From the NCBI GenBank assembly GCA_023266235.1, contig JAHFRL010000010.1, positions 5,555 to 69,554 on the forward strand: 64,000 bases of DNA, read 5' to 3'. Positions 1 through 64,000 of the stretch are shown here, one piece after another. A program made the translations under genes and the position numbers. Source of the stretch: Betaproteobacteria bacterium. GTDB lineage: Bacteria; Pseudomonadota; Gammaproteobacteria; Burkholderiales; SG8-41. The notes under the pieces were generated by a model. That model saw nothing but the letters and a program-made list of their open reading frames with translations. It did not search any database and was not told the origin of the DNA. Positions within the stretch are counted from its first letter, which is position 1, and each line of letters opens with the position of its first letter.

Positions 1-758
1 GCGGTGAGCCGCGTCTCACTGCTCGAATTGATGGTGAGCAGGCGCTTGCCCGGGCTCACGATGTCGCCCGGTTCGACCGCCCGCACCAGCACCGTGCCCG
101 GCAATGACGCGCGGATGGTGGTTTGCGCGAGTTTCGATTCGGCCAGTTCGCGCGCGGCGCGGGCTTCCTGCTCCCGTAACACGGCTTCACGGGCGGCGAC
201 CCCGCGTGTTTCCTGTGCTCTCGCCTGGGTGCGCGCGGATTCCAGCTGGCTTTTGGCGACGGCGCGCAAGCGCTCCAGATCCTGCAGACGCGCTTCGCTG
301 ATGAAGCCTTTGTCGCGCAAATCGCGATTGCGCCGGTATTCATCTTCGGCAAATCGAACTTGCGCCTCGGCCTGCACGACGGCGTCGTTGGATTGCGGCA
401 GGCTTAACTCGCGCACGGTCGCTATGCGTGCCTGCGCGCTGGCCTCGGCCGTGCGCGCCTGGTCAAGCGCGGACTTGAGTTCGCTCGTTTCAAGCAGGAT
501 CAGCGGTTGGCCGGCCGTCACGATCGCACCTTCTTCGACGAGCACTTTCTCGACTCTGCCGGTGATCACCGAGCCGATCTCGATCCGATTGGGCGCCTGC
601 ACCCGCCCGCTGACCACGATCGAATGCTCGAAGGGGCCTGCTTGCGCGCGCACCACCTCGACGGTTGGCCCCTGCAACTTTTTCAATGCGACAAAACCCG
701 CTGCGCCGATTGCAACGAGGACGAGGACGATGCGAAGGATATTTTTGCGGGGGAGCAT
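1..758 (-). CDS. HlyD-family periplasmic adaptor (membrane-fusion) protein, N-terminal part; the gene runs off the window start
   Basis: My own minus-strand translation from ATG (cat at 756-758) gives MLPRKNILRIVLVLVAIGAAGFVALKK (membrane anchor), then GRVEKVLVEEGAIVTAGQPLILLE, a long Ala/Arg/Glu coiled coil, and PGTVLVRAVEPGDIVSPGKRLLTI. It is absent from the ORF track because there is no stop inside the window. Confidence 0.7.
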   Translation of the reverse strand, partial: MLPRKNILRIVLVLVAIGAAGFVALKKLQGPTVEVVRAQAGPFEHSIVVSGRVQAPNRIEIGSVITGRVEKVLVEEGAIVTAGQPLILLETSELKSALDQARTAEASAQARIATVRELSLPQSNDAVVQAEAQVRFAEDEYRRNRDLRDKGFISEARLQDLERLRAVAKSQLESARTQARAQETRGVAAREAVLREQEARAARELAESKLAQTTIRASLPGTVLVRAVEPGDIVSPGKRLLTINSSSETRLT

Positions 759-794
759 CGCGTGGCGCGCGGGCTATGAATACACAGGCCTATT

Positions 795-1967
795 CTACAG
801 CAGCCTTTGTTTGTTCCCGCTGGTGAAACCCGCCAGCGGCATGTGATGGTGTCTGCCGAACGCGATCACTTTGAACAGTTCGCCCATTTCCGCCGGGCTC
901 GTCAGCTTTTGCGCTTGTGCTGCAAGCGGCAGGTAGGCAGCGACGTTTTCAGCCGGCGTGGCGGCGAGCACGTCGGTGATGCCGCAATTGATCAGAAACT
1001 GCGCCTGGCTCGCATAGCCGAGCAGGTCGAGCCCGGATTGCAGGGCGGCATCCGCGATGGCGCTGAAGTCGACGTGCGCGGTGATGTCCTGCAACCCGAC
1101 CAGGCAGAACGGGTCCTCGTGCGCATGGTGACGGTAATGGCACATCAGCGTGCCCGCACTGCGTTGCGGGTGGTAATATTCGCGCGCCGGAAAGCCGTAA
1201 TCGAGCAGCAGCGCGACACCGTGTGCGAGGGATGCCGCGAGCGTGCGGACAAAAGCGTGCGCCGCAAGATGAATTTCGGTGGTGTAGCCCGGCGCGAGCT
1301 TGAGCCCGTTTGCTGCGGCGAGCACCGCTCCAGTTGCCGGCCGTGTGTCTGATTCGAACACGCCGTCACTTGCGGTCACGCCCAGCTCGGCTATGCCGTC
1401 CCCGCGCGTCTGGATGAGATGCACCGGCATTGCATCGAGCACTTCATTGCCGATCACCAGTGCTGCGAACGAGGCGGGCAGGGTATCGAGCCAGGTGACG
1501 CGCGCAGCGAGACGCGGCAGCTCGCGTTGCAACAGCGCGCGCTGGCGTTCTCCCAGGTCGGCGCTGGTTTCGAGGATCAGGTAGCGCTGCGGCAGGCAGT
1601 CGAGCGTAGCGAGTTCCGCCAGCAGGTCGCGCGCGAGCCTGCCGCTGCCGGCGCCGATTTCAATGATGTCGGCGACCCCCGCGCGCAGCACTTGCGCCGC
1701 CTGGCGCGCGAGCGTGCGTCCGAACAGGGGGCCTAATTCGGGTGCGGTGACGAAATCGCCGGCAGCGCCGAGCTTGCGCGCGCCAGCGCTGTAGTAACCG
1801 AGGCCGGGCGCGTGCAGCGCCAATTCCATGAAGCGCGCGAAGCTGATCCAGCCGCCCGCGGCTGCGATTTCGTCTGCAATGAGTTTGCCGAGCCGCCGGC
1901 AGTGTGCGACAGCGTCTGCGGAAGGTGCGGGCAGATGCGACAAATGAGCGGGTAACAAGCTGCCCAT
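795..1967 (-). CDS. Class I SAM-dependent methyltransferase, MidA/NDUFAF7-like (COG1565)
   Basis: Contains IIEIGAGSGRLARDLLAEL (SAM motif I) and family-typical length. Start moved to ATG at 1967 (MGSLLPAHL). The upstream 56 codons of the track ORF are Arg/Ser-rich and cross the divergent promoter region. Confidence 0.75.
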   Translation of the reverse strand: MGSLLPAHLSHLPAPSADAVAHCRRLGKLIADEIAAAGGWISFARFMELALHAPGLGYYSAGARKLGAAGDFVTAPELGPLFGRTLARQAAQVLRAGVADIIEIGAGSGRLARDLLAELATLDCLPQRYLILETSADLGERQRALLQRELPRLAARVTWLDTLPASFAALVIGNEVLDAMPVHLIQTRGDGIAELGVTASDGVFESDTRPATGAVLAAANGLKLAPGYTTEIHLAAHAFVRTLAASLAHGVALLLDYGFPAREYYHPQRSAGTLMCHYRHHAHEDPFCLVGLQDITAHVDFSAIADAALQSGLDLLGYASQAQFLINCGITDVLAATPAENVAAYLPLAAQAQKLTSPAEMGELFKVIAFGRHHHMPLAGFTSGNKQRLL

Positions 1968-2014
1968 GATGAGTGAATAAGTTAGAATTGACAATACGTT
2001 ACGAGATACGGGCG

Positions 2015-2767
2015 ATGAGCGAAAATCTGACCGGCAAAACCGCCCTGGTGACCGGCGGCGCGAAGCGCGTGGGCGCGGCGATTTGCCGCCGTCTGCATGC
2101 GCAGGGCGCGAACGTGATGCTGCATCATCGCGCATCGGTAGCCGAGGCGCGCGCGCTGCAGCGCGAGCTCAACGCACGGCGCGCCGATTCGGTCGCGCTG
2201 ATCCAGGCCGACCTGCTCAATATCGCGAGCCTGCCGGACATGGTGAAAACCACGCTCAATCAATTCGGCAGCCTCGACATTCTGATCAACAACGCGTCGA
2301 GTTTCTTTGCCACCGCGCTTGGCGACATCAATGAGAAAGTATGGGACGATTTGATCGGCACCAATCTCAAGGCGCCGCTGTTCCTGTCGCAGGCGGCGGC
2401 GGGCGAGCTGCGCAAGCGCCACGGCTGCATCGTCAACATCGTCGACATCCACGCCGAGTTTCCGATGAAGAACTACGTCGTCTACACCGTTGCCAAAGGA
2501 GGACTCCTGGCGCTGACGCGCTCGCTCGCGCGCGAGCTCGGTCCCGAGGTACGTGTCAACGCAGTGGCGCCGGGCACCATCCTGTGGCCGGAGGACGACA
2601 CCTGGGGCGATGAGCTGTCGCGCCAGCGCATCGTCAGCCAGACTGCGCTGAAGCGTATCGGCGATCCGGACGATATCGCGAAAGCGGTGGATTTTCTGGT
2701 GACATCGGCGCCGTACGTGACGGGGCAGGTGATCGCGGTCGACGGCGGCAGGAGCATCACGCTATGA
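2015..2767 (+). CDS. Short-chain dehydrogenase/reductase, pteridine-reductase-like
   Basis: Contains [17 protein letters not shown] (TGxxxGxG), NNAS and YTVAKGG (YxxxK). Start taken at ATG 2015 (MSENLTG). Confidence 0.8.
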
Positions 2768-3639
2768 ACGCTCCCGATCTCAAGCCGAAACAGCTCTATG
2801 CGGCGAACAAGCTCGCCAAGCGGTTGCGCCGCCAGGTCGGCGCGGCGATCGCCGACTACGACATGATCCGCGCCGGCGACCGCGTGATGGTGTGCGTTTC
2901 CGGTGGCAAGGACAGCTACGGGCTGCTCGATGTCCTGCTGCGGCTCCGCGCCAAGGCGCCGGTTGCATTCGAGATCGTCGCCGTCAATCTCGACCAGCGC
3001 CATCCCGGCTATCCCGAGCACGTGCTGCCCGGGTATCTGGCGTCGCTCGGCGTCCCGTACCGCATCGAAGTGCAGGACACCTACGCGGTGGTCAAGCGCG
3101 TGATCCCCGAAGGCAGGACCATGTGTTCACTGTGCTCGCGGCTGCGGCGCGGGGTGCTGTACCGGGTGGCGAAGGAAATCGGCGCGACCAAGATCGCGCT
3201 CGGCCACCACCGTGGCGACATCCTGGAGACGTTTTTCCTGAACCTCTTTTTCGGCGGCAAACTGAAAGCGATGCCGGCAAAGCTCGTCTCCGACGACGGC
3301 GCGCACATCGTGATCCGGCCGCTCGCCTATGTCGAAGAAGACGATCTCGCGGCCTATGCCGAAGCGCGGCAGTTTCCGATCATCCCGTGCGATTTGTGCG
3401 GCTCGCAGCCGACGTTGCAAAGAAAGCAGATCAAGCAGCTGTTGCACGAGTGGGAAAAACGCCACCCGGGGCGGGTGGAGACCATCTTCCGCAGCCTGCA
3501 AAACGTGCGTTCTTCGCACCTGCTCGACCGCGAATTATTCGACTTCGCGAGGTTAGCGGCGATCGGTACCCCGTTCCAAGATGGCGATAAAGCGTTTGAT
3601 TCAGAAGAAGAATTCTCAACTTTCTCGGAGCAAAAGTAG
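2764..3639 (+). CDS. ttcA: tRNA 2-thiocytidine(32) synthetase TtcA
   Basis: PP-loop [19 protein letters not shown] and CDLCGSQ cysteine motifs. There is a 4-bp ATGA overlap with the upstream SDR gene. Confidence 0.85.
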
Positions 3640-3730
3640 GCGCTTACTTAGATTGAATCCAGTCCAAGAAAATGAATATCAGATTGTCAAAATAATTTTG
3701 TCATGGTAAGTTCTCGTCCAGAGAACAACC

Positions 3731-3997
3731 ATGAATTGCGCTGATCGTCTCGTCGCCATTTTCGGTTCCCAAGCCGAAGTCGCGCGCCAATTCCGCCTTG
3801 ACCGCGCCGTCGTCAACAACTGGGTGAAATCCGGTTATGTGCCGGCACGCTGGGCGATGGAAGTCGAAAACGCCAGCCACGGCCAGGTCACCGCCGCCGA
3901 AGTCCTCAACGAAGCCACCGCCAGAAAGCCGCTCCGGATGAAGTCGCGCCCGGACGGGGAGAGCCTGTTCGGATCGTTAACCAAAGGAAACGACACC
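3731..3997 (+). CDS. Cro/YdaS-like helix-turn-helix reading frame, continuous in frame with the downstream aminotransferase (no stop codon)
   Basis: FGSQAEVARQFRLDRAVVNNWVKSGYVPARWAMEVENASHGQVTAAEVL resembles YdaS/Cro-type HTH proteins. Third codon positions are GC-rich like real genes. A TTGTCA-N17-TAAGTT promoter-like pair lies in the AT-rich 3640-3730 spacer. Confidence 0.4.
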
Positions 3998-5248
3998 ATG
4001 AATCCATTTGTGCCAGCCAAACGCATCAGCTCGTTTCATCCGCCACAGCGCACGCTGATGGGTCCCGGCCCGACCGAGATCCACCCGCGCGTGCTGACCA
4101 CCATGAGCCAGCCCGCGATCGGCTACCTCGACCCGATTTTCGTCGACATGATGGAGGAGCTGAAGACGCTGCTGCGCTACGTTTACCAGACCAGGAACCC
4201 GCTCACGTTCCCGGTCTCGGGCCCGGGCTCGGTCGGCATGGAGTTCTGCTTCGTCAACCTGGTGCGGCCCGGCGACAAGGTGATCGTGTGCCGCAACGGC
4301 GTGTTCGGCGGCCGCATGATCGAGAACGTCGAGCGCTGCGGCGGCGCCGCGATTATCGTCGAGGACGAGTGGGGCTCGCCGGTCGATCCCCAGAAGGTCG
4401 AGGACGCGTTCCGCAGGAATCCCGGCGTGCGCATTCTGGCGTTCGTGCACGCCGAGACCTCGACCGGCTGCCAGTCGGACGCCAAGGCGCTCGTCGAGAT
4501 CGCGCACAGGCACAACGCGCTCACCATCGTCGATGCGGTGACTTCGCTCGGCGGCACCCCGGTGCTGGTCGACGAGTGGGGCATCGACGCCGTTTACTCG
4601 GCGAGCCAGAAATGCCTGTCGTGCACGCCGGGGCTGTCGCCGGTATCGTTCTCGGAGCGCATCGTCGCCGACGTCAAGTCGCGCAAGGACAAGATCCACA
4701 GCTGGTTCATGGACATGAACCTGCTGCTCGGCTACTGGGGTTCGACCACGCGCACCTACCATCACACCGCGCCCACCAATGCGCTGTTCGCGCTGCACGA
4801 GGCGTTGCTGCTGATCCGCGAGGAAGGGCTCGAGAACTGCTGGGCGCGCCATCACCGTCATCACCTCGCGCTCAAGGCGGGGCTCGAGGCGATGGGCCTC
4901 AAGTTCCTGGTCAAGGAGCAGTACCAGATACCGCAGATGAACGCCGTGCGCTGCCCCGAGGGCGTGGACGAGGCCGCGGTGAGAAAGACGCTGCTCAACG
5001 AGTTCGGCCTCGAGATCGGCGCGGGTCTCGGGCCGCTGGCGGGCAAGATCTGGCGCTTCGGTCTCATGGGTTACTCGTGCCGGCCCGACAACGTGATGCT
5101 GTGCCTGTCGGCGCTGGGCTCGGTGCTCGAGGACATGGGCTACAAGGTTCACGTCGGCGACGCGGAAGCGGCCGCGCATGGCGCTTATGCAGCGATGCAC
5201 GCCAAGGCCGCGCAGGCGAAGAAGAGGGGCGTGGCGAAAGCCGCATGA
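3998..5248 (+). CDS. Class V aminotransferase (serine-pyruvate / alanine-glyoxylate aminotransferase family)
   Basis: Contains LMGPGPTEIHPRVL, YSASQKCLS (PLP lysine) and family-typical length. AAAGGAAAC lies 5 nt upstream of ATG 3998. The track ORF (3731-5248) is the same frame with an N-terminal extension. Confidence 0.85.
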   Translation: MNPFVPAKRISSFHPPQRTLMGPGPTEIHPRVLTTMSQPAIGYLDPIFVDMMEELKTLLRYVYQTRNPLTFPVSGPGSVGMEFCFVNLVRPGDKVIVCRNGVFGGRMIENVERCGGAAIIVEDEWGSPVDPQKVEDAFRRNPGVRILAFVHAETSTGCQSDAKALVEIAHRHNALTIVDAVTSLGGTPVLVDEWGIDAVYSASQKCLSCTPGLSPVSFSERIVADVKSRKDKIHSWFMDMNLLLGYWGSTTRTYHHTAPTNALFALHEALLLIREEGLENCWARHHRHHLALKAGLEAMGLKFLVKEQYQIPQMNAVRCPEGVDEAAVRKTLLNEFGLEIGAGLGPLAGKIWRFGLMGYSCRPDNVMLCLSALGSVLEDMGYKVHVGDAEAAAHGAYAAMHAKAAQAKKRGVAKAA

Positions 5249-5315
5249 CCACAGTATTGCCGTGACACCTGGCGCAGCGGGCGGCGGCGGCTGCGGCAAG
5301 CTATAATCTCCTGCT

Positions 5316-6206
5316 GTGGCCGCCGAACTCCTCAATTTCGCCATCCTGTTTGCCGACGTCAGCGGCAGCACCAGCTTGTATGAAAAGCTTGGCGATCAAC
5401 GCGCGCTCGCCGCGATCGAAGCGGTGCTGGCCGAACTGCGCAAGTCGATCGCGATCCAGCGCGGCCGCGTCATCAAGACCATCGGCGACGAGGTGATGGC
5501 GGTACTGCCGTCCGCCGATGCCGCCATGCAGGCGGCGTGCGACATGCAGAACCGCGTCGCGGCCATTCCTCCGGCAGACAACGTGCGGCTCGCGATCAGA
5601 GTCGGGTTTCATTTCGGGCCGGCAATCGAGGAGGGCGGCGATTTCTTCGGCGACGCGGTAAATACCGCGGCGCGCATGGCCGGGCTCGCCAAAGGCGGGC
5701 AGATCATCACCAGCGGCGCGACGGTCGACGCGCTGTCGCAGCTGCTGCGCGAGGCCACGCGTGACCTCGACGCGATGACGGTCAAGGGCAAGCAGGACGA
5801 GATCCGGATCTTCGAGGTGGTCTGGTGTGATAGCGAAGACCTGACCACGCTTGCTGGGCGCGAGACGCCGGTCAGCACGCATGCGCCGACGCTGACCCTG
5901 ATCCATCGCGAACACACTCTCACGCTCGGCGCAGCCCGGCCATCGGCGTCGCTCGGGCGCGAAGCCACGAACGACCTGGTGGTCGCGGACAAGATGGCGT
6001 CCCGCGTGCATTGCAAGATCGAGTACCGCCGCGGCAAGTTCCTCCTGGTCGACCAAAGCTCGAACGGCACCTACATGACGGTCGAGGGTGACGCCGAGAT
6101 CATGCTGAAGCGCGAGCAGTTGCTGTTGCGCGGGCGTGGCGTGCTCAGTCTCGGCCATTCGTCCGCTGCACCGGGTGCCGAGATCGTGACTTTCGCGTGC
6201 AATTAG
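5316..6206 (+). CDS. Class III adenylate/guanylate cyclase with C-terminal FHA domain
   Basis: Cyclase motifs FADVSGSTSLYE, IKTIGDEVMAV and GDAVNTAARMAG. The FHA-like C-terminus reads LGREATNDLVVADKMASRVHCKIEYRRGKFLLVDQSSNGTYM. GTG start. Confidence 0.85.
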   Translation: MAAELLNFAILFADVSGSTSLYEKLGDQRALAAIEAVLAELRKSIAIQRGRVIKTIGDEVMAVLPSADAAMQAACDMQNRVAAIPPADNVRLAIRVGFHFGPAIEEGGDFFGDAVNTAARMAGLAKGGQIITSGATVDALSQLLREATRDLDAMTVKGKQDEIRIFEVVWCDSEDLTTLAGRETPVSTHAPTLTLIHREHTLTLGAARPSASLGREATNDLVVADKMASRVHCKIEYRRGKFLLVDQSSNGTYMTVEGDAEIMLKREQLLLRGRGVLSLGHSSAAPGAEIVTFACN

Positions 6207-6210
6207 CGCA

Positions 6211-8595
6211 CTAGATCGTCAGCTTCCTGATCGCGTTGGGATCCTTGAGCACGGACCGTTGCCGCGCCGGCGGCGCCGCATACAGCGACGCGGGCGGATT
6301 GGTGTCGAACCGCGTCAGTACTGCTTTGTCGCTGCAGGTTTTGTCGAACGTGACCGCGACCTGCTCGCCGCTCGTAGCACCAAGATTGAAGCACGCCTGT
6401 CCGAGCTTGGCGTTGAGCGGTTTGAGGAGCGCACTCGCGACGAGGTCGGTGAGCGGTCCCGTGCCGCCGGACAGCTGCAGGTCATAGACGACAGGTGCAC
6501 CGCCCGCGCGCCGCGTGACGCTGATCACCGGCTGCAGCCCGATCAGCTCGCGCGCAATCGCATCTTCCACAGCTTTGTCCGGCAGTCCGTCGATCCTGAG
6601 CGCGAGCTTCTGCCCGCTCGCATTGAAATGCCGTACGAAAAAGTCGCGCGAGAACTCATCGGCGATCTTGCCGCCGATCGCAGCCAGCGCCTGCTCTTCC
6701 GTCGCCCATGATCCCGCGGCCACCGGCAGCTTGTTGTTGTAGTAGATTTCCTCGCCGCTCTGCCTGTCGACGCACTTCACGGTCCACGAAGTCAGCAGGT
6801 ATTTCTCGACCGTGATGCCGGAAGCCGCGAGCTTGGCCGACAGTTTCTTGAGCTTCGCTTCGCCGATCACCGCGAAGTCGGCGCCTTTGCCCTGCGCGGC
6901 GGGTGTCTTCGGATCGTCGGACCAGGTGCGGAAGCCGAACGACTTGATGCGCTCCTTGAGCAGGTTCTCCGCGACCTGCGAATTCTGCACCGTCGCGTCT
7001 GCGCCGTCGCCGCGCGCGCTAACAGACACCGAGATTTTCGGGTCGCCGTTGTTGCGGATGAAATCGATGCGCTCTTCGCGCGACATCTGATTGAGCGATT
7101 TCTGCACTTCGCGCACCTTGACCGCGGCCTGTGTGGTCACGTACATAAGCCCGTCCTTGCCGAGCTGCGGCTCGCCTTCCTGCACGATGCTCGCGATGTA
7201 GCTGCCGCTTTTCGACAGCAGCTTGTCGCGCAATAGATCGTAGTTCTTGGCGAGCGACGCACGGTCCAGATAGAGCGCGATGGCCTTTTCGACCAACTGG
7301 CTTTTCGAGTCCGAGCGCAGGTCGGCCGTCAGCAGTGATTTGTCGGACTGGTATTTCTGGTCGCTGGGATCGGCGAGCCCGACCGCGCTGATGATCATGG
7401 TGCCCGGGTCGGTTGGTATCGCCGCCGCCGGTGTCGGCGCAGGTGCGGTTGCCGCCGCCGGGGCGGGCGTGCCGGATGCGGCAACGGGCGCACTGCCTGA
7501 TTGCAAGCGGGGCAGCACAAAATAGCTCGCAACGCCGATGCCGATGACGCCCATCACGACTGCCGCGATGATGACCAGCGCCGGCGATTTACGCCCGGGC
7601 GCGGAAGGCACGTCGGGAGTCTGTGTTGCCGCGGCGCCGGCGGCCTGTGCCGGCATTTTGAGCGTCGCGGTGCGGTCGGCCGCAGCCTTGAAGGTCGCCT
7701 CGGCGCCGGCATTGACGACCGTGCTGTCGGCGCCGGCAGCCACGATAGCGTCCAGTCCCGGCACGGCCTTGCCCTCGCCCGCCATGCGGATTGCGTCCGC
7801 AAACTCGCGCGCGGTCTGAAAGCGGTCTTCCGGCCGCTTTGCCATTGCTTTGGCGATGATGGCATCGAAAGGTTTCGGTGCCTGCACGTTCAGCATCGAC
7901 GGCGACGGCGGGTCCACGCTCAACACCTTGTGCATGATGGTGGTCGCCGTGCCGGAGAACGGGCGCTCGCCGGTCAGGAACTGATAGAGCACCACGCCGG
8001 CCGAAAAAATGTCGGAACGGCGGTCGACGGTCTGACCCATGAATTGCTCGGGCGACATGTAGGCCGGGGTGCCGAGCACGGTCCCGGCCTGCGTGTATTG
8101 CGACGATTCGATGCGCGCGATGCCGAAGTCCGCGACTTTGACCTGTCCGTTGGGCTGGATGATGATGATGTTGGCGGGCTTGATGTCGCGATGGACGACG
8201 CCGAAATTGTGCGAGTATTCGAGCGCGTCGAGGAGCTGTCCCATCACACGCACGATTTCGGCCATCGGGAAGCGCTCGTTTTTCTCGAAATAGCTCTTCA
8301 GTTCGCGTCCGTGCACGAACTCCATGGCGATGAACATGGTGTTGTTGTCATCGCCGAAATCATAGATGGAAACGATGTTCGGATGATTGAGGCGTCCCGC
8401 GGCCTTGGCTTCGCGCTGGAAACGCGCAATCACGTCTGCCGCCTCGGCGCCCTCGAGCTGGTCGCGGCGGATGGTCTTCAGCGCGACCGTGCGCTCGATG
8501 GTCGGATCGAAGGCCTCGTAGACGACGCCCATCGCGCCGCGCCCGAGTTCGCGCAGGATTTCGTACTTGCCGAGCTTGAGTGGGGCTTCGCTCAC
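6211..8595 (-). CDS. Hanks-type Ser/Thr protein kinase with one TM helix and a ~430-aa periplasmic domain
   Basis: Contains GRGAMGVVYEA, VALKTI, HRDIKPANII, VADFGIA and GTPAYMSPE. The TM segment is ALVIIAAVVMGVIGIGVASYFVL. A long C-terminal extracytoplasmic region follows. GTG start. Confidence 0.9.
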   Translation of the reverse strand: MSEAPLKLGKYEILRELGRGAMGVVYEAFDPTIERTVALKTIRRDQLEGAEAADVIARFQREAKAAGRLNHPNIVSIYDFGDDNNTMFIAMEFVHGRELKSYFEKNERFPMAEIVRVMGQLLDALEYSHNFGVVHRDIKPANIIIIQPNGQVKVADFGIARIESSQYTQAGTVLGTPAYMSPEQFMGQTVDRRSDIFSAGVVLYQFLTGERPFSGTATTIMHKVLSVDPPSPSMLNVQAPKPFDAIIAKAMAKRPEDRFQTAREFADAIRMAGEGKAVPGLDAIVAAGADSTVVNAGAEATFKAAADRTATLKMPAQAAGAAATQTPDVPSAPGRKSPALVIIAAVVMGVIGIGVASYFVLPRLQSGSAPVAASGTPAPAAATAPAPTPAAAIPTDPGTMIISAVGLADPSDQKYQSDKSLLTADLRSDSKSQLVEKAIALYLDRASLAKNYDLLRDKLLSKSGSYIASIVQEGEPQLGKDGLMYVTTQAAVKVREVQKSLNQMSREERIDFIRNNGDPKISVSVSARGDGADATVQNSQVAENLLKERIKSFGFRTWSDDPKTPAAQGKGADFAVIGEAKLKKLSAKLAASGITVEKYLLTSWTVKCVDRQSGEEIYYNNKLPVAAGSWATEEQALAAIGGKIADEFSRDFFVRHFNASGQKLALRIDGLPDKAVEDAIARELIGLQPVISVTRRAGGAPVVYDLQLSGGTGPLTDLVASALLKPLNAKLGQACFNLGATSGEQVAVTFDKTCSDKAVLTRFDTNPPASLYAAPPARQRSVLKDPNAIRKLTI

Positions 8596-8629
8596 GATGC
8601 GATGTCCTCTGACGTCGGGAGACCGGTTA

Positions 8630-9445
8630 TTATTTGTACTTGCTGTCGATTTCCCACACCGTTTTCTGGATCAGGCGCTGCACCATGGTGTCGAGCGACA
8701 CGCCGCCCTGCTCGGCGGACGAGACGCCGAGCACGGAGGTCGAGGTGGTGCCGACTTCCATTTTTTCCTCGGTGTAGCCCTGCGCGACCTGCTCGGTGGT
8801 TTCCGCGTTCATGATCTTGTAGCGCATGCCGATGATCCACACCCCGCTGGTGTCCTGGGTCTTGACCGACCCGACCGCCGTGCCGCCGGCCGAGGCGCCC
8901 CGCGACCCGCCCAAAATACCGATTATGTTGCCGACCGAACGGCCGTCAAAACCCTTTTGCGCGGCGGCGACCTGCTCGGTCTTCAGGATGTCGAACTTGA
9001 CCACCCACTTGGTGGTTTTGAGCTTGCCGCGGCCGAGCATCTTGCGCGCTTCGTCCGGGTCGCCGAGGTTGTAGGCGAGCGTGAATTCGTTGAGCAGCGG
9101 ACCGAGATTGGTGCGTTCGAGCACCGGGAAGTTGGCCTTGGACAGCTCGATTTCGGCGAAGTCGGCGATATTGTTGGGGCCGAACTTCTGGGTAAAGGTG
9201 GCGTTGTTGCTCTTGATTTCGCCGGGGATCACGATGAGCGGGGGCCCGGCTTTACCGGCATTGGAGTACTCGATCGGCTTATACACCGCCCGGTCGGCCG
9301 CTTCGTTGGTTTTTTGCGAAGTCGAGGTGGCGGGCGCGGAGCTGCTCTCGGAACCCCAGCGCGGCTGCGCCTGGCTGGCGCCGGACAGCGCGAGCAGCGC
9401 GCCCGCCGCGAGACACATCATGGTTTTCACAAAGTCGATTTTCAT
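8630..9445 (-). CDS. CsgG/HfaB-like periplasmic protein (secreted)
   Basis: Signal peptide MMCLAAGALLALSGASQAQ. The block pattern IADFAEIELSKANFPVLERTNLGPLLNE ... KWVVKFDILKTE ... GVWIIGMRYKIMNAETTEQV parallels E. coli CsgG as I recall it. AGGAGA lies upstream of the ATG. Confidence 0.65.
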   Translation of the reverse strand: MKIDFVKTMMCLAAGALLALSGASQAQPRWGSESSSAPATSTSQKTNEAADRAVYKPIEYSNAGKAGPPLIVIPGEIKSNNATFTQKFGPNNIADFAEIELSKANFPVLERTNLGPLLNEFTLAYNLGDPDEARKMLGRGKLKTTKWVVKFDILKTEQVAAAQKGFDGRSVGNIIGILGGSRGASAGGTAVGSVKTQDTSGVWIIGMRYKIMNAETTEQVAQGYTEEKMEVGTTSTSVLGVSSAEQGGVSLDTMVQRLIQKTVWEIDSKYK

Positions 9446-9494
9446 GTTCGGTTCTCCTGAAAAACGGGTGTTTTACCCGGTTGCGATCATGCCG

Positions 9495-10172
9495 CTATTT
9501 TTTGCGTTTCGGTTCGGCCAGCCCCGCCTTGGTACAGTAATCGCTGTAGAGCTTGGCCACGACTTCATCGGCCTGCTCGTTGATGAGCCGCGCGGCGGCC
9601 GAGCGGATATCGCTGCCCGCGAAAGAGCCGCCTTGCGCGGTCGCGTCCGAAATCATGCGGCCGCCGGCGTCGGCCAGCGAGAAGCCGAGGTTGACCGTGA
9701 CTTCGTTGACCCGGATCACCAGGTTGACGCTCGCCTGCGAGGTAATCAGCCCGCGCAGCACGAAGCTCGCGCCGAGGCGCCTGGAGGCTGACAGCGCGGC
9801 GTCCGGGTTACCCTTGAAATAGGCATCGATCTCGGCCTGCGCGATCTGTTTCTTGATTTCCCCGGGGGTGTAGGTCTTGAGGCCGAGCGCGCGCAGCCGC
9901 TGGTTGATGGCCTGGAAATGCGGCCCGTAGTTTTCCTGCTGCGCGAGGATTCCGCCGCCCGCCTGCTGCTCGCCGATGATCAGCATGATTTTCCGGTCCT
10001 TGAGCTGATCGCGGCATGGCGTCGACAGACGTTCGGCGATTGCCTGCTGGCGGGCTTGCTCTTTGGCCTTGGCGGCCCCGTCCTCCTGCGAGAACTTGAA
10101 GCCCTGCGCGAAGCCGGCAGCCGCGAAACACACCGCGACCAGGCCGACGCTGAGTTGAATTCCGGTTTTCAT
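9495..10172 (-). CDS. Secreted protein of unknown function, possibly CsgG/LpoB-like fold
   Basis: Signal peptide MKTGIQLSVGLVAVCFAAAGFAQG (start moved to ATG 10172). KIMLIIGEQ...INQRLRALGLKTY...FVLRGLITSQ...VTVNLGFSLADAGGRMI resembles the module pattern of the neighbouring proteins. Confidence 0.6.
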   Translation of the reverse strand: MKTGIQLSVGLVAVCFAAAGFAQGFKFSQEDGAAKAKEQARQQAIAERLSTPCRDQLKDRKIMLIIGEQQAGGGILAQQENYGPHFQAINQRLRALGLKTYTPGEIKKQIAQAEIDAYFKGNPDAALSASRRLGASFVLRGLITSQASVNLVIRVNEVTVNLGFSLADAGGRMISDATAQGGSFAGSDIRSAAARLINEQADEVVAKLYSDYCTKAGLAEPKRKK

Positions 10173-10434
10173 CGGTTGGGTGACGAGTTGACGGGGAACC
10201 TTATGCCCGTGGCACCGGGGAAAGACCAGTTTAAGCAAATGGGGATGATAAATCCAGACTGCCCGCCCCCGTGCGTATTACATCACATAAGCGGCCGTGG
10301 GGTGGTCTCAGGCCCGCAAATGATGGTTTTTGCCGTGCACCCGCCGCGAACGGGCGGCGACGTGCGGCAACAGCAATACGCAGGCCGGCGCGCGCTACTC
10401 GACTTTAACGCCTTTCCAGACCGCGCGCGGCATG

Positions 10435-11280
10435 TCACAGCCCAAGTCTTTGCCAGATCGTCGTCGTCAAGCCGGCCTGGTTCAGCGTGTAAAAATGCAG
10501 TCCCGGCGCGCCATGGCGCAGCAGGTCGTCGCACAGCGCGGTGACGACGTCGAGGCCAAATGCGCGGATCGAGGCGGTGTCGTCGCCGTAGCCTTCGAGT
10601 TTCTTGCGGATCCAGCGCGGGATCTCGGCGCCGCACGCATCCGAGAAGCGCGCGAGTTGCGCGAAGCGGCCGATCGGCATGACCCCGGGCACGACCGGGA
10701 TGTCGAGCCTCATCGCCTCGCACTCGTCGACGAAGCGATAGTAAGCGTCGGGGTTGTAGAAGTACTGCGTGATCGCCGAATCGGCGCCGGCTTCGATCTT
10801 GCGCTTGAAGTTGAGCAGATCGTCCTGCGCGCTTTTGGCCTGCGGATGGAACTCGGGATACGCCGCGACTTCGATCAAAAACTGAGCGCCGAATTCCTTG
10901 CGTATGAATGCCACGAGCTCGTTCGCGTACCGGAACTCGCCGGCTGCCGCGAGCCCGGAAGGCAGATCGCCGCGCAAGGCCACGATATGCTTGATCCCAT
11001 GGTCTTTGTAGCGCTGCAACCACTCGCGGATGCTTTCCCGGGTCGAGGCGACGCATGAGATGTGCGGCGCCGCGGCGTGACCCATGGCGCGGATGTCGAG
11101 CACGGTGCTGAGCGTGCGTTCGCGCGTCGAGCCGCCCGCGCCATACGTCACCGAAAAAAACTTCGGTTTGAGCTGCGCGAGCTGTTTGGTGGTAGCGCGA
11201 AGCTTCTCCTGTCCCTCCGGCGTATTGGGCGGGAAGTACTCGAAACTGAACGTGCGCGGAAATTTCTTTTGCGATTGCAT
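10435..11280 (-). CDS. metF: 5,10-methylenetetrahydrofolate reductase
   Basis: FSFEYFPPNTPEG, SVTYGAGGSTRERT, full-length MetF pattern. It lies downstream of ahcY. Confidence 0.9.
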   Translation of the reverse strand: MQSQKKFPRTFSFEYFPPNTPEGQEKLRATTKQLAQLKPKFFSVTYGAGGSTRERTLSTVLDIRAMGHAAAPHISCVASTRESIREWLQRYKDHGIKHIVALRGDLPSGLAAAGEFRYANELVAFIRKEFGAQFLIEVAAYPEFHPQAKSAQDDLLNFKRKIEAGADSAITQYFYNPDAYYRFVDECEAMRLDIPVVPGVMPIGRFAQLARFSDACGAEIPRWIRKKLEGYGDDTASIRAFGLDVVTALCDDLLRHGAPGLHFYTLNQAGLTTTIWQRLGL

Positions 11281-11320
11281 TTTAGTGTGAGAGCGGACGC
11301 AGCGAGCAATTCCCGATTTT

Positions 11321-11351
11321 ACCCTTCACCCTTCACCCTTCACCCTTCACC
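11321..11351 (-). repeat. Tandem heptamer repeat, 4 x GTGAAGG on the minus strand, starting 4 nt after the ahcY stop
   Basis: The plus strand reads acccttcacccttcacccttcacccttcacc. Single arm; no complementary arm seen before the metF start. Confidence 0.9.
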
Positions 11352-11354
11352 GCA

Positions 11355-12782
11355 TCAATACCGGTAGTGCTCGGACTTGTACGGGCCGTCAACCGGCACG
11401 TTCAGGTAATCGCACTGCCTTTCGTTCAGCACTGTCAGTTCGACGCCAAGCTTCTTGAGGTGCAGGCGCGCGACTTTTTCGTCGAGCTGCTTGGGCAGCA
11501 CGTAGACCTTGTTCCCGTATTGGCCGCTCTTGGTGTAAAGCTCGATCTGCGCGAGGGTCTGGTTGGTGAACGAGCTCGACATCACGAACGACGGGTGCCC
11601 GGTGCCGCAGCCGAGGTTCACCAGGCGACCTTCGGCGAGCACGATCAGCCGCTTGCCGTCCGGAAACACCACGTGGTCGACCTGCGGCTTGATGTTTTCC
11701 CACCGGTAAGCTTTAAGCGCGGCGATCTCGATTTCGGAGTCGAAGTGGCCGATGTTGCACACGATCGCATTGTGCTTCATGCGCTTCATGTGCGCGTGGT
11801 TGATCACGCCCACGTTGCCGGTCGCGGTCACGAAAATGTCGGCCTTGTCGGCCGCGTAATCCATGGTCACCACGCGGAAACCTTCCATCGCCGCCTGCAA
11901 TGCGCAGATCGGGTCGATCTCGGTCACCCACACCTGCGCGGAAAGCGCGCGCAGGGCCTCGGCGCTGCCCTTGCCGACATCGCCATAGCCGCACACGAGC
12001 GCTACCTTGCCCGCCACCATCACGTCAGTCGCGCGCTTGATCGCATCGACCAGCGACTCGCGGCAACCGTAGAGGTTGTCGAACTTGGACTTGGTCACGG
12101 AATCATTGACATTGATCGCCGGGAACGGCAGGCGCCCCTCTTTTTCCATCTGGTACAAGCGGTGCACGCCGGTCGTGGTTTCCTCGGTGACGCCCTTGAT
12201 GTTGGCCTGGATTCTCGAGTAGAAGCCGGGTTTTTCCTTGAGTCGCTTCTTGATCGCGGCGAACAGCACGCGCTCTTCCTCGTTGCTGCCCGCGGGCGGG
12301 ACCGTGGCGTCTTTCTCATGCTTCGCGCCCAGCGTGACGAGCAGCGTGGCATCGCCGCCATCGTCGAGGATCATGTTGGGCGTGCCGCCCTCATTTTCGT
12401 TACCGGGCCATTCGAGGATCTTGTGGGTGTATTCCCAGTAATCCACGAGCGTTTCGCCCTTGTAGGCGAATACCGGGATGCCGCGCGCCGCGATCGCCGC
12501 CGCGGCGTGATCCTGCGTCGAGAATATATTGCACGACGCCCAGCGAATGTCGGCGCCGAGTTCGGCCAGCGTCTCGATCAGCACTGCGGTCTGGATCGTC
12601 ATGTGCAGTGATCCGGCGATGCGCGCTCCTTGCAGCGGCTGCCTGCCTTTGAATTCCTCGCGCAGCGCCATCAGGCCGGGCATTTCGGTCTCGGCAATGG
12701 CGATTTCCTTGCGGCCGAAGTCGGCCTGCCTGATGTCCGCGACCTTGTAGTCGGCGGATTTTGCTTGAGTTGCGGCGTTCAT
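11355..12782 (-). CDS. ahcY: Adenosylhomocysteinase
   Basis: [37 protein letters not shown] (NAD site), C-terminal YKSEHYRY. Start moved to ATG 12782, preceded by AAAGGAGG. Confidence 0.95.
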
Positions 12783-12816
12783 CACGCCCTCCTTTCCCGA
12801 TAGCAGAAAAAAGTTC

Positions 12817-12894
12817 GTGAGCGCCGTTGCAAGTGTGGACACCCCGAGCCTGGCGGCCGCGCGGGAAGGCGGCCGTTGCAACGCTCCTCGGGGA
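12817..12894 (-). promoter_or_regulatory. SAH riboswitch (S-adenosylhomocysteine-responsive, RF01057 type) in the ahcY leader
   Basis: The minus strand reads CCCCGAGGAGCGUUGCAACGGCCGC..GCGGCCGCCAGGCUCGGGGUGUCCACACUUGCAACGGCGCUCAC. This carries the conserved GAGGAGCG, AGGCUCGG and CAACGGCGCUCAC blocks plus a variable hairpin, in the canonical position upstream of ahcY. Confidence 0.85.
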
Positions 12895-13076
12895 GGGGCG
12901 CTATTGTAACGCAACCGCCAATAGTTGTGGCAAACGGCTATACCACGTCACATAAACTGTTGGCTCAGGTGCCCTGTTGCTGCCCCGGCGTCCCCGAAAA
13001 TCTGCGATGATTCAATCTCGGAGGGGATTTGATGCTAGGTCACGCGCGGCAAATACATTGGCAACCAGGCTGGAAA

Positions 13077-13622
13077 CTACTTTTGTCCCAACCCTCGAAG
13101 TATCCAACGAAAAAAATTGCGAAGGCCGGTAAGAAGCTTGCGCCGCGGTAGCGGAGTTCCTGGCTTAATGCACCAGCCAGCTTCTGTCGCAAGCTTTGCG
13201 AGAGATTCTTTAAACCGCTTGAACGCACTAGCGCCTGTAAGCGGGGGTTGAGTAATTATTAGTGCGTGAGCCAAGTTCGCCTTGATGGCAAGAGAAATGT
13301 CGCCATTGACAGGATCTGGCATAACGTCAACCACATGTGACGAGGGGGCGGCAGAGTTATTCTGTTGGACAATTGGTCCAACAGCGCGAATCTTGGCTGC
13401 GTTCAGCTCGACAATTCCATCCGTCGTGGTAATCCGCGAGCGATGCGGATCAAAATTCTGCAGTTTCGCTCGATCCACTGACGGCTGCCTGCTGCGATCA
13501 TTGAATGCGGTACTTGAAAATCTAAACTGCCCTCCCTCGGTCGAATACAACGGGGAAGCTAAGTTGGGGATACGACGATAGAGTTGCTCATCGTCCTGCA
13601 CTCGATCCTGCCCATCGGTCAT
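13077..13622 (-). CDS. Hypothetical protein (181 aa), last gene of the low-GC operon
   Basis: ATGA overlap with the upstream gene. No family recognised. Notable segments are DEQLYRRIP, FRFSSTAFNDRSRQPSVDRAKL and NLAHALII. Confidence 0.6.
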   Translation of the reverse strand: MTDGQDRVQDDEQLYRRIPNLASPLYSTEGGQFRFSSTAFNDRSRQPSVDRAKLQNFDPHRSRITTTDGIVELNAAKIRAVGPIVQQNNSAAPSSHVVDVMPDPVNGDISLAIKANLAHALIITQPPLTGASAFKRFKESLAKLATEAGWCIKPGTPLPRRKLLTGLRNFFRWILRGLGQK

Positions 13623-14116
13623 GCAAAAAGCCAGCCCCAGAGCGGCGTTATCCCATTACTTGGGATTACCCCGTCTTCCATTTCGCTCACGATATGAGGC
13701 CCCCAACTCTTGAGGTAGGTCAGCTCGTGCGGTCCAGCATATATGGTGAGCTTGCGGTTCCCATGCCACCATTCGAAGACAATCTCACCGTCCTCGCTTG
13801 AACTAATGTGAGGAGCTTGCCAACCTCCGGCCGCCTCGCATTGCAGGTAAGCTTCTTCAAGAAACTGTCGCGCGTTCTCGATTGCCAACGTGTCTGGGTG
13901 AACGCTACCGTAGCCATCCCAGTCATCCGGCAACAACGCAATCTGATCGAGTTGGTCGTGCAACGGGAATAACATTGGTTCCTTGGCGGCCCTACTCAAG
14001 TCACCAGATATAGCGGCGCTCGGAGGGGCAAAATGACGTACTTTGACAGTAGGTCGTGATCCGAACGACGGCCGTAAATAATCGCGCCAGCCAATTTCAG
14101 CAGCTATGGTACTCAT
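13619..14116 (-). CDS. Hypothetical protein (165 aa), third gene of the low-GC operon
   Basis: ATGA overlaps on both sides. Contains LLPDDWDGYGSVHPDTLAIENARQFLEEA. No family recognised. Confidence 0.6.
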   Translation of the reverse strand: MSTIAAEIGWRDYLRPSFGSRPTVKVRHFAPPSAAISGDLSRAAKEPMLFPLHDQLDQIALLPDDWDGYGSVHPDTLAIENARQFLEEAYLQCEAAGGWQAPHISSSEDGEIVFEWWHGNRKLTIYAGPHELTYLKSWGPHIVSEMEDGVIPSNGITPLWGWLFA

Positions 14117-14868
14117 TGATCAATCAGCTCCCTTGTACGGTCGGTGATGCAAGCTTCGAAGATCTCATTCTTGCGATCCCGCAGTTTATCAAGAAATGCC
14201 CAAACTTCCGAATCTTGCCAAGTTTCAATACCGAGACGAAAAATGTCAATGTCAAAAATTATCGATATATGCCCAGGCTTCGCCGGTTCAACCAAGGCTT
14301 GGTTGAGTACAGCGACGCATTCAATATCCGGTTGTGGCATCTGAAGGTTCATTGCCATCCCCATTACATCTTGCTGTGGGAGTTGTTCCGGAATCTTTGG
14401 GTAAAGCGTGAAATAATCGTAAGGCTCTATCTTGGCCCCAGGTATATTTACGCGATTGATATAGCGTAGCGCGCATCGCGCTAATTTTACATCGCGGACA
14501 GAGGATCGATATCTCTCCCATAACGGTTGTGCTTCAGCTCGGAAAGTGGCCCAATCTGTATATGGGGCCATGTGGCTGTATGCAAAGCCGTCCCGCCTAA
14601 CTTGAAGGATGCGTGAATCGTCAACCTTAGATAGTCGATAACCGATGACACCTTGCGAGGACGTAAAGACCGCGTCTTCAGCTTGGTTCTGTGCTGCCAC
14701 ACCCATTTGCAACAGCCGCATGGGCGCCTGCTTCGGGAACTCCGGTTTGAAAGATTCTGCTAGCTTTTCAACCGCTGTCTTCCCAAATGATTCAGGCGGC
14801 TGTATTCGAATCTCGATTACCGCTTCGGTAATCGGCGCGCTCTTGTATCGCTTCGGGTTCGACGTCAC
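14113..14868 (-). CDS. TIGR04255-like family protein (function unknown)
   Basis: The N-terminus RYKSAPITEAVIEIRIQPPESF...FKPEFPKQ and the ~250-aa length match my recollection of TIGR04255 family proteins. The assignment needs an HMM check. Confidence 0.6.
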   Translation of the reverse strand: MTSNPKRYKSAPITEAVIEIRIQPPESFGKTAVEKLAESFKPEFPKQAPMRLLQMGVAAQNQAEDAVFTSSQGVIGYRLSKVDDSRILQVRRDGFAYSHMAPYTDWATFRAEAQPLWERYRSSVRDVKLARCALRYINRVNIPGAKIEPYDYFTLYPKIPEQLPQQDVMGMAMNLQMPQPDIECVAVLNQALVEPAKPGHISIIFDIDIFRLGIETWQDSEVWAFLDKLRDRKNEIFEACITDRTRELIDQ

Positions 14869-14874
14869 GACCTG

Positions 14875-15414
14875 TTAATTTGCAAATTGACGCCGGTAGG
14901 CAAGAACCTGCTTGGCGTTGCGCAGCGTCTTGGCAATCGCTTTGACGTCGATAAGATCGTTTTCGTCGGCGGACTTCCACGCCGCGTCGTGGCTCTTATC
15001 CGTCAGGCGCTTGAAACTGAGCTTGCCGTTTTCCTTGATCGATGAGTCGAGGCATTCGCGCTGAGATGCGCTGAGCAGATCGAGGTTTGCCGGGCGTAAC
15101 GGTCGCACGCGGCGACCTTCTTCGACGCTCAAAGACTGCGCAACCAACTCGTAGAACTGCGAAGGAATGAGCGGTTCGAGGCGACCGGCGCCGGCCTTCA
15201 TGAGATTGTAAATCGCGCTTGGCACGGGCCCGTGCCGCATGGCCACGTAGTTGTCCCCCGACAACAGGCTGCCATATCGCGATAGATGTTCGCGGTCGGC
15301 GAAGTATAGCACTTTGGATACGGAGTGCAGCGTCGGGTAGCGCAATCGGCTGGCGACGTACAGCACCAGTTCCAACGCGCGTTCAGGGTCGAAGCGGATC
15401 GGGGTGACTGTCAT
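14875..15414 (-). CDS. Panacea (DUF4065, SocA/PanA-type) domain protein, putative antitoxin
   Basis: SKVLYFADREHLSRYGSLLSGDNYVAMRHGPVPSAIYNLMK and SASQRECLDSSIKENGKLSFKRLTDKSHDAAWKSA match the DUF4065 pattern. ATG 15414 is preferred over the track's TTG at 15429. Confidence 0.7.
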   Translation of the reverse strand: MTVTPIRFDPERALELVLYVASRLRYPTLHSVSKVLYFADREHLSRYGSLLSGDNYVAMRHGPVPSAIYNLMKAGAGRLEPLIPSQFYELVAQSLSVEEGRRVRPLRPANLDLLSASQRECLDSSIKENGKLSFKRLTDKSHDAAWKSADENDLIDVKAIAKTLRNAKQVLAYRRQFAN

Positions 15415-15434
15415 GGAGAAGCACCGCAAGACGA

Positions 15435-15463
15435 ATTGTAGAAGCTATTTGCGGATCACTCAA
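15435..15463 (-). promoter_or_regulatory. Sigma70-like promoter for the low-GC operon
   Basis: The minus strand reads TTGAGT-N17-TACAAT. The -10 element ends about 20 nt upstream of ATG 15414. Confidence 0.45.
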
Positions 15464-15488
15464 GAACCGGTGTTTGACTGTCGGTTTT

Positions 15489-16655
15489 TCACTTAATTCC
15501 CGCGTCGGCCTTCAGCGCCGCCGCCTTGTCGGTCGCTTCCCAGGTGAACTCCGGTTCGTCGCGCCCGAAGTGGCCGTAGGCCGCGGTCTTGAGGTAAATC
15601 GGACGCAGCAGGTCGAGCGCATTGATGATGCCTTTGGGCCGCAGATCGAAATGCTTTTCGACCAGCTTGGCGATTTTTTCGTCCGCGATCCTGCCGGTGC
15701 CGAAGGTGTCGACCAACACGCTCACCGGGCGCGCGACGCCGATCGCATAAGCGACCTGCACTTCGCATTTTTTCGCGAGGCCCGCCGCCACGATGTTCTT
15801 CGCGACATGGCGCGCCGCATAGGCGCCCGAGCGGTCGACTTTCGACGGGTCTTTGCCCGAGAACGCGCCGCCGCCGTGGCGCGAATAGCCGCCGTAGGTG
15901 TCGACGATGATCTTGCGCCCGGTGAGCCCCGTGTCGCCCATCGGACCACCGATCACGAAGCGCCCGGTCGGGTTGATCAGGTACTTGGTGTCGGCCCTGA
16001 GCATATTTTTCGGGAACACCGGCTTCACGATTTGCTCTATAACCGCTTCCTCGATCTGCTCGTGAGTGATGTCCGGATCGTGCTGGGTCGAGATCACGAC
16101 GGTCTCGACCTGGGTCGGCTCGCCGTCGACGTAGCGCACGGTGAGCTGCGACTTGGCGTCGGGCCTGAGCCACGGCAGGCGGCCGTCCTTGCGCAGCTCG
16201 GCATGGCGCTCCATCAGGCGGTGCGCGTAGTAAATCGGCACCGGCATCAACTGTGGCGTCTCATCGCACGCAAAGCCGTACATCAGGCCCTGGTCGCCGG
16301 CGCCCTGTTCGAGGTCGAGGCCTGTGCCTTCGTCGACGCCCAGCGCAATATCGGGCGACTGCCGGTCATACGTAGTGAGCACCGCGCAAGTGCGGTAATC
16401 GAAGCCGATTTCCGAGCTGTCATAGCCGATGCGCTTGATCACGCCGCGCGCGATTTCGCCGTAATTGACGTTGGCTTTGGTGGTGATCTGGCCGGCCATT
16501 ACCACCAGCCCGGTTGCGACCAGCGTCTCGGCGGCTACACGGCCGTGTTTGTCCTGGGCTAAGATAGCGTCAAGGACCGCGTCCGAAATCTGGTCTGCGA
16601 TCTTGTCGGGGTGTCCTTCGGAAACGGATTCGGAAGTGAACAGAAAATCGCTCAT
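15489..16655 (-). CDS. metK: S-adenosylmethionine synthetase
   Basis: [52 protein letters not shown]. Start moved to ATG 16655. Confidence 0.95.
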
Positions 16656-16704
16656 TGTTGTGTACGATCGGCAAAAGCGGCCGGCAAAAGTGACAAAGCG
16701 CGAA

Positions 16705-16733
16705 ATTATAGCAAATAACGCCCGAATTCTAAA
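16705..16733 (-). promoter_or_regulatory. Sigma70-like promoter upstream of metK
   Basis: The minus strand reads TTTAGA-N17-TATAAT, about 45 nt upstream of the metK ATG. Confidence 0.45.
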
Positions 16734-16819
16734 ACGGTTTTCAGAGTGAGGGCGCTGTTGCGAGCGCTCGCTTTGCGGTCGCGGCAGGGGGCTCAAGCGA
16801 TGGACGCAACGGTGGCTCA

Positions 16820-17710
16820 ATGCGGCGCGCGCGGTTACGCCTGATGCGCGTCGGGCTCGCCATCATCTGGGCGCTGCATTTTTTGCCGCTCGCGTTGTTG
16901 GCGCGAGTCGGCGCGGCACTCGGCACGCTGCTGTACGCGCTGGCGCGCGCGCGGCGCCGTGTCGTGCTGGCCAATCTCAGGCTGTGCTTTCCGGAGTTGA
17001 GCGACGAAGCACGCCGGCAGCTTGCACGGAAGCACTTCCGGGCTTTCGGCCGCAGCCTGCTCGAGCACGGCATCCTGTGGTGGGGCTCGAAAGAGCGGGT
17101 GCATGCGCTGGTGCAGGTCGAAGGGCTCGAACATTGGCGCGCCTGCGCAGACCGGCCCGTGATATTGCTGGCGCCGCATTTCATTGGCCTCGACATGGGC
17201 GGCATTCGGCTCGCCGCGGACTACCGCCTGAATTCGGTCTACAGCCGGCAGAAAAGCGCCGCGGCCGATGCGATCCTGATCCACGGCCGCACGCGCTTCG
17301 GACAGACTACGCTGTTCGCGCGCCAGGACGGCATCCGGCCGATGATCAAATCGCTCAAAAACGGCGAGCCGTTTTATTACCTGCCCGACATGGATCTCGG
17401 CGCGCGCGACTCGGTGTTCGCGCCGTTTTTCGGCGTGCCGGCGGCGACCATCACCGGCTTGTCGCGCATCGCCGAGCTGGCGGGTGCGGTCGTGGTGCCG
17501 TGCATCACGCGCCAGCTGCCGGGCAGCGCCGGCTACGTGGTGCGGCTGTATCCGGCGTGGACTGATTTTCCGAGCGGTGACCCTGGCGCCGACGCCCGGC
17601 ACATGAACGCCTTCATCGAAGAGCGCGTGCGCGAGATGCCTGAGCAGTATTACTGGCTGCACAAGCGCTTCAAGACGCGGCCGGCGGGAGAGCCAAGCCC
17701 CTATGCGTGA
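16820..17710 (+). CDS. lpxL: Lipid A biosynthesis (Kdo2-lipid IVA) lauroyl/acyl transferase, LpxL/HtrB family
   Basis: HX4D motif in [31 protein letters not shown]. Length is typical. Confidence 0.7.
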
Positions 17711-17736
17711 GGCGGGAGGCGGGAGGCGGGAGGCGG
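17707..17736 (+). repeat. Tandem heptamer repeat, 4 x GGAGGCG, beginning on the lpxL TGA stop
   Basis: gtgaggcgggaggcgggaggcgggaggcgg. It contains Shine-Dalgarno-like GGAGG copies ahead of the next gene. Confidence 0.9.
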
Positions 17737-17744
17737 CAACCACG

Positions 17745-18239
17745 GTGCGGGTCGCGCCGCTGGCGGTGGCGGACATCGAGCGCCTGATCGCGCTCGCCGG
17801 CGAGATATGGCGCCGCCATTATGCAGACATCATCAGCGCGGCGCAGATAGAATACATGCTCAAGCAGCGCTATACCGCCGAGGCATTGCGCGAAGAACTG
17901 CAGCGCAAAGACTTGTGGTGGGACCAGTTGCTCGTTGACGCCAGGATGGCGGGATTCGCTTCTTACTTCCTGACTCGAAACGCGGGTGAAATGAAGCTCG
18001 ACAAACTCTACGTGCATCACGACCATCAGCGCAAGGGCTACGGCGGCATGCTGCTGGATCGGGCGCTTACCATCGCGCGCGCTTACGGCTGTGACACGCT
18101 CATGCTTGCGGTCAACAAGCACAACCGCAATGCGATCGCTGCTTACGAAAAGCATGGTTTTTGGATCGCCGAATCGGTGGTGACGGATATCGGCGGCGGT
18201 TTCGTGATGGATGACTACGTGATGATGAAGGATGTTTGA
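17745..18239 (+). CDS. GNAT family N-acetyltransferase
   Basis: HHDHQRKGYGGMLLDRAL (acetyl-CoA motif), NRNAIAAYEKHGF. GTG 17745 is preferred. The track start ATG 17703 would translate the heptamer repeat. Confidence 0.7.
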   Translation: MRVAPLAVADIERLIALAGEIWRRHYADIISAAQIEYMLKQRYTAEALREELQRKDLWWDQLLVDARMAGFASYFLTRNAGEMKLDKLYVHHDHQRKGYGGMLLDRALTIARAYGCDTLMLAVNKHNRNAIAAYEKHGFWIAESVVTDIGGGFVMDDYVMMKDV

Positions 18240-18254
18240 GAATCCCGGCAGAGA

Positions 18255-19115
18255 ATGCGCCTGAAATTCACCAAAATGCACGGGCTCGGCAACGACTTTG
18301 TCGTGCTCGACGCGACGCGCGCACCGCTCGAGCTTACGCGCGAGCAACTGCGCCGGATCGCCGACCGCCACTTCGGCATCGGCTGCGACCAGATCCTGCG
18401 GGTCGAAAAGCCGCGCCAGCCTGGCACCGACTTCTATTACCGCATTTTCAACGCCGACGGCGGCGAGGTCGAGCAGTGCGGCAACGGCGCACGCTGCTTC
18501 GTGCGCTTTGTGCGGGACTGGGGCCTGACCGACAAAAGTGAAATCCGCGTCGGTACGCCCGGCGGCGTGATCGTGCCGCGGCTCGAGGCCGACGGCCAGG
18601 TGACGGTCGACATGGGCGTGCCCGAGTTCGAACCGCCGCGCATCCCGTTCGATGCACCGGGGCGTGCGCCGATTTATCAGCTCGACATCGGCGGCAGGAA
18701 AGTTGAAATCAGCGCGTTGTCGATGGGCAATCCGCACGCTGTGCAGGTGGTGGCCGACGTGGATGCCGCGCCGGTACGCACCGAGGGTGCTGCGATCGAG
18801 ATTCATCCGCGCTTTCCCCGGCGCGTCAATGCGGGCTACATGCAGGTAACGGGCCGCGGCCATATCAGGCTGCGCGTATACGAGCGCGGCGCCGGCGAGA
18901 CGCTCGCCTGCGGTACCGGGGCCTGCGCGGCCGCGGTCGCCGGCATCCAGCGCGGATTGCTCGACCAGCGCGTGACAGTCACTACGCGCGGCGGCGACCT
19001 CAGTATATTATGGGAGGGTGAAGGCAAGCCGGTCATGATGACCGGGCCCGCCGTCACCGTATTCGAGGGCGAAATGGAACTGGACGCCATCTCAAAAAAC
19101 AAGGCGGCAATATGA
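18255..19115 (+). CDS. dapF: Diaminopimelate epimerase
   Basis: [37 protein letters not shown] (two catalytic Cys). Confidence 0.9.
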
Positions 19116-19756
19116 CACCTGATGCGGTCGCGAGTTACCTCAAGCAGCACCCCGAATTTTTCGAAGAGCACGCCGATTTCCTGGCGACGATCTTCATCCC
19201 GCACCCGCACGGCGGGCGTGCGATTTCGATCAGCGAGCGCCAGATACTCACGCTGCGCGAGAAGGGCAAGCAGCTCGAAGGCAAGCTGCGCGAGCTGATC
19301 GAATTCGGCGAGGATAACGACGCGATCGGCGAGAAGCTGCACCGGCTCACGCTGGCGCTGGTTGCGGCGCGCGACGCTGAGGCCGTGATCGAGGCGTTGT
19401 ACTTCAACCTGCGCGAGGATTTCGCGGTGCCGCATACCGTGTTGCGGCTGTGGAAGGAGGGCGCGCATCCGCGGCTGGCCGAGTTCGACGCCGTCAGCAC
19501 CGAGGCGCGCGAGTTTGCCGAGAGCCTGGCGAATCCCTATTGCAGCGCGCACGCGATGGTCGATACCGGAGCATGGTTCGGTGAGAACGCCGCGCACTTG
19601 CGCTCGTTTGCTTATGTCGCGCTGAAGAGCGGCCAGACTTTCGGGCTGCTCGCCATGGCGAGCGAAGACGCACAGCGCTTCTACCCCGAGATGGGCACGC
19701 TCTATCTGAAACGCCTGGGCGAGCTTACCGCGGCGGCGTTGTTGAGGTACTTGTGA
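19112..19756 (+). CDS. DUF484 family protein
   Basis: [20 protein letters not shown]-terminus, in the classical dapF-DUF484-xerC context. ATGA overlap with dapF. Confidence 0.8.
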
Positions 19757-19781
19757 AGGGTGAAGGGTGAAGGGTGAATGG
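19753..19781 (+). repeat. Tandem heptamer repeat, about 3.5 x GTGAAGG, starting on the DUF484 TGA stop and covering the candidate xerC GTG start
   Basis: gtgaagggtgaagggtgaagggtgaatgg. Confidence 0.9.
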
Positions 19782-20699
19782 ACTCGGGCAAAAATACCCG
19801 CTGTAAAGAATGCGGGCGCAGCGAAGCTGCTCGAGAACTACCTCGGCCATCTCGCCAACGAGCGGCGCTTAAGCCGGCACACCGTCCTCAACTACCAGCG
19901 CGATATCGCGGCGCTGCTCGAGCTTGCCGCCGACACGCCGCTTGCCAAGCTGCAGCTCCACAATATACGGCGCTTCGTCGCGCAATTGCACGCACGCGGG
20001 CTCGACGGCAGGAGCCTCGCGCGCATGCTGTCGGCGTGGCGCGGATTTTACCGCTACCTCGCACGCGATCACGGCTACACCAGCAACCCCTGCATCGGGC
20101 TGCGCGCGCCGAAATCCAAGAAGACCCTGCCGCAGGCACTGTCGCCCGATGAGGCCGGACGGCTGATGGACCTCCCGGACGGCGCTGCGCTCGCGACCCG
20201 CGACAAGGCGATCTTCGAGCTGTTCTACTCTTCGGGATTGCGTCTGTCGGAGCTCACAAGTCTCGCGCCGACCGACATCAATTTCAGCGATGCGACGGTG
20301 CGCGTCACGGGCAAGGGGGCCAAGACGCGCGTGGTGCCGGTCGGCAGTCACGCGCTCAACGCGGTGCAGGACTGGCTCAGGCAGCGCGCGCTCTTGATCA
20401 AAGCCGGCGGCGATGCGCTGTTCGTCAACCGCAACGGCACGCGGCTGACGCCGCGCGCGATCCAGTACCGTTTCAAGCAATGGGCGTTGAAGCTGGGGCT
20501 CGATAGCGACGTGCATCCGCACATGCTGCGCCATTCGTTCGCGTCGCACGTGCTGCAATCGAGCGGCGACCTGCGCGCGGTGCAGGAGATGCTCGGCCAT
20601 GCGAGCATTTCGACGACGCAGGTTTATACCCATCTCGATTTTCAGTACCTCGCGAAGGTTTACGACGCCGCGCATCCGCGCGCGAGGAAAAAAAGCTGA
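19767..20699 (+). CDS. xerC: Tyrosine recombinase XerC (chromosome dimer resolution)
   Basis: LSRHTVLNYQRDI, GLRLSEL, HMLRHSFASHVLQSSGDLRAVQEMLGHASISTTQVYTH (R..HxxR..Y). Context is dapF-DUF484. The start is uncertain: GTG 19767 lies inside the repeat. Confidence 0.8.
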   Translation: MKGEWTRAKIPAVKNAGAAKLLENYLGHLANERRLSRHTVLNYQRDIAALLELAADTPLAKLQLHNIRRFVAQLHARGLDGRSLARMLSAWRGFYRYLARDHGYTSNPCIGLRAPKSKKTLPQALSPDEAGRLMDLPDGAALATRDKAIFELFYSSGLRLSELTSLAPTDINFSDATVRVTGKGAKTRVVPVGSHALNAVQDWLRQRALLIKAGGDALFVNRNGTRLTPRAIQYRFKQWALKLGLDSDVHPHMLRHSFASHVLQSSGDLRAVQEMLGHASISTTQVYTHLDFQYLAKVYDAAHPRARKKS

Positions 20700-20769
20700 G
20701 CCGCAAAGGACGCGGAGGACGCCAAGGAAAATCGAGAGGCGAAAAACGAGGAACGAGCGTTTGCTTTGA

Positions 20770-20807
20770 CCATCCACCATTCACCATTCACCGTTTACTG
20801 TTCACTC
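20770..20807. repeat. Tandem heptamers of TCACC/TTCAC type (complement of GGTGAAT family)
   Basis: ccatccaccattcaccattcaccgtttactgttcactc, in the xerC-rlmI spacer. Confidence 0.8.
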
Positions 20808-20883
20808 GCTTTTCTTGGCGTCTTGGCGGTTCAATTTGATCTTATCGGCGTTAATCGGCGCTCATCGGCGGCTCAATGTGCTA

Positions 20884-20912
20884 GTGAAGGGTGAAGAGTG
20901 AAGGGTGAAGGG
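20884..20912 (+). repeat. Tandem heptamer repeat, 4 x GTGAAGG/GTGAAGA, overlapping the rlmI GTG start
   Basis: gtgaagggtgaagagtgaagggtgaaggg. Confidence 0.9.
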
Positions 20913-22103
20913 AAGGCGCTGTCGCGTCTTATATTGAAGCCCGGCCGCGAGAAATCGCTCAAGCGCCGCCATCCGTGGGTGTTTTCGGGCGCGGTCGCGA
21001 AATTCAGCGGCACGCCGGACGCGGGCGACACCATCGAGGTACACAGCGCCGACGGGGAATTTCTGGCGGTGGCCGCGTGCAACCCGCAATCGCAAATCGT
21101 CGCGCGCGTGTGGGCTTGGGAGAAGCGGGAAATCGACGCCGCGTTTTTCCGGGACCGCATCGGACGCGCGGTCGCGCTGCGCAGCCAGCTGCTTCCGGAG
21201 TGTGAATCGGTGCGTCTGGTGCACGCGGAGTCGGACGGGCTGCCGGGCGTGGTGATCGACCGTTACGGCGACATCGTCGTGGTGCAATTGTCGAGCGCGG
21301 GTGCGATGCGCTGGCGTGACGCGGTCGCGGATGCCGTCGAAGCGGTGGTCAAGCCGACAACTGTTTTCGAGCGTTCAGATGCCGACGTGCTTGCGCTCGA
21401 AGGCCAGCAGCCGCGCGTGGGCTTGCTGCGCGGCGCTGCGCCGCCGGCGCAGGTAGTGGTAAACGAAGCGGGTGCAATGTTCGAAGTCGACGTGCCGCAT
21501 GGCCATAAGACGGGTTTTTATCTCGACCAGCGCGATAACCGGCTGCGGCTGCGTGAGCTTGCCGCCAAGCGCGAAATGCTCGACTGTTTTGCCTACACCG
21601 GCGGTTTCACCGTGAACGCGCTCATCGGCGGCGCCGCGACCGTGACCGCGCTCGACAGCTCGGGTTCGGCGCTCGAATTGCTTGCGCGCAACGTCGCGCT
21701 CAATCGGCTGCCGCAGGCCGAATGCATCGAAGGCGACGTGTTCCAGTTATTGCGCAAGATGCGAGACCAGGCGCGCAGTTTCGATCTGATCGTGCTCGAC
21801 CCGCCGAAATTCGCGCCGACCGCGGCGCACGCCGAGAAAGCGTCGCGCGCCTACAAGGACATCAACCTGCTCGCGTTCAAACTGCTGCGGCCGGGCGGGC
21901 TGCTGTTGACGTTCTCATGCTCGGGCGGCGTGTCGCGCGAGCTGTTCCAGAAAATCGTCGCCGGGGCCGCGCTCGACGCCGGCGTCGAGGCGCAGATCGT
22001 GGAGCAGTTGAGCGCCGGCGCCGACCATCCGGTCGCGCTCAATTTCCCCGAGGGCGAGTATCTGAAGGGGCTGATTTGCCGGGTGGCCGGTGCGTTGGGG
22101 TGA
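20898..22103 (+). CDS. rlmI: 23S rRNA (cytosine1962-C5)-methyltransferase RlmI-like, PUA + class I SAM methyltransferase
   Basis: RLILKPGREKSLKRRHPWVFSGAV (matches the E. coli RlmI N-terminus as I recall it), DCFAYTGGF, VLDPPKF. Confidence 0.75.
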   Translation: MKGEGKALSRLILKPGREKSLKRRHPWVFSGAVAKFSGTPDAGDTIEVHSADGEFLAVAACNPQSQIVARVWAWEKREIDAAFFRDRIGRAVALRSQLLPECESVRLVHAESDGLPGVVIDRYGDIVVVQLSSAGAMRWRDAVADAVEAVVKPTTVFERSDADVLALEGQQPRVGLLRGAAPPAQVVVNEAGAMFEVDVPHGHKTGFYLDQRDNRLRLRELAAKREMLDCFAYTGGFTVNALIGGAATVTALDSSGSALELLARNVALNRLPQAECIEGDVFQLLRKMRDQARSFDLIVLDPPKFAPTAAHAEKASRAYKDINLLAFKLLRPGGLLLTFSCSGGVSRELFQKIVAGAALDAGVEAQIVEQLSAGADHPVALNFPEGEYLKGLICRVAGALG

Positions 22104-22193
22104 ATAGTGAATAGGAAGTGGTAAATAGGGAATAGGCAACAGCAGTACGCATCGCGCGCCTGACCATTTACTATTTCCCATTCCTCATTTACC
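22099..22193. repeat. Inverted heptamer-repeat hairpin between convergent rlmI and yidD; the arms cover both stop codons
   Basis: The left arm is ggtgaatagtgaataggaagtggtaaatagggaatagg. The right arm is ccatttactatttcccattcctcatttacc. The spacer is 27 nt. Confidence 0.85.
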
Positions 22194-22410
22194 GATTCTT
22201 AGGCGGCACCGGATCGACGCCGCCGGGATGCCACGGGTGGCAGCGCAGTAACCGCAGGATCGCGAGCCAGGTTCCTTTGAGCGCGCCGTGGGTGTCTATC
22301 GCCTCGGCCGCGTAGGCCGAGCAGCTAGGGTAAAAGCGGCATTGCCCGCCGAAAAACGGGCTGAAGCACAGTTGATAGCACTTGATCAGCAGCAGGAGGG
22401 CTTGCTTCAT
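22189..22410 (-). CDS. yidD: Membrane protein insertion efficiency factor YidD
   Basis: [32 protein letters not shown]...[17 protein letters not shown]. Start moved to ATG 22410. Confidence 0.85.
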
Positions 22411-22562
22411 GGCGACGTTGCGGGGGTGCGACGGGCAAATACCCTGGGCGATCGAGTATATAACACCCGCTGCCGGGTTCCCGCGCCGATTTTGCAACCG
22501 TCCGCCTTATGCTGTAATCTGTCCCGCCTTAATCGCTCGTCACTCCCATCGGGCATGACCCT

Positions 22563-22889
22563 ATGATCCTGAAGCGCGGCGTGTTGCAAATCGTGCTGGC
22601 AGCGTTGCTGGTGTCGGCGCAGCATGGCGCTCTCACGCACCAGGTGCGGCATTTGCAGGACAGTCTGCCGGCCCAGTCGCAGCAGCACGACGACGGCAAG
22701 CAGAGATCACAGTCCGGGCTGTGCGACTTTCACATCGCATTTGCCCAGATACTCGGGACCGTCAGCTTTGCCGCGCTGCCGCTGCGGATTGCCGCGAATA
22801 CGGTTGAACGCAGCACCAACCATTTACCCCCCGCCTTTCCTGCAAACCTAGTCGTTCCCGCTTCGCGCGGCCCGCCCGTTCTCCTTTAA
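22563..22889 (+). CDS. Small hypothetical exported/membrane protein (possibly DUF2946-like)
   Basis: Hydrophobic N-terminus ILKRGVLQIVLAALLVSAQHG and the segment SGLCDFHIAFAQ. It is the first gene of the metal cluster. The family call is weak. Confidence 0.35.
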   Translation: MILKRGVLQIVLAALLVSAQHGALTHQVRHLQDSLPAQSQQHDDGKQRSQSGLCDFHIAFAQILGTVSFAALPLRIAANTVERSTNHLPPAFPANLVVPASRGPPVLL

Positions 22890-22900
22890 CACAGCATAGG

Positions 22901-22923
22901 GGCAACTGCCGACGGCAGTTGCC
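22901..22923 (+). terminator. 23-bp perfect palindrome / stem-loop after the small ORF
   Basis: ggcaactgccg a cggcagttgcc followed by gcgttcctttgtg. It could be a terminator, attenuator or protein-binding site. Confidence 0.35.
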
Positions 22924-22953
22924 GCGTTCCTTTGTGTCAAGAGGAGAACTCAT

Positions 22954-24378
22954 GTGTATAAACGACATTTGATCGCTGCGGCGATCGCACTCACATTTGC
23001 CGGCCCGGTGCTGGCGCAGGATTCCGAGCTCGCGAAGATACGCCAAGAAATCAAGCAAATGAAGGATGCGTACGAAAAGCGCATCCAGGAACTCGAAAAA
23101 CGGCTGTCCGATGCGGAAGCCAAGGCGGGCAAAGCGGAAACCGCAGCCGGCAAGGCCGAGCAAAACGCCGCCCGGGCCGAGAGCGCCGCAAGTTCCGCTA
23201 CCGCCGCGCGCGGCGGCGAAAACGCGTTCAACCCCGCAGTGTCGTTGATACTGCAAGGCACTTACGCCAACACGTCGCAGGATCCCAATACCTACCACAT
23301 CACTGGTTTTGTGCCGTCGGGCGGCGACGTGGGACCGCCCAAGCGCAGCTTCGGGCTGGGGGAAACCGAGCTTGCGCTGGCCGCCAACATCGATCCTTAT
23401 TTTCGCGGCATCGCGATCGCGTCGCTTGCGCCCGCAGGCGGGGTCGATGTCGAGGAGGCGTACTTTCAAACGCTGGCGTTGCCGCAGGGCTTCACGCTCA
23501 AAGGCGGGCGCTTTTTCTCCGGCCTCGGCTATCTGAACGAGCAGCACCAGCACACGTGGGATTTTCAGGACGCGCCGCTCGCGTACAAGGCGTTTCTCGG
23601 CACCCAGCTCGCGCAGGAGGGCGTGCAGCTCAAATGGATCGCGCCGACGGATCTCCTGATCGAGCTTGGCGCCGAGTTGGCGAGCGGCGACAAATTTCCG
23701 GGCAGCGACCGCAATAAGAACGGTGTCGGCGGCAGCGCGCTGCTCGCGCATCTCGGCGGCGATATCGGCGACAGCTACGCGTGGCGCACCGGTGTGTCGT
23801 ATCTGAAGACTGCGCCCAACGGCCGCAGTTATCAGGACACCGACTCGCTCGGCGGCGTGGTCACCAACACCTTCACCGGCAACGCCAAATTGTGGGTCGC
23901 GGACGCGATATTGAAATGGTCGCCGCACGGCAACCCGAACTACTATAACTTCAAGCTGCAGGGCGAGTATTTCCGTTTCAAACAACGCGGGTCGTTGATC
24001 TATGACGACACCGCGCAGACCAATCTGTTTGGCGTCGTCAGCGATTATTTCCAGACCGATCAGTCGGGCTGGTACCTGCAAGGCGCGTGGCAGTTTTATC
24101 CGCGCTGGCGCGTCGGTTACCGCTACGACCGGCTCAACTTCGGCACGGTCAATAATGGCATCGTCAACAACGGGCTGGGCCCGACCGCTGCGGATTTCCC
24201 CTTGCTTGCCGGATACAGCCCGACGCGCAACACGCTGATGGTTGACTGGAGCCCGACCGAGTTCAGCCGCCTGCGGCTGCAGTTTGCGTCGGACAAGTCG
24301 CGGCTCGGACTTACCGACAACCAGGTATTCGTGCAATACATCTACAGCCTGGGCGCGCACGGCGCGCACAAGTTCTGA
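22954..24378 (+). CDS. Outer-membrane beta-barrel protein with N-terminal coiled coil (putative porin)
   Basis: Signal peptide AAAIALTFAGPVLAQ. A coiled coil (IRQEIKQMKDAYEKRIQELEKRL) is followed by alternating beta-strand-like sequence. The C-terminal ...GAHKF has the aromatic terminus typical of OMPs. GTG start. Confidence 0.7.
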   Translation: MYKRHLIAAAIALTFAGPVLAQDSELAKIRQEIKQMKDAYEKRIQELEKRLSDAEAKAGKAETAAGKAEQNAARAESAASSATAARGGENAFNPAVSLILQGTYANTSQDPNTYHITGFVPSGGDVGPPKRSFGLGETELALAANIDPYFRGIAIASLAPAGGVDVEEAYFQTLALPQGFTLKGGRFFSGLGYLNEQHQHTWDFQDAPLAYKAFLGTQLAQEGVQLKWIAPTDLLIELGAELASGDKFPGSDRNKNGVGGSALLAHLGGDIGDSYAWRTGVSYLKTAPNGRSYQDTDSLGGVVTNTFTGNAKLWVADAILKWSPHGNPNYYNFKLQGEYFRFKQRGSLIYDDTAQTNLFGVVSDYFQTDQSGWYLQGAWQFYPRWRVGYRYDRLNFGTVNNGIVNNGLGPTAADFPLLAGYSPTRNTLMVDWSPTEFSRLRLQFASDKSRLGLTDNQVFVQYIYSLGAHGAHKF

Positions 24379-24407
24379 TGTGTGAAGGTCAAGAAAAGGA
24401 TATTTCC

Positions 24408-25313
24408 ATGAATCAATGGCTGAAGCTGTTTTTGTCAACGATGTTGTGGCTGGCGGCGCAGCCGGCGCTTGCCGCGCTCAATATTTTCGCGTGTACGCCG
24501 GAATGGGGTGCGTTGAGCAAGGAACTCGCCGGCGACAAAGCGAATATCTACGTTGCGACCAACGCACTGCAGGATCCGCATCGCGTCGAGGCGCGGCCGA
24601 GCCTGATCGCGCGCGCGCGCAGCGCCGATCTGGTGGTATGCACCGGCGCGCAACTCGAGATCGGCTGGTTGCCGCTGGTGCTGACGCAGGCCGGCAATGC
24701 CAAGATACAGCTCGGACAGCCGGGCTACTTCGAAGCGGCGCAGCAAGTAGTCCTGCTGGATGTGCCGATGCTGGTCGACCGGTCGCAGGGCGACGTGCAT
24801 CCCGGCGGCAACCCGCACATTCACCTCGATCCGCGCAATATCGCGAAGATCGCCATGGCGCTGAGCGAACGCATGGCGCAACTCGATCCGGCGGAAGCCG
24901 AAAATTATCGCGCCCGCACCAAGGCGTTCCTGGAGCGCTGGCAGCAGGCGATCGCGCGGTGGGAGAAGGAAGCGGCGCCGCTCAAGGGGATGGCGATCGT
25001 TGGTTATCATAAAAACATGACCTACCTTGAGCAATGGCTCGGGATCCGGGAGATCGGCCAAATCGAGCCGAAGCCGGGTTTGCCGCCGACGACCGCGCAT
25101 TTGAGCGATTTGCTCACGCGCTTGCAAAAGGACCCGGCCAAGGCGGTGGTGCGTGCCGCCTACAACGAGCCGCGCGCCGTGGAGTGGCTGTCGGAGCACG
25201 CCAAGATACCGGCGGTCATGCTGCCCTTTACCGTCGGCGGCAGCGACCAGGCCAAGGATTTGTTCGGTCTGTTCGACGACTCGCTGGCACGGCTGCTCGT
25301 GGTGGCGAAATGA
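24408..25313 (+). CDS. Metal (Zn/Mn-type) ABC transporter substrate-binding protein, ZnuA/TroA-like
   Basis: Signal peptide LFLSTMLWLAAQPALA, DPHRVEARPS, GDVHPGGNPHIHLDP. Start moved to ATG 24408. Confidence 0.75.
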   Translation: MNQWLKLFLSTMLWLAAQPALAALNIFACTPEWGALSKELAGDKANIYVATNALQDPHRVEARPSLIARARSADLVVCTGAQLEIGWLPLVLTQAGNAKIQLGQPGYFEAAQQVVLLDVPMLVDRSQGDVHPGGNPHIHLDPRNIAKIAMALSERMAQLDPAEAENYRARTKAFLERWQQAIARWEKEAAPLKGMAIVGYHKNMTYLEQWLGIREIGQIEPKPGLPPTTAHLSDLLTRLQKDPAKAVVRAAYNEPRAVEWLSEHAKIPAVMLPFTVGGSDQAKDLFGLFDDSLARLLVVAK

Positions 25314-26077
25314 ATTCCGCCATCGTTGACCTCAGCATCCTGTGGCCGGCATTCGCCGCCGGCCTGCTGGTGACCGCGACGCACGTGCCGCTCGGCATCC
25401 AGGTGCTCAATCGCGGCATCGTGTTCATCGATCTCGCGATCGCGCAGATCGCGGGCCTGGGCGTGATTTGCGCCGACTGGTTGGGCTTCGAGCCGCAGGG
25501 CTGGGCGGTGCAGGTGTCGGCACTGGCGGCGGCGCTCGCCGGCGCCTTGCTGCTGACGTGGACCGAGAAACACTGGCCCGAGGTGCAGGAAGCGGTGATC
25601 GGCGTCACGTTTATCCTTGCCGCCAGCGGCGCGCTGATTGTGCTGGCGAGCAATCCGCGCGGCGCCGAACACCTGAAGGATCTGTTGGTCGGGCAGATCC
25701 TGTGGGTGAATCCGGGGCGGCTGGGGCTCGTCGCGCTGGTTTACGCCGCGATCTTGCTGGCCTGGTTCACGCTCGGCGAACGCGTCGGCCGCGTCGGTTT
25801 CTACCTGCTGTTCGCATGCGCGGTTACGGCGTCGGTGCAGTTGGTCGGGTTGTACCTGGTGTTTACCTCGCTGATCGTGCCGGCGCTCGCGACGCGGCGT
25901 TTCCCGCGCCGTCGTGTCGCCACCGGTTATGCGCTGGGCGGCGCCGGTTACGCGTTGGGTTTGATCGCGTCAACCGTGACCGACTTGCCGTCCGGTCCGG
26001 CCATCGTTTGGGTGATGACGGCGCTTGCCGTCGTGGTGTTCGTGTGTGGGCCGCGAAGTGCGGCGCGCCCGGCCTGA
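25310..26077 (+). CDS. Metal ABC transporter permease, ABC-3 (ZnuB-like) family
   Basis: Multi-TM protein with PLGIQVLNRGIVFIDLAIAQIAGLG and LVGLYLVFTSLIVPALATRR. ATGA overlap with the binding-protein gene. Start moved to ATG 25310. Confidence 0.75.
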   Translation: MNSAIVDLSILWPAFAAGLLVTATHVPLGIQVLNRGIVFIDLAIAQIAGLGVICADWLGFEPQGWAVQVSALAAALAGALLLTWTEKHWPEVQEAVIGVTFILAASGALIVLASNPRGAEHLKDLLVGQILWVNPGRLGLVALVYAAILLAWFTLGERVGRVGFYLLFACAVTASVQLVGLYLVFTSLIVPALATRRFPRRRVATGYALGGAGYALGLIASTVTDLPSGPAIVWVMTALAVVVFVCGPRSAARPA

Positions 26078-26174
26078 AGCAGTCAAGGTCGGCCTCGTGG
26101 CTTGATTTCTCGAAAGTGGCGCAACACCCGGCTTCGATATAAAGTTCACGGCAGCCATCGCATTTCGTTCCGGT

Positions 26175-27098
26175 ATGCACTCCAACGCTCGCGCCCACAA
26201 CCCTCACACCCACGAGACTGCGACCAAGACGGGGCGCGCGTTTGCGATCGGCATCGCGCTGAACATTGTCTTTGTGGTGGTGGAATTGGTTTTCGGCTTG
26301 TTGGCCAATTCGCTGTCGCTGATAGCGGACGCGACCCACAACTTCAGCGATGTGCTGGGCTTGGTGCTCGCGGGGGGAGCGTCGGCGCTCGCGCGCAGGC
26401 CGCCTTCAACGCGCTTTACTTACGGGTTGCGCGGCTCAACCATCCTGGCGGCGCTGGGTAATGCGATGCTGCTCCTGGTCGCCACCGGCGGAATTGCCTG
26501 GGAAGCCATTCTTCGCTTCAAGAGCCCTGGTGCAGTCAACGAATGGACCATGATCTGGGTCGCGGTTTTCGGGGTGCTGGTCAACGGGGGCACGGCATGG
26601 CTGTTCATGGCCGGACGCAAGTCCGATCTCAACATCCGTGCCGCCTATCTGCACATGGCGGCGGACGCCGGGGTGTCGCTCGGGGTGGCTGTTGCCGGTA
26701 TCGCGATATTGTTCACGGGGTGGATATGGCTTGATCCCGCCGCCAGCCTGCTGATCGTCACGGTAATTTTCGTCAGCACTTGGGGGTTATTGCGGGATGC
26801 CATCAAATTGGCGCTGCATGCGGCGCCCGAGAGCGTGGATCCGCTGGACGTGCGCCGCTACCTGGCGGAATTGCCGGGTGTCGCGGAGGTGCACGATCTG
26901 CACATCTGGGGGATGAGCACCACGGAAACCGCCTTGACCGCGCATCTGGTGATGCCGGCCGGGCATCCGGGGGACGAGTTCCTCGCCGGCGTCATTCACC
27001 AGATCGGGGACAGGTATCGCATCGGACATGCCACGATTCAGATCGAAACGGGAACCTCCGCAAAGCCGTGCATACTCGCCCCCGATCACGTGGTGTAA
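26175..27098 (+). CDS. Cation diffusion facilitator (CzcD/ZitB-like) metal exporter
   Basis: His-rich N-terminus, LLANSLSLIADATHNFSDV, AAYLHMAADAGVS and the C-terminal domain VHDLHIWGMS. Confidence 0.85.
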   Translation: MHSNARAHNPHTHETATKTGRAFAIGIALNIVFVVVELVFGLLANSLSLIADATHNFSDVLGLVLAGGASALARRPPSTRFTYGLRGSTILAALGNAMLLLVATGGIAWEAILRFKSPGAVNEWTMIWVAVFGVLVNGGTAWLFMAGRKSDLNIRAAYLHMAADAGVSLGVAVAGIAILFTGWIWLDPAASLLIVTVIFVSTWGLLRDAIKLALHAAPESVDPLDVRRYLAELPGVAEVHDLHIWGMSTTETALTAHLVMPAGHPGDEFLAGVIHQIGDRYRIGHATIQIETGTSAKPCILAPDHVV

Positions 27099-27196
27099 TG
27101 TGCTGGGGCAAGCGGTTTCCGCTGTTGAATTAACGCGGAATGCCCCCAATTATCCGCCATAATCACTGCTGTCTCATTCAGCGATAGACTTCCCGC

Positions 27197-27733
27197 ATGG
27201 AGCAATTTCACGGCACGACCATTATTTCGGCGCGGCGCGGCAAGCGCGTTGCGCTCGGCGGCGACGGCCAGGTCACGCTCGGCAACGTCGTGCTCAAAGC
27301 GAGCGCGCGCAAGGTGCGGCGTTTGTACGAGGACAAGATACTCGCCGGCTTTGCCGGCGGCACGGCTGACGCGTTCACGCTGTTCGAGCGCTTCGAGGCC
27401 AAGCTCGAGAAGCACCAGGGCAACCTGCTGCGCTCGGCGGTCGAGCTCGCCAAGGATTGGCGCACCGACCGCATCCTGCGCCGGCTCGAGGCGATGCTGG
27501 TGGTGTGCGACAGCGAGAGCTCGCTGATCATCTCCGGCAACGGCGACGTGCTCGAGCCCGAGCAGGGGCTGGTCGCGATCGGCAGCGGCGGGCCGTATGC
27601 GCAGGCCGCGGCGCGCGCGCTGCTCGAAAATACCGTCATGCCGCCCGAGGAAATCGTGAAGAAGGCGCTGGCCATCGCCGGCGACCTGTGCATCTATACC
27701 AATCAGCAGCATGTGATTGAAATACTTGAGTGA
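27197..27733 (+). CDS. hslV: ATP-dependent protease subunit HslV
   Basis: [37 protein letters not shown]. Confidence 0.95.
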
Positions 27734-27815
27734 AGGGTGAATGCGTGAAGGGTGAGGGGCGCGGTAGATCAGCGTCCCGGATTTTTCCCTTCACCCTTGA
27801 CCCTTCCCCCTTCAC
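27730..27815 (+). repeat. Inverted heptamer-repeat hairpin inside the hslV-hslU operon, starting on the hslV TGA
   Basis: The left arm is gtgaagggtgaatgcgtgaagggtgagggg. The right arm is cccttcacccttgacccttcccccttcac. Confidence 0.9.
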
Positions 27816-27826
27816 GAGTTGACGCC

Positions 27827-29152
27827 ATGTCTCAAATGACCCCCCAGGAAATCGTCCACGAACTCGATAAACATATCATCGGGCAGGACGCCGCCAAGCG
27901 CGCGGTTGCGATCGCATTACGCAATCGCTGGCGCCGCCAGCAGGTGGCGGAGCCGCTGCGCCAGGAGATCACGCCCAAGAATATCCTGATGATCGGACCG
28001 ACCGGCGTCGGCAAGACCGAAATCGCGCGGCGGCTGGCGCGGCTCGCTGACGCGCCGTTCATCAAGGTCGAAGCGACCAAGTTCACCGAAATCGGCTACG
28101 TCGGGCGCGACGTCGACACCATCGTCCGCGATCTGGTCGAGACCGCGATCAAGCAGACGCGCGAGCAGGCGACACGCAAGGTGCGGCACCAGGCCGCGGA
28201 CCAGGCCGAGGAGCGCGTCCTCGATGTCCTGCTGCCGCCCGCGCGCGATGATGTTGCAGCGGTCGGCGAAAGCGCAAACGCGACGCGGCAAAAATTCCGC
28301 AAGAAGCTGCGCGAAGGCGAACTCGACGACAAGGAAATCGAGATCGACGTTGCCTCGCCCCAGGCGCACATGGAGATTTTCGCCCCGCCCGGCATGGAGG
28401 ACCTGACCTCCCAGATCCAGGGCATGTTTCAGAACCTGGGCGGCGCGCGGCGCAAAACGCGCAAATTGAAGATTCGCGAGGCGATGAAACTGCTGGCCGA
28501 GGAAGAGGCGGCGAAGCTCGTCAACGATGACGACCTTAAATTACGCGCGGTCGCCAACGTGGAGCAGAACGGCATCGTGTTCCTGGACGAGATCGACAAG
28601 ATCACCAGCCGCTCCGAGGTTTCAGGCGCCGACGTTTCGCGCCAGGGCGTGCAGCGCGACCTGCTGCCGCTGGTCGAAGGCACGACGGTGTCGACCAAGT
28701 ACGGCATGATCAAGACCGACCACATCCTGTTCATCGCGAGCGGCGCATTCCATCTCGCCAAGCCCTCCGACCTGATCCCCGAGCTGCAGGGGCGTTTCCC
28801 CATCCGCGTCGAACTGGCGAGCCTCTCCGTCGCCGATTTCGAGCAGATACTCACTAACACCGATGCGTGCCTCACGCGCCAGTATGAAGCGCTGCTCGCG
28901 ACCGAGGGCGTGACCGTCAATTTTCAAACGTCGGCGATCAAGCGCCTCGCCGAAATCGCATGGCAGGTCAACGAGAAGACCGAGAACATCGGCGCGCGGC
29001 GCCTGTACACCGTGATGGAAAAGCTACTCGAGGAAATTTCCTTCAACGCGACCAAGCGCTCGGGCGAGAAGATCGCCGTCGACGCCGCGTACGTCGACGC
29101 CAGGCTGAAAGGGCTGGCGCAGAGCGAGGATTTGGCCCGTTACGTGCTGTAA
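27827..29152 (+). CDS. hslU: ATP-dependent protease ATPase subunit HslU
   Basis: [60 protein letters not shown]. Start moved to ATG 27827. Confidence 0.95.
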
Positions 29153-29154
29153 CG

Positions 29155-29223
29155 GAAATGATGAGTGATGAGTGACGGCGCAGCAGTCTGCGCTGACTTT
29201 TCACCGCTCACTGCTCACCGCAC
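29155..29223. repeat. Inverted heptamer-type hairpin after hslU (GATGAGT units)
   Basis: The left arm is gaaatgatgagtgatgagtgacgg. The inner small hairpin is gcgcagcagtctgcgc. The right arm is ttttcaccgctcactgctcaccgcac. Confidence 0.8.
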
Positions 29224-29277
29224 TAAGACCGTCGGCTTGATCCCCAGCGCCTGACCGATGCGCTCGGCGGCCTGCCG
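29215..29277 (-). pseudogene. Duplicated 3' end of rlpA (last ~20 codons plus stop), orphan fragment
   Basis: 59/63 nt are identical to 30828-30890. On the minus strand it translates as ..RQAAERIGQALGIKPTVLVR*, versus ..RQIAERIGQALGIKPMVLVR* in rlpA. Confidence 0.85.
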
Positions 29278-29280
29278 CGC

Positions 29281-30165
29281 TTATGCGGCGGTCAACCCGT
29301 AGTCGCTCGGGGATTCCTCGATGCAGTAGCCATTACGGCCGCGTGCCTTGACCTCGTACATCGCGCGGTCGGCGCGCTCCAACAGCAAGGCTGCATCATG
29401 ACCGTCTCGCGGGTAGAAGCTCGCGCCCACGCTCAGCGTAATCCGGAACTCGTGGCCGCGCACTACGTAAAGCTCGCCGCACGTCGTAAGCAGTTTGGAC
29501 GTAATGCATGCGGCCGACCGCTGATCTGTGACGCCATCGAGAATGGCGACGAATTCATCGCCGCCCCAACGCGCCACGGTGTCGCTTGCCCGTACCGATT
29601 GCACGAGGCGCGCAGCAATTTCGCGCAACAGTTCATCACCGGTCTCGTGCCCGAAGGTGTCGTTAATCTGCTTGAAGTGATCGATGTCGATGTAGAGCAA
29701 AGCAAACGCACTGCGGTTGCGCTGCCCGACCGCCAGGGCACGTGCCAGCCGGTCGTCGAACAGGTTGCGGTTCGGCAGCCCGGTGAGGTTGTCGTGAAAC
29801 GCCAGCCTGGAGAGCCTCTCCAGCTGCCGGTCGTCGCCAAGGTGTTGAAAAAAGTGGACGTAATGGGTTACCACACCGGCGTCGTCGCATAACGGATAGA
29901 CCGCGTACAAGACATCGAGCATGTTTCCGCTGCTGCTGTGAATGCGCAGTTCGCGGTACTTGGCCTCGCCAGCGTCCTGCCCGCCCGGTCCTACCCGGAA
30001 CTCCAGGAGGTTGAAGGGCAGTTCGACCGGTTCACCGCTGCGCACCCCCAGCATCCTGCATAGATACGCGTTGGCGTGTTCGAGCGTGCCGTCCAGTCGC
30101 GCGATCGCCATCCCTACCGCGAAACGTTCGATGTTTCTGAGAAGGTCTTGTTTATGCCAAGCCAT
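29281..30165 (-). CDS. Diguanylate cyclase (GGDEF) with N-terminal PAS-like sensor region
   Basis: DNLTGLPNRNLFDDRL, LLYIDIDHFKQINDTFGHETGDELL, RWGGDEFVAIL (GGDEF), RADRAMYEVKARGRN. Confidence 0.9.
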   Translation of the reverse strand: MAWHKQDLLRNIERFAVGMAIARLDGTLEHANAYLCRMLGVRSGEPVELPFNLLEFRVGPGGQDAGEAKYRELRIHSSSGNMLDVLYAVYPLCDDAGVVTHYVHFFQHLGDDRQLERLSRLAFHDNLTGLPNRNLFDDRLARALAVGQRNRSAFALLYIDIDHFKQINDTFGHETGDELLREIAARLVQSVRASDTVARWGGDEFVAILDGVTDQRSAACITSKLLTTCGELYVVRGHEFRITLSVGASFYPRDGHDAALLLERADRAMYEVKARGRNGYCIEESPSDYGLTAA

Positions 30166-30229
30166 GTCGGCCGATTATGACGGTGGAGTCGCAAACGCCT
30201 AGCGCGCAACGATTTAATTTTGCACATAT

Positions 30230-30267
30230 GTTACTATAGGTTACTATAAAACGCAACCGTTAGTAAC
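30230..30267. promoter_or_regulatory. Operator-like repeats in the divergent GGDEF / HTH promoter region
   Basis: Direct repeat gttactatag gttactataa, followed by the palindrome gttagtaac. The stretch is AT-rich, with TTGCAC just upstream. Confidence 0.4.
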
Positions 30268-30302
30268 TCTCGCCGTCATGCTTGGTGGTAGTGTGGTCCA
30301 GC

Positions 30303-30716
30303 ATGACCCTCGCTGATGAGAAACAGGGCTTCAGTAAGCGACTCAAGGAAACGATACGCAGGGCGCGCATCGACATCAGCAGCCCGACGCTTATTGCCCG
30401 CGAATTCAACCTGCGGTATCACGGCGACCCAGTTTCCACACAGGCGGTACGAAAATGGCTGTCGGGGAAAGCACTACCCTCGCAGGACAAAATCCGCGCT
30501 TTGGGATTGTGGCTCGACGTCCCGGCGCACTGGTTGCGTTTCGGCGAGGCCGACAGGAAGGAGGAACGCCAGCCGTTGACTGTGCGGCAGGAGGCGGGCG
30601 CCTATCGGCTTGCCCACGGCTGGCCGTCAAGGAAGTTCGAGCTGCTGAATGATACCCATAAGCGTATGGTGGTGGAGATGGTTCACGCGCTGTTGCGGCT
30701 CGAGGGCAAGCAGTAG
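30303..30716 (+). CDS. XRE/Cro-type helix-turn-helix transcriptional regulator
   Basis: FSKRLKETIRRARIDISSPTLIAREFNLRYHGDPVSTQAVRKWLSGKALPSQDKIRALGLWLDV. Start moved to ATG 30303. Confidence 0.75.
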   Translation: MTLADEKQGFSKRLKETIRRARIDISSPTLIAREFNLRYHGDPVSTQAVRKWLSGKALPSQDKIRALGLWLDVPAHWLRFGEADRKEERQPLTVRQEAGAYRLAHGWPSRKFELLNDTHKRMVVEMVHALLRLEGKQ

Positions 30717-30773
30717 CGCGAGACAGTCGTACCGCCGGTCGCAAAGGGGCAGGGATCTCGCGCATTGCGTGTT

Positions 30774-30836
30774 GTAAGTGGTAAGCGTTCAGCGATCGGT
30801 GAGACTCGGCCGCTTACCGTTCATCGTTCACCGCAC
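30774..30836. repeat. Inverted heptamer-type hairpin (GTAAGYG units) abutting the rlpA stop
   Basis: The left arm is gtaagtggtaagcg. The right arm is cgcttaccgttcatcgttcaccgcac. Confidence 0.75.
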
Positions 30837-31901
30837 TAAAACCATCGGCTTGATCCCCAGCGCCTGACCGATGCGCTCGGCGATCTGCCGAGCTTCGGTC
30901 TGGTTGGTGTATGGCCCGGCGTGTACGCGGTGGAGCCCGTCCCGCGGAAACACGTGCAGACGGTCGGCCAGCCAGTCGATCTGCAGCCTGAGCCTCGCGA
31001 GGTAGTTTTCCGCATTTTCCCTTGATCCGAATGCACCAAGCTGCAGGTAAACGCCGTTTGCTTCCCTGGTCATGGGGATCTCAGGCGCGGCGGTTACCGC
31101 TGTCGGTTGCGTCTCGGGCGCCGGGGGTGGCGCAGCAATTGGCTCGGGTGCGCCCGCCGCCGTGGGTGTACGGTCACGCAGGGGGGCTGACGCCGGCTGT
31201 GCTGGAGCGGACGCCAGGGCCGCTGGCGTGATGTCGCCCGGCAGGATACTTTCCACTTCCACCATCGCGCTGCCGCCGCCCAGCACGCCGAGCTTGTAAG
31301 CCGCGGTGTACGACAAATCGATCAGCCGGTCGGAGCGGAATGGCCCGCGATCGTTGACGCGCACCACCACCGACTTGTTGTTCTGTAAATTGGTGACGCG
31401 CACGTAGCTCGGGATCGGCAATACCGTGTGCGCCGCCGTCATGCCGTACATGTCGTAAATCTCGCCTGACGAAGTCTGCTGGCCGTGATAGCGCCGGCCG
31501 TACCAGCTCGCGATGCCGCGCGCCTTGTACGGCTGCAACGCAGTCATCGGCGCGTAGCTTTGCCCCATCACGGTGTATGGCCGTTGCGTGCCGCGGTGCA
31601 GCGGCTCGCGTTTCGGCGCCGCATCGGGAACCTGGTCGAGATTCGACGGTGGATTGTCGCCCGGTCCGTCATCGCGGTAGTACCCGCCACCACGCGGCGT
31701 CGCGGGTTTGGAAGGGGCGGATACGCCATCCGGCACGCGGGTCACCGGCGGTTCGCGCGTGGCGATGCTGCCGCAGCCGGCGAGCGTGATCGCGGCGCAT
31801 GCCGCAATCACGCGAAGAGGCGAGAGGCGAGAAGCGAGAAGCGGGATAGAGCCAAGCGGTTCATCTCCTCTCTCCTCTCTCCCCTCGCCTTTCTCCGTCA
31901 C
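30828..31901 (-). CDS. rlpA: Septal ring lytic transglycosylase RlpA family lipoprotein with C-terminal SPOR domain
   Basis: Lipobox ITLAGC. DPBB region GIASWYGRRYHGQQTSSGEIYDMYGMTAAH...VRVTNLQNNKSVVVRVNDRGPF. SPOR-like tail YLQLGAFGSRENAENY. The start is uncertain: GTG 31901 would translate through a repeat hairpin. Confidence 0.8.
   Translation of the reverse strand: MTEKGEGREERGDEPLGSIPLLASRLSPLRVIAACAAITLAGCGSIATREPPVTRVPDGVSAPSKPATPRGGGYYRDDGPGDNPPSNLDQVPDAAPKREPLHRGTQRPYTVMGQSYAPMTALQPYKARGIASWYGRRYHGQQTSSGEIYDMYGMTAAHTVLPIPSYVRVTNLQNNKSVVVRVNDRGPFRSDRLIDLSYTAAYKLGVLGGGSAMVEVESILPGDITPAALASAPAQPASAPLRDRTPTAAGAPEPIAAPPPAPETQPTAVTAAPEIPMTREANGVYLQLGAFGSRENAENYLARLRLQIDWLADRLHVFPRDGLHRVHAGPYTNQTEARQIAERIGQALGIKPMVLVR
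31814..31896 (-). repeat. Inverted purine/pyrimidine heptamer-type hairpin between the rodA stop and the rlpA lipobox
   Basis: The plus-strand arms are gaagaggcgagaggcgagaagcgagaagcggg and ctcctctctcctctctcccctcgcctttctcc, with a 19-nt spacer. Confidence 0.85.
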
Positions 31902-33001
31902 GACTGCACCAGTTTTTTATGCGTCTGGATGCTCATCAGGATCCCCAAGCCAAGACAGATGGTAACCAGCGAAGTTCCGCCATAGCTGACGAGCGGCAGC
32001 GGCACGCCCACCACCGGCAGGATGCCGCTCACCATGCCCATGTTGACGAATGCGTAGGTGAAGAAGGTGAGCGTGATCGCGCCGCCGAACAGCCGCGTGA
32101 ACAGCGTCGGTGCGTTGGCAGTGATCACGACGCCGCGCGCGATCACCAGCAGGAACAGGAACAGCAGCAGCATGTTGCCGAGCAGGCCGAATTCCTCGGC
32201 ATAAACCGCGAAGATGAAATCGGTGGTGCGCTCCGGGATGAAATCAAGGTGGGTCTGCGTGCCTTGCAGCCAGCCCTTGCCGACGAGGCCGCCCGAGCCG
32301 ACCGCGATGGTCGACTGTATCGCGTGATAGCCGGCGCCGAGCGGATCCTGCGTCGGATCGAGCAGCGTCAGGATGCGCTCGCGCTGGTAGTCGTGCATTG
32401 CCGACCACAGGAACGGCAGGCAGGCGGCGCCCGCGATCGCCAGCCCGATAATGATGCGCCATGACAGGCCGGCGAGAAACAGCACGTAGCACCCCGCCGC
32501 GAATATCAAGAGCGCGGTGCCGAGATCGGGCTGGCGCACGATCAGCGCCACCGGGATGACCAGCAGGATCGAGGCAATGATGTAGTTCTTGAGCCTGAGT
32601 GTTGCCTCATAGCGGTCGAAGTACCACGCCAGCATCAGCGGCACCGCGATTTTCATGAGTTCCGAGGGCTGGATGCGGGTGACCCCGACCTGCAGCCAGC
32701 GCCGTGCGCCATGCACGACGTCGCCGAACAGCGCGACACAGATCAGCAGCAGCACGCCCAGCACATATAGCGGCAGCCCGAGGCGCGCGAGGTAATGCGG
32801 CGGAATGTTGGCGAACGCGTAAAGTACGCCCAGCGCAACGAGCATGTTCAGGAGCTGTGCACTGACGCGGGCCAGGTTCATATCGGAGGCGCTGAAGATG
32901 GCGATCAGGCCGAGAGCCATCAGCGCGCCGACCGCGGCGAGCAGCTGACCGTCAACGTGCCGGGTAAGGGTTGCGACGCTGCGCCTAATCCACGGATTCA
33001 T
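31898..33001 (-). CDS. rodA: Rod shape-determining protein RodA (SEDS peptidoglycan polymerase)
   Basis: RIQPSELMKIAVPL, GTALLIF, FIPERTTDFIFAV, PLPLVSYGGTS. Start moved to ATG 33001. Confidence 0.9.
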   Translation of the reverse strand: MNPWIRRSVATLTRHVDGQLLAAVGALMALGLIAIFSASDMNLARVSAQLLNMLVALGVLYAFANIPPHYLARLGLPLYVLGVLLLICVALFGDVVHGARRWLQVGVTRIQPSELMKIAVPLMLAWYFDRYEATLRLKNYIIASILLVIPVALIVRQPDLGTALLIFAAGCYVLFLAGLSWRIIIGLAIAGAACLPFLWSAMHDYQRERILTLLDPTQDPLGAGYHAIQSTIAVGSGGLVGKGWLQGTQTHLDFIPERTTDFIFAVYAEEFGLLGNMLLLFLFLLVIARGVVITANAPTLFTRLFGGAITLTFFTYAFVNMGMVSGILPVVGVPLPLVSYGGTSLVTICLGLGILMSIQTHKKLVQS

Positions 33002-34892
33002 GGTCGCTTCCCTTGCCGGCTTTCTGCAGCAGCGGTTCCTTTCCGAGCAGATAGTAATCGAGCACCTGGCGCGCGATCGGCGCGGCGGCCCGGGCGCCAA
33101 ATCCGGCGTTCTCCACGACTACCGCGAGCGCGATCTGCGGTCGATCCGCCGGTGCATAAGCGATGAACAACGCATGGTCGCGGTAGCGTTCCGCGACGCG
33201 GTTCGCGACGTATTTTTCGCCCTGCTTCAGGGCAATTACCTGGGCCGTGCCGGTCTTGCCGGCGCTCACGTATTGCGCCCCGGCAAACGCGCGCGCGCCG
33301 GTGCCTTCCTTGTTGACGCCGATCAGCGCCTGCCGCACCACCTGGAGATGCTCGGGCTTGACCTCGAGCCTGCGCAGCGGCTGTTGCTCGACCGTGCTGC
33401 GCTTGCGCGTCACGATGTCCTCGATATAGTCGACGATGTGCGGCCGGAACATCACGCCGTCACCCGCGATCGTCGCAATCGCCTGCGCGAGCTGCAGCGG
33501 CGTGTAGGCGTTATAACCCTGGCCGATGCCGACACTGATGGTTTCCCCCGCGTACCACTTCTGCTTGAAGCGCCGCATCTTCCATTCCTGCGACGGCAGG
33601 ATGCCGGGCGATTCACCGGTGATGTCGATGCCGGTGCGGCTGCCGAAACCGAACAGCCGCATGAAATTGGAAATGTTGTCGATGCCCAGATCGTTGGCGA
33701 GCATGTAGTAATAGGTGTCGCACGACACCACGATCGATTTGTACATGTCGACCATGCCATGCCCGCCCGCCTTGTCATCGCGGAAGAAGTGACCGCCGAA
33801 GTTGAACCCGCCCGGATCGCTGATCACCTGTTCGGGCCGGCGCTTGCCGTACGTGAGCGCCGCGAGCGCCATGTAGGGCTTGAACGTCGAGCCCGGCGGG
33901 TAGGTGCCGGCGAGCGCGCGGTTGACCATCGGCCGATCGAGCGACTCATTGAGTTCCTTCCAGTTCAGCGGGTCGATGCCGTCGACGAACAGGTTGGGGT
34001 CGAAGCCGGGCTTGGAGACGAATGCCAGCACGCCGCCGGTGGCGGGATCGATCGCGACCAGCGCGCCGCGGTTATCGCCGAATGCGCGGTAGACGACTTC
34101 CTGCAGCCTGGCATCGAGCTTGAGCATGAGGTTGTTGCCCGACACCGGCGGCGTGCGGGAGAGCGTCCTCACCGCGCGGCCGCCGGAATCGACCTCGACT
34201 TCCTCGACGCCGGTGGTGCCGTGCAAATGCGTCTCGTAGCTCTGCTCGAGACCGGTTTTGCCGATGTAGTCGGTGCCGCGATAGTTGGCATCAATGCCGT
34301 CGGCTTCCAGCTGTTCGAGCTCGCTCTGGTTGATGCGGCCGATGTGGCCGACCACGTGCGAGAACAGCTCGCCCTGCGGATACCGGCGGAACAGGCGCGC
34401 ATTGATCTCCACGCCGCGGAAGCGATAGCGATTGGCGGCAAAGCGCGCGATTTCCTCATCCGAGAGCCGCGTGCGAATCGGCAGGCTCTCGACGCTCTTG
34501 CTTTCCTCGAGCAGTTTCTTGAAGCGCCGCCGGTCTTTCGGCGCGATTTCAATCACGGTCGCGAGCTCGTCAACCAGCGCGTCGACGTCCTCGACCTTGC
34601 CCGGCGTGATCTCGAGCGTGTAAGCCGAGTAGTTGTGCGCGAGCAGCACGCCGTTGCGGTCGACGATGATGCCGCGGTTGGGCACGATCGGCACGATTGA
34701 AATACGGTTCGCTTCGGCGAGCGTGTTGTAATGCTCGTGCTGGATTACCTGCAGGTAGAAAAAGCGCGCGAACAGGAGAAAAAACACGAACATCACGAAG
34801 CCCGACGCGATCGCGAGGCGGAACCGGAAATGGTAGATCTCGAGCCGCGAATTCCTGAACTCGACGCCGGGGTTGATGATCAGCTCAGACAT
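32985..34892 (-). CDS. mrdA: Penicillin-binding protein 2 (peptidoglycan D,D-transpeptidase MrdA)
   Basis: RGIIVDRNGVLLA, PGSTFKP (SxxK), SCDTYYY (SxN-like), KTGTAQV (KTG). Confidence 0.9.
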   Translation of the reverse strand: MSELIINPGVEFRNSRLEIYHFRFRLAIASGFVMFVFFLLFARFFYLQVIQHEHYNTLAEANRISIVPIVPNRGIIVDRNGVLLAHNYSAYTLEITPGKVEDVDALVDELATVIEIAPKDRRRFKKLLEESKSVESLPIRTRLSDEEIARFAANRYRFRGVEINARLFRRYPQGELFSHVVGHIGRINQSELEQLEADGIDANYRGTDYIGKTGLEQSYETHLHGTTGVEEVEVDSGGRAVRTLSRTPPVSGNNLMLKLDARLQEVVYRAFGDNRGALVAIDPATGGVLAFVSKPGFDPNLFVDGIDPLNWKELNESLDRPMVNRALAGTYPPGSTFKPYMALAALTYGKRRPEQVISDPGGFNFGGHFFRDDKAGGHGMVDMYKSIVVSCDTYYYMLANDLGIDNISNFMRLFGFGSRTGIDITGESPGILPSQEWKMRRFKQKWYAGETISVGIGQGYNAYTPLQLAQAIATIAGDGVMFRPHIVDYIEDIVTRKRSTVEQQPLRRLEVKPEHLQVVRQALIGVNKEGTGARAFAGAQYVSAGKTGTAQVIALKQGEKYVANRVAERYRDHALFIAYAPADRPQIALAVVVENAGFGARAAAPIARQVLDYYLLGKEPLLQKAGKGSDHESVD

Positions 34893-35406
34893 CGTCGGGG
34901 TCCGGCGTTGGACGTTGCGGAAGCTTCAACAGAAAGCACACCACCGGCCACAGCGCGCCGGCGATGAAGCTGCCGGCGAAATAGCTGAAGCCCGGGAATT
35001 CGGCGCCGGCGACCTTGCGGATCGCAAGGACGATCAGGTCGTTAAGCAGCAGCAGCGCGATCACGTGCAGGACCTGGTCTTTCATCGTGAACATCAGCAC
35101 CCGGTGGTGCAGCACGATCCCGGCAAAAGCCAGCACCGAGTAGGCGAGCGCGTGCTGGCCGAACAGGCTGCCGTTGGCGACGTCCATCAGCAACCCCAGC
35201 AGCCAGGCGGCGGCAAAGCCGACTTTGCGCGGTTGCTGAATGCACCAGTAAAGCACCACCAGCGCGACGAAATCGGGCCTGATCGCGAGCGGCCAGCCCG
35301 ACCACGGCAGCAGATTGATGATCAGCGCCGCGATCAGCGTGAAGACGATGAACGCCGGGTTTACCGGCAGCAGGATTTCCTGGGGGCCGGCGCCGCGCGA
35401 TTGCAT
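34885..35406 (-). CDS. mreD: Rod shape-determining protein MreD
   Basis: Multi-TM protein with RPDFVALVVLYWCI and LLMDVANGSLFGQHALAY. Start ATG 35406 overlaps the mreC stop. The track ORF's 130-codon Arg-rich extension is rejected. Confidence 0.8.
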   Translation of the reverse strand: MQSRGAGPQEILLPVNPAFIVFTLIAALIINLLPWSGWPLAIRPDFVALVVLYWCIQQPRKVGFAAAWLLGLLMDVANGSLFGQHALAYSVLAFAGIVLHHRVLMFTMKDQVLHVIALLLLNDLIVLAIRKVAGAEFPGFSYFAGSFIAGALWPVVCFLLKLPQRPTPDPDDV

Positions 35407-36305
35407 CAGCCGCCCCTCCTTGGTTTCCTGGCGCGTACCGGTTTTTCGTCTTCCGCCGGCCGCGCCGGCGCCTTGTTTTCCCAGTTCACGACCAACACCT
35501 GGCCGTGGCTCGCGACGCCGGCGAGCGGCCTGCAGGTGATGCGGGCGAACAGGTAGGCGGCGTTGCGTTCGACGTTCGATACCTCGGCTACCGGCAGGTG
35601 CGGCGGATAAACACCGTCGATGCCCGAGGTCACGAGTTGATCGCCGTTCTGGAAATCGGCGTTGAGCGGAATGAACTTGAGCTCGAGCTGGCCGTCGTTG
35701 CCGGTGCCGCCGAGCACCGCGCGCAGGCCATTGCGCAGGTTTTGCACCGGCACCGCGTGCTCCTTGTCGGTGATCAGCGTGATTTCGGAGAGCCACGGAT
35801 AGACGCGCGTAACCTGGCCGACGACGCCGATCTGGTCGATCACCGGCTGACCGGCCTTGATGCCGTTCTGCCCGCCTTTGTCGACGACGATCTTGCGGGT
35901 AAACGGATCGCGGCCGGCATAGAGCACTTCGGCGACAATCGTGTTTTCAGGGAAGCGCTGGCGCGCCGTGAGTATGTCGCGCAAACGCGCATTCTCGGCG
36001 GCGAGCGCCTTGTACTTCTGCAGCGTCGCCGCGTTTTGCAGGCTTTGCTCCGCAAGCCGCGCATTCTCGGTGCGCAGCGCCGATTGCGTGACAAAGAACT
36101 CGCCAATGCGGTCGAGCATCGCGCGCGGCGTGCCGGCGAGCCGCTCTAACGGATATATGATGATCGCGACGACCTGCCGGACGCTGTCGAGATATCGGTA
36201 GCGCGCGTCCGAGATCAGCAGCGCTACCGACAGCAGGGAACACAACAACAGGCGAACGAGAGGGGCGGGGCCGCGCTTGAAAAATGGCGGGGGGGAATGT
36301 TCCAT
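35406..36305 (-). CDS. mreC: Rod shape-determining protein MreC
   Basis: An N-terminal TM segment and a coiled coil (ENARLAEQ...ENARLRDIL), then GQPVIDQIGVVGQVTRV and LVTSGIDGVYPPHLPVAEV. Confidence 0.9.
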   Translation of the reverse strand: MEHSPPPFFKRGPAPLVRLLLCSLLSVALLISDARYRYLDSVRQVVAIIIYPLERLAGTPRAMLDRIGEFFVTQSALRTENARLAEQSLQNAATLQKYKALAAENARLRDILTARQRFPENTIVAEVLYAGRDPFTRKIVVDKGGQNGIKAGQPVIDQIGVVGQVTRVYPWLSEITLITDKEHAVPVQNLRNGLRAVLGGTGNDGQLELKFIPLNADFQNGDQLVTSGIDGVYPPHLPVAEVSNVERNAAYLFARITCRPLAGVASHGQVLVVNWENKAPARPAEDEKPVRARKPRRGG

Positions 36306-36310
36306 CAGTC

Positions 36311-36392
36311 GTGAGGCGAGAGGCGGGAGGCGGGAGGCGATTCAAAGCGGTGGTTTTTCGCCTCACTCCTCACGCTTCACTCCTCACTCCGC
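36311..36392 (-). repeat. Inverted heptamer-repeat hairpin between mreB and mreC
   Basis: The plus-strand arms are gtgaggcgagaggcgggaggcgggaggcga and cgcctcactcctcacgcttcactcctcactccgc. On the minus strand the GGAGTGA units follow the mreB TGA. Confidence 0.9.
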
Positions 36393-37478
<1,086 letters not shown>

Positions 37479-37525
37479 CTATGATACCCTATTGCGCCTG
37501 ATTTTTTAAGCGAAAAACGCAGCCC

Positions 37526-37813
37526 ATGACGCTGACTCTGGACGATGTGAAACGCATCGCGCACCTTGCCCGCATCGAGATCGAGCCGCACGAGGCGGAG
37601 CAGGTGCTGGCACAGTTGACCGGGATCTTCCGGCTGATCGAGGAGATGCAGGCGGTCGGCACCGACGGCGTCGAGCCAATGGCGCATGCGCAGGACGTGA
37701 TGCTGCGACTGCGCGATGATGCGGTGACCGCAGCGGATCAGCGCGCGCTGTTCCAGTCGATTGCACCCCAGGTCGAATCCGGCCTTTACCTGGTGCCCAA
37801 GGTTATTGAGTGA
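37526..37813 (+). CDS. gatC: Asp/Glu-tRNA(Asn/Gln) amidotransferase subunit C
   Basis: [17 protein letters not shown]...LYLVPKVIE, upstream of gatA and gatB. Confidence 0.9.
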
Positions 37814-37844
37814 GGGGTGAAGGGTGAAGAGTGAAGGGTTGGGG
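37810..37844 (+). repeat. Tandem heptamer repeat (GTGAGGG/GTGAAGG/GTGAAGA) starting on the gatC TGA
   Basis: gtgaggggtgaagggtgaagagtgaagggttgggg. There is only a weak complementary arm (cccctttgaccc...) before gatA. Confidence 0.85.
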
Positions 37845-37885
37845 CCTCAACGGTTTCCCCTTTGACCCGTTAATGCCTCAATCCA

Positions 37886-39352
37886 ATGCTGAACTTCACC
37901 CTCAAACAACTGGCTGCCGACCTCACCGCCAGGCGCGTGTCGAGCATCGAGGTCACGCAGTATTTCCTCAAGCGAATCAATGCGCTGGGCAAGACCTACA
38001 ATGCTTTCATCAGCGTCGATGAAGGGCAAAGTCTGGCGGCGGCGCGCGCCGCCGATCAATTGATTGCGGCGGGCAAGGCGGGGCCGCTGACCGGCATCCC
38101 GCTCGCCCACAAGGACATCTTCTGCACCAAGGGCTGGCTGACCACCTGCGGCTCGAAAATCCTGTCCAACTTCGTCGCTCCGTATGACGCGCACGTGATC
38201 GAGCGCTGCCATCAGGCGGGCGCGGTGATTGCCGGCAAGACCAACATGGACGAGTTCGCGATGGGCTCATCCAGCGAGACATCGTTCTATGGTCCGGTCA
38301 GGAATCCGTGGGATACGGCGGCGGTCCCCGGCGGCAGTTCGGGCGGCTCGGCGGCTGCGGTGGCGGCGCGGCTGGTGCCGGCCGCGACCGGCACCGATAC
38401 CGGCGGCTCGATCCGCCAGCCGGCGGCGTTGTCCGGCATCTGCGGGTTGAAACCCACTTACGGCGTGGTGTCGCGCTACGGCATGATCGCCTTCGCTTCC
38501 AGCCTCGACCAGGGCGGACCGTTTGCCAAGACCGCTGAAGACCTGGCGCTGATGCTGAACGTGATGGCGGGATTCGATGCGCGCGACTCGACCAGCCTCG
38601 AGCGCGAGCCCGAAGACTATGCCCGGAACCTTGCCAAGTCGGTCACGGGCTTGCGCATCGGGCTGCCGAGCGAGTTTTTCGCGGATGGGGTCGCGCCGGA
38701 TGTCGCCAAAGCGGTCGATGGCGCCATTGCGGAATTCAAGCAGTTGGGCTGCGAAACGGTCGAGGTGCGGCTTCCCAACATGCGGCTGTCGGTGCCGGTG
38801 TATTACGTGCTGGCGCCGGCGGAAGCGTCCTCCAACCTGTCGCGTTTCGACGGCGTGCGCTACGGCTACCGCGCGCCGCAGTATTCCGACCTGCTCGACA
38901 TGTACTGCAAGACCCGCGCGCAGGGCTTCGGCGCGGAAGTGAAGCGGCGGATACTGATCGGCACCTACGTGCTGTCGCACGGCTACTATGACGCCTATTA
39001 CATCAAGGCGCAGAAGCTGCGGCGGCTGATCGCGCAGGATTTCGTCGCGGCTTTCCGGAAATGCGACGTGATCATGGGGCCGACCAGCCCGACCACTGCG
39101 TTCAACATCGGCGAAAAAGCCGGCGACCCGGTGCAGATGTACCTGTCGGACATTTACACGATTGCGGTCAACCTCGCGGGGCTCCCGGGCATGTCGATCC
39201 CATGCGGCTTCGGCAACAAGAATCACCCGGTGGGGCTGCAGCTGATCGGCAATTATTTTGGCGAAGCGAAAATGCTCAACGTCGCGCACCAGTACCAGCA
39301 GGCGACCGATTGGCATATGCGGATGCCCGAGGGCATCCGCACTGAATGGTGA
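37886..39352 (+). CDS. gatA: Glutamyl-tRNA(Gln) amidotransferase subunit A
   Basis: Amidase signature [13 protein letters not shown]...[13 protein letters not shown]. Confidence 0.95.
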
Positions 39353-39433
39353 AAAGTGAAACGTGATGCCCCCTCCCCAGCCCTCCCCCTGTCGGGGGAG
39401 GGTGCGTTTCACATTTGACATTTCACGTTTCAC
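39348..39433 (+). repeat. Inverted heptamer-repeat hairpin (GTGAAAN units) with an inner CCCTCCCCC/GGGGGAGGG hairpin, between gatA and gatB
   Basis: The left arm is ggtgaaaagtgaaacgtgatgc. The inner hairpin is ccctccccctgtcgggggaggg. The right arm is gcgtttcacatttgacatttcacgtttcac. Confidence 0.9.
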
Positions 39434-39443
39434 GGAAATTAAC

Positions 39444-40880
39444 ATGAAATGGGAAACGGTAATCGGGCTTGAGACGCACGCGCAACTGTCGACGCGCTCG
39501 AAGATTTTTTCGGGCGCGCCCACAGCCTTTGGCGCGGCGCCCAACACGCAGGCCTGCGCGATCGACATCGCGCTGCCGGGCGTGCTGCCGGTGATGAACC
39601 GCGGCGCGCTCGAGCGCGCGCTCCGCTTCGGACTCGCGGTCGGCGGCAAGATCAATCGGCGCTCGATATTCGCGCGCAAGAATTATTTCTATCCCGATCT
39701 GCCCAAGGGCTACCAGATCAGCCAGTACGAGCTGCCGGTCGTCGAGGGCGGCGCCATCGACATTGTGGTCGATGGCGGAGAAAAGACCATACGGCTGACT
39801 CGCGCGCATCTGGAGGAGGACGCCGGCAAGTCGCTGCACGAGGACTTTCACGGCATGAGCGGCATCGATCTCAATCGCGCCGGCACGCCGCTGCTCGAAA
39901 TCGTGTCCGAGCCCGACATGCGCTCGGCAGCCGAGGCGGTCGCATATGCGAAGACGGTGCACGCGCTGGTGCGGTGGATCGACATCTGTGACGGCAACAT
40001 GCAGGAAGGCTCGTTTCGCTGCGATGCCAACGTCTCGGTGCGCCGTCCGGGCGAGCCGCTGGGCACGCGCTGCGAGATCAAGAACCTCAATTCGTTCCGT
40101 TTTCTGCAGGAGGCGATCGAGTACGAAGTGCGGCGTCAGGTCGAGGTGCTTGAAGATGGTGGCAAGATCGTGCAGGAGACGCGGTTATATGATCCGGACC
40201 GCAAGGAAACCCGCTCGATGCGCTCGAAGGAAGAAGCGCACGACTATCGCTATTTCCCCGATCCGGATTTGCTCCCCCTGGAGGTCAATCCGGCTATGTT
40301 GAAGAGCATTGAGTCTGGTTTGCCGGAGCTTCCACGTGCCATGCGGGAGCGGTTTCAGCGCGATTTCGAATTGTCGGCTTATGACGCGACGTTGCTCACC
40401 GGCAGCCGCGAGCTTGCCGACTATTTCGAAACTGCCGCCAGAGGCGCTGACGCCAGGGTGGCGAAGCAATGTGCGAACTGGATCGCCGGCAATCTGAGCG
40501 CGCGGCTCAACGACGCGGGCTTAGATGTCGCGCAGAGCAGGATGAGCGCTGCGCAACTCCGCGGCCTGGTCGACCGCATCGCCGACGGCACGATTTCCAG
40601 CAAGATCGCGAAGGACGTGTTCGACGCGATGTGGGGTGGGGAAGGCGATGCCGACGCCATCATCGCCGCGAAAGGACTGAAGCAGATCTCCGACAGCGGC
40701 GAGATCGGGAAAATTGTCGATCAGGTGCTGGCCGCGAACGCGCAGCAGGTCGCCGATTACAAGGCCGGCAAGGAAAAGGCGTTCAACTCGCTGGTCGGGC
40801 AGGTGATGAAAGCGACCAAAGGCAAGGCCAATCCCGCCCAGGTCAACGCGCTGCTGAAAGAAAAGCTCGGCAGCAGTTAA
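39444..40880 (+). CDS. gatB: Asp/Glu-tRNA(Asn/Gln) amidotransferase subunit B
   Basis: [41 protein letters not shown]. Start moved to ATG 39444. Confidence 0.95.
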
Positions 40881-40886
40881 GCCGCG

Positions 40887-41654
40887 TTATTTTTTCCCGG
40901 ATGCGGCGCTCGCGGCTGGCGCCGGTTGTGCGGTGGCTGCGGGCGCCGGTTGCGGCGCGGGCTTGGCATCGACATCGGCCGCCGGGCCGCCGCCCTTGAG
41001 CTCCGCAAAGCGTTTCTTAAGCTCGTCATAGCGCTGGTGGAGCGTCACGATATCCTTGCGTTTCTGCGCAATCTGCTTCTCGGTCCTGGCTTTGTCGCCT
41101 TCGATACGGTCGAAATCTTCCTGTATCGCCTGCGGCACCGGCTGCTTGTTTCTCTTGTATTGCTCGGCGCGCGCGCGCACATCGGCCTGCCGATCGTTGG
41201 CGTTCTTGAGATTGGATTGCAGCAATTCGATATTCGACTCGACCAGCTGCACGTCGCGCGTGCGCTTGAGATCGATTTCCTTCTCGTTGGAAAACGTATC
41301 GAGCAGCGCTTTGTCCTTGCGCCGTTGCTCTTCTTTTTGCTGCGCCTCGGCCTTTTTGCGTTCCAGTTCGGCCTGCTGTGCTTTCTTCTGCTCCGCCGTG
41401 AGAGCCGCGTCCGTCTGCTTCACGGTTATGCCTTGCCGGCTGACCTCCTTGACCGCGCTGTCCTGATACTCGGCGGGTACCTTGTCGCCGCAGCCGATGA
41501 CCTTCCCCGACTTGTCCTTCCAGCAAATGATCGTGCCGCCGCCGGGGCCCGGGCCCTTGGTCTGCGCCTGGGCCGCGCCCAATGCCAGCAACGTGGCCGC
41601 CAGCGCGACCACCGTCAACGTCGGGCGTGGGCTACGCATGCGCCACCACTCCAT
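40887..41654 (-). CDS. DUF4124-like periplasmic coiled-coil protein
   Basis: A signal peptide, then IICWKDKSGKVIGCGDKVPAEY (DUF4124-like), a long Lys/Glu/Gln coiled coil and a Pro/Ala-rich tail. The start may be the internal ATG (MRSPRP). Confidence 0.65.
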   Translation of the reverse strand: MEWWRMRSPRPTLTVVALAATLLALGAAQAQTKGPGPGGGTIICWKDKSGKVIGCGDKVPAEYQDSAVKEVSRQGITVKQTDAALTAEQKKAQQAELERKKAEAQQKEEQRRKDKALLDTFSNEKEIDLKRTRDVQLVESNIELLQSNLKNANDRQADVRARAEQYKRNKQPVPQAIQEDFDRIEGDKARTEKQIAQKRKDIVTLHQRYDELKKRFAELKGGGPAADVDAKPAPQPAPAATAQPAPAASAASGKK

Positions 41655-42285
41655 ATCGCTCGCGGTATTTGCTCACCGCAGCCAGGTTAGAGGCCATTTC
41701 TTTTTCCGTTTTCAAATAAGCGACCAGATCTTCGAGCGTTGCAATGCTGATTACCGGCATATGGTAGAGCTGCTCGACCTCCTGCACCGCCGACAGTTCG
41801 CCGGCGCCGCGTTCCATGCGGTCGAGCGCGATCGCAACCCCGCATGGAATAGCGCGCGAGGCCTTGATCAGGTTGACCGACTGGCGCACCGAGGTGCCCG
41901 CGGAGATCACGTCGTCGACGATCAGCACGCGGCCCGCAAGCGGCGCGCCGATCACGCTGCCGCCTTCGCCATGATCCTTTTCTTCCTTGCGATTGAAGCT
42001 GTAGCGCACGTTACGGCCCTCGTCCGCGAGCGCGACCGCCACCGCCGCCACCAGCGGGATGCCCTTGTAAGCCGGGCCGAACAGCATGTCGAACTCGATC
42101 CCGGCGGCGAGGATGGCTTTCGCGTAAAATTGCGCGAGCCGCTTAAGCGACCGGCCATCGTAAAATAACCCGGCATCGAAAAAATACGGCGACATGCGGC
42201 CCGCCTTGGTCTTGAATTCCCCGAAACACAGCACTTTGTGCGCCAGTATGAACTCGATGAATTCGTGCCTGAAATTAGCCGACAT
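41632..42285 (-). CDS. pyrE: Orotate phosphoribosyltransferase
   Basis: FGEFKTKAGRMSPYFFDAG, VLIVDDVISAGTS (PRPP motif). Confidence 0.9.
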   Translation of the reverse strand: MSANFRHEFIEFILAHKVLCFGEFKTKAGRMSPYFFDAGLFYDGRSLKRLAQFYAKAILAAGIEFDMLFGPAYKGIPLVAAVAVALADEGRNVRYSFNRKEEKDHGEGGSVIGAPLAGRVLIVDDVISAGTSVRQSVNLIKASRAIPCGVAIALDRMERGAGELSAVQEVEQLYHMPVISIATLEDLVAYLKTEKEMASNLAAVSKYRERYGVVAHA

Positions 42286-42324
42286 AAAACGCTGAATGCA
42301 GCCGCTAAAAGCTAAAACGAGATT

Positions 42325-43101
42325 ATGTTACGCGTAATCACCCTCAACCTCAACGGCATTCGCTCGGCGGCCGGCAAAGGCGTGTTCCGCTGGCTCGCGC
42401 GGCAGCGGGCTGACATTTTTTGCGTGCAGGAACTGAAAGCGCAGGCCCCGGACATGCTGCCCGCAATGCTCGCGCCCACCGGCTTTCGCGGCTATCTCCA
42501 TTACGCCGCGAAAAAAGGCTACAGCGGCGTCGGCATCTACACCCGGCGCGAACCTGAGCGCGTGGTCGAAGGCCTCGGCATCCGCGAGTTCGACGCCGAA
42601 GGCCGCTACCTGCGCGCCGACTTCGGCAAGCTCTCCGTGATCTCGGTTTACCTGCCGTCGGGGTCGAGCGGCGAAGAGCGCCAGCGCATGAAGTTCAAGT
42701 TCATGGACCGCTTCTATCCGCATCTCAAGAAACTGGCCGCGGCAGGCCGCGAATTCATCCTGTGCGGCGACTGGAACATCGCGCACCGGGAAATCGACCT
42801 CAAGAACTGGCGCGGCAATCAAAAAAACTCGGGCTTCTTGCCGGCAGAACGGCAATGGCTGACGCAGGTGTTCGACGAGCTTGCATTCGTCGACGTGTTC
42901 CGCCGCATCGATCCGCGCGCGGAGCAGTATACCTGGTGGTCGAACCGCGGCCGGGCGTGGGCGAAGAACGTCGGGTGGCGCATCGACTACCATATCGCGA
43001 CGCCCGGCATCGCCGCGACCGCGCGCAAACTGAAAATCTACAAGGATCAGCGTTTTTCCGACCATGCGCCGCTCACGATCGATTACGATTACAAGCTGTA
43101 A
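42325..43101 (+). CDS. xthA: Exodeoxyribonuclease III
   Basis: LNLNGIRSA, FCVQELK, GDWNIAH, RIDYHI, SDHAPL. Confidence 0.9.
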   Translation: MLRVITLNLNGIRSAAGKGVFRWLARQRADIFCVQELKAQAPDMLPAMLAPTGFRGYLHYAAKKGYSGVGIYTRREPERVVEGLGIREFDAEGRYLRADFGKLSVISVYLPSGSSGEERQRMKFKFMDRFYPHLKKLAAAGREFILCGDWNIAHREIDLKNWRGNQKNSGFLPAERQWLTQVFDELAFVDVFRRIDPRAEQYTWWSNRGRAWAKNVGWRIDYHIATPGIAATARKLKIYKDQRFSDHAPLTIDYDYKL

Positions 43102-43105
43102 CGGC

Positions 43106-43234
43106 GGTGAATAGTGAATGGTGAATAGTGAACGGTAAAACGCAGTCCGTACCGCCTTTCCTCCGGGAGAGAGTGGGACCGGATTGCCCGATTCTTCATT
43201 TCCCATTTCCCATTTCCCATTTCCCATTTACTCG
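43106..43234 (+). repeat. Inverted heptamer-repeat element (GGTGAAT/AGTGAAT units versus 5 x CATTTCC) after xthA
   Basis: The left arm is ggtgaatagtgaatggtgaatagtgaacggtaaaacg. The right arm is ttcatttcccatttcccatttcccatttcccatttactcg. The spacer is about 52 nt. Confidence 0.9.
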
Positions 43235-43238
43235 TGCA

Positions 43239-44366
43239 ATGCACATCGTGACTTTCCGTCCCGCCGCCGAAGTCGGCATGCTGCTGGCAGAAGTCGATAC
43301 GCCCTGCCTGCTCCTAGAGCTCGATGCGTTCGAGCGCAACCTCAAGCGTCTGCCTGAATCCTTGCGCGGCCCCAACATCCGGCTGCGCCCGCACGCCAAG
43401 AGCCACAAATGCCCGCAGATCGCGCTCAGGCAGATTGCGCTCGGCGCAGTCGGCGTGTGCTGCCAGAAAGTGAGCGAAGCCGAGGCGCTCATCGCGGGCG
43501 GCGTCGACGACGTGTTGATTGCGAACGAGGTCGTGGGCGCCGTCAAGCTCAAGCGGCTTGTTGCGCTCGCGCAGCAGGCCAGGGTCAAGGTATGCGCCGA
43601 CGAGGCGGGCAACGTGCGCGATCTCGATGCGGCGGCGGGTGCCGCCGGCGTTACGCTCGAAGTGCTGGTCGAAGTCGATGTCGGCGCGCACCGCTGCGGG
43701 GTTGCGCCGGGCGCGCCGGCGGTGGCGCTTGCGCAGCAGATCGTGTCCTGCCGCCATTTACGGTTTGCCGGCCTGCAGGCCTACCAGGGCGCCGCGCAGC
43801 ACGTGCGGCAAGTCGCCGCACGGCGCGACGCGATCGCGCGCGCGGTCGACGACGTGCGGAACACGACGCAGCTGCTGGGCGAAGCGGGCATCCGGTGCGA
43901 CTACGTGACGGGCGCGGGCACCGGCAGCTACATGTTCGAGGCGATAAGCAGCGTCTACCACGAGCTGCAGGCCGGCTCCTACATCTTCATGGACGCCGAT
44001 TACGCGAAGAACGACTGGACCGAAAGCGGAATCCCGCAGTTCGAGCACAGCCTGTTCGTGTGGACCACGGTGATGAGCGCGACCGCGGCGGACCGCGCGG
44101 TGGTGGACGCCGGGCTCAAGGCGTCGAGCGTGGATTCGGGCATGCCGCGCGTCGCGGATTACGGAGACGTCGAGTACGTGAAAGCGTCAGACGAGCACGG
44201 CGTGCTGCAGCTCAAGGGCGCGACGCGCTTCAGGGTCGGCGACAAGCTCAGGCTGATCCCGGGCCACTGCGATCCGACGGTCAACCTTTACGACTGGTAC
44301 GTGTGCATACGCAACGGCCGCGTCGAGGCGCTGTGGCCGATCACCGCGCGCGGCGCGGTGCTGTAG
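43239..44366 (+). CDS. DSD1-family PLP enzyme (alanine racemase N-terminal fold; D-serine dehydratase / D-threonine aldolase-like)
   Basis: DTPCLLLELDAFERNLKRL, RLRPHAKSHKCPQIA (PLP Lys), HCDPTVNLYD. Start moved to ATG 43239. Confidence 0.75.
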   Translation: MHIVTFRPAAEVGMLLAEVDTPCLLLELDAFERNLKRLPESLRGPNIRLRPHAKSHKCPQIALRQIALGAVGVCCQKVSEAEALIAGGVDDVLIANEVVGAVKLKRLVALAQQARVKVCADEAGNVRDLDAAAGAAGVTLEVLVEVDVGAHRCGVAPGAPAVALAQQIVSCRHLRFAGLQAYQGAAQHVRQVAARRDAIARAVDDVRNTTQLLGEAGIRCDYVTGAGTGSYMFEAISSVYHELQAGSYIFMDADYAKNDWTESGIPQFEHSLFVWTTVMSATAADRAVVDAGLKASSVDSGMPRVADYGDVEYVKASDEHGVLQLKGATRFRVGDKLRLIPGHCDPTVNLYDWYVCIRNGRVEALWPITARGAVL

Positions 44367-44432
44367 AAGGAGAGGCGAGAGGCGGAAATACCGAAAGCCT
44401 CGATCTCGCAGAACGCTTCGTGTTTCCGGATT

Positions 44433-45005
44433 TCAGAACGGATTGAGAGTTTTTTTCCTGGTGTAGTGCATGTAGCCGATGCTCGCGCCGGCGCGCAGGC
44501 CCACTCCCAGCCGGATCGGCGCGAGAATGATCTTGTCGCGCTGCTGATAGTTGATGCCCACCCCGCCCACGTAGTAGAGGCTGCCGTCCACCGCCGGAAA
44601 CCGCTGGAAGATTTTTTCAGTGCCGGGCAGGTGGTAGACCAGCACGAACACCTTGGAGACGTTGGCGCCGAGGTCAAATCCGATCGACGGTCCTTGCCAG
44701 TAGACCTTGCGGGTCGCGCCCTTCTTCAGTTTCAGCGTCCCGTCCCCGTAGCGCAGGCCGACCGTGATGGCGCCGCTTGCTTCCTGGCCCTTGATGTAGC
44801 CGTTCGGTCTGCCGTGATCCTTGAACGCCTTCTCGATCACCTTCGCGAGCCCTTCGGTGCTTGAGCCGAAGAAATCGACCGCATCTTTGAGGATGGAATC
44901 CTGGTCATAGGTATCCTTGTCCGCGTCCTTTCCGGCATCGGCGGCGAAGGCCGGGACCGCGGCCAGCAACCCTGCCAGCAGGGCCAATTGCAGGAATGTC
45001 CTCAT
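44433..45005 (-). CDS. DUF1134 (EipA-like) periplasmic protein
   Basis: Signal peptide MRTFLQLALLAGLLAAVPAFA, then VGLRYGDGTL, VYWQGPSIGFDLGAN, GVGLRAGASIGYMHYT...LNPF. Confidence 0.75.
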   Translation of the reverse strand: MRTFLQLALLAGLLAAVPAFAADAGKDADKDTYDQDSILKDAVDFFGSSTEGLAKVIEKAFKDHGRPNGYIKGQEASGAITVGLRYGDGTLKLKKGATRKVYWQGPSIGFDLGANVSKVFVLVYHLPGTEKIFQRFPAVDGSLYYVGGVGINYQQRDKIILAPIRLGVGLRAGASIGYMHYTRKKTLNPF

Positions 45006-45212
45006 GTCGGCGCACCAGCGCGGCAGCCAGTTTTGGGTGTGTTTTAGCATCGTGATCTCCAATTATAGGCTTAAAGATTACGTTTCATCAGACAGGTTTT
45101 CGTCCGCTTGTCACGCTAAGCAATACGACAACAGTTCTTTCTGTGTTCCTTTGCGTCTTCGCGTCAAGATTCTTCCCTGGATTTGTCAATAGTAAATTGG
45201 CAGGAGACCAAA

Positions 45213-46700
45213 CTAGGAACCCGGCGCCGGTTCCGTGCGCGCGAGCATCGCCTTGACCCACGGCAGGAAAAAGTATGCCGGAAACGCGAGGAAAAAGGTG
45301 AGCAGGAAATACGCCGAGTAGCCCATCTCCTCGGCGCCGAAGCCGCTCGCCCAGCCGGCGAACGAGCGCGACAGCGCGAACACCGACGACAGCAGTGCGT
45401 ATTCGGTGGCGGCGCGCTGCTTGCTGACGATCGCCATCAGGAACGCAAGAAACGCCGCGGTGCCGAGCCCGCCGGTGAACGATTCGAGCGCGCTCGCCGA
45501 GTAGAGCAGCACGCGATGCTCGATGAGCAGCGTGCTGCCGGTCGCGGCGGCGGGAATCACCGCGGCGGCGAGCGCGTAACCGAGATTGGATACGGCCTGG
45601 AACAGTCCCAGCACCCACAGCGCGCGGTAAATGCCGGCGCGGTCGGTATACCAGCCGCCGGCAAGGCCGCCGGCGATCGACAGCCCCAGCCCGAGATTGA
45701 CCGACACCAGCCCGATTTCGGTCGCGGTGAAGCCGCTGTCGACCCAGAACGGCTTGACCATGAAGCCCATCGAGGCATCGGCGAGCTTGAAGATCAGGAT
45801 GAAGACGAGCACCGGCGCGATGCCCGGGCGCCTCAAGAGTTCCATCAAGGCGCCGAACATCGGGCCCTGCGCCGCATCGGCCGCAGCCGGCCGCGCCGGC
45901 GGCAGCGCAACCCGGCGCGCGATCGCCAGCACGCCGAACACCGCGCCCGCGATGCCCCACGCAATCGGCCAGAAATTGGGCTGGTGCAGCGACCGGCGCG
46001 TGGCGTTGTCGATCAGCCATACGCAGCCGAGCACGAACAGCAGCACCAGCGCCAGCGCCTGCGGTTGCAGCACGATGCCGCGCAACTCGTCCGCGAGGGT
46101 CGGTCCGGTGCGGCGCACCAGCACTTGCTCGCGCGGCGCGGCGAGGCAGAACCCCGCGCACGCGCCGAACACGATCGCGGCGCAGATGAAAGCGCCGCTC
46201 CATGCCAGATAATCCGAGAGGATCAGGATGCCGCCGGCAGCGAGCATGCCGACGCGGTAAAGGCCGATGCGCACGCCGTTGGCGAGCCCCATTTCGTTGC
46301 GGTCGAGCAGCTCGATGGTATAGCCGTCGATCGCAATGTCGTTGGTGGCCGACAGCAGCGTGAATACAGCGATCGCCAGCCACACCCACAGCGGCAGGCC
46401 CGCGGTGATCGCGAATGCGAGCATCACCATGCCCATCAGGATGTCGACTGCGGCCATCCACAGCCGGTGGCAGCGGTAGTGATCGATCGCGGGCGCCCAC
46501 AGGAACTTGAGCGTCCAGGCGAGCCCGAGCAGGCTGATGATGCCGATGTTCCTGAGCTCGACGCCCTGCTGGCGGAACCACACCGGAAAGATGTCGTAGA
46601 AAATGCCGAGCGGAAAGCCTTCCGAGAAATACAGCACGCCGACCCAGAAGAGCTTGGATCGCAGCAGCGGTTGTGGCGCCACGGAATCAGGCGCGCTCAA
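45213..46700 (-). CDS. ampG: AmpG-family muropeptide MFS permease
   Basis: GVLYFSEGFPLGIFYDIFPVWFRQQGV, LKFLWAPAIDHY, and about 12-14 TM segments. Confidence 0.85.
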   Translation of the reverse strand: MSAPDSVAPQPLLRSKLFWVGVLYFSEGFPLGIFYDIFPVWFRQQGVELRNIGIISLLGLAWTLKFLWAPAIDHYRCHRLWMAAVDILMGMVMLAFAITAGLPLWVWLAIAVFTLLSATNDIAIDGYTIELLDRNEMGLANGVRIGLYRVGMLAAGGILILSDYLAWSGAFICAAIVFGACAGFCLAAPREQVLVRRTGPTLADELRGIVLQPQALALVLLFVLGCVWLIDNATRRSLHQPNFWPIAWGIAGAVFGVLAIARRVALPPARPAAADAAQGPMFGALMELLRRPGIAPVLVFILIFKLADASMGFMVKPFWVDSGFTATEIGLVSVNLGLGLSIAGGLAGGWYTDRAGIYRALWVLGLFQAVSNLGYALAAAVIPAAATGSTLLIEHRVLLYSASALESFTGGLGTAAFLAFLMAIVSKQRAATEYALLSSVFALSRSFAGWASGFGAEEMGYSAYFLLTFFLAFPAYFFLPWVKAMLARTEPAPGS

Positions 46701-47283
46701 AGCGGTAAACCGCGAGAGTGCCCAGCAGGTTCGGCAGGAAATCGACCGCGGTGCCGTCGCGCATCACGATGCGCTCGAGGATGCGCACGCCGTGGCCGCG
46801 GCAGAAATCCTCGAAGTCGGTGATGGTGCACAAGTGTATGTTGGGCGTGTCGAACCACTGGTAGGGCAGATTGTCCGATACCGGCATGTTGCCGCGGATC
46901 ACCTGCAGCCGGTTGCGCCAGTAGCCGAAGTTGGGAAACGTGACGATGCCCTCGCGGCCGACGCGCAGCATTTCGCGCACGACGCGCTCGCTGCTGCGCA
47001 CCGCCTGCAGCGTCTGCGACAGGATCACGTAGTCGAACGAGCCGTCGGCAAACCCGGACAGCCCGCGCTCGAGGTCGCCCTGAATCACGTTGACGCCGTT
47101 ATTGACGCACGCGAGAATGCCCGCGTCGTCGATCTCGACGCCATAGCCGGCGCCGCCGCGTTGCTCGTTGAGGTAACGCAGCAGCGTGCCGTCGCCGCAA
47201 CCCAGGTCGAGCACGCGCGCGCCGGGCTTGATCCAGTTGGCGATCGCCGCGAAATCGGCGCGTTGCATCGCGTTCGTATTCAT
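46687..47283 (-). CDS. metW: Methionine biosynthesis protein MetW
   Basis: [32 protein letters not shown]. It overlaps metX. Confidence 0.85.
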
Positions 47284-48428
47284 GCCCCGAGATCCTTGCT
47301 GATGCGGTCGAAATACGCCGCCACCAGCCGGTGATAACGCGCGTCATCGAGCAGGAACGCGTCGTGTCCGTGCGGCGCGTCAATCTCGGCGTAGGTCACG
47401 TCGCGGCGGTTGTCGAGCAGCGCCTTGACGATTTCGCGCGAACGTTCCGGCGAAAACCGCCAGTCGGTGGTGAACGATACGACGAGGAAGCTCGCGGTGG
47501 CGGGCTCCAGCGCCAGACTCAGGTTACCGCCGTGCTCGGCCGCCGGATCGAAGTAGTCGAGCACCTTGGTGATGCGCAGGTAGGTATTGGCGTCGAAATA
47601 ATCCGAGAACTTGTTGCCCTGATGGCGCAGGTAGGACTCGATCTCGAATTCGGCATCGAAGGTATAGTTGAGCCTGCCGTGGCGCAACTGACGGCCGAAC
47701 TTGCTCGCCATCTCGTCGTCCGACAGGTAAGTGATATGGCCGACCATGCGCGCGACGCGCAACCCCCGCGTCGGCCGCGTGTTGTGCTCGTAATAGTGCC
47801 CGCCGTGGAAATCCGGATCGGTGATGATCGCCTGGCGCGCGACTTCGTTGAACGCGATGTTCTGCGCCGACAGGTTCGGCGCGCACGCGATCACCAGCGC
47901 GTGACCGATGCGCTCGGGATACTGGATCGTCCACGCCAGCGCCTGCATCGCGCCGAGGCTGCCGCCCATCACCGCGGCGAAGCGCTGGATGCCGAGCTGA
48001 TCGGCGAGCCGGGCCTGCGTCGTGACCCAGTCTTCGACGGTAACCACCGGGAAATCCGCGCCCCACGGGCGGCCGGTCGCGGGATTGATGCTGTGCGGCC
48101 CGGTCGAGCCGAAGCAGCCGCCGAGATTGTTGACGCCGATCACGTAAAAGCGGTTGGTGTCGAGCGGCTTGCCGGGCCCGATCATGTTGTCCCACCAGCC
48201 GACGTTTTTCGGGTCGTCGGCGTAATAACCGGCGACATGGTGCGACGCGTTCAGCGCGTGGCACACCAGCACCGCGTTCGACTTGTCGGCGTTGAGCGTG
48301 CCGTAGGTTTCGCAGGCAAGCTCGTAGCCGCCCAGCGTCACGCCGCTCTTGAGCCTTAGTGGCTCATCGAACCTGGCGCTGCGCGGCGTGACCGCCCCCA
48401 CCGATTGTTTGTTGGTCGTGCCATCCAT
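47280..48428 (-). CDS. metX: Homoserine O-acyltransferase MetX (acetyl- or succinyl-type not resolvable by eye)
   Basis: [27 protein letters not shown] (nucleophile elbow GxSxG), [11 protein letters not shown]. Confidence 0.9.
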
Positions 48429-48432
48429 AAAT

Positions 48433-48466
48433 AAAAAAACCCGGCGAGCTTGCGCTTTACCGGGTC
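48433..48466 (-). terminator. Intrinsic terminator / attenuator hairpin immediately upstream of the metX ATG
   Basis: The minus strand reads ACCCGG-UAAAGCGCAAGCUCG-CCGGGU followed by UUUUUUAUUU, then AUG. Confidence 0.55.
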
Positions 48467-48472
48467 ATTTTT

Positions 48473-48523
48473 CTCTTTAGCCGGATTTATAAGGCGCCCG
48501 CAAGCTGAAATCAAATCGGCGCA
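48473..48523 (-). promoter_or_regulatory. Candidate SAM-responsive leader (SAM-II-like pseudoknot motif) upstream of metX
   Basis: The minus strand reads GCGCCGAUUUGAUUUCAGCUUGCGGGCGCCUUAUAAAUCCGGCUAAAGAG. A GCGCC/GGCGC stem is present, and loop GAUUU is complementary to tail AAAUC. The motif is shared with the metH leader. Confidence 0.45.
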
Positions 48524-48602
48524 CTGCAACTGGAGCAAACGTTACCGTGTCCCGCCCGGGCTTGTCAAATCGGGAGCGCGGGCGGGGCCCCCGCCGCGTG
48601 GC

Positions 48603-48830
48603 TGCTTTGTCCACCTCGACGTCGATCTGTATGCACCGACGCTGGCCAGCCTTGAATATTTTGTTCCGCGCCTGGTCGATGGCGGCGTCATCATCTGTGA
48701 CGATTACGGCGCTCCGCTGTTTCCCGGAGCGCACCGCGCCTGGGACAGATTCTGTGCGCGTCACGACCTGCCGTTTGTCGTCCTCGACACCGGCCAGTCG
48801 GTGATCCTGAAGCAGCCGCCGGCTGTCTAG
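48603..48830 (+). pseudogene. C-terminal remnant of a TylF/MycF-type SAM-dependent O-methyltransferase
   Basis: CFVHLDVDLYAPTLASLEYFVPRLVDGGVIICDDYGAPLFPGAHRAWDRF matches the C-terminal half of the family. The N-terminal ~140 aa, including the SAM-binding motif, are absent. Upstream codons of the track ORF overlap the metX leader. Confidence 0.6.
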
Positions 48831-50554
48831 GCGTTAAGCCTGGCCAGCATTGCGCGCAACTTGTCCGGATCACCGGCGCGCAGCATTTTACTCACCTGCG
48901 GCGCAATCTCGCGCAGGTTCGATTTCAGCACCTGCTGTTTGACTTCCAGCAGCCGTGCCGGGTGCATCGACAGCTGGCGCAGGCCGAAGCCCAGCAATAG
49001 CCGGGTGAGCGCGACGTCGCCAGCCATCTCGCCGCACAACGCGATCGGCTTGCCGGCCTTGTTGCAGGTCTTGATGATCTGCGCGACCAGGGTGAGCACG
49101 GCGGGATGCAACGGGTCGTAGAGGTGCGACACGGTGTCGTCGGTGCGGTCGATCGCGAGCGTGTACTGGATCAGGTCGTTGGTGCCGATCGACAGGAAAT
49201 CGAGCTTCTTGATGAAGGTATTGACCGCGAGCGCGGCGGCCGGGATTTCGATCATGCCGCCGACCTCGACGCCGCGGTCGTACGGAACGTACCTGTCTTC
49301 GAGGCCCTGCTTGGCCTGTGCGACGTAGTTGAGCACCTGATTGATTTCGGATGCGCTCATCAGCATCGGGATCAGGATTTTGAGATTACCGTAATGCGAG
49401 GCGCGCAGCATCGCGCGCAGCTGCACCAGGAACATCTGCGGTTCGGTCAGCGACAGCCGTATCGCGCGCAAGCCGAGCGCGGGATTGGTGCTTGAAATTT
49501 CATTACCGTTGATTTGCTTGTCGGCGCCGAGGTCGTACGTGCGGATCGTGACCGGCAGCCCGTCCATCTCGCGCACCACCTTGCGATAGGCCTCGAACTG
49601 CTCGTCTTCGTCGGGTAAATCGTCGCGGTTCAGAAACAGGAACTCGGTGCGGAACAGGCCGATGCCGGTGGCGCCGTTTTCCATGACTTCCTCGACGTCA
49701 TCGGGCAACTCGATGTTGGCTTGCAGATCGACCTCGATCCGGTCGAGCGTGGTCGCGCGCGTGTCGCGCAGCCGCTTCAATTTCTGCCGCTCGAGCTCCC
49801 ATTGGTGCTGACGCAGCTTGTATTCGGCGAGCGCCTGCGGATCGGGATCGACGATGATCATGCCGAGCGTGCCATCGACGATCAGCAGTTCGTTTTCGCG
49901 GATCAGCTGGCGCGCCTGGTGCAGCGCGACGATCGACGGGATGTTGAGGCTGCGTGCGACGATCGCGGTATGCGAGGTGGCGCCGCCGAGATCGGTGATG
50001 AAACTTGCGAACAGGTGCTCCTTGAACTGGATGACGTCGGCCGGCGACAGGTCGTGCGCCACCAGGATCAGGCTTTCCTCGCCGCCCATGGCCGGCGGCG
50101 GCGTGTAACCGGGCTGGCCGAGCAGCGCCTTCAGCAGACGCTCGACGACCTGGATCACATCGGCCTTGCGTTCGCGCAGGTAGCCGTCCTCGATCTGGTC
50201 GAACTGGTCGAGCAGGGCATCCGCTTGCACTTTGAGCGCCCATTCGGCGTTGCACTGCTCGGTTTCGATGATCTGGCGCGGCGCTTTCGACAGCGTCGCG
50301 TCATCGAGGATCATCAGGTGCAGGTTGAGGAAGGCCTCGATTTCCTGCGGCGCCGTGGGCGGGATCTGCTTGCGCAGCCCCTGGAGCTCGGCGCGCACGG
50401 TCTTCAGCGCGGCATCGAAGCGCGCCGATTCCTCGGCGATCTGGTATTGCGGTACTGCGTAATGCGCGACTTCGAGCCTGGCATGCGACAACAAATGCGC
50501 GTATCCGATGGCGATGCCACCGGACACCGGGATGCCGTGCATGGTGAAGCTCAT
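48827..50554 (-). CDS. ptsI: Phosphoenolpyruvate-protein phosphotransferase (PTS enzyme I)
   Basis: GGATSHTAIVARSL (active-site His), IGTNDLIQYTLA, CGEMAG. Confidence 0.9.
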   Translation of the reverse strand: MSFTMHGIPVSGGIAIGYAHLLSHARLEVAHYAVPQYQIAEESARFDAALKTVRAELQGLRKQIPPTAPQEIEAFLNLHLMILDDATLSKAPRQIIETEQCNAEWALKVQADALLDQFDQIEDGYLRERKADVIQVVERLLKALLGQPGYTPPPAMGGEESLILVAHDLSPADVIQFKEHLFASFITDLGGATSHTAIVARSLNIPSIVALHQARQLIRENELLIVDGTLGMIIVDPDPQALAEYKLRQHQWELERQKLKRLRDTRATTLDRIEVDLQANIELPDDVEEVMENGATGIGLFRTEFLFLNRDDLPDEDEQFEAYRKVVREMDGLPVTIRTYDLGADKQINGNEISSTNPALGLRAIRLSLTEPQMFLVQLRAMLRASHYGNLKILIPMLMSASEINQVLNYVAQAKQGLEDRYVPYDRGVEVGGMIEIPAAALAVNTFIKKLDFLSIGTNDLIQYTLAIDRTDDTVSHLYDPLHPAVLTLVAQIIKTCNKAGKPIALCGEMAGDVALTRLLLGFGLRQLSMHPARLLEVKQQVLKSNLREIAPQVSKMLRAGDPDKLRAMLARLNA

Positions 50555-50655
50555 GATCGATACAGGATCGAGGTATCAGGATTGAGGATTGAGCCGAGAG
50601 AACGTGAGGACACAAAACTCAATCCTCGATCCTCGATCCTCAATCCTAAATCCTG
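50555..50655 (-). repeat. Inverted heptamer-repeat hairpin (GGATTGA/GGATCGA units) between HPr and ptsI
   Basis: The plus-strand arms are gatcgatacaggatcgaggtatcaggattgaggattgag and tcaatcctcgatcctcgatcctcaatcctaaatcctg. Confidence 0.9.
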
Positions 50656-50657
50656 CT

Positions 50658-50927
50658 TTACCCGCCTTCTTCGAAGTAATTGGCGATGAGCCCGGTCAGC
50701 GCCTGCATCGCCGCTTCCTCGTCGGGACCGTCGGTCTCGATATTGATGGTGGTGCCTTTCGCTGCGGCCAGCATCATCACGCCCATGATGCTCTTGGCGT
50801 TGACGCGTTTGCCGATACGGGTGAGCCAGATATTGCTCTTGAATCGTCCGGCCAGCTGGGTCAGTTTGGCCGCCGCTCGCGCATGCAGGCCAAGCTTGTT
50901 GATGATCTCAGCTTCCCGTTGCAGCAT
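50658..50927 (-). CDS. ptsH: Phosphocarrier protein HPr
   Basis: INKLGLHARAAAKL (His15 context), AKSIMGVMML (Ser46 context). Confidence 0.85.
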   Translation of the reverse strand: MLQREAEIINKLGLHARAAAKLTQLAGRFKSNIWLTRIGKRVNAKSIMGVMMLAAAKGTTINIETDGPDEEAAMQALTGLIANYFEEGG

Positions 50928-51324
50928 TATGCAGTTTGAGCGTCGGTACCCGCATTACGCCTTCACAGCCCCCGCTGATGGCCTTGGTCACGATCGTCTG
51001 CAAATCGCGGTCGCGGTAGGTCAGCACGCGGATCAACATCGGCAGGCTGACGCCGGCCACCGCTTCGATTTTTCCCGGTGCTACCAGCTTGGCCGCCAGG
51101 TTGCTCGGCGTGCCGCCGTAGATGTCGGTCAGAATCAGCACGCCGTCACCGGCGTCGAGTTCCGTGATCAGGGTACGCGCCTGCGGCAGCAGCAACGCCG
51201 GATCGTCCTGGGCGGTGACGCCGAGCTGCTGAAGCCGCGGCGGCCGTTTGTTGAGCACATGGCTCGCGCAATGAATCAGGCTTTCGCCGAGTGTACCGTG
51301 GGTGATGATCAGTATGCTTATCAT
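50908..51324 (-). CDS. PTS EIIA component, mannose/fructose family
   Basis: ISILIITHGTLGESL (phospho-His), ILTDIYGGTPSN. Confidence 0.8.
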   Translation of the reverse strand: MISILIITHGTLGESLIHCASHVLNKRPPRLQQLGVTAQDDPALLLPQARTLITELDAGDGVLILTDIYGGTPSNLAAKLVAPGKIEAVAGVSLPMLIRVLTYRDRDLQTIVTKAISGGCEGVMRVPTLKLHNAATGS

Positions 51325-51456
51325 GCCAAAACGCCTCGTCCGGATCCGGAACCCCGATTATTCTACCTAATTGCCGCGCACAATGCGGGGTGTCAACGTG
51401 GAAGTGCTTGAATTGGCGACGCGAATCCGGATCACCCGAAGACCGTGACGACGTGT

Positions 51457-52404
51457 TCAGCGGCGGGCGATCGCGTGTTCCAGCGCATCGAGCAGCATGC
51501 CGGCGACGTTGAATCCGGTCTGTTCGCTGATTTCCTGAAAACACGTCGGGCTGGTGACGTTGACTTCGGTCAGGTAGTCGCCGATCACATCGAGCCCGAC
51601 CAGCAGCAATCCCTGCGCATGGAGCTGCGGGGCGAGCGTTTCCGCAATCTCGCGGTCGCGCGGCGTAAGTTCGCGCGCGATCCCGGTGCCACCCGCGGCA
51701 AGGTTGGCGCGCGTCTCACCCGGCTTCGCGATGCGCGCAAGCGAGTACGGGACCGGCTTGCCGCCGATCAGAAGCACGCGCTTGTCGCCGTCGGCGATGG
51801 CGGGAATGAAGCGCTGCGCCATCACCATGCGCCGCCCGTAATGCGTGACGGTTTCGATGATTACGTTGAGATTCGGGTCTTTGCCGTGGACCCGGAAAAC
51901 CGAGGCGCCGCCCATGCCGTCGAGCGGTTTCAGGATGATGTCGCCGTGCACGGCGAGAAATTCACGGATCAGCCCGGCCTGGCGCGTGACCAGCATCGGC
52001 GCGGTGAACTGCGGAAAGCGCGCGATCGTCATTTTCTCGTTACAGTCGCGGATCGCGCGCGGATCGTTGAAAACACGCGCGCCCTGATCCTGGGCGAGCT
52101 CGAGCAGATAGGTGCTGTAGACATACTCCATGTCGAACGGCGGGTCCTTGCGCATCAGCACCGCATCGAAATCCTTGAGCGGCATGGCGTGTGGCGCCTC
52201 GACGCGATACCACGCTTCCTTTTCGCCGGTCAGGTGCAGGCGCTGCGCATGGCCGGTGACGACGCCGTCGTGCCAGACGAGGTCTGCCTGCTGCAGGACG
52301 TGGAGTTCATGCTGGCGCGCGGCGGCCTCGCGCATCATCGCGTAGGTCGAGTCCTTGTAAATCTTGAAATCGTCGAGCGGGTCGACGACAAAAGCAATCT
52401 TCAT
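51457..52404 (-). CDS. gshB: Glutathione synthetase
   Basis: MKIAFVVDPLDDFKIYKDSTYAMM, ILKPLDGMGG, GDKRVLLIGG, NLAAGG. Start moved to ATG 52404. Confidence 0.9.
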   Translation of the reverse strand: MKIAFVVDPLDDFKIYKDSTYAMMREAAARQHELHVLQQADLVWHDGVVTGHAQRLHLTGEKEAWYRVEAPHAMPLKDFDAVLMRKDPPFDMEYVYSTYLLELAQDQGARVFNDPRAIRDCNEKMTIARFPQFTAPMLVTRQAGLIREFLAVHGDIILKPLDGMGGASVFRVHGKDPNLNVIIETVTHYGRRMVMAQRFIPAIADGDKRVLLIGGKPVPYSLARIAKPGETRANLAAGGTGIARELTPRDREIAETLAPQLHAQGLLLVGLDVIGDYLTEVNVTSPTCFQEISEQTGFNVAGMLLDALEHAIARR

Positions 52405-52423
52405 GGCTGACAATGACGCGGGA

Positions 52424-53746
52424 TCATTGCGGCGCAGCGTGTGACCGGGCGACGGGATTTTCTTCCGCAAGCGCCGGGTCCGTCTGCTCGATCTCGATCG
52501 CGGCGGCGACCAGCGCGAGCCGCGCAATCACGCCATAAGCATAAAAGCGGTTCGGCGGCGCGCCCGGATCGTCCGGGTTGGGCGAATAGCACGGTTTTTC
52601 GAACGCGAGCGGCACGAATTGCATGCCCGGCGCGTTCAGGTTCTGGTCCTGACCGCGGCTCGCGTGCACGCGGTAGAAGCCGCCCACCACGAAGTGGTCG
52701 ATCATGTAGACCACCGGCTCGGCCACGGCGTTGTTGACCAGCTCAAAACTGTAAACGCCTTCCTGCACCAGCACTTCCTGCACTTCGAGGCCTTCCTTCA
52801 CCATCGCCATTTTGTTGCGCTGTTTGCGGGTGAGGGCGCGCACCTCGGCGGGATCCTTTACCGTCATGATGCCCATGCCGTAAGTGCCGGCGTCGGCTTT
52901 CACGATCACGAACGGTTCATGCGTGATGCTGTATTCCTTGTACTTGGCGCGGATGTCGGTGAGAATTTCCGCCACGTATTTTTCGAGGCACTCCTCGCCT
53001 TTGCGTTCGTGGAAATTGATTTTGCCGCATCTCTCGAAATAGGGATTGATCGCCCAGGGGTCGACGCCGATCAGCTTGGCGAACTCGGTGGCGACATCCT
53101 GATAGACCGCGAAGTGGTTCGATTTGCGACGCGTGAACCAGCCGGCGTGCAGCGGCGGCAGCACCGCCTGTTCGAGATTCCGCAGGATTTCAGGCAGGCC
53201 TGCCGACAAGTCGTTGTTGAGCAGGACCACGCAGGGGTCGAAACCGTCGACGCCGATGCGATTGCCCTTGCGCTCGAGTGGCTCGAGCCGGAGCTTGCCG
53301 CCGCCCGGCAGCTCGATATCCGCCGGCGCGGTGAGGTCCGACAGCAGGCTGCCGATGCGCACGATCATGCCGGCATGGCGCAGTATCGATTGCAGCGCGA
53401 CCACGTTCTGCAGGTAGAACGTATTGCGCGTGTGATTTTCCGGGATCAGCAGCACGCCGCGGGCGTCGGGACAGATTTTCTCGACTACCGACATCGTTGC
53501 CTGGACGCACAGCGCATCGAATTCCGGATTGAGATTGTTGAACCCGCCCGGGTACAGGTTGGTGTCGACCGGCGCGAGCTTGAAGCCGCTGTTGCGCAGG
53601 TCCACCGACGCATAGAACGGCGTCGCATGCTCCTGCCATTGGCTGCGCAGCCAATGCTCGATTTCCGGCATCGCCTTGACGATCTGGCGTTCGAGATCGG
53701 GCAGCGGGCCGGTCAGGGCGGTGGTGAGATGCGGGACGGCGCTCAT
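52424..53746 (-). CDS. gshA: Glutamate-cysteine ligase (proteobacterial GshA, TIGR02049-like type)
   Basis: About 440 aa with FYASVDLRNSGFKLAPVDTNLYPGGFNNL and VIVKADAGTYGMGIM, adjacent to gshB. Confidence 0.75.
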   Translation of the reverse strand: MSAVPHLTTALTGPLPDLERQIVKAMPEIEHWLRSQWQEHATPFYASVDLRNSGFKLAPVDTNLYPGGFNNLNPEFDALCVQATMSVVEKICPDARGVLLIPENHTRNTFYLQNVVALQSILRHAGMIVRIGSLLSDLTAPADIELPGGGKLRLEPLERKGNRIGVDGFDPCVVLLNNDLSAGLPEILRNLEQAVLPPLHAGWFTRRKSNHFAVYQDVATEFAKLIGVDPWAINPYFERCGKINFHERKGEECLEKYVAEILTDIRAKYKEYSITHEPFVIVKADAGTYGMGIMTVKDPAEVRALTRKQRNKMAMVKEGLEVQEVLVQEGVYSFELVNNAVAEPVVYMIDHFVVGGFYRVHASRGQDQNLNAPGMQFVPLAFEKPCYSPNPDDPGAPPNRFYAYGVIARLALVAAAIEIEQTDPALAEENPVARSHAAPQ

Positions 53747-53925
53747 AACGGTCTGTAATTAAGCCGGGCAGGTATTGTAGCAAACCCGATTGTCCCGTCC
53801 CCATACGATCGCGCCATCAGGCGACCGGTGTTCCACGCACGGTTATGCCGTAGCGCGCGGGTCGCGACCTGCGGTATCCTGCACAGGCCGGACGGTGATG
53901 GTCTGCGGCAACCCCCAGGAACCCG

Positions 53926-54402
53926 GTGCTGATGAGCTTCAAAATTGAACCGGCGCAGCGCGCCGACATCCCGCGGCTGGTCGATTTGCTGAACGACCTG
54001 TTCGGCGTCGAGCTCGACTTCACTGCGGATGCCTCGCACCAGGCGCGCGGGCTCGAGCTGTTGATCGCTGAGGCCGCGAAAAGCGACCGGTTGACGGTGG
54101 TGGTGGCGCGCGACGACCAGGGGCAGGCGATTGGCGTGGCGAGCGCGCAGCTCGTGATATCGACCGCCGAGGGCGCGCCCTCGGCCTGGATCGAGGACGT
54201 GGTGGTGCATTCCGATTTCCGCCGTCGGGGTATCGGCAAGTTGCTGCTCGGGCATCTGCTCGAATGGGCGGGTGAGCGCGGCGCGACGCGTGCACAACTG
54301 CTGACCGATACCAAGAACGAAGGCGCCGAGCTGTTCTACAACGGGCTGGGCTGGCAGACCACCCGGCTCGTCGTGCGGCGCATCTTTCTGAGCGTGCAAT
54401 AA
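53926..54402 (+). CDS. GNAT family N-acetyltransferase
   Basis: VHSDFRRRGIGKLLLGHL, NEGAELFYNGLGW. Confidence 0.8.
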   Translation: MLMSFKIEPAQRADIPRLVDLLNDLFGVELDFTADASHQARGLELLIAEAAKSDRLTVVVARDDQGQAIGVASAQLVISTAEGAPSAWIEDVVVHSDFRRRGIGKLLLGHLLEWAGERGATRAQLLTDTKNEGAELFYNGLGWQTTRLVVRRIFLSVQ

Positions 54403-54426
54403 AAAAGGGGCGCAAGCTGCGCCCCT
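54401..54426 (-). terminator. Rho-independent terminator of amtB (minus strand)
   Basis: The minus strand reads GGGGCGCA-GCU-UGCGCCCC followed by UUUUUU. It lies 27 nt after the amtB stop. Confidence 0.75.
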
Positions 54427-54452
54427 GGTGAAATGTGATGGTTGCGTGGGTG

Positions 54453-55865
54453 TTAAACGACGCTTTCTCCGTGCAGCGAGACGTCCAACCCCTCGCGTTC
54501 CTCTTCTTCAGTCACGCGCAAGCCGATCGTGATATCGATTGCCTTGAGAATGATCAGTGACACGACACCACTGTAAATCAGCGTTGTCAGCACCGCATAC
54601 ACTTGCACCATAAAGTTGGCATCTACGCCGCTGATATCCTTGACGTTGAGTACGCCGACCAGCAACGCGCCGACGATACCGCCGATGCAGTGCACCCCGA
54701 ACGCGTCCAGGGAATCGTCGTAGCCGAACATCTTTTTCACCGAGGTCGCGGCCCAGAAGCACAACACACCCGCGGCGATACCGATGATCAGCGCACCGGT
54801 CGGGTCAACGAAACCGGATGCCGGCGTGATCGCCACCAGACCCGCCACAGCGCCGGACGCAATGCCCAGCACGGAGGGTTTCCCTTTGGCGAGCCATTCG
54901 GCAAACATCCAGGTCAGAGCGGCAGCTGCAGTCGCGAACTGGGTGACCGTCATGGCCAGGCCCGCACGACCGTCGGCGGCGACTGCCGATCCCGCATTGA
55001 AGCCGAACCAGCCCACCCACAGCAATGAGGCACCGATGATCGTCAGCGTCAGGTTATGCGGCGCCATTGCTTCTTTGCCATAGCCGACCCGTTTGCCCAG
55101 CACCAGCGCGCACATCAATCCGGCAATACCCGCGTTGATATGAACCACGGTGCCGCCCGCGAAATCGAGCACACCCATGGCCGCAAACTTGCCGGCCGGC
55201 TCCCACATGATGTGGGCGATCGGCGAGTAGACCAGCACCGACCACAGCCCCATGAACCACAGCATTGCCGAGAACTTCATGCGATCCGCAAACGCGCCCG
55301 CAATCAGCGCCGGAGTGATGATCGCGAAGGTCATCTGGAACATCATATAGACCGATTCAGGTATGGTCGTGGCTGCATGGTGCACCGACACTTTGCCGGC
55401 TTCCTTCATGAAGGACATGCCGTTCAGGAAAAGCCGGTCCATGCTGCCGATGTACTCGGATCCCGGCATGAAGGCGAGACTGTAGCCGATGACGCACCAC
55501 ACAACGGTTACCACGCAGGTGATCGCGAAGCTTTGCATCACCGTGGCCAGCACGTTTTTCTTGCGTACCATACCGCCGTAGAACAACGCAAGCCCGGGGA
55601 TCGTCATCAACAGGACCAGAGCCGTCGATGCCAGCATCCAGGCGGTATCCCCGGAATTGATCTTCGCGACGTCGATCAACTCGGGCTTGGTCGGTGCGGC
55701 CGGCGCCGGTGCGGCGGCAGGCGCCGCGTCTTTCTTCTCGTCGGCCTTCGCCGCAGGCGCTTCGGTGGCGGGTTTATCCGCCGGCTTGTCCTGCGCGATG
55801 ACGGGCGCCGCAACTCCGAAGCTGAATGCGCTGATCAGCGCGAGTATGGTTAATATGCGTTTCAT
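54453..55865 (-). CDS. amtB: Ammonium transporter AmtB
   Basis: A signal peptide, then GDTAWMLASTALVLLMTIPGLALFYGG, DFAGGTVVHINAG and DDSLDAFGVHCIGGIVG. Confidence 0.9.
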   Translation of the reverse strand: MKRILTILALISAFSFGVAAPVIAQDKPADKPATEAPAAKADEKKDAAPAAAPAPAAPTKPELIDVAKINSGDTAWMLASTALVLLMTIPGLALFYGGMVRKKNVLATVMQSFAITCVVTVVWCVIGYSLAFMPGSEYIGSMDRLFLNGMSFMKEAGKVSVHHAATTIPESVYMMFQMTFAIITPALIAGAFADRMKFSAMLWFMGLWSVLVYSPIAHIMWEPAGKFAAMGVLDFAGGTVVHINAGIAGLMCALVLGKRVGYGKEAMAPHNLTLTIIGASLLWVGWFGFNAGSAVAADGRAGLAMTVTQFATAAAALTWMFAEWLAKGKPSVLGIASGAVAGLVAITPASGFVDPTGALIIGIAAGVLCFWAATSVKKMFGYDDSLDAFGVHCIGGIVGALLVGVLNVKDISGVDANFMVQVYAVLTTLIYSGVVSLIILKAIDITIGLRVTEEEEREGLDVSLHGESVV

Positions 55866-55876
55866 GTAATTCTCCC

Positions 55877-56266
<390 letters not shown>

Positions 56267-57244
56267 TTAAAAGGTTTTCTGGATAAAGACCGTGCCGGTG
56301 CTCTTGGCGATGTCGTGCGGGTACGGCCCGAATGAACCAGCCACCGGATCGTTGACGCCGCCATAGCCGAGCTTGTTGTAGCTGAACCCTTTCGACCAGA
56401 ACGCGCCGACCGTGAAGTCTTTCGGCAACGCGTAGCTCAATCCGATTTTTGCGTCCTTATACGAAAAGAGCGCATCGTTGCTCTGCACCACGCCACCGAC
56501 AGAGGCATTCTGCGGACTGGTGCCCGTGTACTTTTGGTAGCCAACGTGCAGGTTTAGGGTGAGTCCGTCCAACCCTTTGCTCATTTCCCCCAACGGAACG
56601 TTGGCGCTAAGATCAAGATACCCGGTCCCCCTGCTGTTGAGGACACCGAAGATGTGATCAAGCACACTGTAGGAGTACTTGAGGGTGATCCATTTCCAGC
56701 TTCCGGCCGCATAGATTTCCCAAGTATCGAGCTTGGCTAAGCTGGGCAAATTCGCCGCCGCCGCCGCCGCATTGATGAACTGATTAGTGTTTCCCGGATA
56801 CCAGTAATACAGCGTGCCGAGGTCGACGGTGAAATCGTTGGGTAGGTTCCATTTATAACCGCCGTAGAAATCCCACTCCAGGCTGCCTCCCGATTCATAG
56901 CTTCCCTGGATTACATTCGGAAGTGCAGGGCCGAATGGTTGGTGCAGCGAGAAATTTTCTTTGGGCCAACTAATATTGGAAGCCCAGGTGCCGAGATAGA
57001 AGCCCGATTCGTGCGCCCAGTCGAAGCCCCCTTGCGCTGCCGGCTTGGCGTCGGTCTGCGATAATCCACGGAATATGTACTGGCTGAAGAATCCGAAATT
57101 ACCGGTCAAGGTGTAGGGGGGTTTCGGTTCTGCCGGCTTGGCATCCGCTGATTTGGCGTCCGCAGGTGCGGCTTGGGCGAATACAACCCCCGGCAGGCCG
57201 ATCACTGCAGCGACCGCTCCCGCCATGAATGTTTTTTTGAGCAT
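56267..57244 (-). CDS. Outer-membrane porin, TorF / TIGR02001 (Gcw_chp) family
   Basis: A signal peptide, then TGNFGFFSQYIFRGLSQTD..PAAQGGFDWAHESGFYLGTWASNI and a terminal ...IQKTF. Start moved to ATG 57244. Confidence 0.75.
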   Translation of the reverse strand: MLKKTFMAGAVAAVIGLPGVVFAQAAPADAKSADAKPAEPKPPYTLTGNFGFFSQYIFRGLSQTDAKPAAQGGFDWAHESGFYLGTWASNISWPKENFSLHQPFGPALPNVIQGSYESGGSLEWDFYGGYKWNLPNDFTVDLGTLYYWYPGNTNQFINAAAAAANLPSLAKLDTWEIYAAGSWKWITLKYSYSVLDHIFGVLNSRGTGYLDLSANVPLGEMSKGLDGLTLNLHVGYQKYTGTSPQNASVGGVVQSNDALFSYKDAKIGLSYALPKDFTVGAFWSKGFSYNKLGYGGVNDPVAGSFGPYPHDIAKSTGTVFIQKTF

Positions 57245-57294
57245 GATTCTCCCTTTCATGTGTTAACAAATGTCTAGCACTACGCGGTGGTATC

Positions 57295-57310
57295 AGCACA
57301 TACTGTGCCA
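57295..57310 (-). promoter_or_regulatory. Sigma54 (-24/-12) promoter candidate for porin-glnK-amtB
   Basis: The minus strand reads TGGCACagtatgTGCT, with correct GG-N10-GC spacing, about 50 nt upstream of the porin ATG. Confidence 0.55.
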
Positions 57311-57404
57311 GTGCATAACATATTGATGTAAAAAACATAAATCGTTGGCATCTGCAATCGCATGCTATTTTGATGCACCGAAATGAAGCGTACAGCCAAA
57401 CTCT

Positions 57405-57422
57405 TGCACCAAGATCGTGCCA
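57405..57422. promoter_or_regulatory. NtrC-like enhancer site candidate
   Basis: TGCACCaagatCGTGCCA resembles TGCACC-N5-GGTGCA. It lies about 100 nt upstream of the sigma54 element. Confidence 0.35.
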
Positions 57423-57547
57423 AGCAGCGCTTACGCGGTTGGAAGCATTGGCCGATAGGAAATTGTGTCTTTTTTGAAACTGATGAAACTTGATCGAAGC
57501 AACAGCGTGATAAATTTGATACAGAACGCGAAGTCACGGAGTCACTG

Positions 57548-57787
57548 ATGGCCAATCAACAATTGCTCGATGAATTAAGCGCCAAGCTCAAAGAGGTGTT
57601 CGCCAACAGCCCGGCGCGCGATATCGAAAAAAACCTGCGCGCAATGCTGGCGGCGACATTCGCCCGCCTCGATCTGGTCACGCGCCAGGAATTCGAGATC
57701 CAGAGCGACGTGCTCGCGCGCACGCGTGAAAAGCTCGTACAGCTCGAAGCGAAGCTCGCCGAGCTGGAAAAAAAGCGTGAGACGTAA
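57548..57787 (+). CDS. ubiK: UbiK/YqiC (BMFP) family accessory factor
   Basis: A 79-aa coiled-coil protein with LDLVTRQEFEIQSDVLARTREKLVQLEAKLAELE. Confidence 0.6.
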   Translation: MANQQLLDELSAKLKEVFANSPARDIEKNLRAMLAATFARLDLVTRQEFEIQSDVLARTREKLVQLEAKLAELEKKRET

Positions 57788-57816
57788 GGCGGGAGGCGAG
57801 AAGCGAGAGGCGAAGG
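57786..57816 (+). repeat. Tandem heptamer-type repeat (GGAGGCG/AGAAGCG/AGAGGCG) starting on the ubiK TAA
   Basis: aaggcgggaggcgagaagcgagaggcgaagg. Confidence 0.8.
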
Positions 57817-57934
57817 AACTCCTGCCTGCATGGCGGCGGCAACTATGACTTAAGGCTTAGGCGCGGCACACGTCTCGTGCGTTGATCCCTTATCTGATTC
57901 TTGGACCCCGAATCCTGAATCCCGAGGGAACTCG

Positions 57935-59431
57935 ATGTCACTCGCCGTTCTCTACAGCCGCTCCCTGGCCGGCATGGATGCGCCGTTGGTCACGGTCGAG
58001 GCGCACCTCGCCAACGGCCTGCCAAGCTTTACCATCGTCGGCCTGCCCGAGGCGGAGGTAAAGGAGGCCAAGGACCGCGTGCGCGCCGCATTGCAGAATG
58101 CGCGCTTCGAATTTCCGGCACGGCGCATCACCGTCAATCTCGCGCCCGCGGATCTGCCGAAGGAGAGCGGTCGATTCGATCTGCCGATTGCGCTCGGCAT
58201 CCTCGCGGCATCGGGTCAGATCCCCGCCGATCGCCTTGGCGAGTACGAATTCGCCGGCGAGCTCGCATTGACGGGGGACTTGCGTCCGATCCGCGGCACG
58301 CTGGCGATGATGTGCGGCACGAATCGTGACCACCGCGCGTTCGTCGTGCCGCACGAAAACGCGCCCGAGGCGGCACTCGTCGATGGCGCGCAGGTTTACG
58401 CCGCGCGCACCTTGCTCGAGGTATGCGCGCATCTCGCCGGCCGTGCAGCACTCACGCTATGCAGCGACAAACCCGCGGCGCAGCACCAACCCTATCCCGA
58501 TCTGCTCGATGTCAAGGGCCAAACTCAGGCCAAGCGCGCGCTCGAAATCGCGGCTGCGGGCGGCCACAGCCTGATCATGATCGGTCCGCCGGGCAGCGGC
58601 AAGACCATGCTCGCGACGCGCCTGCCCGGCATCCTGCCGCCGATGACGCAGGCGGAAGCGCTCGCGTCGGCAGCGGTTCAATCGCTGGGCAGCGCCGGTT
58701 TCGATGTGCGCAACTGGCGGCGGCGTCCGTTTCGCGCGCCGCATCACACCGCGTCAGGGGTGGCGCTGGTCGGCGGCGGCAGCAATCCGCGGCCGGGAGA
58801 AATCTCGATGGCGATGCACGGCGTGCTGTTTCTCGACGAGTTGCCCGAGTTCGGCCGCAAAGTGCTGGAAGTATTGCGCGAACCGCTCGAATCGGGACGC
58901 ATCAGCGTGGCGCGCGCGGCGCGTCAGGCGGAATTTCCGGCGCAGTTCCAACTGGTCGCGGCGATGAACCCGTGTGCGTGCGGCTATCTCGGCCATTACA
59001 GCGGCAAATGCCGCTGCACGCCGGACCAGGTCGCGCGCTACCGCAGCAAGATCTCGGGGCCGTTGCTCGACCGTATCGACTTGCAGATCGAGGTGCCGGC
59101 GGTCGCGCAGCAGGATCTGGCGCGCAATGCGGGCGGCGCATCAAGCGATACCGTGCGCGTGCACGTCGCCGCTGCGCACGATAGCCAGCTCGAGCGTCAA
59201 GGGAAGCCCAATTCGCAATTGACGACGCGCGAGATCGACCTGCATTGCGTCCCCGATGAAGCTGGCGCGACGCTGCTCAAGCAGGCGATCAGCCGGCTCG
59301 GGCTGTCGGCGCGCGCTTATCACCGCGTGCTCAAAGTCGCGCGCACCATCGCCGATCTTAACGGCGACAGCGCGATTGCAGGCGGCCAGGTCGCGGAAGC
59401 CATTCAGTATCGACGTTTCGACCGGCACTGA
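57935..59431 (+). CDS. comM: YifB/ComM family Mg-chelatase-like AAA+ ATPase
   Basis: GLPSFTIVGLPEAEVKEAKDRV, GPPGSGKTMLA, GVLFLDELPEF, CPCGY-like CACGYLG, ARAYHRVLKVARTIADL. Confidence 0.85.
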   Translation: MSLAVLYSRSLAGMDAPLVTVEAHLANGLPSFTIVGLPEAEVKEAKDRVRAALQNARFEFPARRITVNLAPADLPKESGRFDLPIALGILAASGQIPADRLGEYEFAGELALTGDLRPIRGTLAMMCGTNRDHRAFVVPHENAPEAALVDGAQVYAARTLLEVCAHLAGRAALTLCSDKPAAQHQPYPDLLDVKGQTQAKRALEIAAAGGHSLIMIGPPGSGKTMLATRLPGILPPMTQAEALASAAVQSLGSAGFDVRNWRRRPFRAPHHTASGVALVGGGSNPRPGEISMAMHGVLFLDELPEFGRKVLEVLREPLESGRISVARAARQAEFPAQFQLVAAMNPCACGYLGHYSGKCRCTPDQVARYRSKISGPLLDRIDLQIEVPAVAQQDLARNAGGASSDTVRVHVAAAHDSQLERQGKPNSQLTTREIDLHCVPDEAGATLLKQAISRLGLSARAYHRVLKVARTIADLNGDSAIAGGQVAEAIQYRRFDRH

Positions 59432-59552
59432 CCCGGGATGGACCGGGTGCTCGTCTATAATCGCGGGATGTCTCTCTTCCGATCGGACGCGCTGTTCGCT
59501 GCGATCGCCGCGCAACGCGAGTTCGTCGCGGGCTGAGGCAGTCCGCTCACGC

Positions 59553-60776
59553 ATGACGAACCTGACACCGGGACAACGGGCCGACCGCGACACGCTGCTG
59601 CTCGCTGCGATCCTCGCCGGTCTCGCGACGCTCGGGCCGTTCTCGATCGACACCTATATGCCGTCGTTTCCGTCGATCGGGCGCAGCCTCGGCGCGACGA
59701 CGCTGCAGGTGCAGCAGACGTTGTCCGCCTACCTGCTCCCGTTCGCGTTCATGATGCTGTTCCACGGTGCGCTCACCGACTCGTTCGGCCGCCGCCCGGT
59801 CATCCTGGTCGGCCTGGTGATTTTCGCGCTGGCCTCGGTCGGCTGCGCGCTGGCGCAAAGCCTGCCGCAGATGCTGGTGTTCCGCGCGTTGCAGGGAATG
59901 TCGGCGGGCACCGGCATGGTCGCGGGGCGTGCGATGATCCGCGACATCTACGCCGGGCATCAGGCGCAACGCGTGATGTCGATGGTGACGATGATCTTCG
60001 GCCTCGCGCCGGCGATCGCGCCGATCATGGGCGGCTGGTTCGAGGTGTGGTTCGGCTGGCGTTCGATTTTCGTGTTTCTGACACTGTTCGCCGCGCTGCT
60101 TTTCGTCAGTTGCTATTTCCAGCTCGAGGAATCCCTGCCGGCCGCGGCGCGGCAACCCTTCGCGCCGCGGCCGCTGCTGCTGAGCTATTTCAAGCTGCTC
60201 GGCAGCCTGCGTTTCGCGCTGCTGTCCTCGACGATCGCGTTCAACTTCGTGGGATTTTTTCTCTACATCGCATCCGCGCCGGCGGTAATCTACAATCTGC
60301 TGGGGCTCAACGCCAACCAGTTTGCGTGGCTGTTCGTCCCCGGCATCTCGGGGGTGATCCTCGGCGCGTTCCTGTCCGGCCGGCTCGCCGGCAAGCTGTC
60401 GCCGCGGCGCACGGTGCGCTTTGGCTATTTTGTAATGTTCGGCGCCGCGCTGTTCAACCTTGCCTATAACGCGCTGCTGCCGCCCGCGCTGCCGTGGACG
60501 GTGCTGCCGGTGATGGTTTATAGCGCCGGCATGGCGCTCGCGATGCCCAGCATCACGCTGCTGGTGCTCGACCTGTTTCCCGAGAACCGCGGGCTCGCGG
60601 CTTCGCTGCAGGGCGCGCAACACAGCTTCTTTACCGGGCTCACGGCCGGCTTGCTGTCGCCGCTTGTATCGGGCACCGCGATCGGCCTGGCGGGCGGCAT
60701 GGCGGCGCTGCTGGGATGCGGATTCGCGTGCTGGTTCGCTTATACGTGGAGCACGCAAACGGAGAGAGTCGCATGA
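59553..60776 (+). CDS. Bcr/CflA-family MFS drug resistance transporter
   Basis: LGPFSIDTYMPSFPSIGRSLGA, DSFGRRPVIL, and 12 TM segments. Start moved to ATG 59553. Confidence 0.75.
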   Translation: MTNLTPGQRADRDTLLLAAILAGLATLGPFSIDTYMPSFPSIGRSLGATTLQVQQTLSAYLLPFAFMMLFHGALTDSFGRRPVILVGLVIFALASVGCALAQSLPQMLVFRALQGMSAGTGMVAGRAMIRDIYAGHQAQRVMSMVTMIFGLAPAIAPIMGGWFEVWFGWRSIFVFLTLFAALLFVSCYFQLEESLPAAARQPFAPRPLLLSYFKLLGSLRFALLSSTIAFNFVGFFLYIASAPAVIYNLLGLNANQFAWLFVPGISGVILGAFLSGRLAGKLSPRRTVRFGYFVMFGAALFNLAYNALLPPALPWTVLPVMVYSAGMALAMPSITLLVLDLFPENRGLAASLQGAQHSFFTGLTAGLLSPLVSGTAIGLAGGMAALLGCGFACWFAYTWSTQTERVA

Positions 60777-61804
60777 ACGAACTATCGGGCTGGGCCGAGG
60801 AAAAGCGCGCCGCGTATCTGTATCGCGTGGTCGCCGAGTGCGAAGCCGGCTCGCCGCGCGAGAAGCTGTTCCTCGGGCTCGCCGCGGAAGCGGAAAGCCA
60901 GGCTGCAATCTGGGAAAAAAAAGCGCGCGCCGCGGGCGCGGCCGTGCCGCAGGGCTATGTTCCCGATGTGCGTGCGCGCGTCGTCGCAGGGCTGGTGCGG
61001 CGCCACGGGCCGCGGCGCCTGCGCGGCATGCTGGCAGCGATGAAAGTGCGCGGCATGTCGGTGTACGCGAGCGGCGGCTCGGGGCGGGTGTTCCCGCATC
61101 ATCTCGACGACGTCGGCCACCACCGCGGATTGTCCGGCGGCGGCAATCTGCGCGCGGCGGTTTTCGGCGTGAACGATGGACTGATCTCGAACGCGAGCCT
61201 GATCATGGGCGTCGCCGGCGCGAGCGCCGACAGCGCAATGATCGTGCTGACCGGCGTCGCGGGGCTGGTGGCCGGCGCGTTCTCGATGGCGGCCGGCGAA
61301 TACGTGTCGGTGCGTTCGCAGCGCGAAATGTACGAATACCAGATCGGACTCGAGCGCGATGAGCTTGCCGAATATCCCGAAGAAGAAGCGCGCGAGCTCA
61401 CGCTGATCTACGAGGCGCGCGGCATCGCGCCTGACGAAGCGCGGCGCCTGGCGCAGACAATCATCACCGATCCCGAGCAGGCGCTCGACACGCTCGCGCG
61501 CGAGGAACTGGGCCTGAATCCCGAGGACCTCGGCTCGCCGTGGGGGGCCGCAACGTTCTCATTCATGTCGTTCGCCGCCGGCAGCGCGATACCGCTGCTG
61601 CCGTTTTTGCTCGGCCTGGGTAGCGCGAGCTTGCCAACAGCGATCGCGCTGACCGCAGCCGCGCTGTTCGCGGTCGGCGCGACGCTATCGCTGTTCACCG
61701 GGCGTAGCGCGCTTGCCAGCGGCCTGCGCATGCTCGCCATCGGCGCCGCCGCGGGCGGCGTGACTTACCTGGTGGGAAAAATGCTGGGTATCAGCCTGGC
61801 GTAA
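60773..61804 (+). CDS. VIT1/CCC1-family iron/manganese transporter with N-terminal ferritin/rubrerythrin-like domain
   Basis: EKRAAYLYRVVAE...LAAEAESQAAIW at the N-terminus. The VIT1 core reads LRAAVFGVNDGLISNASLIMGVAG and EYVSVRSQRE. ATGA overlap with the bcr-like gene. Confidence 0.75.
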   Translation: MNELSGWAEEKRAAYLYRVVAECEAGSPREKLFLGLAAEAESQAAIWEKKARAAGAAVPQGYVPDVRARVVAGLVRRHGPRRLRGMLAAMKVRGMSVYASGGSGRVFPHHLDDVGHHRGLSGGGNLRAAVFGVNDGLISNASLIMGVAGASADSAMIVLTGVAGLVAGAFSMAAGEYVSVRSQREMYEYQIGLERDELAEYPEEEARELTLIYEARGIAPDEARRLAQTIITDPEQALDTLAREELGLNPEDLGSPWGAATFSFMSFAAGSAIPLLPFLLGLGSASLPTAIALTAAALFAVGATLSLFTGRSALASGLRMLAIGAAAGGVTYLVGKMLGISLA

Positions 61805-61810
61805 CAAGCG

Positions 61811-61886
61811 GGATTGAGGATCGAGGATTGAGGATCGAGGAAAAAGCGAAACGCTCTGCTTCTACTCAATCCTCGATCCTCAATCC
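61811..61886 (+). repeat. GGATTGA/GGATCGA inverted heptamer element, copy 1 (upstream of the DUF1847 gene)
   Basis: The left arm is ggattgaggatcgaggattgaggatcgagg, the spacer is aaaaagcgaaacgctctgcttctac, and the right arm is tcaatcctcgatcctcaatcc. Confidence 0.9.
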
Positions 61887-62002
61887 TGCCTTTAACCTCG
61901 CTCCCGGCGGGCAACCCCAGTGGCAGTTTGATCTAGATCAGAGTTCCTCGTCATGGAACGCCTAGACTGATGTGAACCGCTGCATCGATGGGAGGAGTAA
62001 TC

Positions 62003-62707
62003 ATGAAATACGAAGATCCCGCGTGTGCCTATTGTCCGCCGACCGTCCGCGCCTGCCGCCAAGGTGAAGCTGAAGAGCGCGGCCCCGGCTTTTGCCCGAC
62101 CAAGGTCGACCCCGAAACCCAGCACGTCGCGCGCGCGCTGTATGACGACCCGGAAACCCGCAAGGTCTCGCGCGAATCCGCGCTGGTCGAGTCCGAAGGT
62201 TACTGCAAGTGGACGCGGGTCGAAGAGATCGTCCAGTTCGCCAGGCGCATGGGCTACAAAAAAATCGGCATCGCGAACTGCATCAGCTTCGTCGATCACG
62301 CATACGTGCTCTCCGGCATCCTCGAGAGCCACGGCTTCGAGGTCGTGTCGGTCGCCTGCAAGAACGACAGCATCCCGAAGGAAGAGCTGGGGATCGCCGA
62401 TCACGAGAAAATCCGTCCCGGCCAGTTCGAGGCGCTCTGCAATCCGGTGAGCCAGGCCGAGATGCTGAACGCCCACGGCTGCGAGTTCAATGTCGTGCTG
62501 GGGCTATGCATCGGACACGACAGCCTGTTCTTCAAGCATGCCAAGGGACTGACGACCGTGCTGGTCGCCAAAGACCGCGTGCTCGGCCACAACCCGGTGG
62601 CGGCGCTGCAGCTGGCAGACACCTATTACAGCCGCTTGTGGGGACCGCTCAAGCCGGCGAAACCGCGGAAGCTTCCGCCCGCGGGCCGGCGTGACAAGCA
62701 GGATTGA
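62003..62707 (+). CDS. DUF1847 family Cys-rich (metal-binding) protein
   Basis: MKYEDPACAYCPPTVRACRQGE...GFCPTKV, ANCISF, VACKNDS and LGLCIGHDSLF match my recollection of DUF1847. GGGAGGAG lies upstream of ATG 62003. Confidence 0.7.
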   Translation: MKYEDPACAYCPPTVRACRQGEAEERGPGFCPTKVDPETQHVARALYDDPETRKVSRESALVESEGYCKWTRVEEIVQFARRMGYKKIGIANCISFVDHAYVLSGILESHGFEVVSVACKNDSIPKEELGIADHEKIRPGQFEALCNPVSQAEMLNAHGCEFNVVLGLCIGHDSLFFKHAKGLTTVLVAKDRVLGHNPVAALQLADTYYSRLWGPLKPAKPRKLPPAGRRDKQD

Positions 62708-62769
62708 GGATTGAGGATCGAGGATTGAGGAAAAAGCGAAACGCGCTGCTTCTACTCAATCCTCAATCC
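62701..62769 (+). repeat. GGATTGA/GGATCGA inverted heptamer element, copy 2 (covers the DUF1847 TGA)
   Basis: The left arm is ggattgaggattgaggatcgaggattgagg. The spacer aaaaagcgaaacgcgctgcttctac is 24/25 identical to copy 1. The right arm is tcaatcctcaatcc. Confidence 0.9.
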
Positions 62770-62774
62770 TGCTC

Positions 62775-63161
62775 TTAACATTGCTCCCACGGCAGCCCTT
62801 CAAACCGCCAGCCGGTCCTGGCGCCGCGATGGTGGTCGGCGTCGAGTTCCCCTTCGAAGCCGTGCAGCACGTTGTAGACCTTGCTGAAGCCGGCCTCCTC
62901 GAGCGCGCGGCCGGCGTCGAGCGAGCGGTTGCCGCTGCGGCAGATCAATATTATCGGGCGGTTGACGCTGGTGGCTTTTTTCACGTGCGCGACGAACTCC
63001 GGATTGATGTCCCAGTTCGGGCCGTCGTTCCATGCGACATGAATCGCGCCTGCCGGGTGGCCGACGAACAGGTACTCCATTTCGCTGCGGCAGTCGATGA
63101 ATACCGCATCCGGGTTCTTGTGCAGGAATTCGTAGGCCTGCTTGGGTTCGAGGTGATCCAT
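62775..63161 (-). CDS. Rhodanese-like domain protein (single domain sulfurtransferase)
   Basis: VFIDCRSEMEY, ILICRSGNRSLDA (active-site Cys loop CRSGNRS). Confidence 0.85.
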   Translation of the reverse strand: MDHLEPKQAYEFLHKNPDAVFIDCRSEMEYLFVGHPAGAIHVAWNDGPNWDINPEFVAHVKKATSVNRPIILICRSGNRSLDAGRALEEAGFSKVYNVLHGFEGELDADHHRGARTGWRFEGLPWEQC

Positions 63162-63292
63162 GCCGATATTGATGGTTATGAAAGGCCGCTAGTATATCGC
63201 CGCGCGTGAACCGCGGCGAATCGGCGCCGCCGCGCGTGAACCGCTGCGGCGTTGATTGACAACTCAGCCTTCTGCGCGTAACCTTTTAATTC

Positions 63293-63378
63293 TGCGCCGA
63301 TTTCGAGCATTGCTTGCGGGCGCCGCCGGTGAGGTTGACGTGACTTCGGCCGGGTGTCTAAACAAATCCTGCTAAGCG
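63293..63378 (+). promoter_or_regulatory. Candidate SAM-responsive leader (same motif as the metX leader, with an inserted hairpin) upstream of metH
   Basis: GCGCCGAUUUCGAGCAUUGCUUGCGGGCGCC, then hairpin GCCGGUGAGGUUGACGUGACUUCGGCCGGG, then UGUCUAAACAAAUCCUGCUAAGCGG. Confidence 0.45.
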
Positions 63379-63383
63379 GCGTG

Positions 63384-63420
63384 ACCCGATCGGCGCCCGC
63401 GGATCGGGTTTTTTATTTTT
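63384..63420 (+). terminator. Intrinsic terminator / attenuator just upstream of the metH ATG
   Basis: ACCCGAUC-GGCGCCCGCG-GAUCGGGU followed by UUUUUAUUUUU. The ATG is at 63430. Confidence 0.6.
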
Positions 63421-63429
63421 GCTTTCGGC

Positions 63430-64000
63430 ATGCATCGTTCAGACGCATTGGTCAGGCTGCTCACGGAGCGCATCGTCATCCTCGACGGCGCGGTGGGCAC
63501 CATGATCCAGGGCTGCAAACTCAATGAGGCGGGCTATCGCGGTCTGCGCTTCAAGGATTTCGCGCGCGACCTCAAGGGCAACAACGACCTGCTCACGTTG
63601 ACGCAGCCGCGGATCATCCGCGAGATTCACGTGCAATATCTCGCGGCCGGCGCCGATATCATCGAGACCAACACTTTCAACTCGACGGGAATCGCGCAGG
63701 CCGATTACGCGCTGGAACACCTGGTGCACGAGTTGAACTGTGAGGCGGCGAAACTCGCGCGCTCCGTCGCCGATGAGTTCGAGCGTAAAGACGGCCGGCC
63801 GCGTTTCGTCGCCGGGGCGCTCGGGCCGACCAACCGCACCGCGTCGATTTCGCCCGATGTCAACGACCCCGCTTTCCGCAACGTCACGTTCGACCAACTC
63901 GTCGCCGCTTACACCGAAGCGGTGCACGGCCTCAGCGAAGGCGGTGTCGATCTGCTGCTGCTCGAGACCATTTTCGACACGCTAAACGCAAAAGCCGCGC
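63430..64000 (+). CDS. metH: Methionine synthase (cobalamin-dependent) MetH, N-terminal Hcy-binding domain; continues beyond the window
   Basis: My own translation gives [27 protein letters not shown]...[32 protein letters not shown]...[27 protein letters not shown]. It is not in the ORF track because it is open-ended. Confidence 0.9.

Follow-up and report, generated by a model that had tools for sequence, protein, structure and literature searches.

The window, 64 kb of DNA from an uncultured betaproteobacterium analysed as a whole, is 92.3% coding and carries arrays of tandem 7-nt units at its gene junctions, many of them arranged as inverted arms around a loop. A sequence-only reading had listed 18 such loci, which we cite by the start position given there; Tandem Repeats Finder (TRF) detects period-7 arrays at essentially all of these coordinates, and the sequences agree with the description in that reading. 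The elements are as follows, with fold z scores relative to shuffled controls.

11318..11351, − strand: single purine arm, (GGTGAAG) ×4.4, its units read on the − strand; begins 3 nt past the ahcY stop (11355-11357), is followed by AAAATCGGG, a loop-edge motif also found at 27777 and 43187, and has the metF start 37 nt downstream.
17705..17736, + strand: single purine arm, (GGGAGGC) ×4.6, with a GNAT gene next; unit 1 is altered to GTGAGGC, which contains the TGA stop of a lipid A acyltransferase gene.
19753..19778, + strand: single purine arm, (GTGAAGG) ×3.7; the stop of a DUF484 gene is the TGA in unit 1 and the predicted xerC GTG start lies in unit 3.
20695..20835, + strand: long composite hairpin between xerC and rlmI (z −2.3), beginning 2 nt past the xerC stop; the 5′ side is purine-rich, with (CGCAAAGGA) ×3 as 9-mers, and the 3′ side includes the pyrimidine heptamer array 20769-20806 (CCATTCA) plus (TCTTGGCG) ×2.
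20884..20912, + strand: single purine arm, (GTGAAGG) ×4.1, that overlaps the rlmI-like methyltransferase gene at its predicted GTG start; the sole locus without an adjoining stop codon.
22097..22186, no strand assigned: degenerate inverted pair of GGTGAAT/ATTTACC type between convergent rlmI and yidD (z −2.7); the rlmI TGA lies within unit 1, and the purine arm of the opposite strand begins 0-1 nt past the yidD TAA.
27728..27818, + strand: inverted pair, (GTGAAGG) ×4 and (CCCTTCA) ×4, filling the hslV-hslU spacer (z −4.8); unit 1 holds the hslV TGA, an inner GC hairpin is followed by ATTTTT, and 12 nt separate the stem end from the hslU ATG.
29153..29226, no strand assigned: inverted pair of GATGAGT/CACCGCT type (z −2.7), beginning 6 nt past the hslU TAA and surrounding an inner hairpin followed by TTTT; its pyrimidine arm lies within an 80-nt direct repeat shared with 30816-30895.
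30770..30832, no strand assigned: weak inverted pair, GTAAGYG/CGTTCAY (z −0.6, not significant); on the − strand the purine arm begins 3 nt past the rlpA TAG.
31812..31900, − strand: inverted pair, (GAGGCGA) ×4 and (TCTCCTC) ×4.7, filling the rodA-rlpA spacer (z −2.9).
36307..36392, − strand: inverted pair, (GGAGGCG) ×4 and (CCTCACT) ×4, filling the mreB-mreC spacer (z −4.8); its stem base lies 1 nt past the mreB TGA on one side and directly abuts the mreC ATG (0 nt) on the other.
37808..37872, + strand: purine arm (GTGARGG) ×4.3 between gatC and gatA, its pyrimidine partner being weak (z −1.7); unit 1 holds the gatC TGA.
39346..39436, + strand: inverted pair, (GTGAAAN) ×3 and (TTTCACR) ×4, between gatA and gatB (z −3.6), with an inner 10-bp GC hairpin; unit 1 holds the gatA TGA.
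43104..43232, + strand: inverted pair, (GGTGAAT/AGTGAAT) ×4 and (CATTTCC) ×4.7 (z −4.0), beginning 5 nt past the TAA of an xthA-like gene, its stem ending 3 nt before the ATG of a D-serine-dehydratase-like gene.
50555..50657, − strand: inverted pair that fills the HPr-ptsI spacer, with units of the GGATTGA/GGATCGA family (z −5.2); its 5′ terminal motif (GGCG..TAA.AGCAGGATT) is common to 61798 and 62688.
57785..57815, + strand: single purine arm of GGAGGCG/GAGAAGC type; unit 1, TAAGGCG, holds the TAA stop of a 79-aa BMFP/UbiK-like gene.
61798..61905, + strand: inverted pair, (GGATTGA/GGATCGA) ×4.4 and (CTCAATC) ×3.3, with conserved flanks, between VIT1 and DUF1847 genes (z −10.5).
62688..62788, no strand assigned: inverted pair, (GGATTGA) ×4.6 and (CTCAATC) ×2.3, between convergent DUF1847 and rhodanese genes (z −8.0); unit 1 holds the DUF1847 TGA, and the 3′ terminal motif (reading GTTAAGAGCAGG on the − strand) holds the rhodanese TAA.

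A lag-7 scan of the window at a score of at least 10 yielded 20 arrays, where 20 approximately dinucleotide-matched shuffles led us to expect 0.25, and stricter thresholds gave 15 and 12 arrays against 0 in the shuffles. The same scan at other periods returned 0–4 arrays each for periods 4–13, 4 for period 15 and 14 for period 14, itself twice 7. Tandem 7-nt elements are thus present in the window well beyond shuffled expectation, as had been proposed, and they fall into at least six unit families unrelated to one another. Of the listed loci, 30774 is weak: it escapes TRF detection and does not fold significantly better than its controls. The description as inverted arms applies to 12 paired loci, whereas 11321, 17707, 19753, 20884 and 57786 are single arms. 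At 37810 the first arm is a clear array but the second is not, and at 20770 an array is present but is pyrimidine, forming the 3′ arm of the larger hairpin 20695-20835. A 2-unit array at 44370-44384, absent from the earlier list, does not fold significantly.

The long imperfect hairpins envisaged from the sequence were confirmed by RNA folding in 10 of the 12 inverted pairs, with z scores from −2.7 to −10.5. Despite the coding density of the window, only 63 of 775 array bases overlap coding sequence, at gene edges alone. A stop codon lies 0–7 nt from the arm start, or inside the arm, at 17 of the 18 listed loci, bearing out the claim that the first arm sits on or near the upstream stop. Across the window, elements occupy 13 of 49 co-directional junctions, 5 of 7 convergent junctions (a count that takes in the weak 30774 locus) and none of 8 divergent junctions. 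These counts agree with gene 3′ ends and intra-operon junctions as the sites, and in placement the analogy to REP/BIME elements holds. Half of the co-directional spacers of at least 60 nt carry an element. The predicted long stem brackets the stop and the next start at seven operon junctions, with its base −3 to +5 nt from the former and 0–15 nt from the latter; Shine–Dalgarno motifs occur downstream of 0 of 7 hairpins versus 16 of 53, a marginal difference. The elements are not REPs, and a GTAG-type REP head is absent.

The sequence-only reading had also noted that the purine-rich, TGA-containing arm comes first along transcription. For inverted pairs this is a tautology and not evidence, because the reverse complement of purine arm–loop–pyrimidine arm has the same order; since pairs read alike on both strands, orientation is testable by unpaired arms only. 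Paired loci are therefore uninformative, but the unpaired arms agree with the claim: their purine strand is the sense strand of the gene ending there in 5 of 5 cases in the window, and across genomes unpaired arrays place it on the sense strand in 19 cases versus 4. The actual regularity is a strand-symmetric purine-to-pyrimidine polarity, which holds 71:2 among about 240 loci from many phyla and in each of three independent locus sets (33:1, 38:1 and 5:1). With ORFs of 120 aa or more counted, arrays start within 10 nt of a stop in 36–45% of cases along the purine strand versus 0–6% along the pyrimidine strand. A-rich to T-rich heptamer hairpins in AT-rich genomes follow this polarity as well. 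A G·U-wobble test gave no sign that sense RNA is the selected strand: it had the greater stability in 6 of 8 cases within the window but in only 7 of 24 of the cross-genome set.

Paired arms had been taken to share one unit family through concerted evolution. This finds no support: the lengths of paired arms show no correlation (rho −0.04), and the consensus units of the two arms are unlike in 52 of 73 pairs; the arms at 36311 (GGAGGCG and AGTGAGG) and at 31814 (GAGGCGA and GGAGAGA) each differ so as to leave one periodic mismatch per unit. The modal copy number per array is four. Array-length polymorphism was absent between near-identical contigs, whose divergence is tiny, so slippage is not directly observed. 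The elements at 61798-61905 and 62688-62788 are 92% copies of each other, including the loop and the flanks (the 5′ flank bears a stop codon), and the loop-edge motif CCSGATTTT occurs at 11312, 27777 and 43187; other loops show no relationship to one another, whether in the window or between phyla. The arrays have a sporadic, lineage-specific distribution. The hslV-hslU junction carries different units in six other lineages and a 0–10-nt spacer in most relatives, period-7 arrays are almost absent from 80 hslU neighbourhoods of relatives, and the equivalent junctions lack any spacer in most relatives. In syntenic relatives, spacers of similar length that can form hairpins persist, including non-heptameric ones. 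In one such relative (L205) the rodA-rlpA element retains its unit family at about 77% nucleotide identity with a diverged loop, a conservation that could equally reflect homogenisation rather than selection.

That the repeats do not belong to a described family is only half right. No Rfam family matched the elements; the same class of repeat has been described in Xanthomonas (PMC4692102). There, heptameric simple-repeat arrays form convergent inverted GGGAATC pairs (70–75 in number) close to the upstream ORF, at a mean distance of 28 nt; they are 89–93% intergenic and are transcribed, and experiments revealed no function, leaving the question open (PMC4692102). These repeats are the closest precedent, followed by the cyanobacterial STRR. 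The window elements are best read as heptameric simple-sequence-repeat hairpins of the same kind as both, and the window itself as a lineage-specific bloom of this known class in at least six unit families.

The function originally suggested was that of REP/BIME-like stabiliser or terminator hairpins whose TGA-containing units stop translation in all three frames, a model we consider improbable. In its favour, the stop codon lies inside the first unit at eight loci (17707, 19753, 22099, 27730, 37810, 39348, 57786 and 62701), the first unit of the stop-free GGAGGCG family is modified to GTGAGGC or TAAGGCG and so supplies a stop, and stop codons are somewhat enriched in units on the purine strand (58% versus 47% expected from composition, z about 3.4). 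As an organising principle, however, three-frame termination is contradicted by units that contain no stop. The GGAGGCG/GAGGCGA family of the window has none, and neither does the Xanthomonas GGGAATC unit; the stop-free control heptamer GGAAGTG is equally widespread across phyla, with a pair polarity of 38:1 and a stop abutted by 36% of arrays along the purine strand versus 6% along the pyrimidine strand. Pooled over both locus sets and the window, stop-free arrays abut stops 55 versus 12 in favour of the purine strand, and stop-free and stop-containing units are alike in behaviour within the present sample. The orientation argument, as noted above, is automatic for inverted pairs. Hairpin-plus-T-run sites coincide with no element between 11 and 51 kb, which speaks against a terminator role in canonical form over that interval.

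The arrays could instead be a functionless by-product, neutral or mildly selfish, of a lineage-specific 7-nt slippage bias and fold-back copying, with purifying selection clearing coding DNA, promoters and harmful orientations and deletion bias pressing the arrays against stops. The sporadic distribution, the missing spacers of most relatives, the independent arms, the absence of a wobble signal for sense RNA and the negative Xanthomonas experiments (PMC4692102) are all consistent with this possibility, which we nevertheless regard as somewhat unlikely: the rodA-rlpA unit family is kept while its loop is randomised, syntenic relatives retain hairpin-forming spacers whether heptameric or not, and half of the longer co-directional spacers carry an element. 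Insertion of non-autonomous mobile elements (MITE- or REP-like) at or next to stop codons, driven by a transposase elsewhere in the genome, would account for the stop-bearing terminal motifs that three GGATTGA-family copies share, inverted, at both ends, for the 92% loop identity of two of them, for the recurrent CCSGATTTT motif and for the occupation of one junction by different-unit elements in different lineages. We think this origin unlikely, given that neither a consistent terminal inverted repeat nor a consistent target-site duplication emerges from the three copies, that the remaining loops are unrelated, that arm copy numbers vary freely and that the REP head is absent. Among the called genes checked in the window, none matched transposase or RAYT families (several ORFs lack a Pfam match and a few were unscanned). 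A role at the DNA level, whether through G-quadruplex or i-motif formation or through recognition of the arrays by a DNA-binding protein, appears very doubtful. The GTGAAGG and GGGAGGC arrays do present four G3 tracts at 4-nt spacing, the G3N4 layout of the Xanthomonas and Nostoc repeats that forms G4 in vitro, and four is the modal copy number. Against such a role, G3 tracts are missing from the GGATTGA, GGTGAAT, GTGAAAN and GATGAGT families, the A-rich to T-rich hairpins of AT-rich genomes have the same polarity, and at least six unrelated units in 64 kb speak against one sequence-specific protein.

The account that we favour, and to which we give an even chance, is that slippage builds heptamer hairpins, which then survive only in spacers transcribed as 3′ or intercistronic sequence, where the stem brackets the stop and the next start. 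The 7-nt periodicity would come from a mutational process, slippage at replication favouring 7-nt units with each arm growing independently; the coexistence of many unrelated units argues against a sequence-specific reader as its source. Whole elements may occasionally be copied to new sites in addition. Arrays would persist only where transcribed as such spacers, and only with the purine arm first in the RNA from either strand. A likely reason for the polarity would be that early exposure of a C-rich, G-poor arm could attract Rho or otherwise disturb expression, whereas in the observed order the pyrimidine arm would be paired once made. Within the mRNA, the element is predicted to fold into a stem of about 25–30 bp that loops out the inserted spacer, and it may thereby hold the upstream stop and downstream start side by side and preserve translational coupling. 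TGA-rich units would then be a tolerated or mildly favoured by-product of stop abutment and not the purpose of the element. The stem may also serve as a 3′-end protecting hairpin or an RNase III-type processing hairpin; a heptamer-repeat RNA hairpin of Haemophilus influenzae is an RNase III substrate (PMC12721329).

The tandem heptamers proposed from the sequence alone are a real, strongly non-random feature of the window and were rightly spotted by the sequence-only reading. Tandem Repeats Finder returned period-7 arrays at the loci where that reading had placed them, and a lag-7 scan detected 20 arrays against 0.25 expected from approximately dinucleotide-matched shuffles, at a density of 3.1 per 10 kb. 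The same lag scan of the window gave 0–4 arrays for each of the other periods from 4 to 13, the sole other excess being at period 14, the double of 7. By the criteria of Mrazek 2007 and Rehm 2015, with at least 2–3 unit copies, the arrays have the properties of heptameric simple sequence repeats: near-perfect head-to-tail 7-nt units, specificity for period 7 and abundance far above chance. Coding sequence makes up 92.3% of the window; 712 of the 775 array bases are intergenic, and the other 63 fall in coding sequences at gene edges only. Folding against shuffled controls upheld the proposed hairpins, with z scores of −2.7 to −10.5 for 10 of 12 inverted pairs (purine-rich R arm, loop, pyrimidine-rich Y arm). 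Locus 30774 is weak (fold z −0.6), 37810 has a weak second arm, and the array at 20770 is the 3′ arm within a larger composite hairpin. A 2-unit array at 44370, considered as a further element, was rejected, its folding being no better than chance. Two Rfam searches of the window matched none of the elements and returned only an SAH riboswitch and a sub-threshold SAM-II match, both located elsewhere.

The window has a G+C content of 63%, and ENA metagenome assemblies (ERZ27279937 and others) match it with identities above 99.5%. No species representative has an HslU more than 82% identical to that of the window, the best matches being betaproteobacterial MAGs (Nitrosomonadaceae, Sulfuritalea, Rhodocyclales), which indicates that the host is an uncultured betaproteobacterium of which no close relative has been sequenced. 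Database gene calls and Pfam scans, the sources for gene content, agree with the names assigned from sequence to hslVU, gatCAB, mreBCD, rodA-rlpA, HPr-ptsI, an xthA-like gene and VIT1-DUF1847.

A typical element consists of an R arm of about four units, a loop of 20–50 nt and a Y arm of about four units. Its units are drawn from the following families, with GGAGTGA and GGAGAGA also present on opposing arms.

Unit families of the window elements
GTGAAGG
GGTGAAT and AGTGAAT
GGAGGCG and GAGGCGA
GGATTGA and GGATCGA
GTGAAAN
GATGAGT

The arms are complementary at 5–7 of 7 positions; different units on the opposing arms leave one periodic mismatch at 31814 and 36311. At 27730 and 29155 the loop contains an inner GC hairpin followed by a T-run (T4–5) just 5′ of the Y arm, and a 9-nt loop-edge motif, CCSGATTTT, recurs at 11312, 27777 and 43187. 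The G-quadruplex feature specific to the Xanthomonas and Nostoc repeats, a G3–4 tract in every unit, does not hold in the window: a G3 tract occurs only in the GTGAAGG and GGGAGGC families and is absent from GGATTGA, GGTGAAT, GTGAAAN and GATGAGT. One variant unit (C to G) in the Y arms of the hslV-hslU, gatC-gatA and gatA-gatB elements (near 27797, 37860 and 39416) creates a −35-like TTGAC(C/A); we saw no convincing −10 at usable spacing from these three hexamers and set the promoter reading aside. The xerC-rlmI spacer (20702–20870) holds further tandem repeats of period 9 (CGCAAAGGA, three copies), period 8 (TCTTGGCG, two copies) and period 10 (ATCGGCGCTA, 2.7 copies), so the tendency to repeat is there not strictly confined to 7 nt.

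The elements are tied to stop codons, as had been claimed: the arm starts 0–7 nt past the stop, or contains it, in 17 of 18 loci, and in eight the stop lies within the first unit. Elements of the stop-free GGAGGCG family have a changed first unit, GTGAGGC at 17707 and TAAGGCG at 57786. At the convergent pairs 22099 and 62701, both genes end against an R arm, each on its own strand. At seven operon junctions the base of the predicted long stem lies at −3 to +5 nt relative to the stop on one side and 0–15 nt short of the next start on the other, so that the element fills the whole spacer. Elements occupy 13 of 49 co-directional, 5 of 7 convergent (the fifth being the weak 30774 locus, added to the count) and none of 8 divergent junctions; the two element-free convergent junctions are only 4–6 nt long. 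Divergent junctions hold 20% of the non-coding DNA, and the chance that none of 18 randomly placed loci would fall there is 0.8^18, or about 0.02. The intergenic bias, closeness to the upstream 3′ end and scarcity between divergent genes that characterize heptamer arrays are all present here.

Heptamer arrays break short-read assemblies and mislead gene callers. Database calls run rlpA (31799–31901) and a GNAT gene (17703–17748) through arrays and start xerC and rlmI at GTG codons inside them (19767 and 20898); these are probably start-site mis-calls due to the GTG-rich repeats. A Shine-Dalgarno core 4-mer lies within 20 nt of the start in none of seven genes directly downstream of tight hairpins and in 16 of 53 others, a marginal difference (p ~0.05–0.08).

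Starts of the seven genes in the Shine-Dalgarno comparison
27827
about 31800
36305
37886
about 39441
43239
50554

The sequence-only reading had also taken the arrival of the purine-rich, TGA-containing arm first in the direction of transcription as a regularity. For inverted pairs this carries no weight, because the reverse complement of R-loop-Y is again R-loop-Y and purine-first order on either strand is automatic. The meaningful regularity is that pairs run R then Y and almost never Y then R. Outside the window we assessed polarity in loci fetched with two unrelated baits, GTGAAGG and GGAAGTG, the latter free of stops in any frame on either strand. The ratio of R-then-Y to Y-then-R was 33:1 in GTGAAGG loci, 38:1 in GGAAGTG loci and 5:1 in the window, the first two giving a cross-genome total of 71:2 in about 240 loci of other genomes among the matches listed. 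The window accordingly has convergent pairs able to form stem-loops, in which the purine- or G-rich strand leads whichever strand is read. Unpaired arrays provide the true test of orientation, and they are biased towards the purine strand as sense (19 versus 4), as are arrays with stop-free units (55 versus 12); single arms adjoining a gene end in the window have the purine strand as sense in 5 of 5 cases. These biases make the purine strand of an array the sense strand for the gene that terminates beside it. Consistently, arrays begin within 10 nt of the stop of an open reading frame of at least 120 aa in 36–45% of cases along the purine strand versus 0–6% along the pyrimidine strand. The rule is independent of unit sequence and extends over many phyla.

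That independence bears on the proposal that the units enforce termination in every frame. Three successive units do place a TGA in each frame, as an arithmetic consequence of the 7-nt period, but stop enforcement fails as an organizing principle: the GGAGGCG family here lacks stops, units elsewhere carry a stop in 58% of cases versus 47% expected from composition, stop-free GGAAGTG loci share the pair polarity with 36% of arrays abutting a stop, and the Xanthomonas unit GGGAATC has no stop codon. Nor can special, universal status be claimed for GTGAAGG: tandem copies are present in at least 120 genome contigs spread over many phyla, but the control GGAAGTG, which is the reverse heptamer, is just as widespread (likewise at least 120 contigs). 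What stands of the earlier interpretation is the presence of hairpins at gene ends; the weight given to orientation in pairs and the enforcement of stops do not.

The window elements belong to a known but unexplained class of heptamer repeats. Heptamer repeats have been known in cyanobacteria since 1990 and, since 2007, as the most frequent long simple repeats in bacteria; to our knowledge they still lack an accepted origin or function. In cyanobacteria, the STRR repeats comprise several unrelated 7-nt units in tandem in the intergenic and intercistronic DNA of one genome and are lineage-specific. They resemble the window elements in their several unit families, intergenic position and sporadic distribution, but are mostly direct arrays of other units in another phylum. 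These heptanucleotide repeats of Calothrix and Anabaena are cited in PMC4692102 and PMC4679880, and only few inverted pairs are reported in Nostoc (PMC4692102).

The closest likeness is to the GGGAATC repeats of Xanthomonas (Rehm et al. 2015, PLoS One; PMC4692102), which are tandem 7-nt units, most often in about four copies, 89–93% intergenic, beside genes of no particular functional class, at a mean of 28 nt from the upstream and 160 nt from the downstream ORF, and under-represented between divergent genes. Each genome holds 70–75 convergent inverted pairs (G-rich strand first) able to form stem-loops; sister species carry repeats of differing lengths at the same junctions, and the repeats are transcribed, with no function found (PMC4692102). 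Period, copy number, placement near the upstream ORF in intergenic DNA, scarcity between divergent genes and convergent pairing are all shared, and with the exception of the G3 tract the window elements have the defining features of those arrays; the purine-strand-as-sense layout had previously been reported for that one genus (PMC4692102). In Xanthomonas, however, a single unit dominates, which contains a G3 tract but no stop and was framed as a G-quadruplex former (PMC4692102), whereas the window has six or more unit families, which mostly lack G3 and mostly contain TGA, and its elements fill operon junctions from stop to start in an uncultured betaproteobacterium. The TAACTGA repeats of marine Beggiatoaceae (MacGregor 2015) likewise are intergenic heptamers scattered over unrelated phyla, with stops in every frame, but form 169 direct sets and one inverted set of a single unit just upstream of start codons (PMC4679880); they match the window elements in periodicity, intergenic site and sporadic phylogeny and differ in orientation and position. 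Ribosome-binding sites are rare beside them (PMC4679880), which the missing Shine-Dalgarno cores downstream of the window hairpins echo. In the 5′ UTR of Haemophilus influenzae hmw, a tandem heptamer array pairs with a purine-rich partner to make a long RNA hairpin; this hairpin is an RNase III substrate by experiment, and transcription and processing influence changes in repeat number (PMC12721329). It is a single phase-variable locus of 11–63 copies in which, unlike the window pairs, the pyrimidine arm comes first and the second arm is not a heptamer array (PMC12721329). A literature search on the unit sequences themselves returned nothing relevant.

REP/BIME elements of enterobacteria and pseudomonads, to which the hairpins had been likened, are also extragenic hairpins at gene 3′ ends and within operons, transcribed in the mRNA, where they shield upstream message from 3′ exonucleases; Liang, Rudd and Deutscher reportedly found in 2015 that an upstream gene is translated less when a REP lies within about 15 nt of its stop codon. 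The placement is alike, but membership fails on sequence. A REP is a single imperfect palindrome of 20–40 nt with a GT[AG]G head, in one or a few families per genome, mobilized by a RAYT; the window elements lack that head and have tandem 7-nt arms in at least six families, and there is no RAYT among the window genes with Pfam hits.

How the elements arose can be considered from the arms. Coupled expansion of the two arms is rejected by the want of any correlation between arm lengths within pairs (rho −0.04). The consensus units of the two arms differ in 52 of 73 pairs, and copy number peaks at 4 and ranges up to 25; these values, with the uncorrelated lengths and the many coexisting families, would fit slippage acting on each arm separately. 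Whole elements may occasionally be copied as well: 61798–61905 (the VIT1-DUF1847 spacer) and 62688–62788 are 92% identical, loop and flanks included, and share with 50555 a terminal motif that carries the stop codon and is inverted at both ends. Of MITE features we found these three GGATTGA-family copies with common terminal motifs, two of them with a common loop, and could define no clear target-site duplication; the other families have only units or the 9-nt loop-edge motif in common. No window gene with a Pfam hit matched a transposase family, RAYT included. Strain-level copy-number change was sought in four near-identical contigs (L121, L122, L203 and L204), which differ from the window by a handful of SNPs and in no array length. 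The first 220 nt of L122 contain 63 clustered mismatches or indels (45–270 versus 21820–22043 in the window, within an rlmI-like gene), either a contig-end assembly artefact or a strain variant.

Period-7 arrays are nearly absent from 80 hslU neighbourhoods of relatives. Most relatives have only 0–10 nt between the hslV stop and the hslU ATG, and the window HslV terminates at the same residue, which places the element (27730) exactly on the native stop. Heptamer hairpins built from different units are present at this junction in six other lineages, among them a Thiobacillus MAG (TAGGGAT/CCCCTAG) and contig L191 (CTAGCCC), about 120 nt upstream of the hslU start and with TAG instead of TGA. A further relative, L206, has GTGAGGC/CCTCACC hairpins at both gat junctions (928–1009 and 2475–2564). 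The hairpins of these three lineages are independent and use other units at the same junctions. The syntenic metagenome contig L205, about 77% identical over 24 kb, keeps the unit family of the rodA-rlpA element with an unrelated loop, has degenerate heptamer hairpins at mreB-mreC and gatA-gatB, and at hslV-hslU, gatC-gatA and HPr-ptsI has spacers of comparable length that form hairpins not made of heptamers. The best relatives are 77–82% identical, and rodA-rlpA is the only clearly orthologous element found. Taken with L206, the L205 spacers show structured spacers at these junctions to be a feature of the clade, of which the heptamer form is most developed in the window's lineage. The window is a compact natural example, in which junctions that are 0–10 nt long in relatives are filled, making hslV-hslU, gatCAB, mreB-mreC and HPr-ptsI clean test cases.

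An 80-nt direct repeat of 89% identity (29203–29282 and 30816–30895), comprising a heptamer Y arm and the last 55 nt of rlpA, flanks a 1.6-kb segment with a GGDEF gene and a 137-aa ORF lacking a Pfam match. The segment is missing from L205, where hslU and rlpA are directly convergent, and looks like an insertion into a former single element.

Any mechanism must explain the strand-symmetric purine-first polarity, the abutment of the R arm on the stop whatever the unit, and the independence of the arms. The elements are not canonical Rho-independent terminators, which are GC-rich hairpins with a U-run directly behind: no terminator-like site lies at any element across 11–51 kb, terminator-like sites are not above shuffles, and a T-run follows the Y arm in only 6 of 58 pairs across genomes. 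A G·U-wobble test gave no evidence that selection acts on the sense RNA: the sense strand was favoured in 6 of 8 window cases and in 7 of 24 across genomes (p 0.07), a signal that either runs the wrong way or is non-significant. Purine arms as Shine-Dalgarno mimics gain nothing from duplex energies with the 16S 3′ tail, which for the window units are no better than composition-matched permutations (quantiles 0.03–0.40). The reading we prefer starts from the transcript: strand-symmetric polarity fits a constraint on RNA whichever way the DNA is read. The elements would be transcribed with the upstream gene, as the Xanthomonas repeats are, and their predicted stems of 25–30 bp would be of RNase III-substrate size. 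With its base bracketing the stop and the next start, the stem may extrude the insertion as a loop, so that translation would end and restart at neighbouring sites, as it does in spacer-less relatives. A C-rich, G-poor arm made first would face Rho; made second, it would pair at once, which is our preferred rationale for the polarity. If polarity does reflect Rho avoidance or non-canonical termination, it bears on how transcripts end and are insulated in GC-rich, terminator-poor bacteria.

A bolder view, which we think unlikely, is that purine-to-pyrimidine heptamer hairpins form a general cross-phylum class of gene-end element with a strict polarity rule and an unrecognized mechanism. Such a mechanism might be a U-tract-independent, bidirectional transcript-end or Rho-insulating structure, in genomes where canonical terminators are scarce. 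It might instead be a dedicated activity that adds or reads repeats and has a footprint of 7 nt; examples would be cold-shock-domain proteins on the Y arm or a break-healing polymerase extending both 3′ ends with G-rich units. Our sample shows the polarity (71:2), the stop abutment (36–45% versus 0–6%) and the independence of unit sequence, not their cause. The general rules of polarity and stop abutment are the most useful output of the analysis.

Three further features lie apart from the elements.

12812–12895, minus strand: SAH riboswitch (69.3 bits, E 1e-10), leader of the S-adenosylhomocysteine hydrolase gene
13077–15429: low-GC island (about 0.56) between ahcY and metK, with a SocA/Panacea antitoxin-domain gene and three ORFs without Pfam matches
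48456–48532, minus strand: SAM-II (SAM_alpha) match over the full model length (30.3 bits against a gathering threshold of 36, E 0.0066)

The island contains no heptamer arrays and is consistent with recently acquired DNA. The SAM-II match, directly upstream of metX-like and metW genes, is plausibly a genuine riboswitch.

Follow-up and report, generated by a model that had tools for sequence, protein, structure and literature searches.

A widely scattered three-gene cassette led by a TIGR04255 protein looks like a mobile toxin or defense module and lies behind a Panacea gene in one betaproteobacterial lineage

A low-GC islet of four tightly packed minus-strand genes, here called g1 to g4 from first to last, separates metK from the SAH riboswitch of ahcY within the window, the whole 64-kb stretch of DNA that was analyzed. 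Three of these genes, g2–g3–g4, form an unnamed and widely scattered cassette that looks like a mobile toxin or defense module, and it is in this lineage alone that the cassette appears to have been spliced behind a Panacea gene. The explanation that we favor, as somewhat better than an even bet, is that the three genes make up an undescribed tripartite toxin–antitoxin or abortive infection–type module and that g1 is an orphan PanA gene in front of it. A preliminary description of this DNA had proposed a candidate toxin–antitoxin or abortive infection system of four genes; the idea is kept here for the trio rather than for all four.

The islet is flanked by metK on one side and ahcY/metF on the other (Pfam labels). 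The SAH riboswitch of ahcY (12812–12895, minus strand; Rfam RF01057, 69.3 bits against a gathering score of 37) is a host element outside the system and is the left limit of the islet, which can therefore be no longer than about 2.6 kb. The g2–g3–g4 stretch has a G+C content of 51.4% against a window mean of 62.5% (z = −4.2), about the lowest value for any segment of equal length within the 64 kb. The low-GC islet between ahcY and metK had been recognized from the start; its flanks, put at 65–70% G+C in the preliminary description, are in fact at about 62–63%. The G+C content at third codon positions (GC3) is 0.50–0.55 in g2–g4, 0.73 in g1, and 0.82–0.84 in metF, ahcY, and metK. With this break from the flanking core genes in both G+C and GC3, the islet is horizontally acquired DNA of foreign composition, as had been proposed. 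The proposal also held that it carried no integrase, and none was found among the open reading frames of the islet. Flanking repeats did not exceed short chance-level matches, and no empty site in a relative was found; a look-up of the exact MetK protein gave no record, and one of the exact AhcY protein gave no contig that carries the same AhcY without the islet, neither of them revealing another context. The spacer between g4 and the riboswitch contains no terminator or unusual structure (z = 0.26).

The packing of the four same-strand genes was correctly described at the outset: a 6-nt gap separates g1 and g2, and ATGA overlaps join g2 to g3 (14113–14116) and g3 to g4 (13619–13622). A promoter-like site, TTGAGT-N17-TACAAT (15435..15463, minus strand; 9/12 matches), lies just past the metK stop codon, and no other site of this kind precedes the four genes on their strand. 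The TTGAGT site had been reported as the promoter of the operon. Since such matches in the region do not exceed those in shuffled sequence (3 found versus 2.1 ± 1.9), it is position that supports this site, and its placement plausibly fits a candidate promoter. One locus (L001) that had been taken for a shortened variant of the islet was rejected as such; the difference is one of gene calling, and its DNA encodes all four genes.

The trio travels as a unit. The order g2–g3–g4 is found at about 50 loci in many phyla, on plasmids and on viral contigs, and a Panacea gene is present at none of them. Among 30 independent g3 loci, g4 lies downstream in 25 of the 26 with room for it and g2 upstream in 20 of the 23 with room. 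The nearest relatives of the trio, with g2 proteins 86–90% identical, have no Panacea gene, and one of them sits beside a type I restriction–modification (R-M) system. Beyond the window's own population, no Panacea gene was found upstream of trio or TIGR04255 loci, and clustering of the 61 open reading frames upstream of TIGR04255 loci gave groups of two at most. Judged by gene neighborhood, then, the conserved unit is three genes and not four. The preliminary description had placed the Panacea gene at the head of a four-gene unit with the TIGR04255 protein as its partner, a view that is not supported; this Panacea subfamily normally has another partner. That homologues of the four genes might never occur together elsewhere, a possibility also raised there, is true of g1 and untrue of g2–g4. 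The same type of trio is present in a cultured isolate, Dictyobacter vulcani W12 (L077).

The trio belongs to a larger and modular family. Relatives of TIGR04255 were found at 493 genome loci, and at nearly all of the best 80 of these, two co-directional genes come next. In the same 80 loci, the families of the second and third genes co-vary one-to-one (37/38, 25/28, 3/3, and 2/2 for the pairings seen). We define a TIGR04255-led three-gene cassette as a TIGR04255 gene followed by two co-directional, closely spaced, co-varying genes, and g2–g3–g4 of the window is such a cassette. ATGA overlaps are common at both junctions across loci. By hhalign, the third-gene families A, B, and F are mutually related (96% and 80%), as are the middle-gene families A, B, and G (95–96%). 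A known toxin domain is encoded at the third position of two divergent cassettes, Zeta_toxin on the Vibrio plasmid CP063527 (46.8 bits) and HEPN on a Thermus plasmid (27.4 bits), although their TIGR04255 proteins are only 25–26% identical to g2. In searches of the PDB with third genes drawn from three further types of cassette, no E-value fell below 0.09. At three loci g3–g4 occurs without g2, behind other overlapping first genes, which fits g3–g4 as a core pair. The TIGR04255 protein is the constant part of a large cassette family, whose other two genes are exchanged together in matching pairs.

The first gene of the cassette, g2 (14113–14868, minus strand; GTG start), encodes 251 amino acids. 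Its assignment to TIGR04255 stands over the full length, with 137.1 bits against an NCBIfam cut-off of 30 for residues 7–249 and model positions 1–251 of 252. An AlphaFold model (pLDDT 89.9) predicts a tandem TBP-like fold (beta-alpha-beta4-alpha, twice), and its best Foldseek matches are TBP and other proteins of TBP-like fold. The charged strands had suggested a CYTH or triphosphate tunnel–type enzyme, an idea that was dropped when none appeared among the Foldseek hits. The protein has no match in PADLOC or PHROGs. No mention of TIGR04255, IPR026349, or CHP04255 was found among some 8.3 million papers and preprints, and TIGR04255 is absent from the text supplements of the Panacea paper (PMC8832971), in the case of supplement 2 from a part of it.

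The middle gene, g3 (13619–14116, minus strand; 165 amino acids), would encode the cognate neutralizer or adaptor of g4. It has invariant W-D and E..EW motifs (LPxxWDGYGS and GEIVFEWW), and its residues 52–125, from WDGYG to EW, match positions 258–326 of 375 in the PADLOC model PDC-M32A (E = 1e-5). That stretch of the model is also matched by a middle gene from a different type of cassette. The third gene, g4 (13077–13622, minus strand; 181 amino acids), encodes the putative effector or toxin, with invariant R16, F40, S48, and H119 in an alignment of 127 sequences. It has no match in Pfam, PDB, PADLOC, or PHROG, and its 127 relatives share no Pfam family. Profile and sequence searches of the PDB gave nothing better than E = 0.09 for g3, and the same holds for g4 with shallow and 127-sequence profiles. 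An AlphaFold model of g4 from a 10-sequence alignment was discarded (pLDDT 42; nothing meaningful from Foldseek). Both proteins had been called unrecognizable orphans, a label that does not suit families with at least 60 clusters at 90% identity for g3 and 726 clusters at 50% identity (E ≤ 1e-3) for g4.

The trio is under purifying selection, and its genes look functional: dN/dS is 0.08–0.12 for g2, 0.17–0.20 for g3, and 0.25 for g4. Compared with the closest trio locus (L155), g2 is 90% identical, g3 75%, and g4 47%, so the third gene diverges fastest. This counts in favor of the preferred reading. In an alternative that we regard as improbable, g2 is itself the active enzyme or effector, and the variable second and third genes supply specificity, sensing, or immunity. 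The protein is the most conserved of the three, and some 20 of its residues are invariant, many of these being charged and on strands of the second repeat (R131, R135, and D206-x-D208; the invariant charged residues listed also include E15, N138, D181, and K233), and its variable partners evolve fastest, as is often seen in sensors of phage proteins. What speaks against an effector role for g2 is that the typical effectors, Zeta toxin and HEPN, stand at the third position in divergent cassettes, that three loci have g3–g4 without g2, and that TBP-like and Bet v 1–like folds are binding modules for the most part.

The preferred reading of g2–g3–g4 as a toxin–antitoxin or abortive infection–type module also draws on the company that the cassettes keep. 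Members of the family were found on 3 plasmids and on 12 IMG/VR contigs, one of which has the full trio. A Ralstonia solanacearum–derived phage record (L123) holds the same trio type. In this Ralstonia prophage record, the trio is located at the record's end; because the record is marked unverified and the trio adjoins genes that by eye resemble those of type VI secretion, it may be host DNA. Within 4 kb of trios there are type I and type III R-M genes, an HNH nuclease, a P4-type primase, and transposases. The R-M genes occur at this distance in only about 3–6 of 35 non-redundant trio loci, and any enrichment of trios in defense islands is suggestive only.

Many trio loci have ordinary metabolic neighbors, and this bears on a second alternative, to which we give a similarly low probability. 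Here the cassette is neither toxin nor defense, being for example a phage- or plasmid-borne anti-defense or regulatory module or a mobile housekeeping accessory. Such a role would agree with those neighbors, with the viral contigs, where counter-defense genes also sit, and with the failure of the trio proteins to match any toxin, antitoxin, or defense model run here apart from the partial PDC-M32A match of g3, a result that counts against the toxin reading itself. It agrees less well with the foreign composition of the cassette and its patchy spread over the phyla, with the exchange of matched gene pairs between cassettes, with Zeta and HEPN domains at the equivalent position, and with a divergence gradient toward the third gene. 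All of these features are hallmarks of conflict systems, and anti-defense genes would fit them too.

Comparison with known systems leaves the module of the preferred reading without a name, in agreement with the preliminary description. PADLOC finds nothing for g1, g2, or g4. The partial match of g3 to the phage-defense candidate PDC-M32 is a likeness confined to about 70 of 375 model positions; neither a full-length PDC-M32A nor a PDC-M32B is present, and PDC-M32 is itself an untested candidate. The omega–epsilon–zeta and PezAT modules are arranged in the order regulator, antitoxin, toxin. The cassettes share this gene-order logic, and that of CP063527 ends in a Zeta-toxin kinase. In the window, however, g4 has no P-loop and no match to Zeta_toxin or HEPN, domains seen only in the divergent Vibrio and Thermus plasmid cassettes; g2 is not a ribbon-helix-helix repressor, and none of the searches run relates g3 to epsilon or PezA. 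Tripartite toxin–antitoxin–chaperone (TAC) systems combine a SecB-like chaperone with different toxin–antitoxin pairs. Like these, the cassette has three co-transcribed genes and one constant accessory protein that goes with varied putative toxin–antitoxin pairs. Unlike the TAC chaperone, the constant protein g2 has a duplicated TBP-like rather than a SecB fold, with no SecB among its fold matches, and is encoded first rather than last; the toxin and antitoxin families of the window trio are also unrecognized ones. TAC systems are mentioned in the Panacea paper (PMC8832971).

The first gene of the islet, g1 (14875–15414, minus strand; ATG start, in an open reading frame that opens at TTG 15429), encodes a PanA-type Panacea/DUF4065 protein of 179 amino acids. 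Its identification in the preliminary description is borne out by 80.8 bits to Pfam SocA_Panacea (PF13274; cut-off 25.7) over model positions 3–113 of 113. The protein is full length and has no N-terminal DNA-binding domain. Kurata et al. 2022 (PMC8832971) document dozens of unrelated toxins as partners of the Panacea domain. The g1 product is a bona fide Panacea protein, and as in most PanA–PanT loci its gene comes first, with the next one starting a few nucleotides later; the domain is known for partner swapping. The likeness ends with the gene behind it, which is not the conserved partner. Among 28 loci with g1 relatives, 21 have a different partner of about 150 amino acids (about 135–157) next in line, and g2, g3, or g4 adjoins none. 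This family, the usual one for this PanA subfamily, is absent from the window; tblastn searches of this whole stretch with ten of the partners gave a best E of 0.013, far outside the islet. The downstream trio is self-contained and occurs elsewhere always without Panacea.

A genuine four-component system, in which g1 has acquired new partners by swapping and acts as antitoxin or regulator of the genes downstream, with g2 or g4 as a new toxin, has several points in its favor. Only 6 nt separate g1 from g2, which share a strand, the sole promoter-like site is upstream of g1, and g1 is intact and well above the Pfam threshold. The cassette's own upstream DNA is missing in the window, and g2 stands where g1 relatives have their usual partner. 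Panacea has an extensive record of unrelated toxin partners (Kurata et al. 2022, PMC8832971), and the four-gene arrangement is present in contigs from four samples. This is nevertheless the least probable of the readings, since the four contigs encode identical proteins and so come from one population, trio and TIGR04255 loci elsewhere have no Panacea neighbor, a trio that is widespread without Panacea needs no external antitoxin, GC3 differs sharply between g1 and the trio, and the g1–g2 pair lacks the conservation in two species that the Panacea study uses as its criterion (PMC8832971).

Under the preferred reading, g1 is probably an orphan antitoxin that stands outside the conserved cassette and is co-transcribed with it here. 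That g1 and g2–g3–g4 are of separate origin and were joined end to end is part of this best explanation and is held with the same modest confidence, because their GC3 differs, 21 of 28 relatives have the other partner, no remnant of that partner is left, and DNA homology between L155 and the window begins at the g2 start codon. The usual partner of g1 would have been replaced by the cassette, and the trio, beginning 6 nt past the g1 stop codon, presumably relies on the g1 promoter.

For the module itself, the following division of labor is suggested. The Arg/Ser/His protein g4 would be the toxic effector and g3 its cognate neutralizer or an adaptor, while g2 would be a ligand- or nucleic acid–binding sensor or regulator that governs release of the effector. 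A module of this type, carried by plasmids, prophages, and defense or mobile islands, may confer a phage-defense phenotype. More tentatively, and at less than even probability, TIGR04255-led cassettes may as a whole represent a large undescribed class of modular three-component conflict systems, in which a TBP-like sensor or switch is combined with interchangeable neutralizer–effector pairs. The effectors of such a class would include the g4 Arg/Ser/His family, Zeta kinases, HEPN RNases, DUF7689, and an 'ITQxCDL' family. Literature searches for DUF7689 and for the combination of TBP-like, toxin–antitoxin, and tripartite found no papers. Capture of the cassette behind PanA in the window would then amount to Panacea partner swapping with a multi-gene partner.

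If these proposals are true, TIGR04255, a curated family with no assigned function, would gain one along with an experimental handle, and so would the two sizeable unannotated families of g3 and g4. The few accessory proteins that control toxin–antitoxin pairs would be joined by a new constant component with a TBP-like fold, and a number of candidates for new effector folds would come to hand. The window shows a cassette grafted onto the transcription unit of another antitoxin, which bears on how Panacea proteins acquire their partners.

The islet between metK and ahcY holds four minus-strand open reading frames: g1 (14875–15414, 179 aa counted from ATG), g2 (14113–14868, 251 aa, GTG start), g3 (13619–14116, 165 aa), and g4 (13077–13622, 181 aa). 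As the preliminary description had it, these genes follow one another on a single strand with a 6-nt gap at g1/g2 and ATGA overlaps at g2/g3 and g3/g4. A mechanical call for ahcY (519 aa, from TTG at 12914) overruns a minus-strand SAH riboswitch at 12812–12895 (RF01057, 69.3 bits), directly upstream of ahcY. Because this frame covers the riboswitch, the real start is at 12782, giving 475 aa. With the riboswitch on one side and the metK end at 15489 on the other, the inserted DNA is limited to ~12896–15488. A terminator, flanking repeats, and an integrase were each looked for at the islet and none was found, in agreement with its portrayal as an islet without an integrase. The proposed promoter, TTGAGT-N17-TACAAT, is present as a pattern match on the minus strand (15463–15435), but such matches show no enrichment over shuffled sequence.

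The low G+C reported for the islet holds for g2–g3–g4, which at 51.4% (window mean 62.5%, z = −4.2) is essentially the lowest-G+C stretch of equal length in the 64 kb. G+C at third codon positions is 0.82–0.84 in metF, ahcY, and metK, 0.73 in g1, and 0.50, 0.55, and 0.51 in g2, g3, and g4. These three classes indicate that g1 and the trio g2–g3–g4 have no common compositional history. A second, milder low-GC stretch (~0.55) lies at ~54450–57260, where minus-strand translations resemble, by eye, an ammonium transporter (54453–55865), a P-II/GlnK protein (55877–56245), and a 330-aa porin (56267–57259). The window's own contig also carries, a few kilobases past metF (L002:7468–10747), a 794-aa Ser/Thr protein kinase gene adjoining a gene with FHA and guanylate-cyclase domains; neither relates to the islet finding.

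The first gene encodes the expected Panacea protein (PF13274, 80.8 bits). Among 28 genome loci with g1 relatives (32–75% identical), the next gene in 21 belongs to one unannotated family of ~135–157 aa, which in most loci overlaps the g1 relative or starts no more than ~15 nt past its stop. This family has no Pfam match and is likely a PanT-type toxin, the partner of the Panacea-type antitoxin PanA. Its members carry the motif K.KFLVV..FVVNS..HPFIE..CQV..D..FL..DSWI.C (L124–L151, e.g., L124:5545–6009 and L127:5533–6006). No trace of the family occurs within the window; g2, g3, and g4 are absent from all 28 loci, and metK or ahcY adjoins none of them (0/28).

The conserved unit is three genes, g2–g3–g4. 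Loci retrieved via g3 from genomes and metagenomes, 30 of them counted as independent, keep this order. The g4 gene is present in 25 of the 26 independent loci with downstream room and g2 in 20 of the 23 with upstream room, and the ATGA overlap recurs at g2/g3 (26/37 loci) and g3/g4 (16/39). More trios are found among loci of TIGR04255, the g2 family, in Rugosibacter, Undibacterium, Gammaproteobacteria, Chthonomonadales, Rubrobacterales, Chloroflexia, and the isolate Dictyobacter vulcani, and one is carried by an IMG/VR contig. A full trio also sits at the very end of the record for the P2-like Ralstonia phage YO139_2 (L123; ON170239.1 31538–36642). That record is labelled UNVERIFIED_ORG, and its trio adjoins ORFs that by eye resemble PAAR and DUF4123-like type VI secretion genes, so the record end may be host chromosome. 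Three loci carry g3–g4 without TIGR04255, behind differing first genes that overlap or abut (L009:5336–5773, L018:3607–5393, L033:3985–4809); none has a Pfam match. In L018, g3 is longer by ~100 aa at its N-terminus, and the 310-aa protein encoded upstream bears an INGSHR motif.

One rival reading makes PanA (g1) a true fourth component, close to the original picture of a Panacea gene heading a four-gene unit. The neighborhoods support only the joint travel of g2–g3–g4: a close g1 relative (phmmer, E ≤ 0.01) occurs only in contigs encoding proteins identical to the window's, and the genes upstream of other trios show no relatedness among themselves. At L155, where g2 is 90% identical, the trio stands behind an alcohol dehydrogenase gene, and at L152–154 (86%) beside a complete type I restriction-modification (R-M) system, both without Panacea. 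DNA similarity between the window and L155 begins at the g2 GTG, with none upstream. In the simplest history, the trio, minus its own upstream region, would have replaced the toxin gene behind a pre-existing PanA gene, with g1–g4 then probably forming one transcript in this strain. On this history the four-gene arrangement is a local accident or very recent recruitment and not a conserved four-gene system.

The g2 product is, as first recognized, a TIGR04255 protein, matching at full length (137.1 bits) and matching no Pfam family. Its AlphaFold model is confident (pLDDT 89.9, pTM 0.85) and shows two beta-alpha-beta4-alpha repeats. The best PDB and viral Foldseek matches are TATA-binding proteins (TBPs); other matches are RepDE, McsB, the phosphoglucomutase C-terminal domain, PYL receptors, and YwmB, several of which are TBP-like in fold as well (SCOP). 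Foldseek probabilities reach 1.0, yet TM-scores are just 0.25–0.55; the modeled resemblance is at the level of fold and gives no grounds for placing g2 in any of those families. A second rival reading makes g2 the enzyme of the cassette. Invariant residues of g2 include E15, R131, R135, N138, D181, D206, D208, and K233.

The last two genes had been called orphans, but both belong to sizable families. Homologues of g3 fall into 60 or more clusters at 90% identity; the only database likeness is a partial match (E = 1e-5) to PDC-M32A, an untested PADLOC candidate. Searching with a g4 profile yields 726 clusters at 50% identity (E ≤ 1e-3), every one consisting of single-domain proteins ~140–220 aa long, whereas Pfam, NCBIfam, PADLOC, and PHROGs hold no match for g4. 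Alignment of 127 sequences shows R16, F40, S48, and H119 to be invariant and E12, D42, D50, R51, R79, and N116 nearly so. The window g4 and its closest relatives end in a basic, probably helical tail of ~25 aa (RRKLLTGLRNFFRWILRGLGQK; 13077–13160), absent from most ~150-aa family members.

Scanning 185,579 species genomes by pattern gave 493 TIGR04255 loci. Nearly all of the best 80 have two co-directional genes behind the TIGR04255 gene, and these sort into matched families. Middle genes like g3 pair with g4-like third genes in 13 loci and with a related LLFRRY..QSVNR..NYSHSE family in 12, jointly in 25/28 cases. A 97-aa middle protein pairs with a 175-aa ITQxCDL third protein in 37/38; this type occurs in cyanobacteria, Planctomycetes, Nitrospira, and others. 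Two smaller types, of which one has DUF7689 as its last gene, pair in 3/3 and 2/2. The 97-aa and ITQxCDL type, not the window's, is the commonest in the best 80 (L045–L118, e.g., L047:4702–5013, 5006–5536), and its proteins have no Pfam, PADLOC, or PDB match. Profile comparison connects third-gene families A with B (96%) and A with F (80%), and middle families A with B and A with G (95–96%). The third position is taken by a Zeta toxin (46.8 bits) in a cassette on a Vibrio plasmid and by a HEPN domain (27.4 bits) in one on a Thermus plasmid.

In the 4-kb surroundings of 35 non-redundant trios, type I R-M genes occur near 3–6, and type III R-M genes, N4/N6 methylases, IS1595 and TniB transposition genes, an HNH nuclease, GIY-YIG-type proteins, and a P4-type primase are also present; as raw counts, these make enrichment near defense or mobile genes only suggestive. 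Everyday metabolic genes likewise lie within 4 kb. A last rival reading sees no toxin system whatsoever.

Against L152 and L155, dN/dS is 0.08–0.12 for g2, 0.17–0.20 for g3, and 0.25 for g4; all three are maintained. Identity to L155 falls from 90% in g2 to 75% in g3 and 47% in g4, and the cassette diversifies or is exchanged fastest at its 3′ end. With tripartite toxin-antitoxin modules as the model for assigning roles to the trio, g4, whose invariant polar residues are Arg, Ser, and His, would be the effector, g3 its matched neutralizer or adaptor, and g2 a shared sensor or regulator.

Follow-up and report, generated by a model that had tools for sequence, protein, structure and literature searches.

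Among integrative elements, some insert at the 3' end of a gene and supply a replacement end, as do the tRNA- and tmRNA-targeting islands and, at icd, e14 and phage 21. Microhomology-mediated template switching (FoSTeS/MMBIR) was reportedly described by Hastings and colleagues in 2009, and Slack and colleagues are said to have described long-distance template switching in E. coli amplification in 2006. Homology-facilitated illegitimate recombination (HFIR) with 3–10 bp of microhomology is documented in transformable bacteria, according to the summary in PMC6382021 of the studies of de Vries & Wackernagel 2002, Prudhomme et al. 2002, and Meier & Wackernagel 2003. The CIME, for its part, is defined in PMC5704250.

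The locus described here lies in a 64,000-nucleotide (64-kb) stretch of DNA, below called the window, from the metagenome sequence of an uncultured groundwater betaproteobacterium. As in CIMEs and other integrative elements, a small cargo devoid of recombination genes lies between direct repeats that comprise the target gene's 3' end, and the gene itself remains intact. Transposons and IS elements also have direct target repeats immediately beside the insert, but these are 2–14 bp long and fixed, whereas here they are variable and span 80–200 bp; no transposase ORF or terminal inverted repeats were found at the locus. As in FoSTeS/MMBIR, there is a duplication with a segment inserted at its junction and putative microhomology at both breakpoints, and a secondary-structure-forming site would be the likely trigger. 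The resemblance to HFIR would lie in one side being anchored by homology (in hslU or rlpA) and the other joined at few identical bases, so that non-homologous DNA is integrated beside the anchor with joints at GC-rich short identities. Overall, the locus looks like a scar of microhomology-driven recombination and not like a novel type of mobile element.

The two genes that border the insert are convergent: hslU (27827..29152, plus strand), encoding an AAA+ ATPase (Pfam AAA_2, 7e-35), and rlpA (30828..31901, minus strand), encoding a lytic transglycosylase with DPBB and SPOR domains (Pfam DPBB_1, 1e-24, and SPOR, 4e-13; NCBIfam TIGR00413, 3e-41). The original prediction had reported direct repeats identical at 59 of 63 positions at 29215-29277 and 30828-30890. 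These were found again, and the actual repeat is larger, extending gap-free over 80 nt (29203-29282 and 30816-30895) with 89% identity and covering the end of the SPOR domain. Its local alignment score was 115, compared with a maximum of 24 after shuffling. As had been stated, both copies open with TCA, i.e., the TGA stop of the minus strand, and encode ...ERIGQALGIKP(M/T)VLVR*. The presence of these C-terminal residues of RlpA, and the fact that a 36-nt core occurs exactly twice in the window (0 expected), bear out the view that the repeat derives from rlpA and is no dispersed element. The functional rlpA 3' end (R, 30828..30895, minus strand) has its counterpart in an orphan of the last ~22 rlpA codons and stop (R', 29215..29282, minus strand), which in its junction-proximal codons reads RQAA(E/D) and is otherwise near-identical to the functional copy. 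R' adjoins the stop codon of the GGDEF gene (29281-29283), also as predicted, and the homology overlaps that stop codon itself.

The spacer at 30717-30827 matched the hslU 3' end and its hairpin (score 53, shuffle maximum 44, z 6.7, 0/1000), of which it is a decayed copy that the original prediction had overlooked. Therefore, the duplicated unit is more than the rlpA end alone: it is the entire convergent junction (hslU 3' end, hairpin, and rlpA 3' end), present as direct copies of ~180–200 bp. Copy 1 (29086-29282) comprises the functional hslU 3' end (U, 29086..29152, plus strand, aligning with 30717-~30775), hairpin A (29153..29214), and R', while copy 2 (30717-30895) comprises a decayed orphan hslU 3' end with two 5-nt deletions (U', 30717..30775, plus strand), hairpin B (30776..30827), and R. 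Hairpin A, a heptamer inverted repeat of GATGAGT / CGCTCAC units in the shared terminator region, folded with −24.6 kcal/mol (z −2.1), and hairpin B, made of GGTAAGC / GCTTACC units, with −15 to −17 kcal/mol (z −0.8 to −2.0), so that the hairpins announced before each repeat do fold. The rlpA-proximal arm of hairpin B is homologous to the corresponding arm of hairpin A. Between the two copies there are only the GGDEF gene and a divergent HTH gene, trimmed nearly to their stop codons, and no integrase, in agreement with the original prediction. Its proposal that an element carrying a replacement 3' end had entered the rlpA terminus was not supported, as both convergent 3' ends and the hairpin are duplicated.

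The GGDEF gene (29281..30165, minus strand) encodes a diguanylate cyclase with a PAS-like and a GGDEF domain (Pfam PF00990, 4.2e-51 over positions 1-160/161; NCBIfam TIGR00254, 4.5e-46), in which the GGDEF motif and the RxxD I-site (RASD) are intact (...VRASDTVARWGGDEFVAIL...); comparison of the C-terminal tails indicated that its native stop is retained in all genomic contexts. The neighboring gene (30303..30716, plus strand; alternative TTG start at 30282) encodes a 137-aa XRE-like HTH regulator, 98% identical to its L002 counterpart. Thus, the predicted content of the insert was recovered, though with a weaker call for the HTH protein, since its Pfam HTH_3 match was sub-threshold (E = 0.019, 15.5 bits for a cut-off of 23), as was that to NCBIfam RstR (0.0028), while transcriptional repressor families of PHROG matched at 4e-7 to 9e-4. 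The divergent promoter and putative operator region (30166..30302) was AT-richer, as noted before (GC 0.51); for the module as a whole, the suggested comparison of GC with the flanks gave equal values. An alignment of 10 loci from different contexts showed that an operator-like motif, ATG(C/T)TACTAT.GGTTACTATAA..GCAAC....GTAAC...TGCTTGGTGGTAGTGT, is kept in every genomic context. The HTH protein was a useful probe, retrieving 113 related loci, while the GGDEF protein was swamped by generic GGDEF domains. The HTH-GGDEF pair is thus a conserved unit with its own operator-like motif, found at >100 loci in several contexts that include hslU/rlpA, tonB/rlpA, and a lytR-type gene; in group E, near-identical modules have differing flanks. 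Close relatives of the HTH protein were not found in plasmid and phage collections. Together with its own operator, the pair is a candidate for a c-di-GMP switch, widespread among the Betaproteobacteria of groundwater.

The comparison of the hslU-rlpA junction in relatives disclosed both empty and occupied sites. At least 14 related genomes have an empty hslU-hairpin-rlpA site (L007 among them), in keeping with the ancestral arrangement that had been postulated, and none of them contains two repeat copies without the pair. In L256, L174, L170, and L168 the pair is at the same locus with no detectable orphans. In the module tree, L256 (hslU context) comes first, followed by L174/L170/L168, clade B, and clade A. 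As deep lineages hold the pair here without orphans, the orphans appear to have originated after the pair arrived. In clade B, R' is the sole orphan and the HTH flank is native and L170-like; L162 has U' only, R' being absent; clade A has both orphans and both hairpins together. The sampled states are therefore an empty site, a site occupied without orphans, and sites with one or two orphans.

The orphans form a decay series and differ between sister lineages. In the window, R' is fresh and U' decayed, and the L205 type shows the opposite: its U' is full-length, while relatives share a deleted form. In L205/L211/L166, U' is a well-preserved, coding stretch of 89 nt, ~81% identical to their own hslU (z 15–16). 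These patterns suggest that the R' and U' sides behave independently. The R' junction is common to L002/L198 (94%, z 27) and L215 (86%, z 19). Compared with the intact orphan, L205 (z 4.1) and L208/L211 were marginal, and L166, L163, and L162 showed no significant similarity; no orphan was detected in L001, L026, or L006 when compared with their own rlpA. The GGDEF flank of L175 was rejected as an orphan (z 3.4, 6/500, failing multiple testing) and used solely as a microhomology proxy. A search for a foreign donor of U' found none, its identity to all hslU ends being 81–86%.

Identity profiles revealed a recombination tract (29215..~31270) that the window has in common with the L002/L198 lineage. 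It shows 0–5 differences per 50 nt outside hairpin B and one indel patch, against a background divergence of ~20%. Up to its stop, the hslU of the window resembles that of L007 (an empty-site lineage), and rlpA is mosaic, its 3' part up to ~31270 being L002-like and its 5' part L007-like; the tract boundary falls at R'/hairpin A. L001 and L002 are each a mosaic of the other. The orphan reads RQAA in both the window and L002, as against RQIA in the functional rlpA. The clade-B orphan is decayed over its first ~44 nt, and 23 of its last 24 nt are identical to L014. The orphans therefore look chimeric, the junction-proximal part being probably old and the stop-proximal part fresh. The rlpA end of L014 consists of a clade-B functional 5' part and a clade-B orphan 3' part, and may be the product expected of R x R' recombination. 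We rejected the possibility that the orphan of the window is the original L007-like rlpA end of the recipient, which matched it at 43/63 positions, as compared with 58–59/63 for the window/L002 allele.

The orphans start at short identities with the native flanks of the module, AAGC(GCGGC) and (C)GCGA(GAC), as deduced from proxy parents. On the GGDEF side, GAAGCGCGGCA of rlpA was compared with the module flanks TAA|AGC (L162) and TAA|AGCGCGGC (L175), and on the HTH side GGCGAGAC of hslU with TAG|CGCGA; the microhomology lengths (4–9 nt) come from these proxy sequences and not from the exact parental flanks. Both joints fall 0–4 nt from a stop codon, to some extent by coincidence, an objection lessened by the fact that stop codons abut the hairpins. 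The clean junctions are explained by this arrangement together with the short identities at the joints.

We tentatively favor, with somewhat less than an even chance of being right, the interpretation that the locus is the scar of illegitimate, microhomology-mediated joining of occupied with empty alleles, after which homologous recombination and gene conversion took place. In older lineages, the pair would already have occupied the hslU-rlpA interval, the site being empty in other strains. DNA of an empty-site allele, taken up in a transformation-like manner, may then have recombined with occupied alleles. One end of the exchange would be anchored by homology in hslU or rlpA, and the other would be an illegitimate join of the HFIR type, at a short identity by the stop of the GGDEF gene (AAGC...GCGGC) or of the HTH gene (CGCGA / GCGAGAC). 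Each join would add a hairpin and the end of the opposite gene beside the module, so that R' arises next to the GGDEF gene and U' next to the HTH gene, while hslU and rlpA keep their native 3' ends and terminators. The orphans would then serve as short, portable homology arms, refreshed by gene conversion or homologous recombination, that could let the 1.4-kb signaling unit pass with the 3' half of rlpA between strains diverged by ~20%, as in the window; R x R' recombination could also delete the module without leaving a scar. If so, this single locus links illegitimate recombination, gene conversion, and homologous exchange, and provides a well-resolved natural example of gene uptake and reshuffling in a compact bacterial genome between convergent housekeeping genes, neither of which is damaged, since the products that survive have both 3' ends and the common terminator in duplicate. 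In contrast with described HFIR, the "foreign" piece would be the junction of the empty allele, so that gene ends are duplicated rather than a new gene gained, and two joints, one per side, would be needed. Several observations, besides the use of proxy sequences for the microhomology lengths and the closeness of both joints to stop codons, speak against the HFIR-type reading. The rlpA codon at which R' begins is identical in clade A and clade B, which requires either one common event with subsequent exchanges or recurrent use of a single microhomology. The missing R' of L162 needs an exact loss of 66 nt or an allele replacement. Finally, similar flanking duplications at a lytR locus and elsewhere in the window could hint at a more systematic mechanism.

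In the latter case (61798..62770), analogous to the hslU-rlpA locus, 83-nt hairpin copies (61798-61880 and 62688-62770, 92% identical) flank a 239-aa ORF between convergent VIT1-like and rhodanese-like genes, with GGCGT as the joint identity. A rhodanese orphan was not retained (z 2.1, 42/1000, non-significant). At the lytR locus (L229/L231), the pair is flanked by a 78–85 nt duplication of the end of a lytR-type gene (Y). In the suggested search for the pair elsewhere, next to other gene ends or an integrase, an integrase was seen only beside the L184 copy in an unrelated context, a lytR-type locus, where the Y copy is absent.

A one-step insertion that duplicates its target is unlikely, though still a serious competitor. 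In this scheme, the stop-trimmed pair would enter the empty site, duplicating ~200 bp, through FoSTeS/MMBIR-like switching of the replication template once a fork had collapsed at the hairpin, or by fragment capture between sister copies, with differential decay, gene conversion, and homologous exchange to follow. The A-h-B'-insert-A'-h-B layout with short identities at both joints is what template switching predicts, clade A has both orphans with both hairpins, and hairpins are plausible sites of fork stalling or breakage; furthermore, a duplicated hairpin flanks a second gene in the window and the same pair is flanked by a gene-end duplication at the lytR locus. Yet the deeper lineages already hold the pair without orphans, clade B has R' alone with its native HTH flank, the preservation of R' and U' is very unequal both in one genome and between sister lineages, and the full-length U' of the L205 type coexists with the deleted form of its relatives. 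Moreover, in the second case of the window, only the hairpin duplication was significant. Because the two orphans are unequal in age and the pair is older, the evidence for a single event is weak, and these unequal ages, like the insertion of a complete functional 1.4-kb gene pair, set the locus apart from FoSTeS/MMBIR. The resemblance to integrative elements suggested by the original prediction fared less well, and we consider it improbable that a circular element with an attP-like U'-hairpin-R' inserted through a tyrosine recombinase acting in trans, or through single-crossover homologous recombination, to leave an integrase-less, CIME-like islet between attL and attR. Small cargo between direct repeats including a gene 3' end is indeed found in CIMEs and 3'-end-targeting elements (PMC5704250), both genes would converge on a single bidirectional hairpin in the circle, and in L184 an integrase-family ORF (Pfam, 1e-19) abuts the module where Y' begins in others. 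However, neither integrase, integrase relic, nor transposase was present in ~30 occupied loci (hslU/rlpA or tonB/rlpA), L184 itself lacks a Y copy, no third Y copy (tandem att array) was found at the lytR locus, and plasmid or phage relatives were not found. The module ends are not conserved across loci, which share no core, and neither terminal repeats nor conserved element termini were detected. The repeats span both convergent genes and the terminator, while an intergenic crossover needs neither gene end. The same cargo also occupies the same site without repeats in deep lineages. No excision or skipping joint was seen among the Logan unitigs, which themselves break at the 36-nt identical core. 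Since the neighbors of the insert are swapped relative to the plain occupied allele, the repeats are target-derived and not att copies brought by an element; a repeated gene 3' end need not be an att site.

It is very doubtful that the heptamer-hairpin terminators of this lineage are preferred entry points of an undescribed process that inserts self-contained gene units between convergent genes and duplicates the terminator and gene ends, with the HTH-GGDEF pair as a recurrent cargo lacking its own recombinase. A dedicated mechanism of this kind, inserting cassettes at such terminators and duplicating the terminator region, is highly unlikely: two hairpin duplications do occur in 64 kb, heptamer hairpins are ubiquitous, their size varying by complete units, and the pair is found in several contexts, with group E modules between different flanks, but no candidate enzyme was found, the duplicated lengths are unequal (83, ~85, and ~200 nt), the hairpin sequences differ between sites, the lytR case has no heptamer hairpin, and generic recombination can explain all features. 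Other inserts at the hslU-rlpA site (TonB-receptor-like and PCuAC-like genes; L003, L008, L030, L027, L039, L028, and L013) have no flanking repeats, which makes the site no general hotspot of duplication and also argues against an integrative element. An assembly chimera of strains fused at the repeat might be suspected from the metagenomic origin of the window, the unitig breaks at the 36-nt core, and the reciprocal mosaicism of L001 and L002, but is extremely improbable, as samples and assemblies independent of the window (L002/L198, L199, L215, and clade B) show the same junction and error-free unitigs of equal depth run through the hslU end-hairpin A-R' and through the breakpoint in rlpA. 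The depth of ~50 across the hslU end/hairpin A/R', the module, and hairpin B points to one molecule.

GTGAAGG arrays at 19747 and 20878, considered as a third duplication in the window, proved to be single-arm heptamer runs. In strain X4, hairpin A has one additional TGATGAG unit and hairpin B one additional CCGCTTA unit.

A repeat search of the window returned a direct repeat of 80 nt with 89% identity (29203-29282 versus 30816-30895), with a local alignment score of 115 compared with a shuffle maximum of 24. Its 36-nt core occurs exactly twice in the 64 kb, against an expectation of zero. The original prediction had described a 63-nt duplication of the 3' end of rlpA, and on re-check the direct repeat proved real: the two copies were identical at 59 of 63 positions, and each opened with the reverse complement of the TGA stop codon and encoded ...ERIGQALGIKP(M/T)VLVR*. 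The size was nevertheless underestimated, since the duplication spans the whole convergent junction. The segment 30717-30827 aligned with the 3' end of hslU plus the adjoining heptamer-repeat hairpin A (29086-29207), with a score of 53 and a shuffle maximum of 44 (z 6.7, 0/1000). In four related loci (L205, L211, L207 and L166), translation of the stretch separating the HTH stop from rlpA gave the HslU C-terminus (25 residues); this orphan hslU end, designated U', is 89 nt long and matches the hslU of the same genome at about 81% identity (z 15-16). With U and R for the functional ends of hslU and rlpA, and R' for the orphan rlpA end, the window reads U, hairpin A, R', the divergent GGDEF and HTH genes, U', hairpin B, R. 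The junction is duplicated directly, in copies of 197 and 179 nt, and the insert (29281-30716) runs from stop codon to stop codon. Its neighbours are swapped, the end of the right-hand gene lying on its left and that of the left-hand gene on its right. The repeats are therefore derived from the target, i.e. the 'empty' junction, and are not flanks co-transferred with the module.

The gene content was as predicted: hslU (Pfam AAA_2, 7e-35), a PAS-like/GGDEF protein (GGDEF 4e-51, with the GGDEF motif and the RxxD site intact), an HTH regulator and RlpA (DPBB and SPOR domains). The HTH assignment of the 137-aa regulator was weaker (Pfam HTH_3, E 0.019; PHROG repressor families, 4e-7). The base composition of the module equalled that of the flanks, only the divergent promoter being AT-richer. 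Upstream of the HTH gene, in the window (30230-30300) and at all module loci, we found an operator-like motif, TACTAT.GGTTACTATAA ... GCAAC....GTAAC ... TGCTTGGTGGTAGTGT, the last block of which (TGCTTGGTGGTAGTGT) overlaps a possible TTG start at 30282. The conservation of this motif, in the HTH-proximal half of the intergenic region, in every genomic context suggests that the HTH-GGDEF unit brings its own control region. The native GGDEF stop (...Y-x-x-A*) is likewise retained everywhere.

We mapped 80 rlpA loci from species-representative genomes by tblastn. At least 14 had an empty site, in which the rlpA stop is followed by 10-131 nt of lineage-specific heptamer hairpin and then by the hslU stop; the ancestral order hslU-hairpin-rlpA had thus been correctly inferred. 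The HTH+GGDEF pair was present at 5 of the 80, and several had other cargo of 0.2-5.4 kb (TonB-receptor-like, PCuAC-like), around which flanking repeats were not found. Module-less genomes with both rlpA-end copies, or a repeat that is a dispersed element, had been named as counterevidence; no module-less genome among the 80 mapped loci had two rlpA-end copies, and the repeat is not such an element. The usual order is rlpA> <hslU <hslV <tonB. L014, L029, L168, L170, L174 and clade B (L165, L204, L206, L209 and L213) have no hslVU at this place, and there the pair or rlpA adjoins tonB.

With the HTH protein as probe, 113 loci were retrieved, and the divergent pair proved to be conserved as a unit across many betaproteobacterial MAGs. 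It adjoins rlpA where HTH identity is at least about 76%, and has other contexts below this value; some other-context pairs occur in MAGs with an empty hslU-rlpA site. Plasmid and phage collections searched with this protein yielded no close relatives. In a concatenated-protein tree, the rlpA-associated modules were monophyletic and branched in the order L256 (hslU context), L174/L170/L168 (tonB), clade B (tonB), L202/L203 and clade A (hslU context, including the window). No orphans were detectable in the deep branches, and the presence of the pair at the locus is therefore older than the duplication.

The window and L002/L198 (94%, z 27) have an intact R', and L215 (86%, z 19) a decayed one. 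In loci of the L205/L208/L211 type it is barely detectable (z 2.6-4.1), and no trace of it could be detected in L166 or L163; L162/L006 lack it altogether, the GGDEF stop there lying directly against the hairpin. U' was well preserved in the L205 type and decayed, with common deletions, in the window, L198, L199, L162 and L163, although the L205 type nests among these in the tree. Clade B had R' only. The DNA downstream of this R' is that found after the intact rlpA of the module-less L014 (72-84% identity); the junction-proximal ~44 nt of R' are decayed, its stop-proximal part is identical to L014 at 23 of 24 positions, and the functional rlpA ends of clade B are a different allele. The L014 rlpA end resembles the functional copy of clade B in its 5' part and the orphan in its 3' part, and looks like the product expected from a crossover between R and R'. 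In the R' of the window and of L002, the codons nearest the junction specify RQAA(E/D), a common state among empty-site genomes; the functional copy of all module bearers encodes R.IA., and the remaining ~48 nt of R' are almost identical to the functional copy. Taken together, these observations indicate that homologous exchange or gene conversion has acted repeatedly by way of the orphans, and that the two sides behave independently.

Against a background identity of ~80% between the window and L002/L198, the segment from R' (29215) to ~31270, in the middle of rlpA, showed 0-5 differences per 50 nt, save for one patch of indels and hairpin B. The closest match to hslU as far as its stop codon, and to rlpA on the 5' side of ~31250, was L007, an empty-site genome; one edge of the L002-like tract falls at R'/hairpin A. 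This profile implies that the module and the 3' half of rlpA were exchanged between lineages by homologous recombination. In the best run, Logan unitigs matched the window without error. Both the hslU end-hairpin A-R' joint and the rlpA breakpoint lay within such unitigs, with the same depth (~50) at each, evidence against a chimeric assembly. No excision joint was seen in these unitigs, which break at the identical 36-mer. Two Rifle MAGs, L001 and L002, are likewise mosaic relative to each other, the breakpoint lying within the HTH gene. They are identical from rodA as far as the 3' part of that gene and diverge beyond it (GGDEF 73% versus 83% identical to the window), the right half of L001 being of the L026/L205 type. 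The pattern reflects either genuine recombination or an assembly that joined different strains. As explanations of the repeat in the window, a dispersed repeat and a chance match are excluded, and an assembly error is unlikely.

R' begins 0-4 nt past the GGDEF stop, and U' 1 nt past the HTH stop. The native flanks of the pair in other arrangements match the target over short stretches. Next to the GGDEF gene, TAA is followed by AGC in L162 and by AGCGCGGC in L175, versus GAAGCGCGGCA in rlpA; on the HTH side, TAG is followed by CGCGA(CAG) in L226, versus GGCGAGAC in hslU and TAG followed by CGCGAGACAG in the window. The junctions do have the unusually clean appearance first ascribed to them, but this is accounted for by the stop codons that abut hairpins here, a viable joint being hardly possible elsewhere. 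The 60 nt after the GGDEF stop of L175, which lies in an unrelated context, aligned weakly with the R' of the window (76% over 55 nt, z 3.4, 6/500), a likeness probably due to chance and GC-rich terminator composition.

A search for the pair elsewhere, flanked by gene 3' ends or next to an integrase, was positive on the first count and, on the second, in one locus only. At a lytR-type locus, unrelated to hslU-rlpA, an HTH-GGDEF-type module lies between direct repeats of 78-85 nt with 86-90% identity (L229 and L231; remnant in L233), which represent the 3' end of a REC+LytTR regulator gene (copies Y and Y'). Most relatives have kept only the orphan Y' after the HTH gene, with left flanks that vary. 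L184 has an integrase-family ORF directly against the module, at the point where Y' begins elsewhere; no Y copy was found in this locus, and a third Y was found nowhere. The module ends at the lytR locus include ~30 and ~19 nt of their own terminators, whereas those in the window are stop-trimmed; there are thus no conserved element termini. Downstream of the lytR-locus module lies a variable stretch with TA, methylase and defence-like genes. In L173/L219, copies of a 40-nt direct repeat (85-90%) lie 40 nt before the GGDEF stop and 399 nt past the HTH stop.

A second case within the window involves an 83-nt heptamer hairpin, present in two copies (61798-61880 and 62688-62770; 92% identical) that enclose a 239-aa, Cys-rich ORF; the genes on either side, VIT1-like and rhodanese-like, are convergent. 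This site is empty in many relatives; in L278 and L281 the ORF is present without duplication, and its stop overlaps the rhodanese stop. In the window (61798-62770), the second hairpin copy lies exactly at the ORF/rhodanese joint, with GGCGT in common with the VIT1 end. An apparent orphan copy of the rhodanese end was rejected as not significant.

The original prediction likened the insertion to integrative elements that regenerate the 3' end of their target. This analogy is not supported: a recombinase is lacking, the duplication takes in the ends of both genes, no core or termini are conserved, and older copies of the pair at the hslU-rlpA site, as well as other cargo there, lack repeats, all of which argues against an integrase-type element. 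A Campbell or att-type origin, comparable to that of CIMEs (PMC5704250), is possible at low probability, as is a dedicated process directed by the hairpins. Of the origins considered, microhomology-mediated illegitimate recombination between occupied and empty alleles is the likeliest. One join of the HFIR type (for its properties, see PMC6382021) would have formed on each side, anchored in hslU or rlpA, followed by homologous exchange and gene conversion via the orphans. Selection probably filters the outcomes of recombination: joints truncating hslU or rlpA would be lost, and those restoring a native end and terminator would survive.

A single-step duplication-insertion, through template switching at a stalled fork or capture of a fragment between sister copies, fits the architecture as well as HFIR-type joins do, but it is harder to reconcile with R' and U' differing in age and distribution. 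What the window shows is not a new class of mobile element but an informative scar left by recombination around a conserved pair of c-di-GMP signalling genes; the duplicated junction is of moderate interest to genome-evolution specialists.

Arrays of 7-nt units (GTGAAGG, GATGAGT, GGTAAGC, GAGAGGC, GGATTGA and others) were present in nearly every intergenic spacer examined; in the window they occur at 19747-19782, 20878-20913, 27727-27823, 29153-29214 (hairpin A), 30776-30827 (hairpin B), 31815-31900, 37804-37839 and 43108-43143. Usually an array has two arms that are complementary and pair into a hairpin immediately past a stop codon, and the unit varies by site and by lineage. T-tract terminators were not found in these spacers. 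A related strain in the groundwater run X4 had exactly one extra heptamer in hairpin A (TGATGAG, window 29158) and one in hairpin B (CCGCTTA, 30809), and L297 had an array of ~14 GGTAGCT units. Judging from such variants, whole units are evidently gained and lost in the arms.

Several MAG records with clear betaproteobacterial synteny (rodA-rlpA-hslUV), including L005, L008, L010, L031, L165 and L281, are labelled Streptomyces, Chitinophaga pinensis, Bordetella parapertussis, Xanthobacteraceae or Enterobacteriaceae, labels that are probably taxonomic errors.
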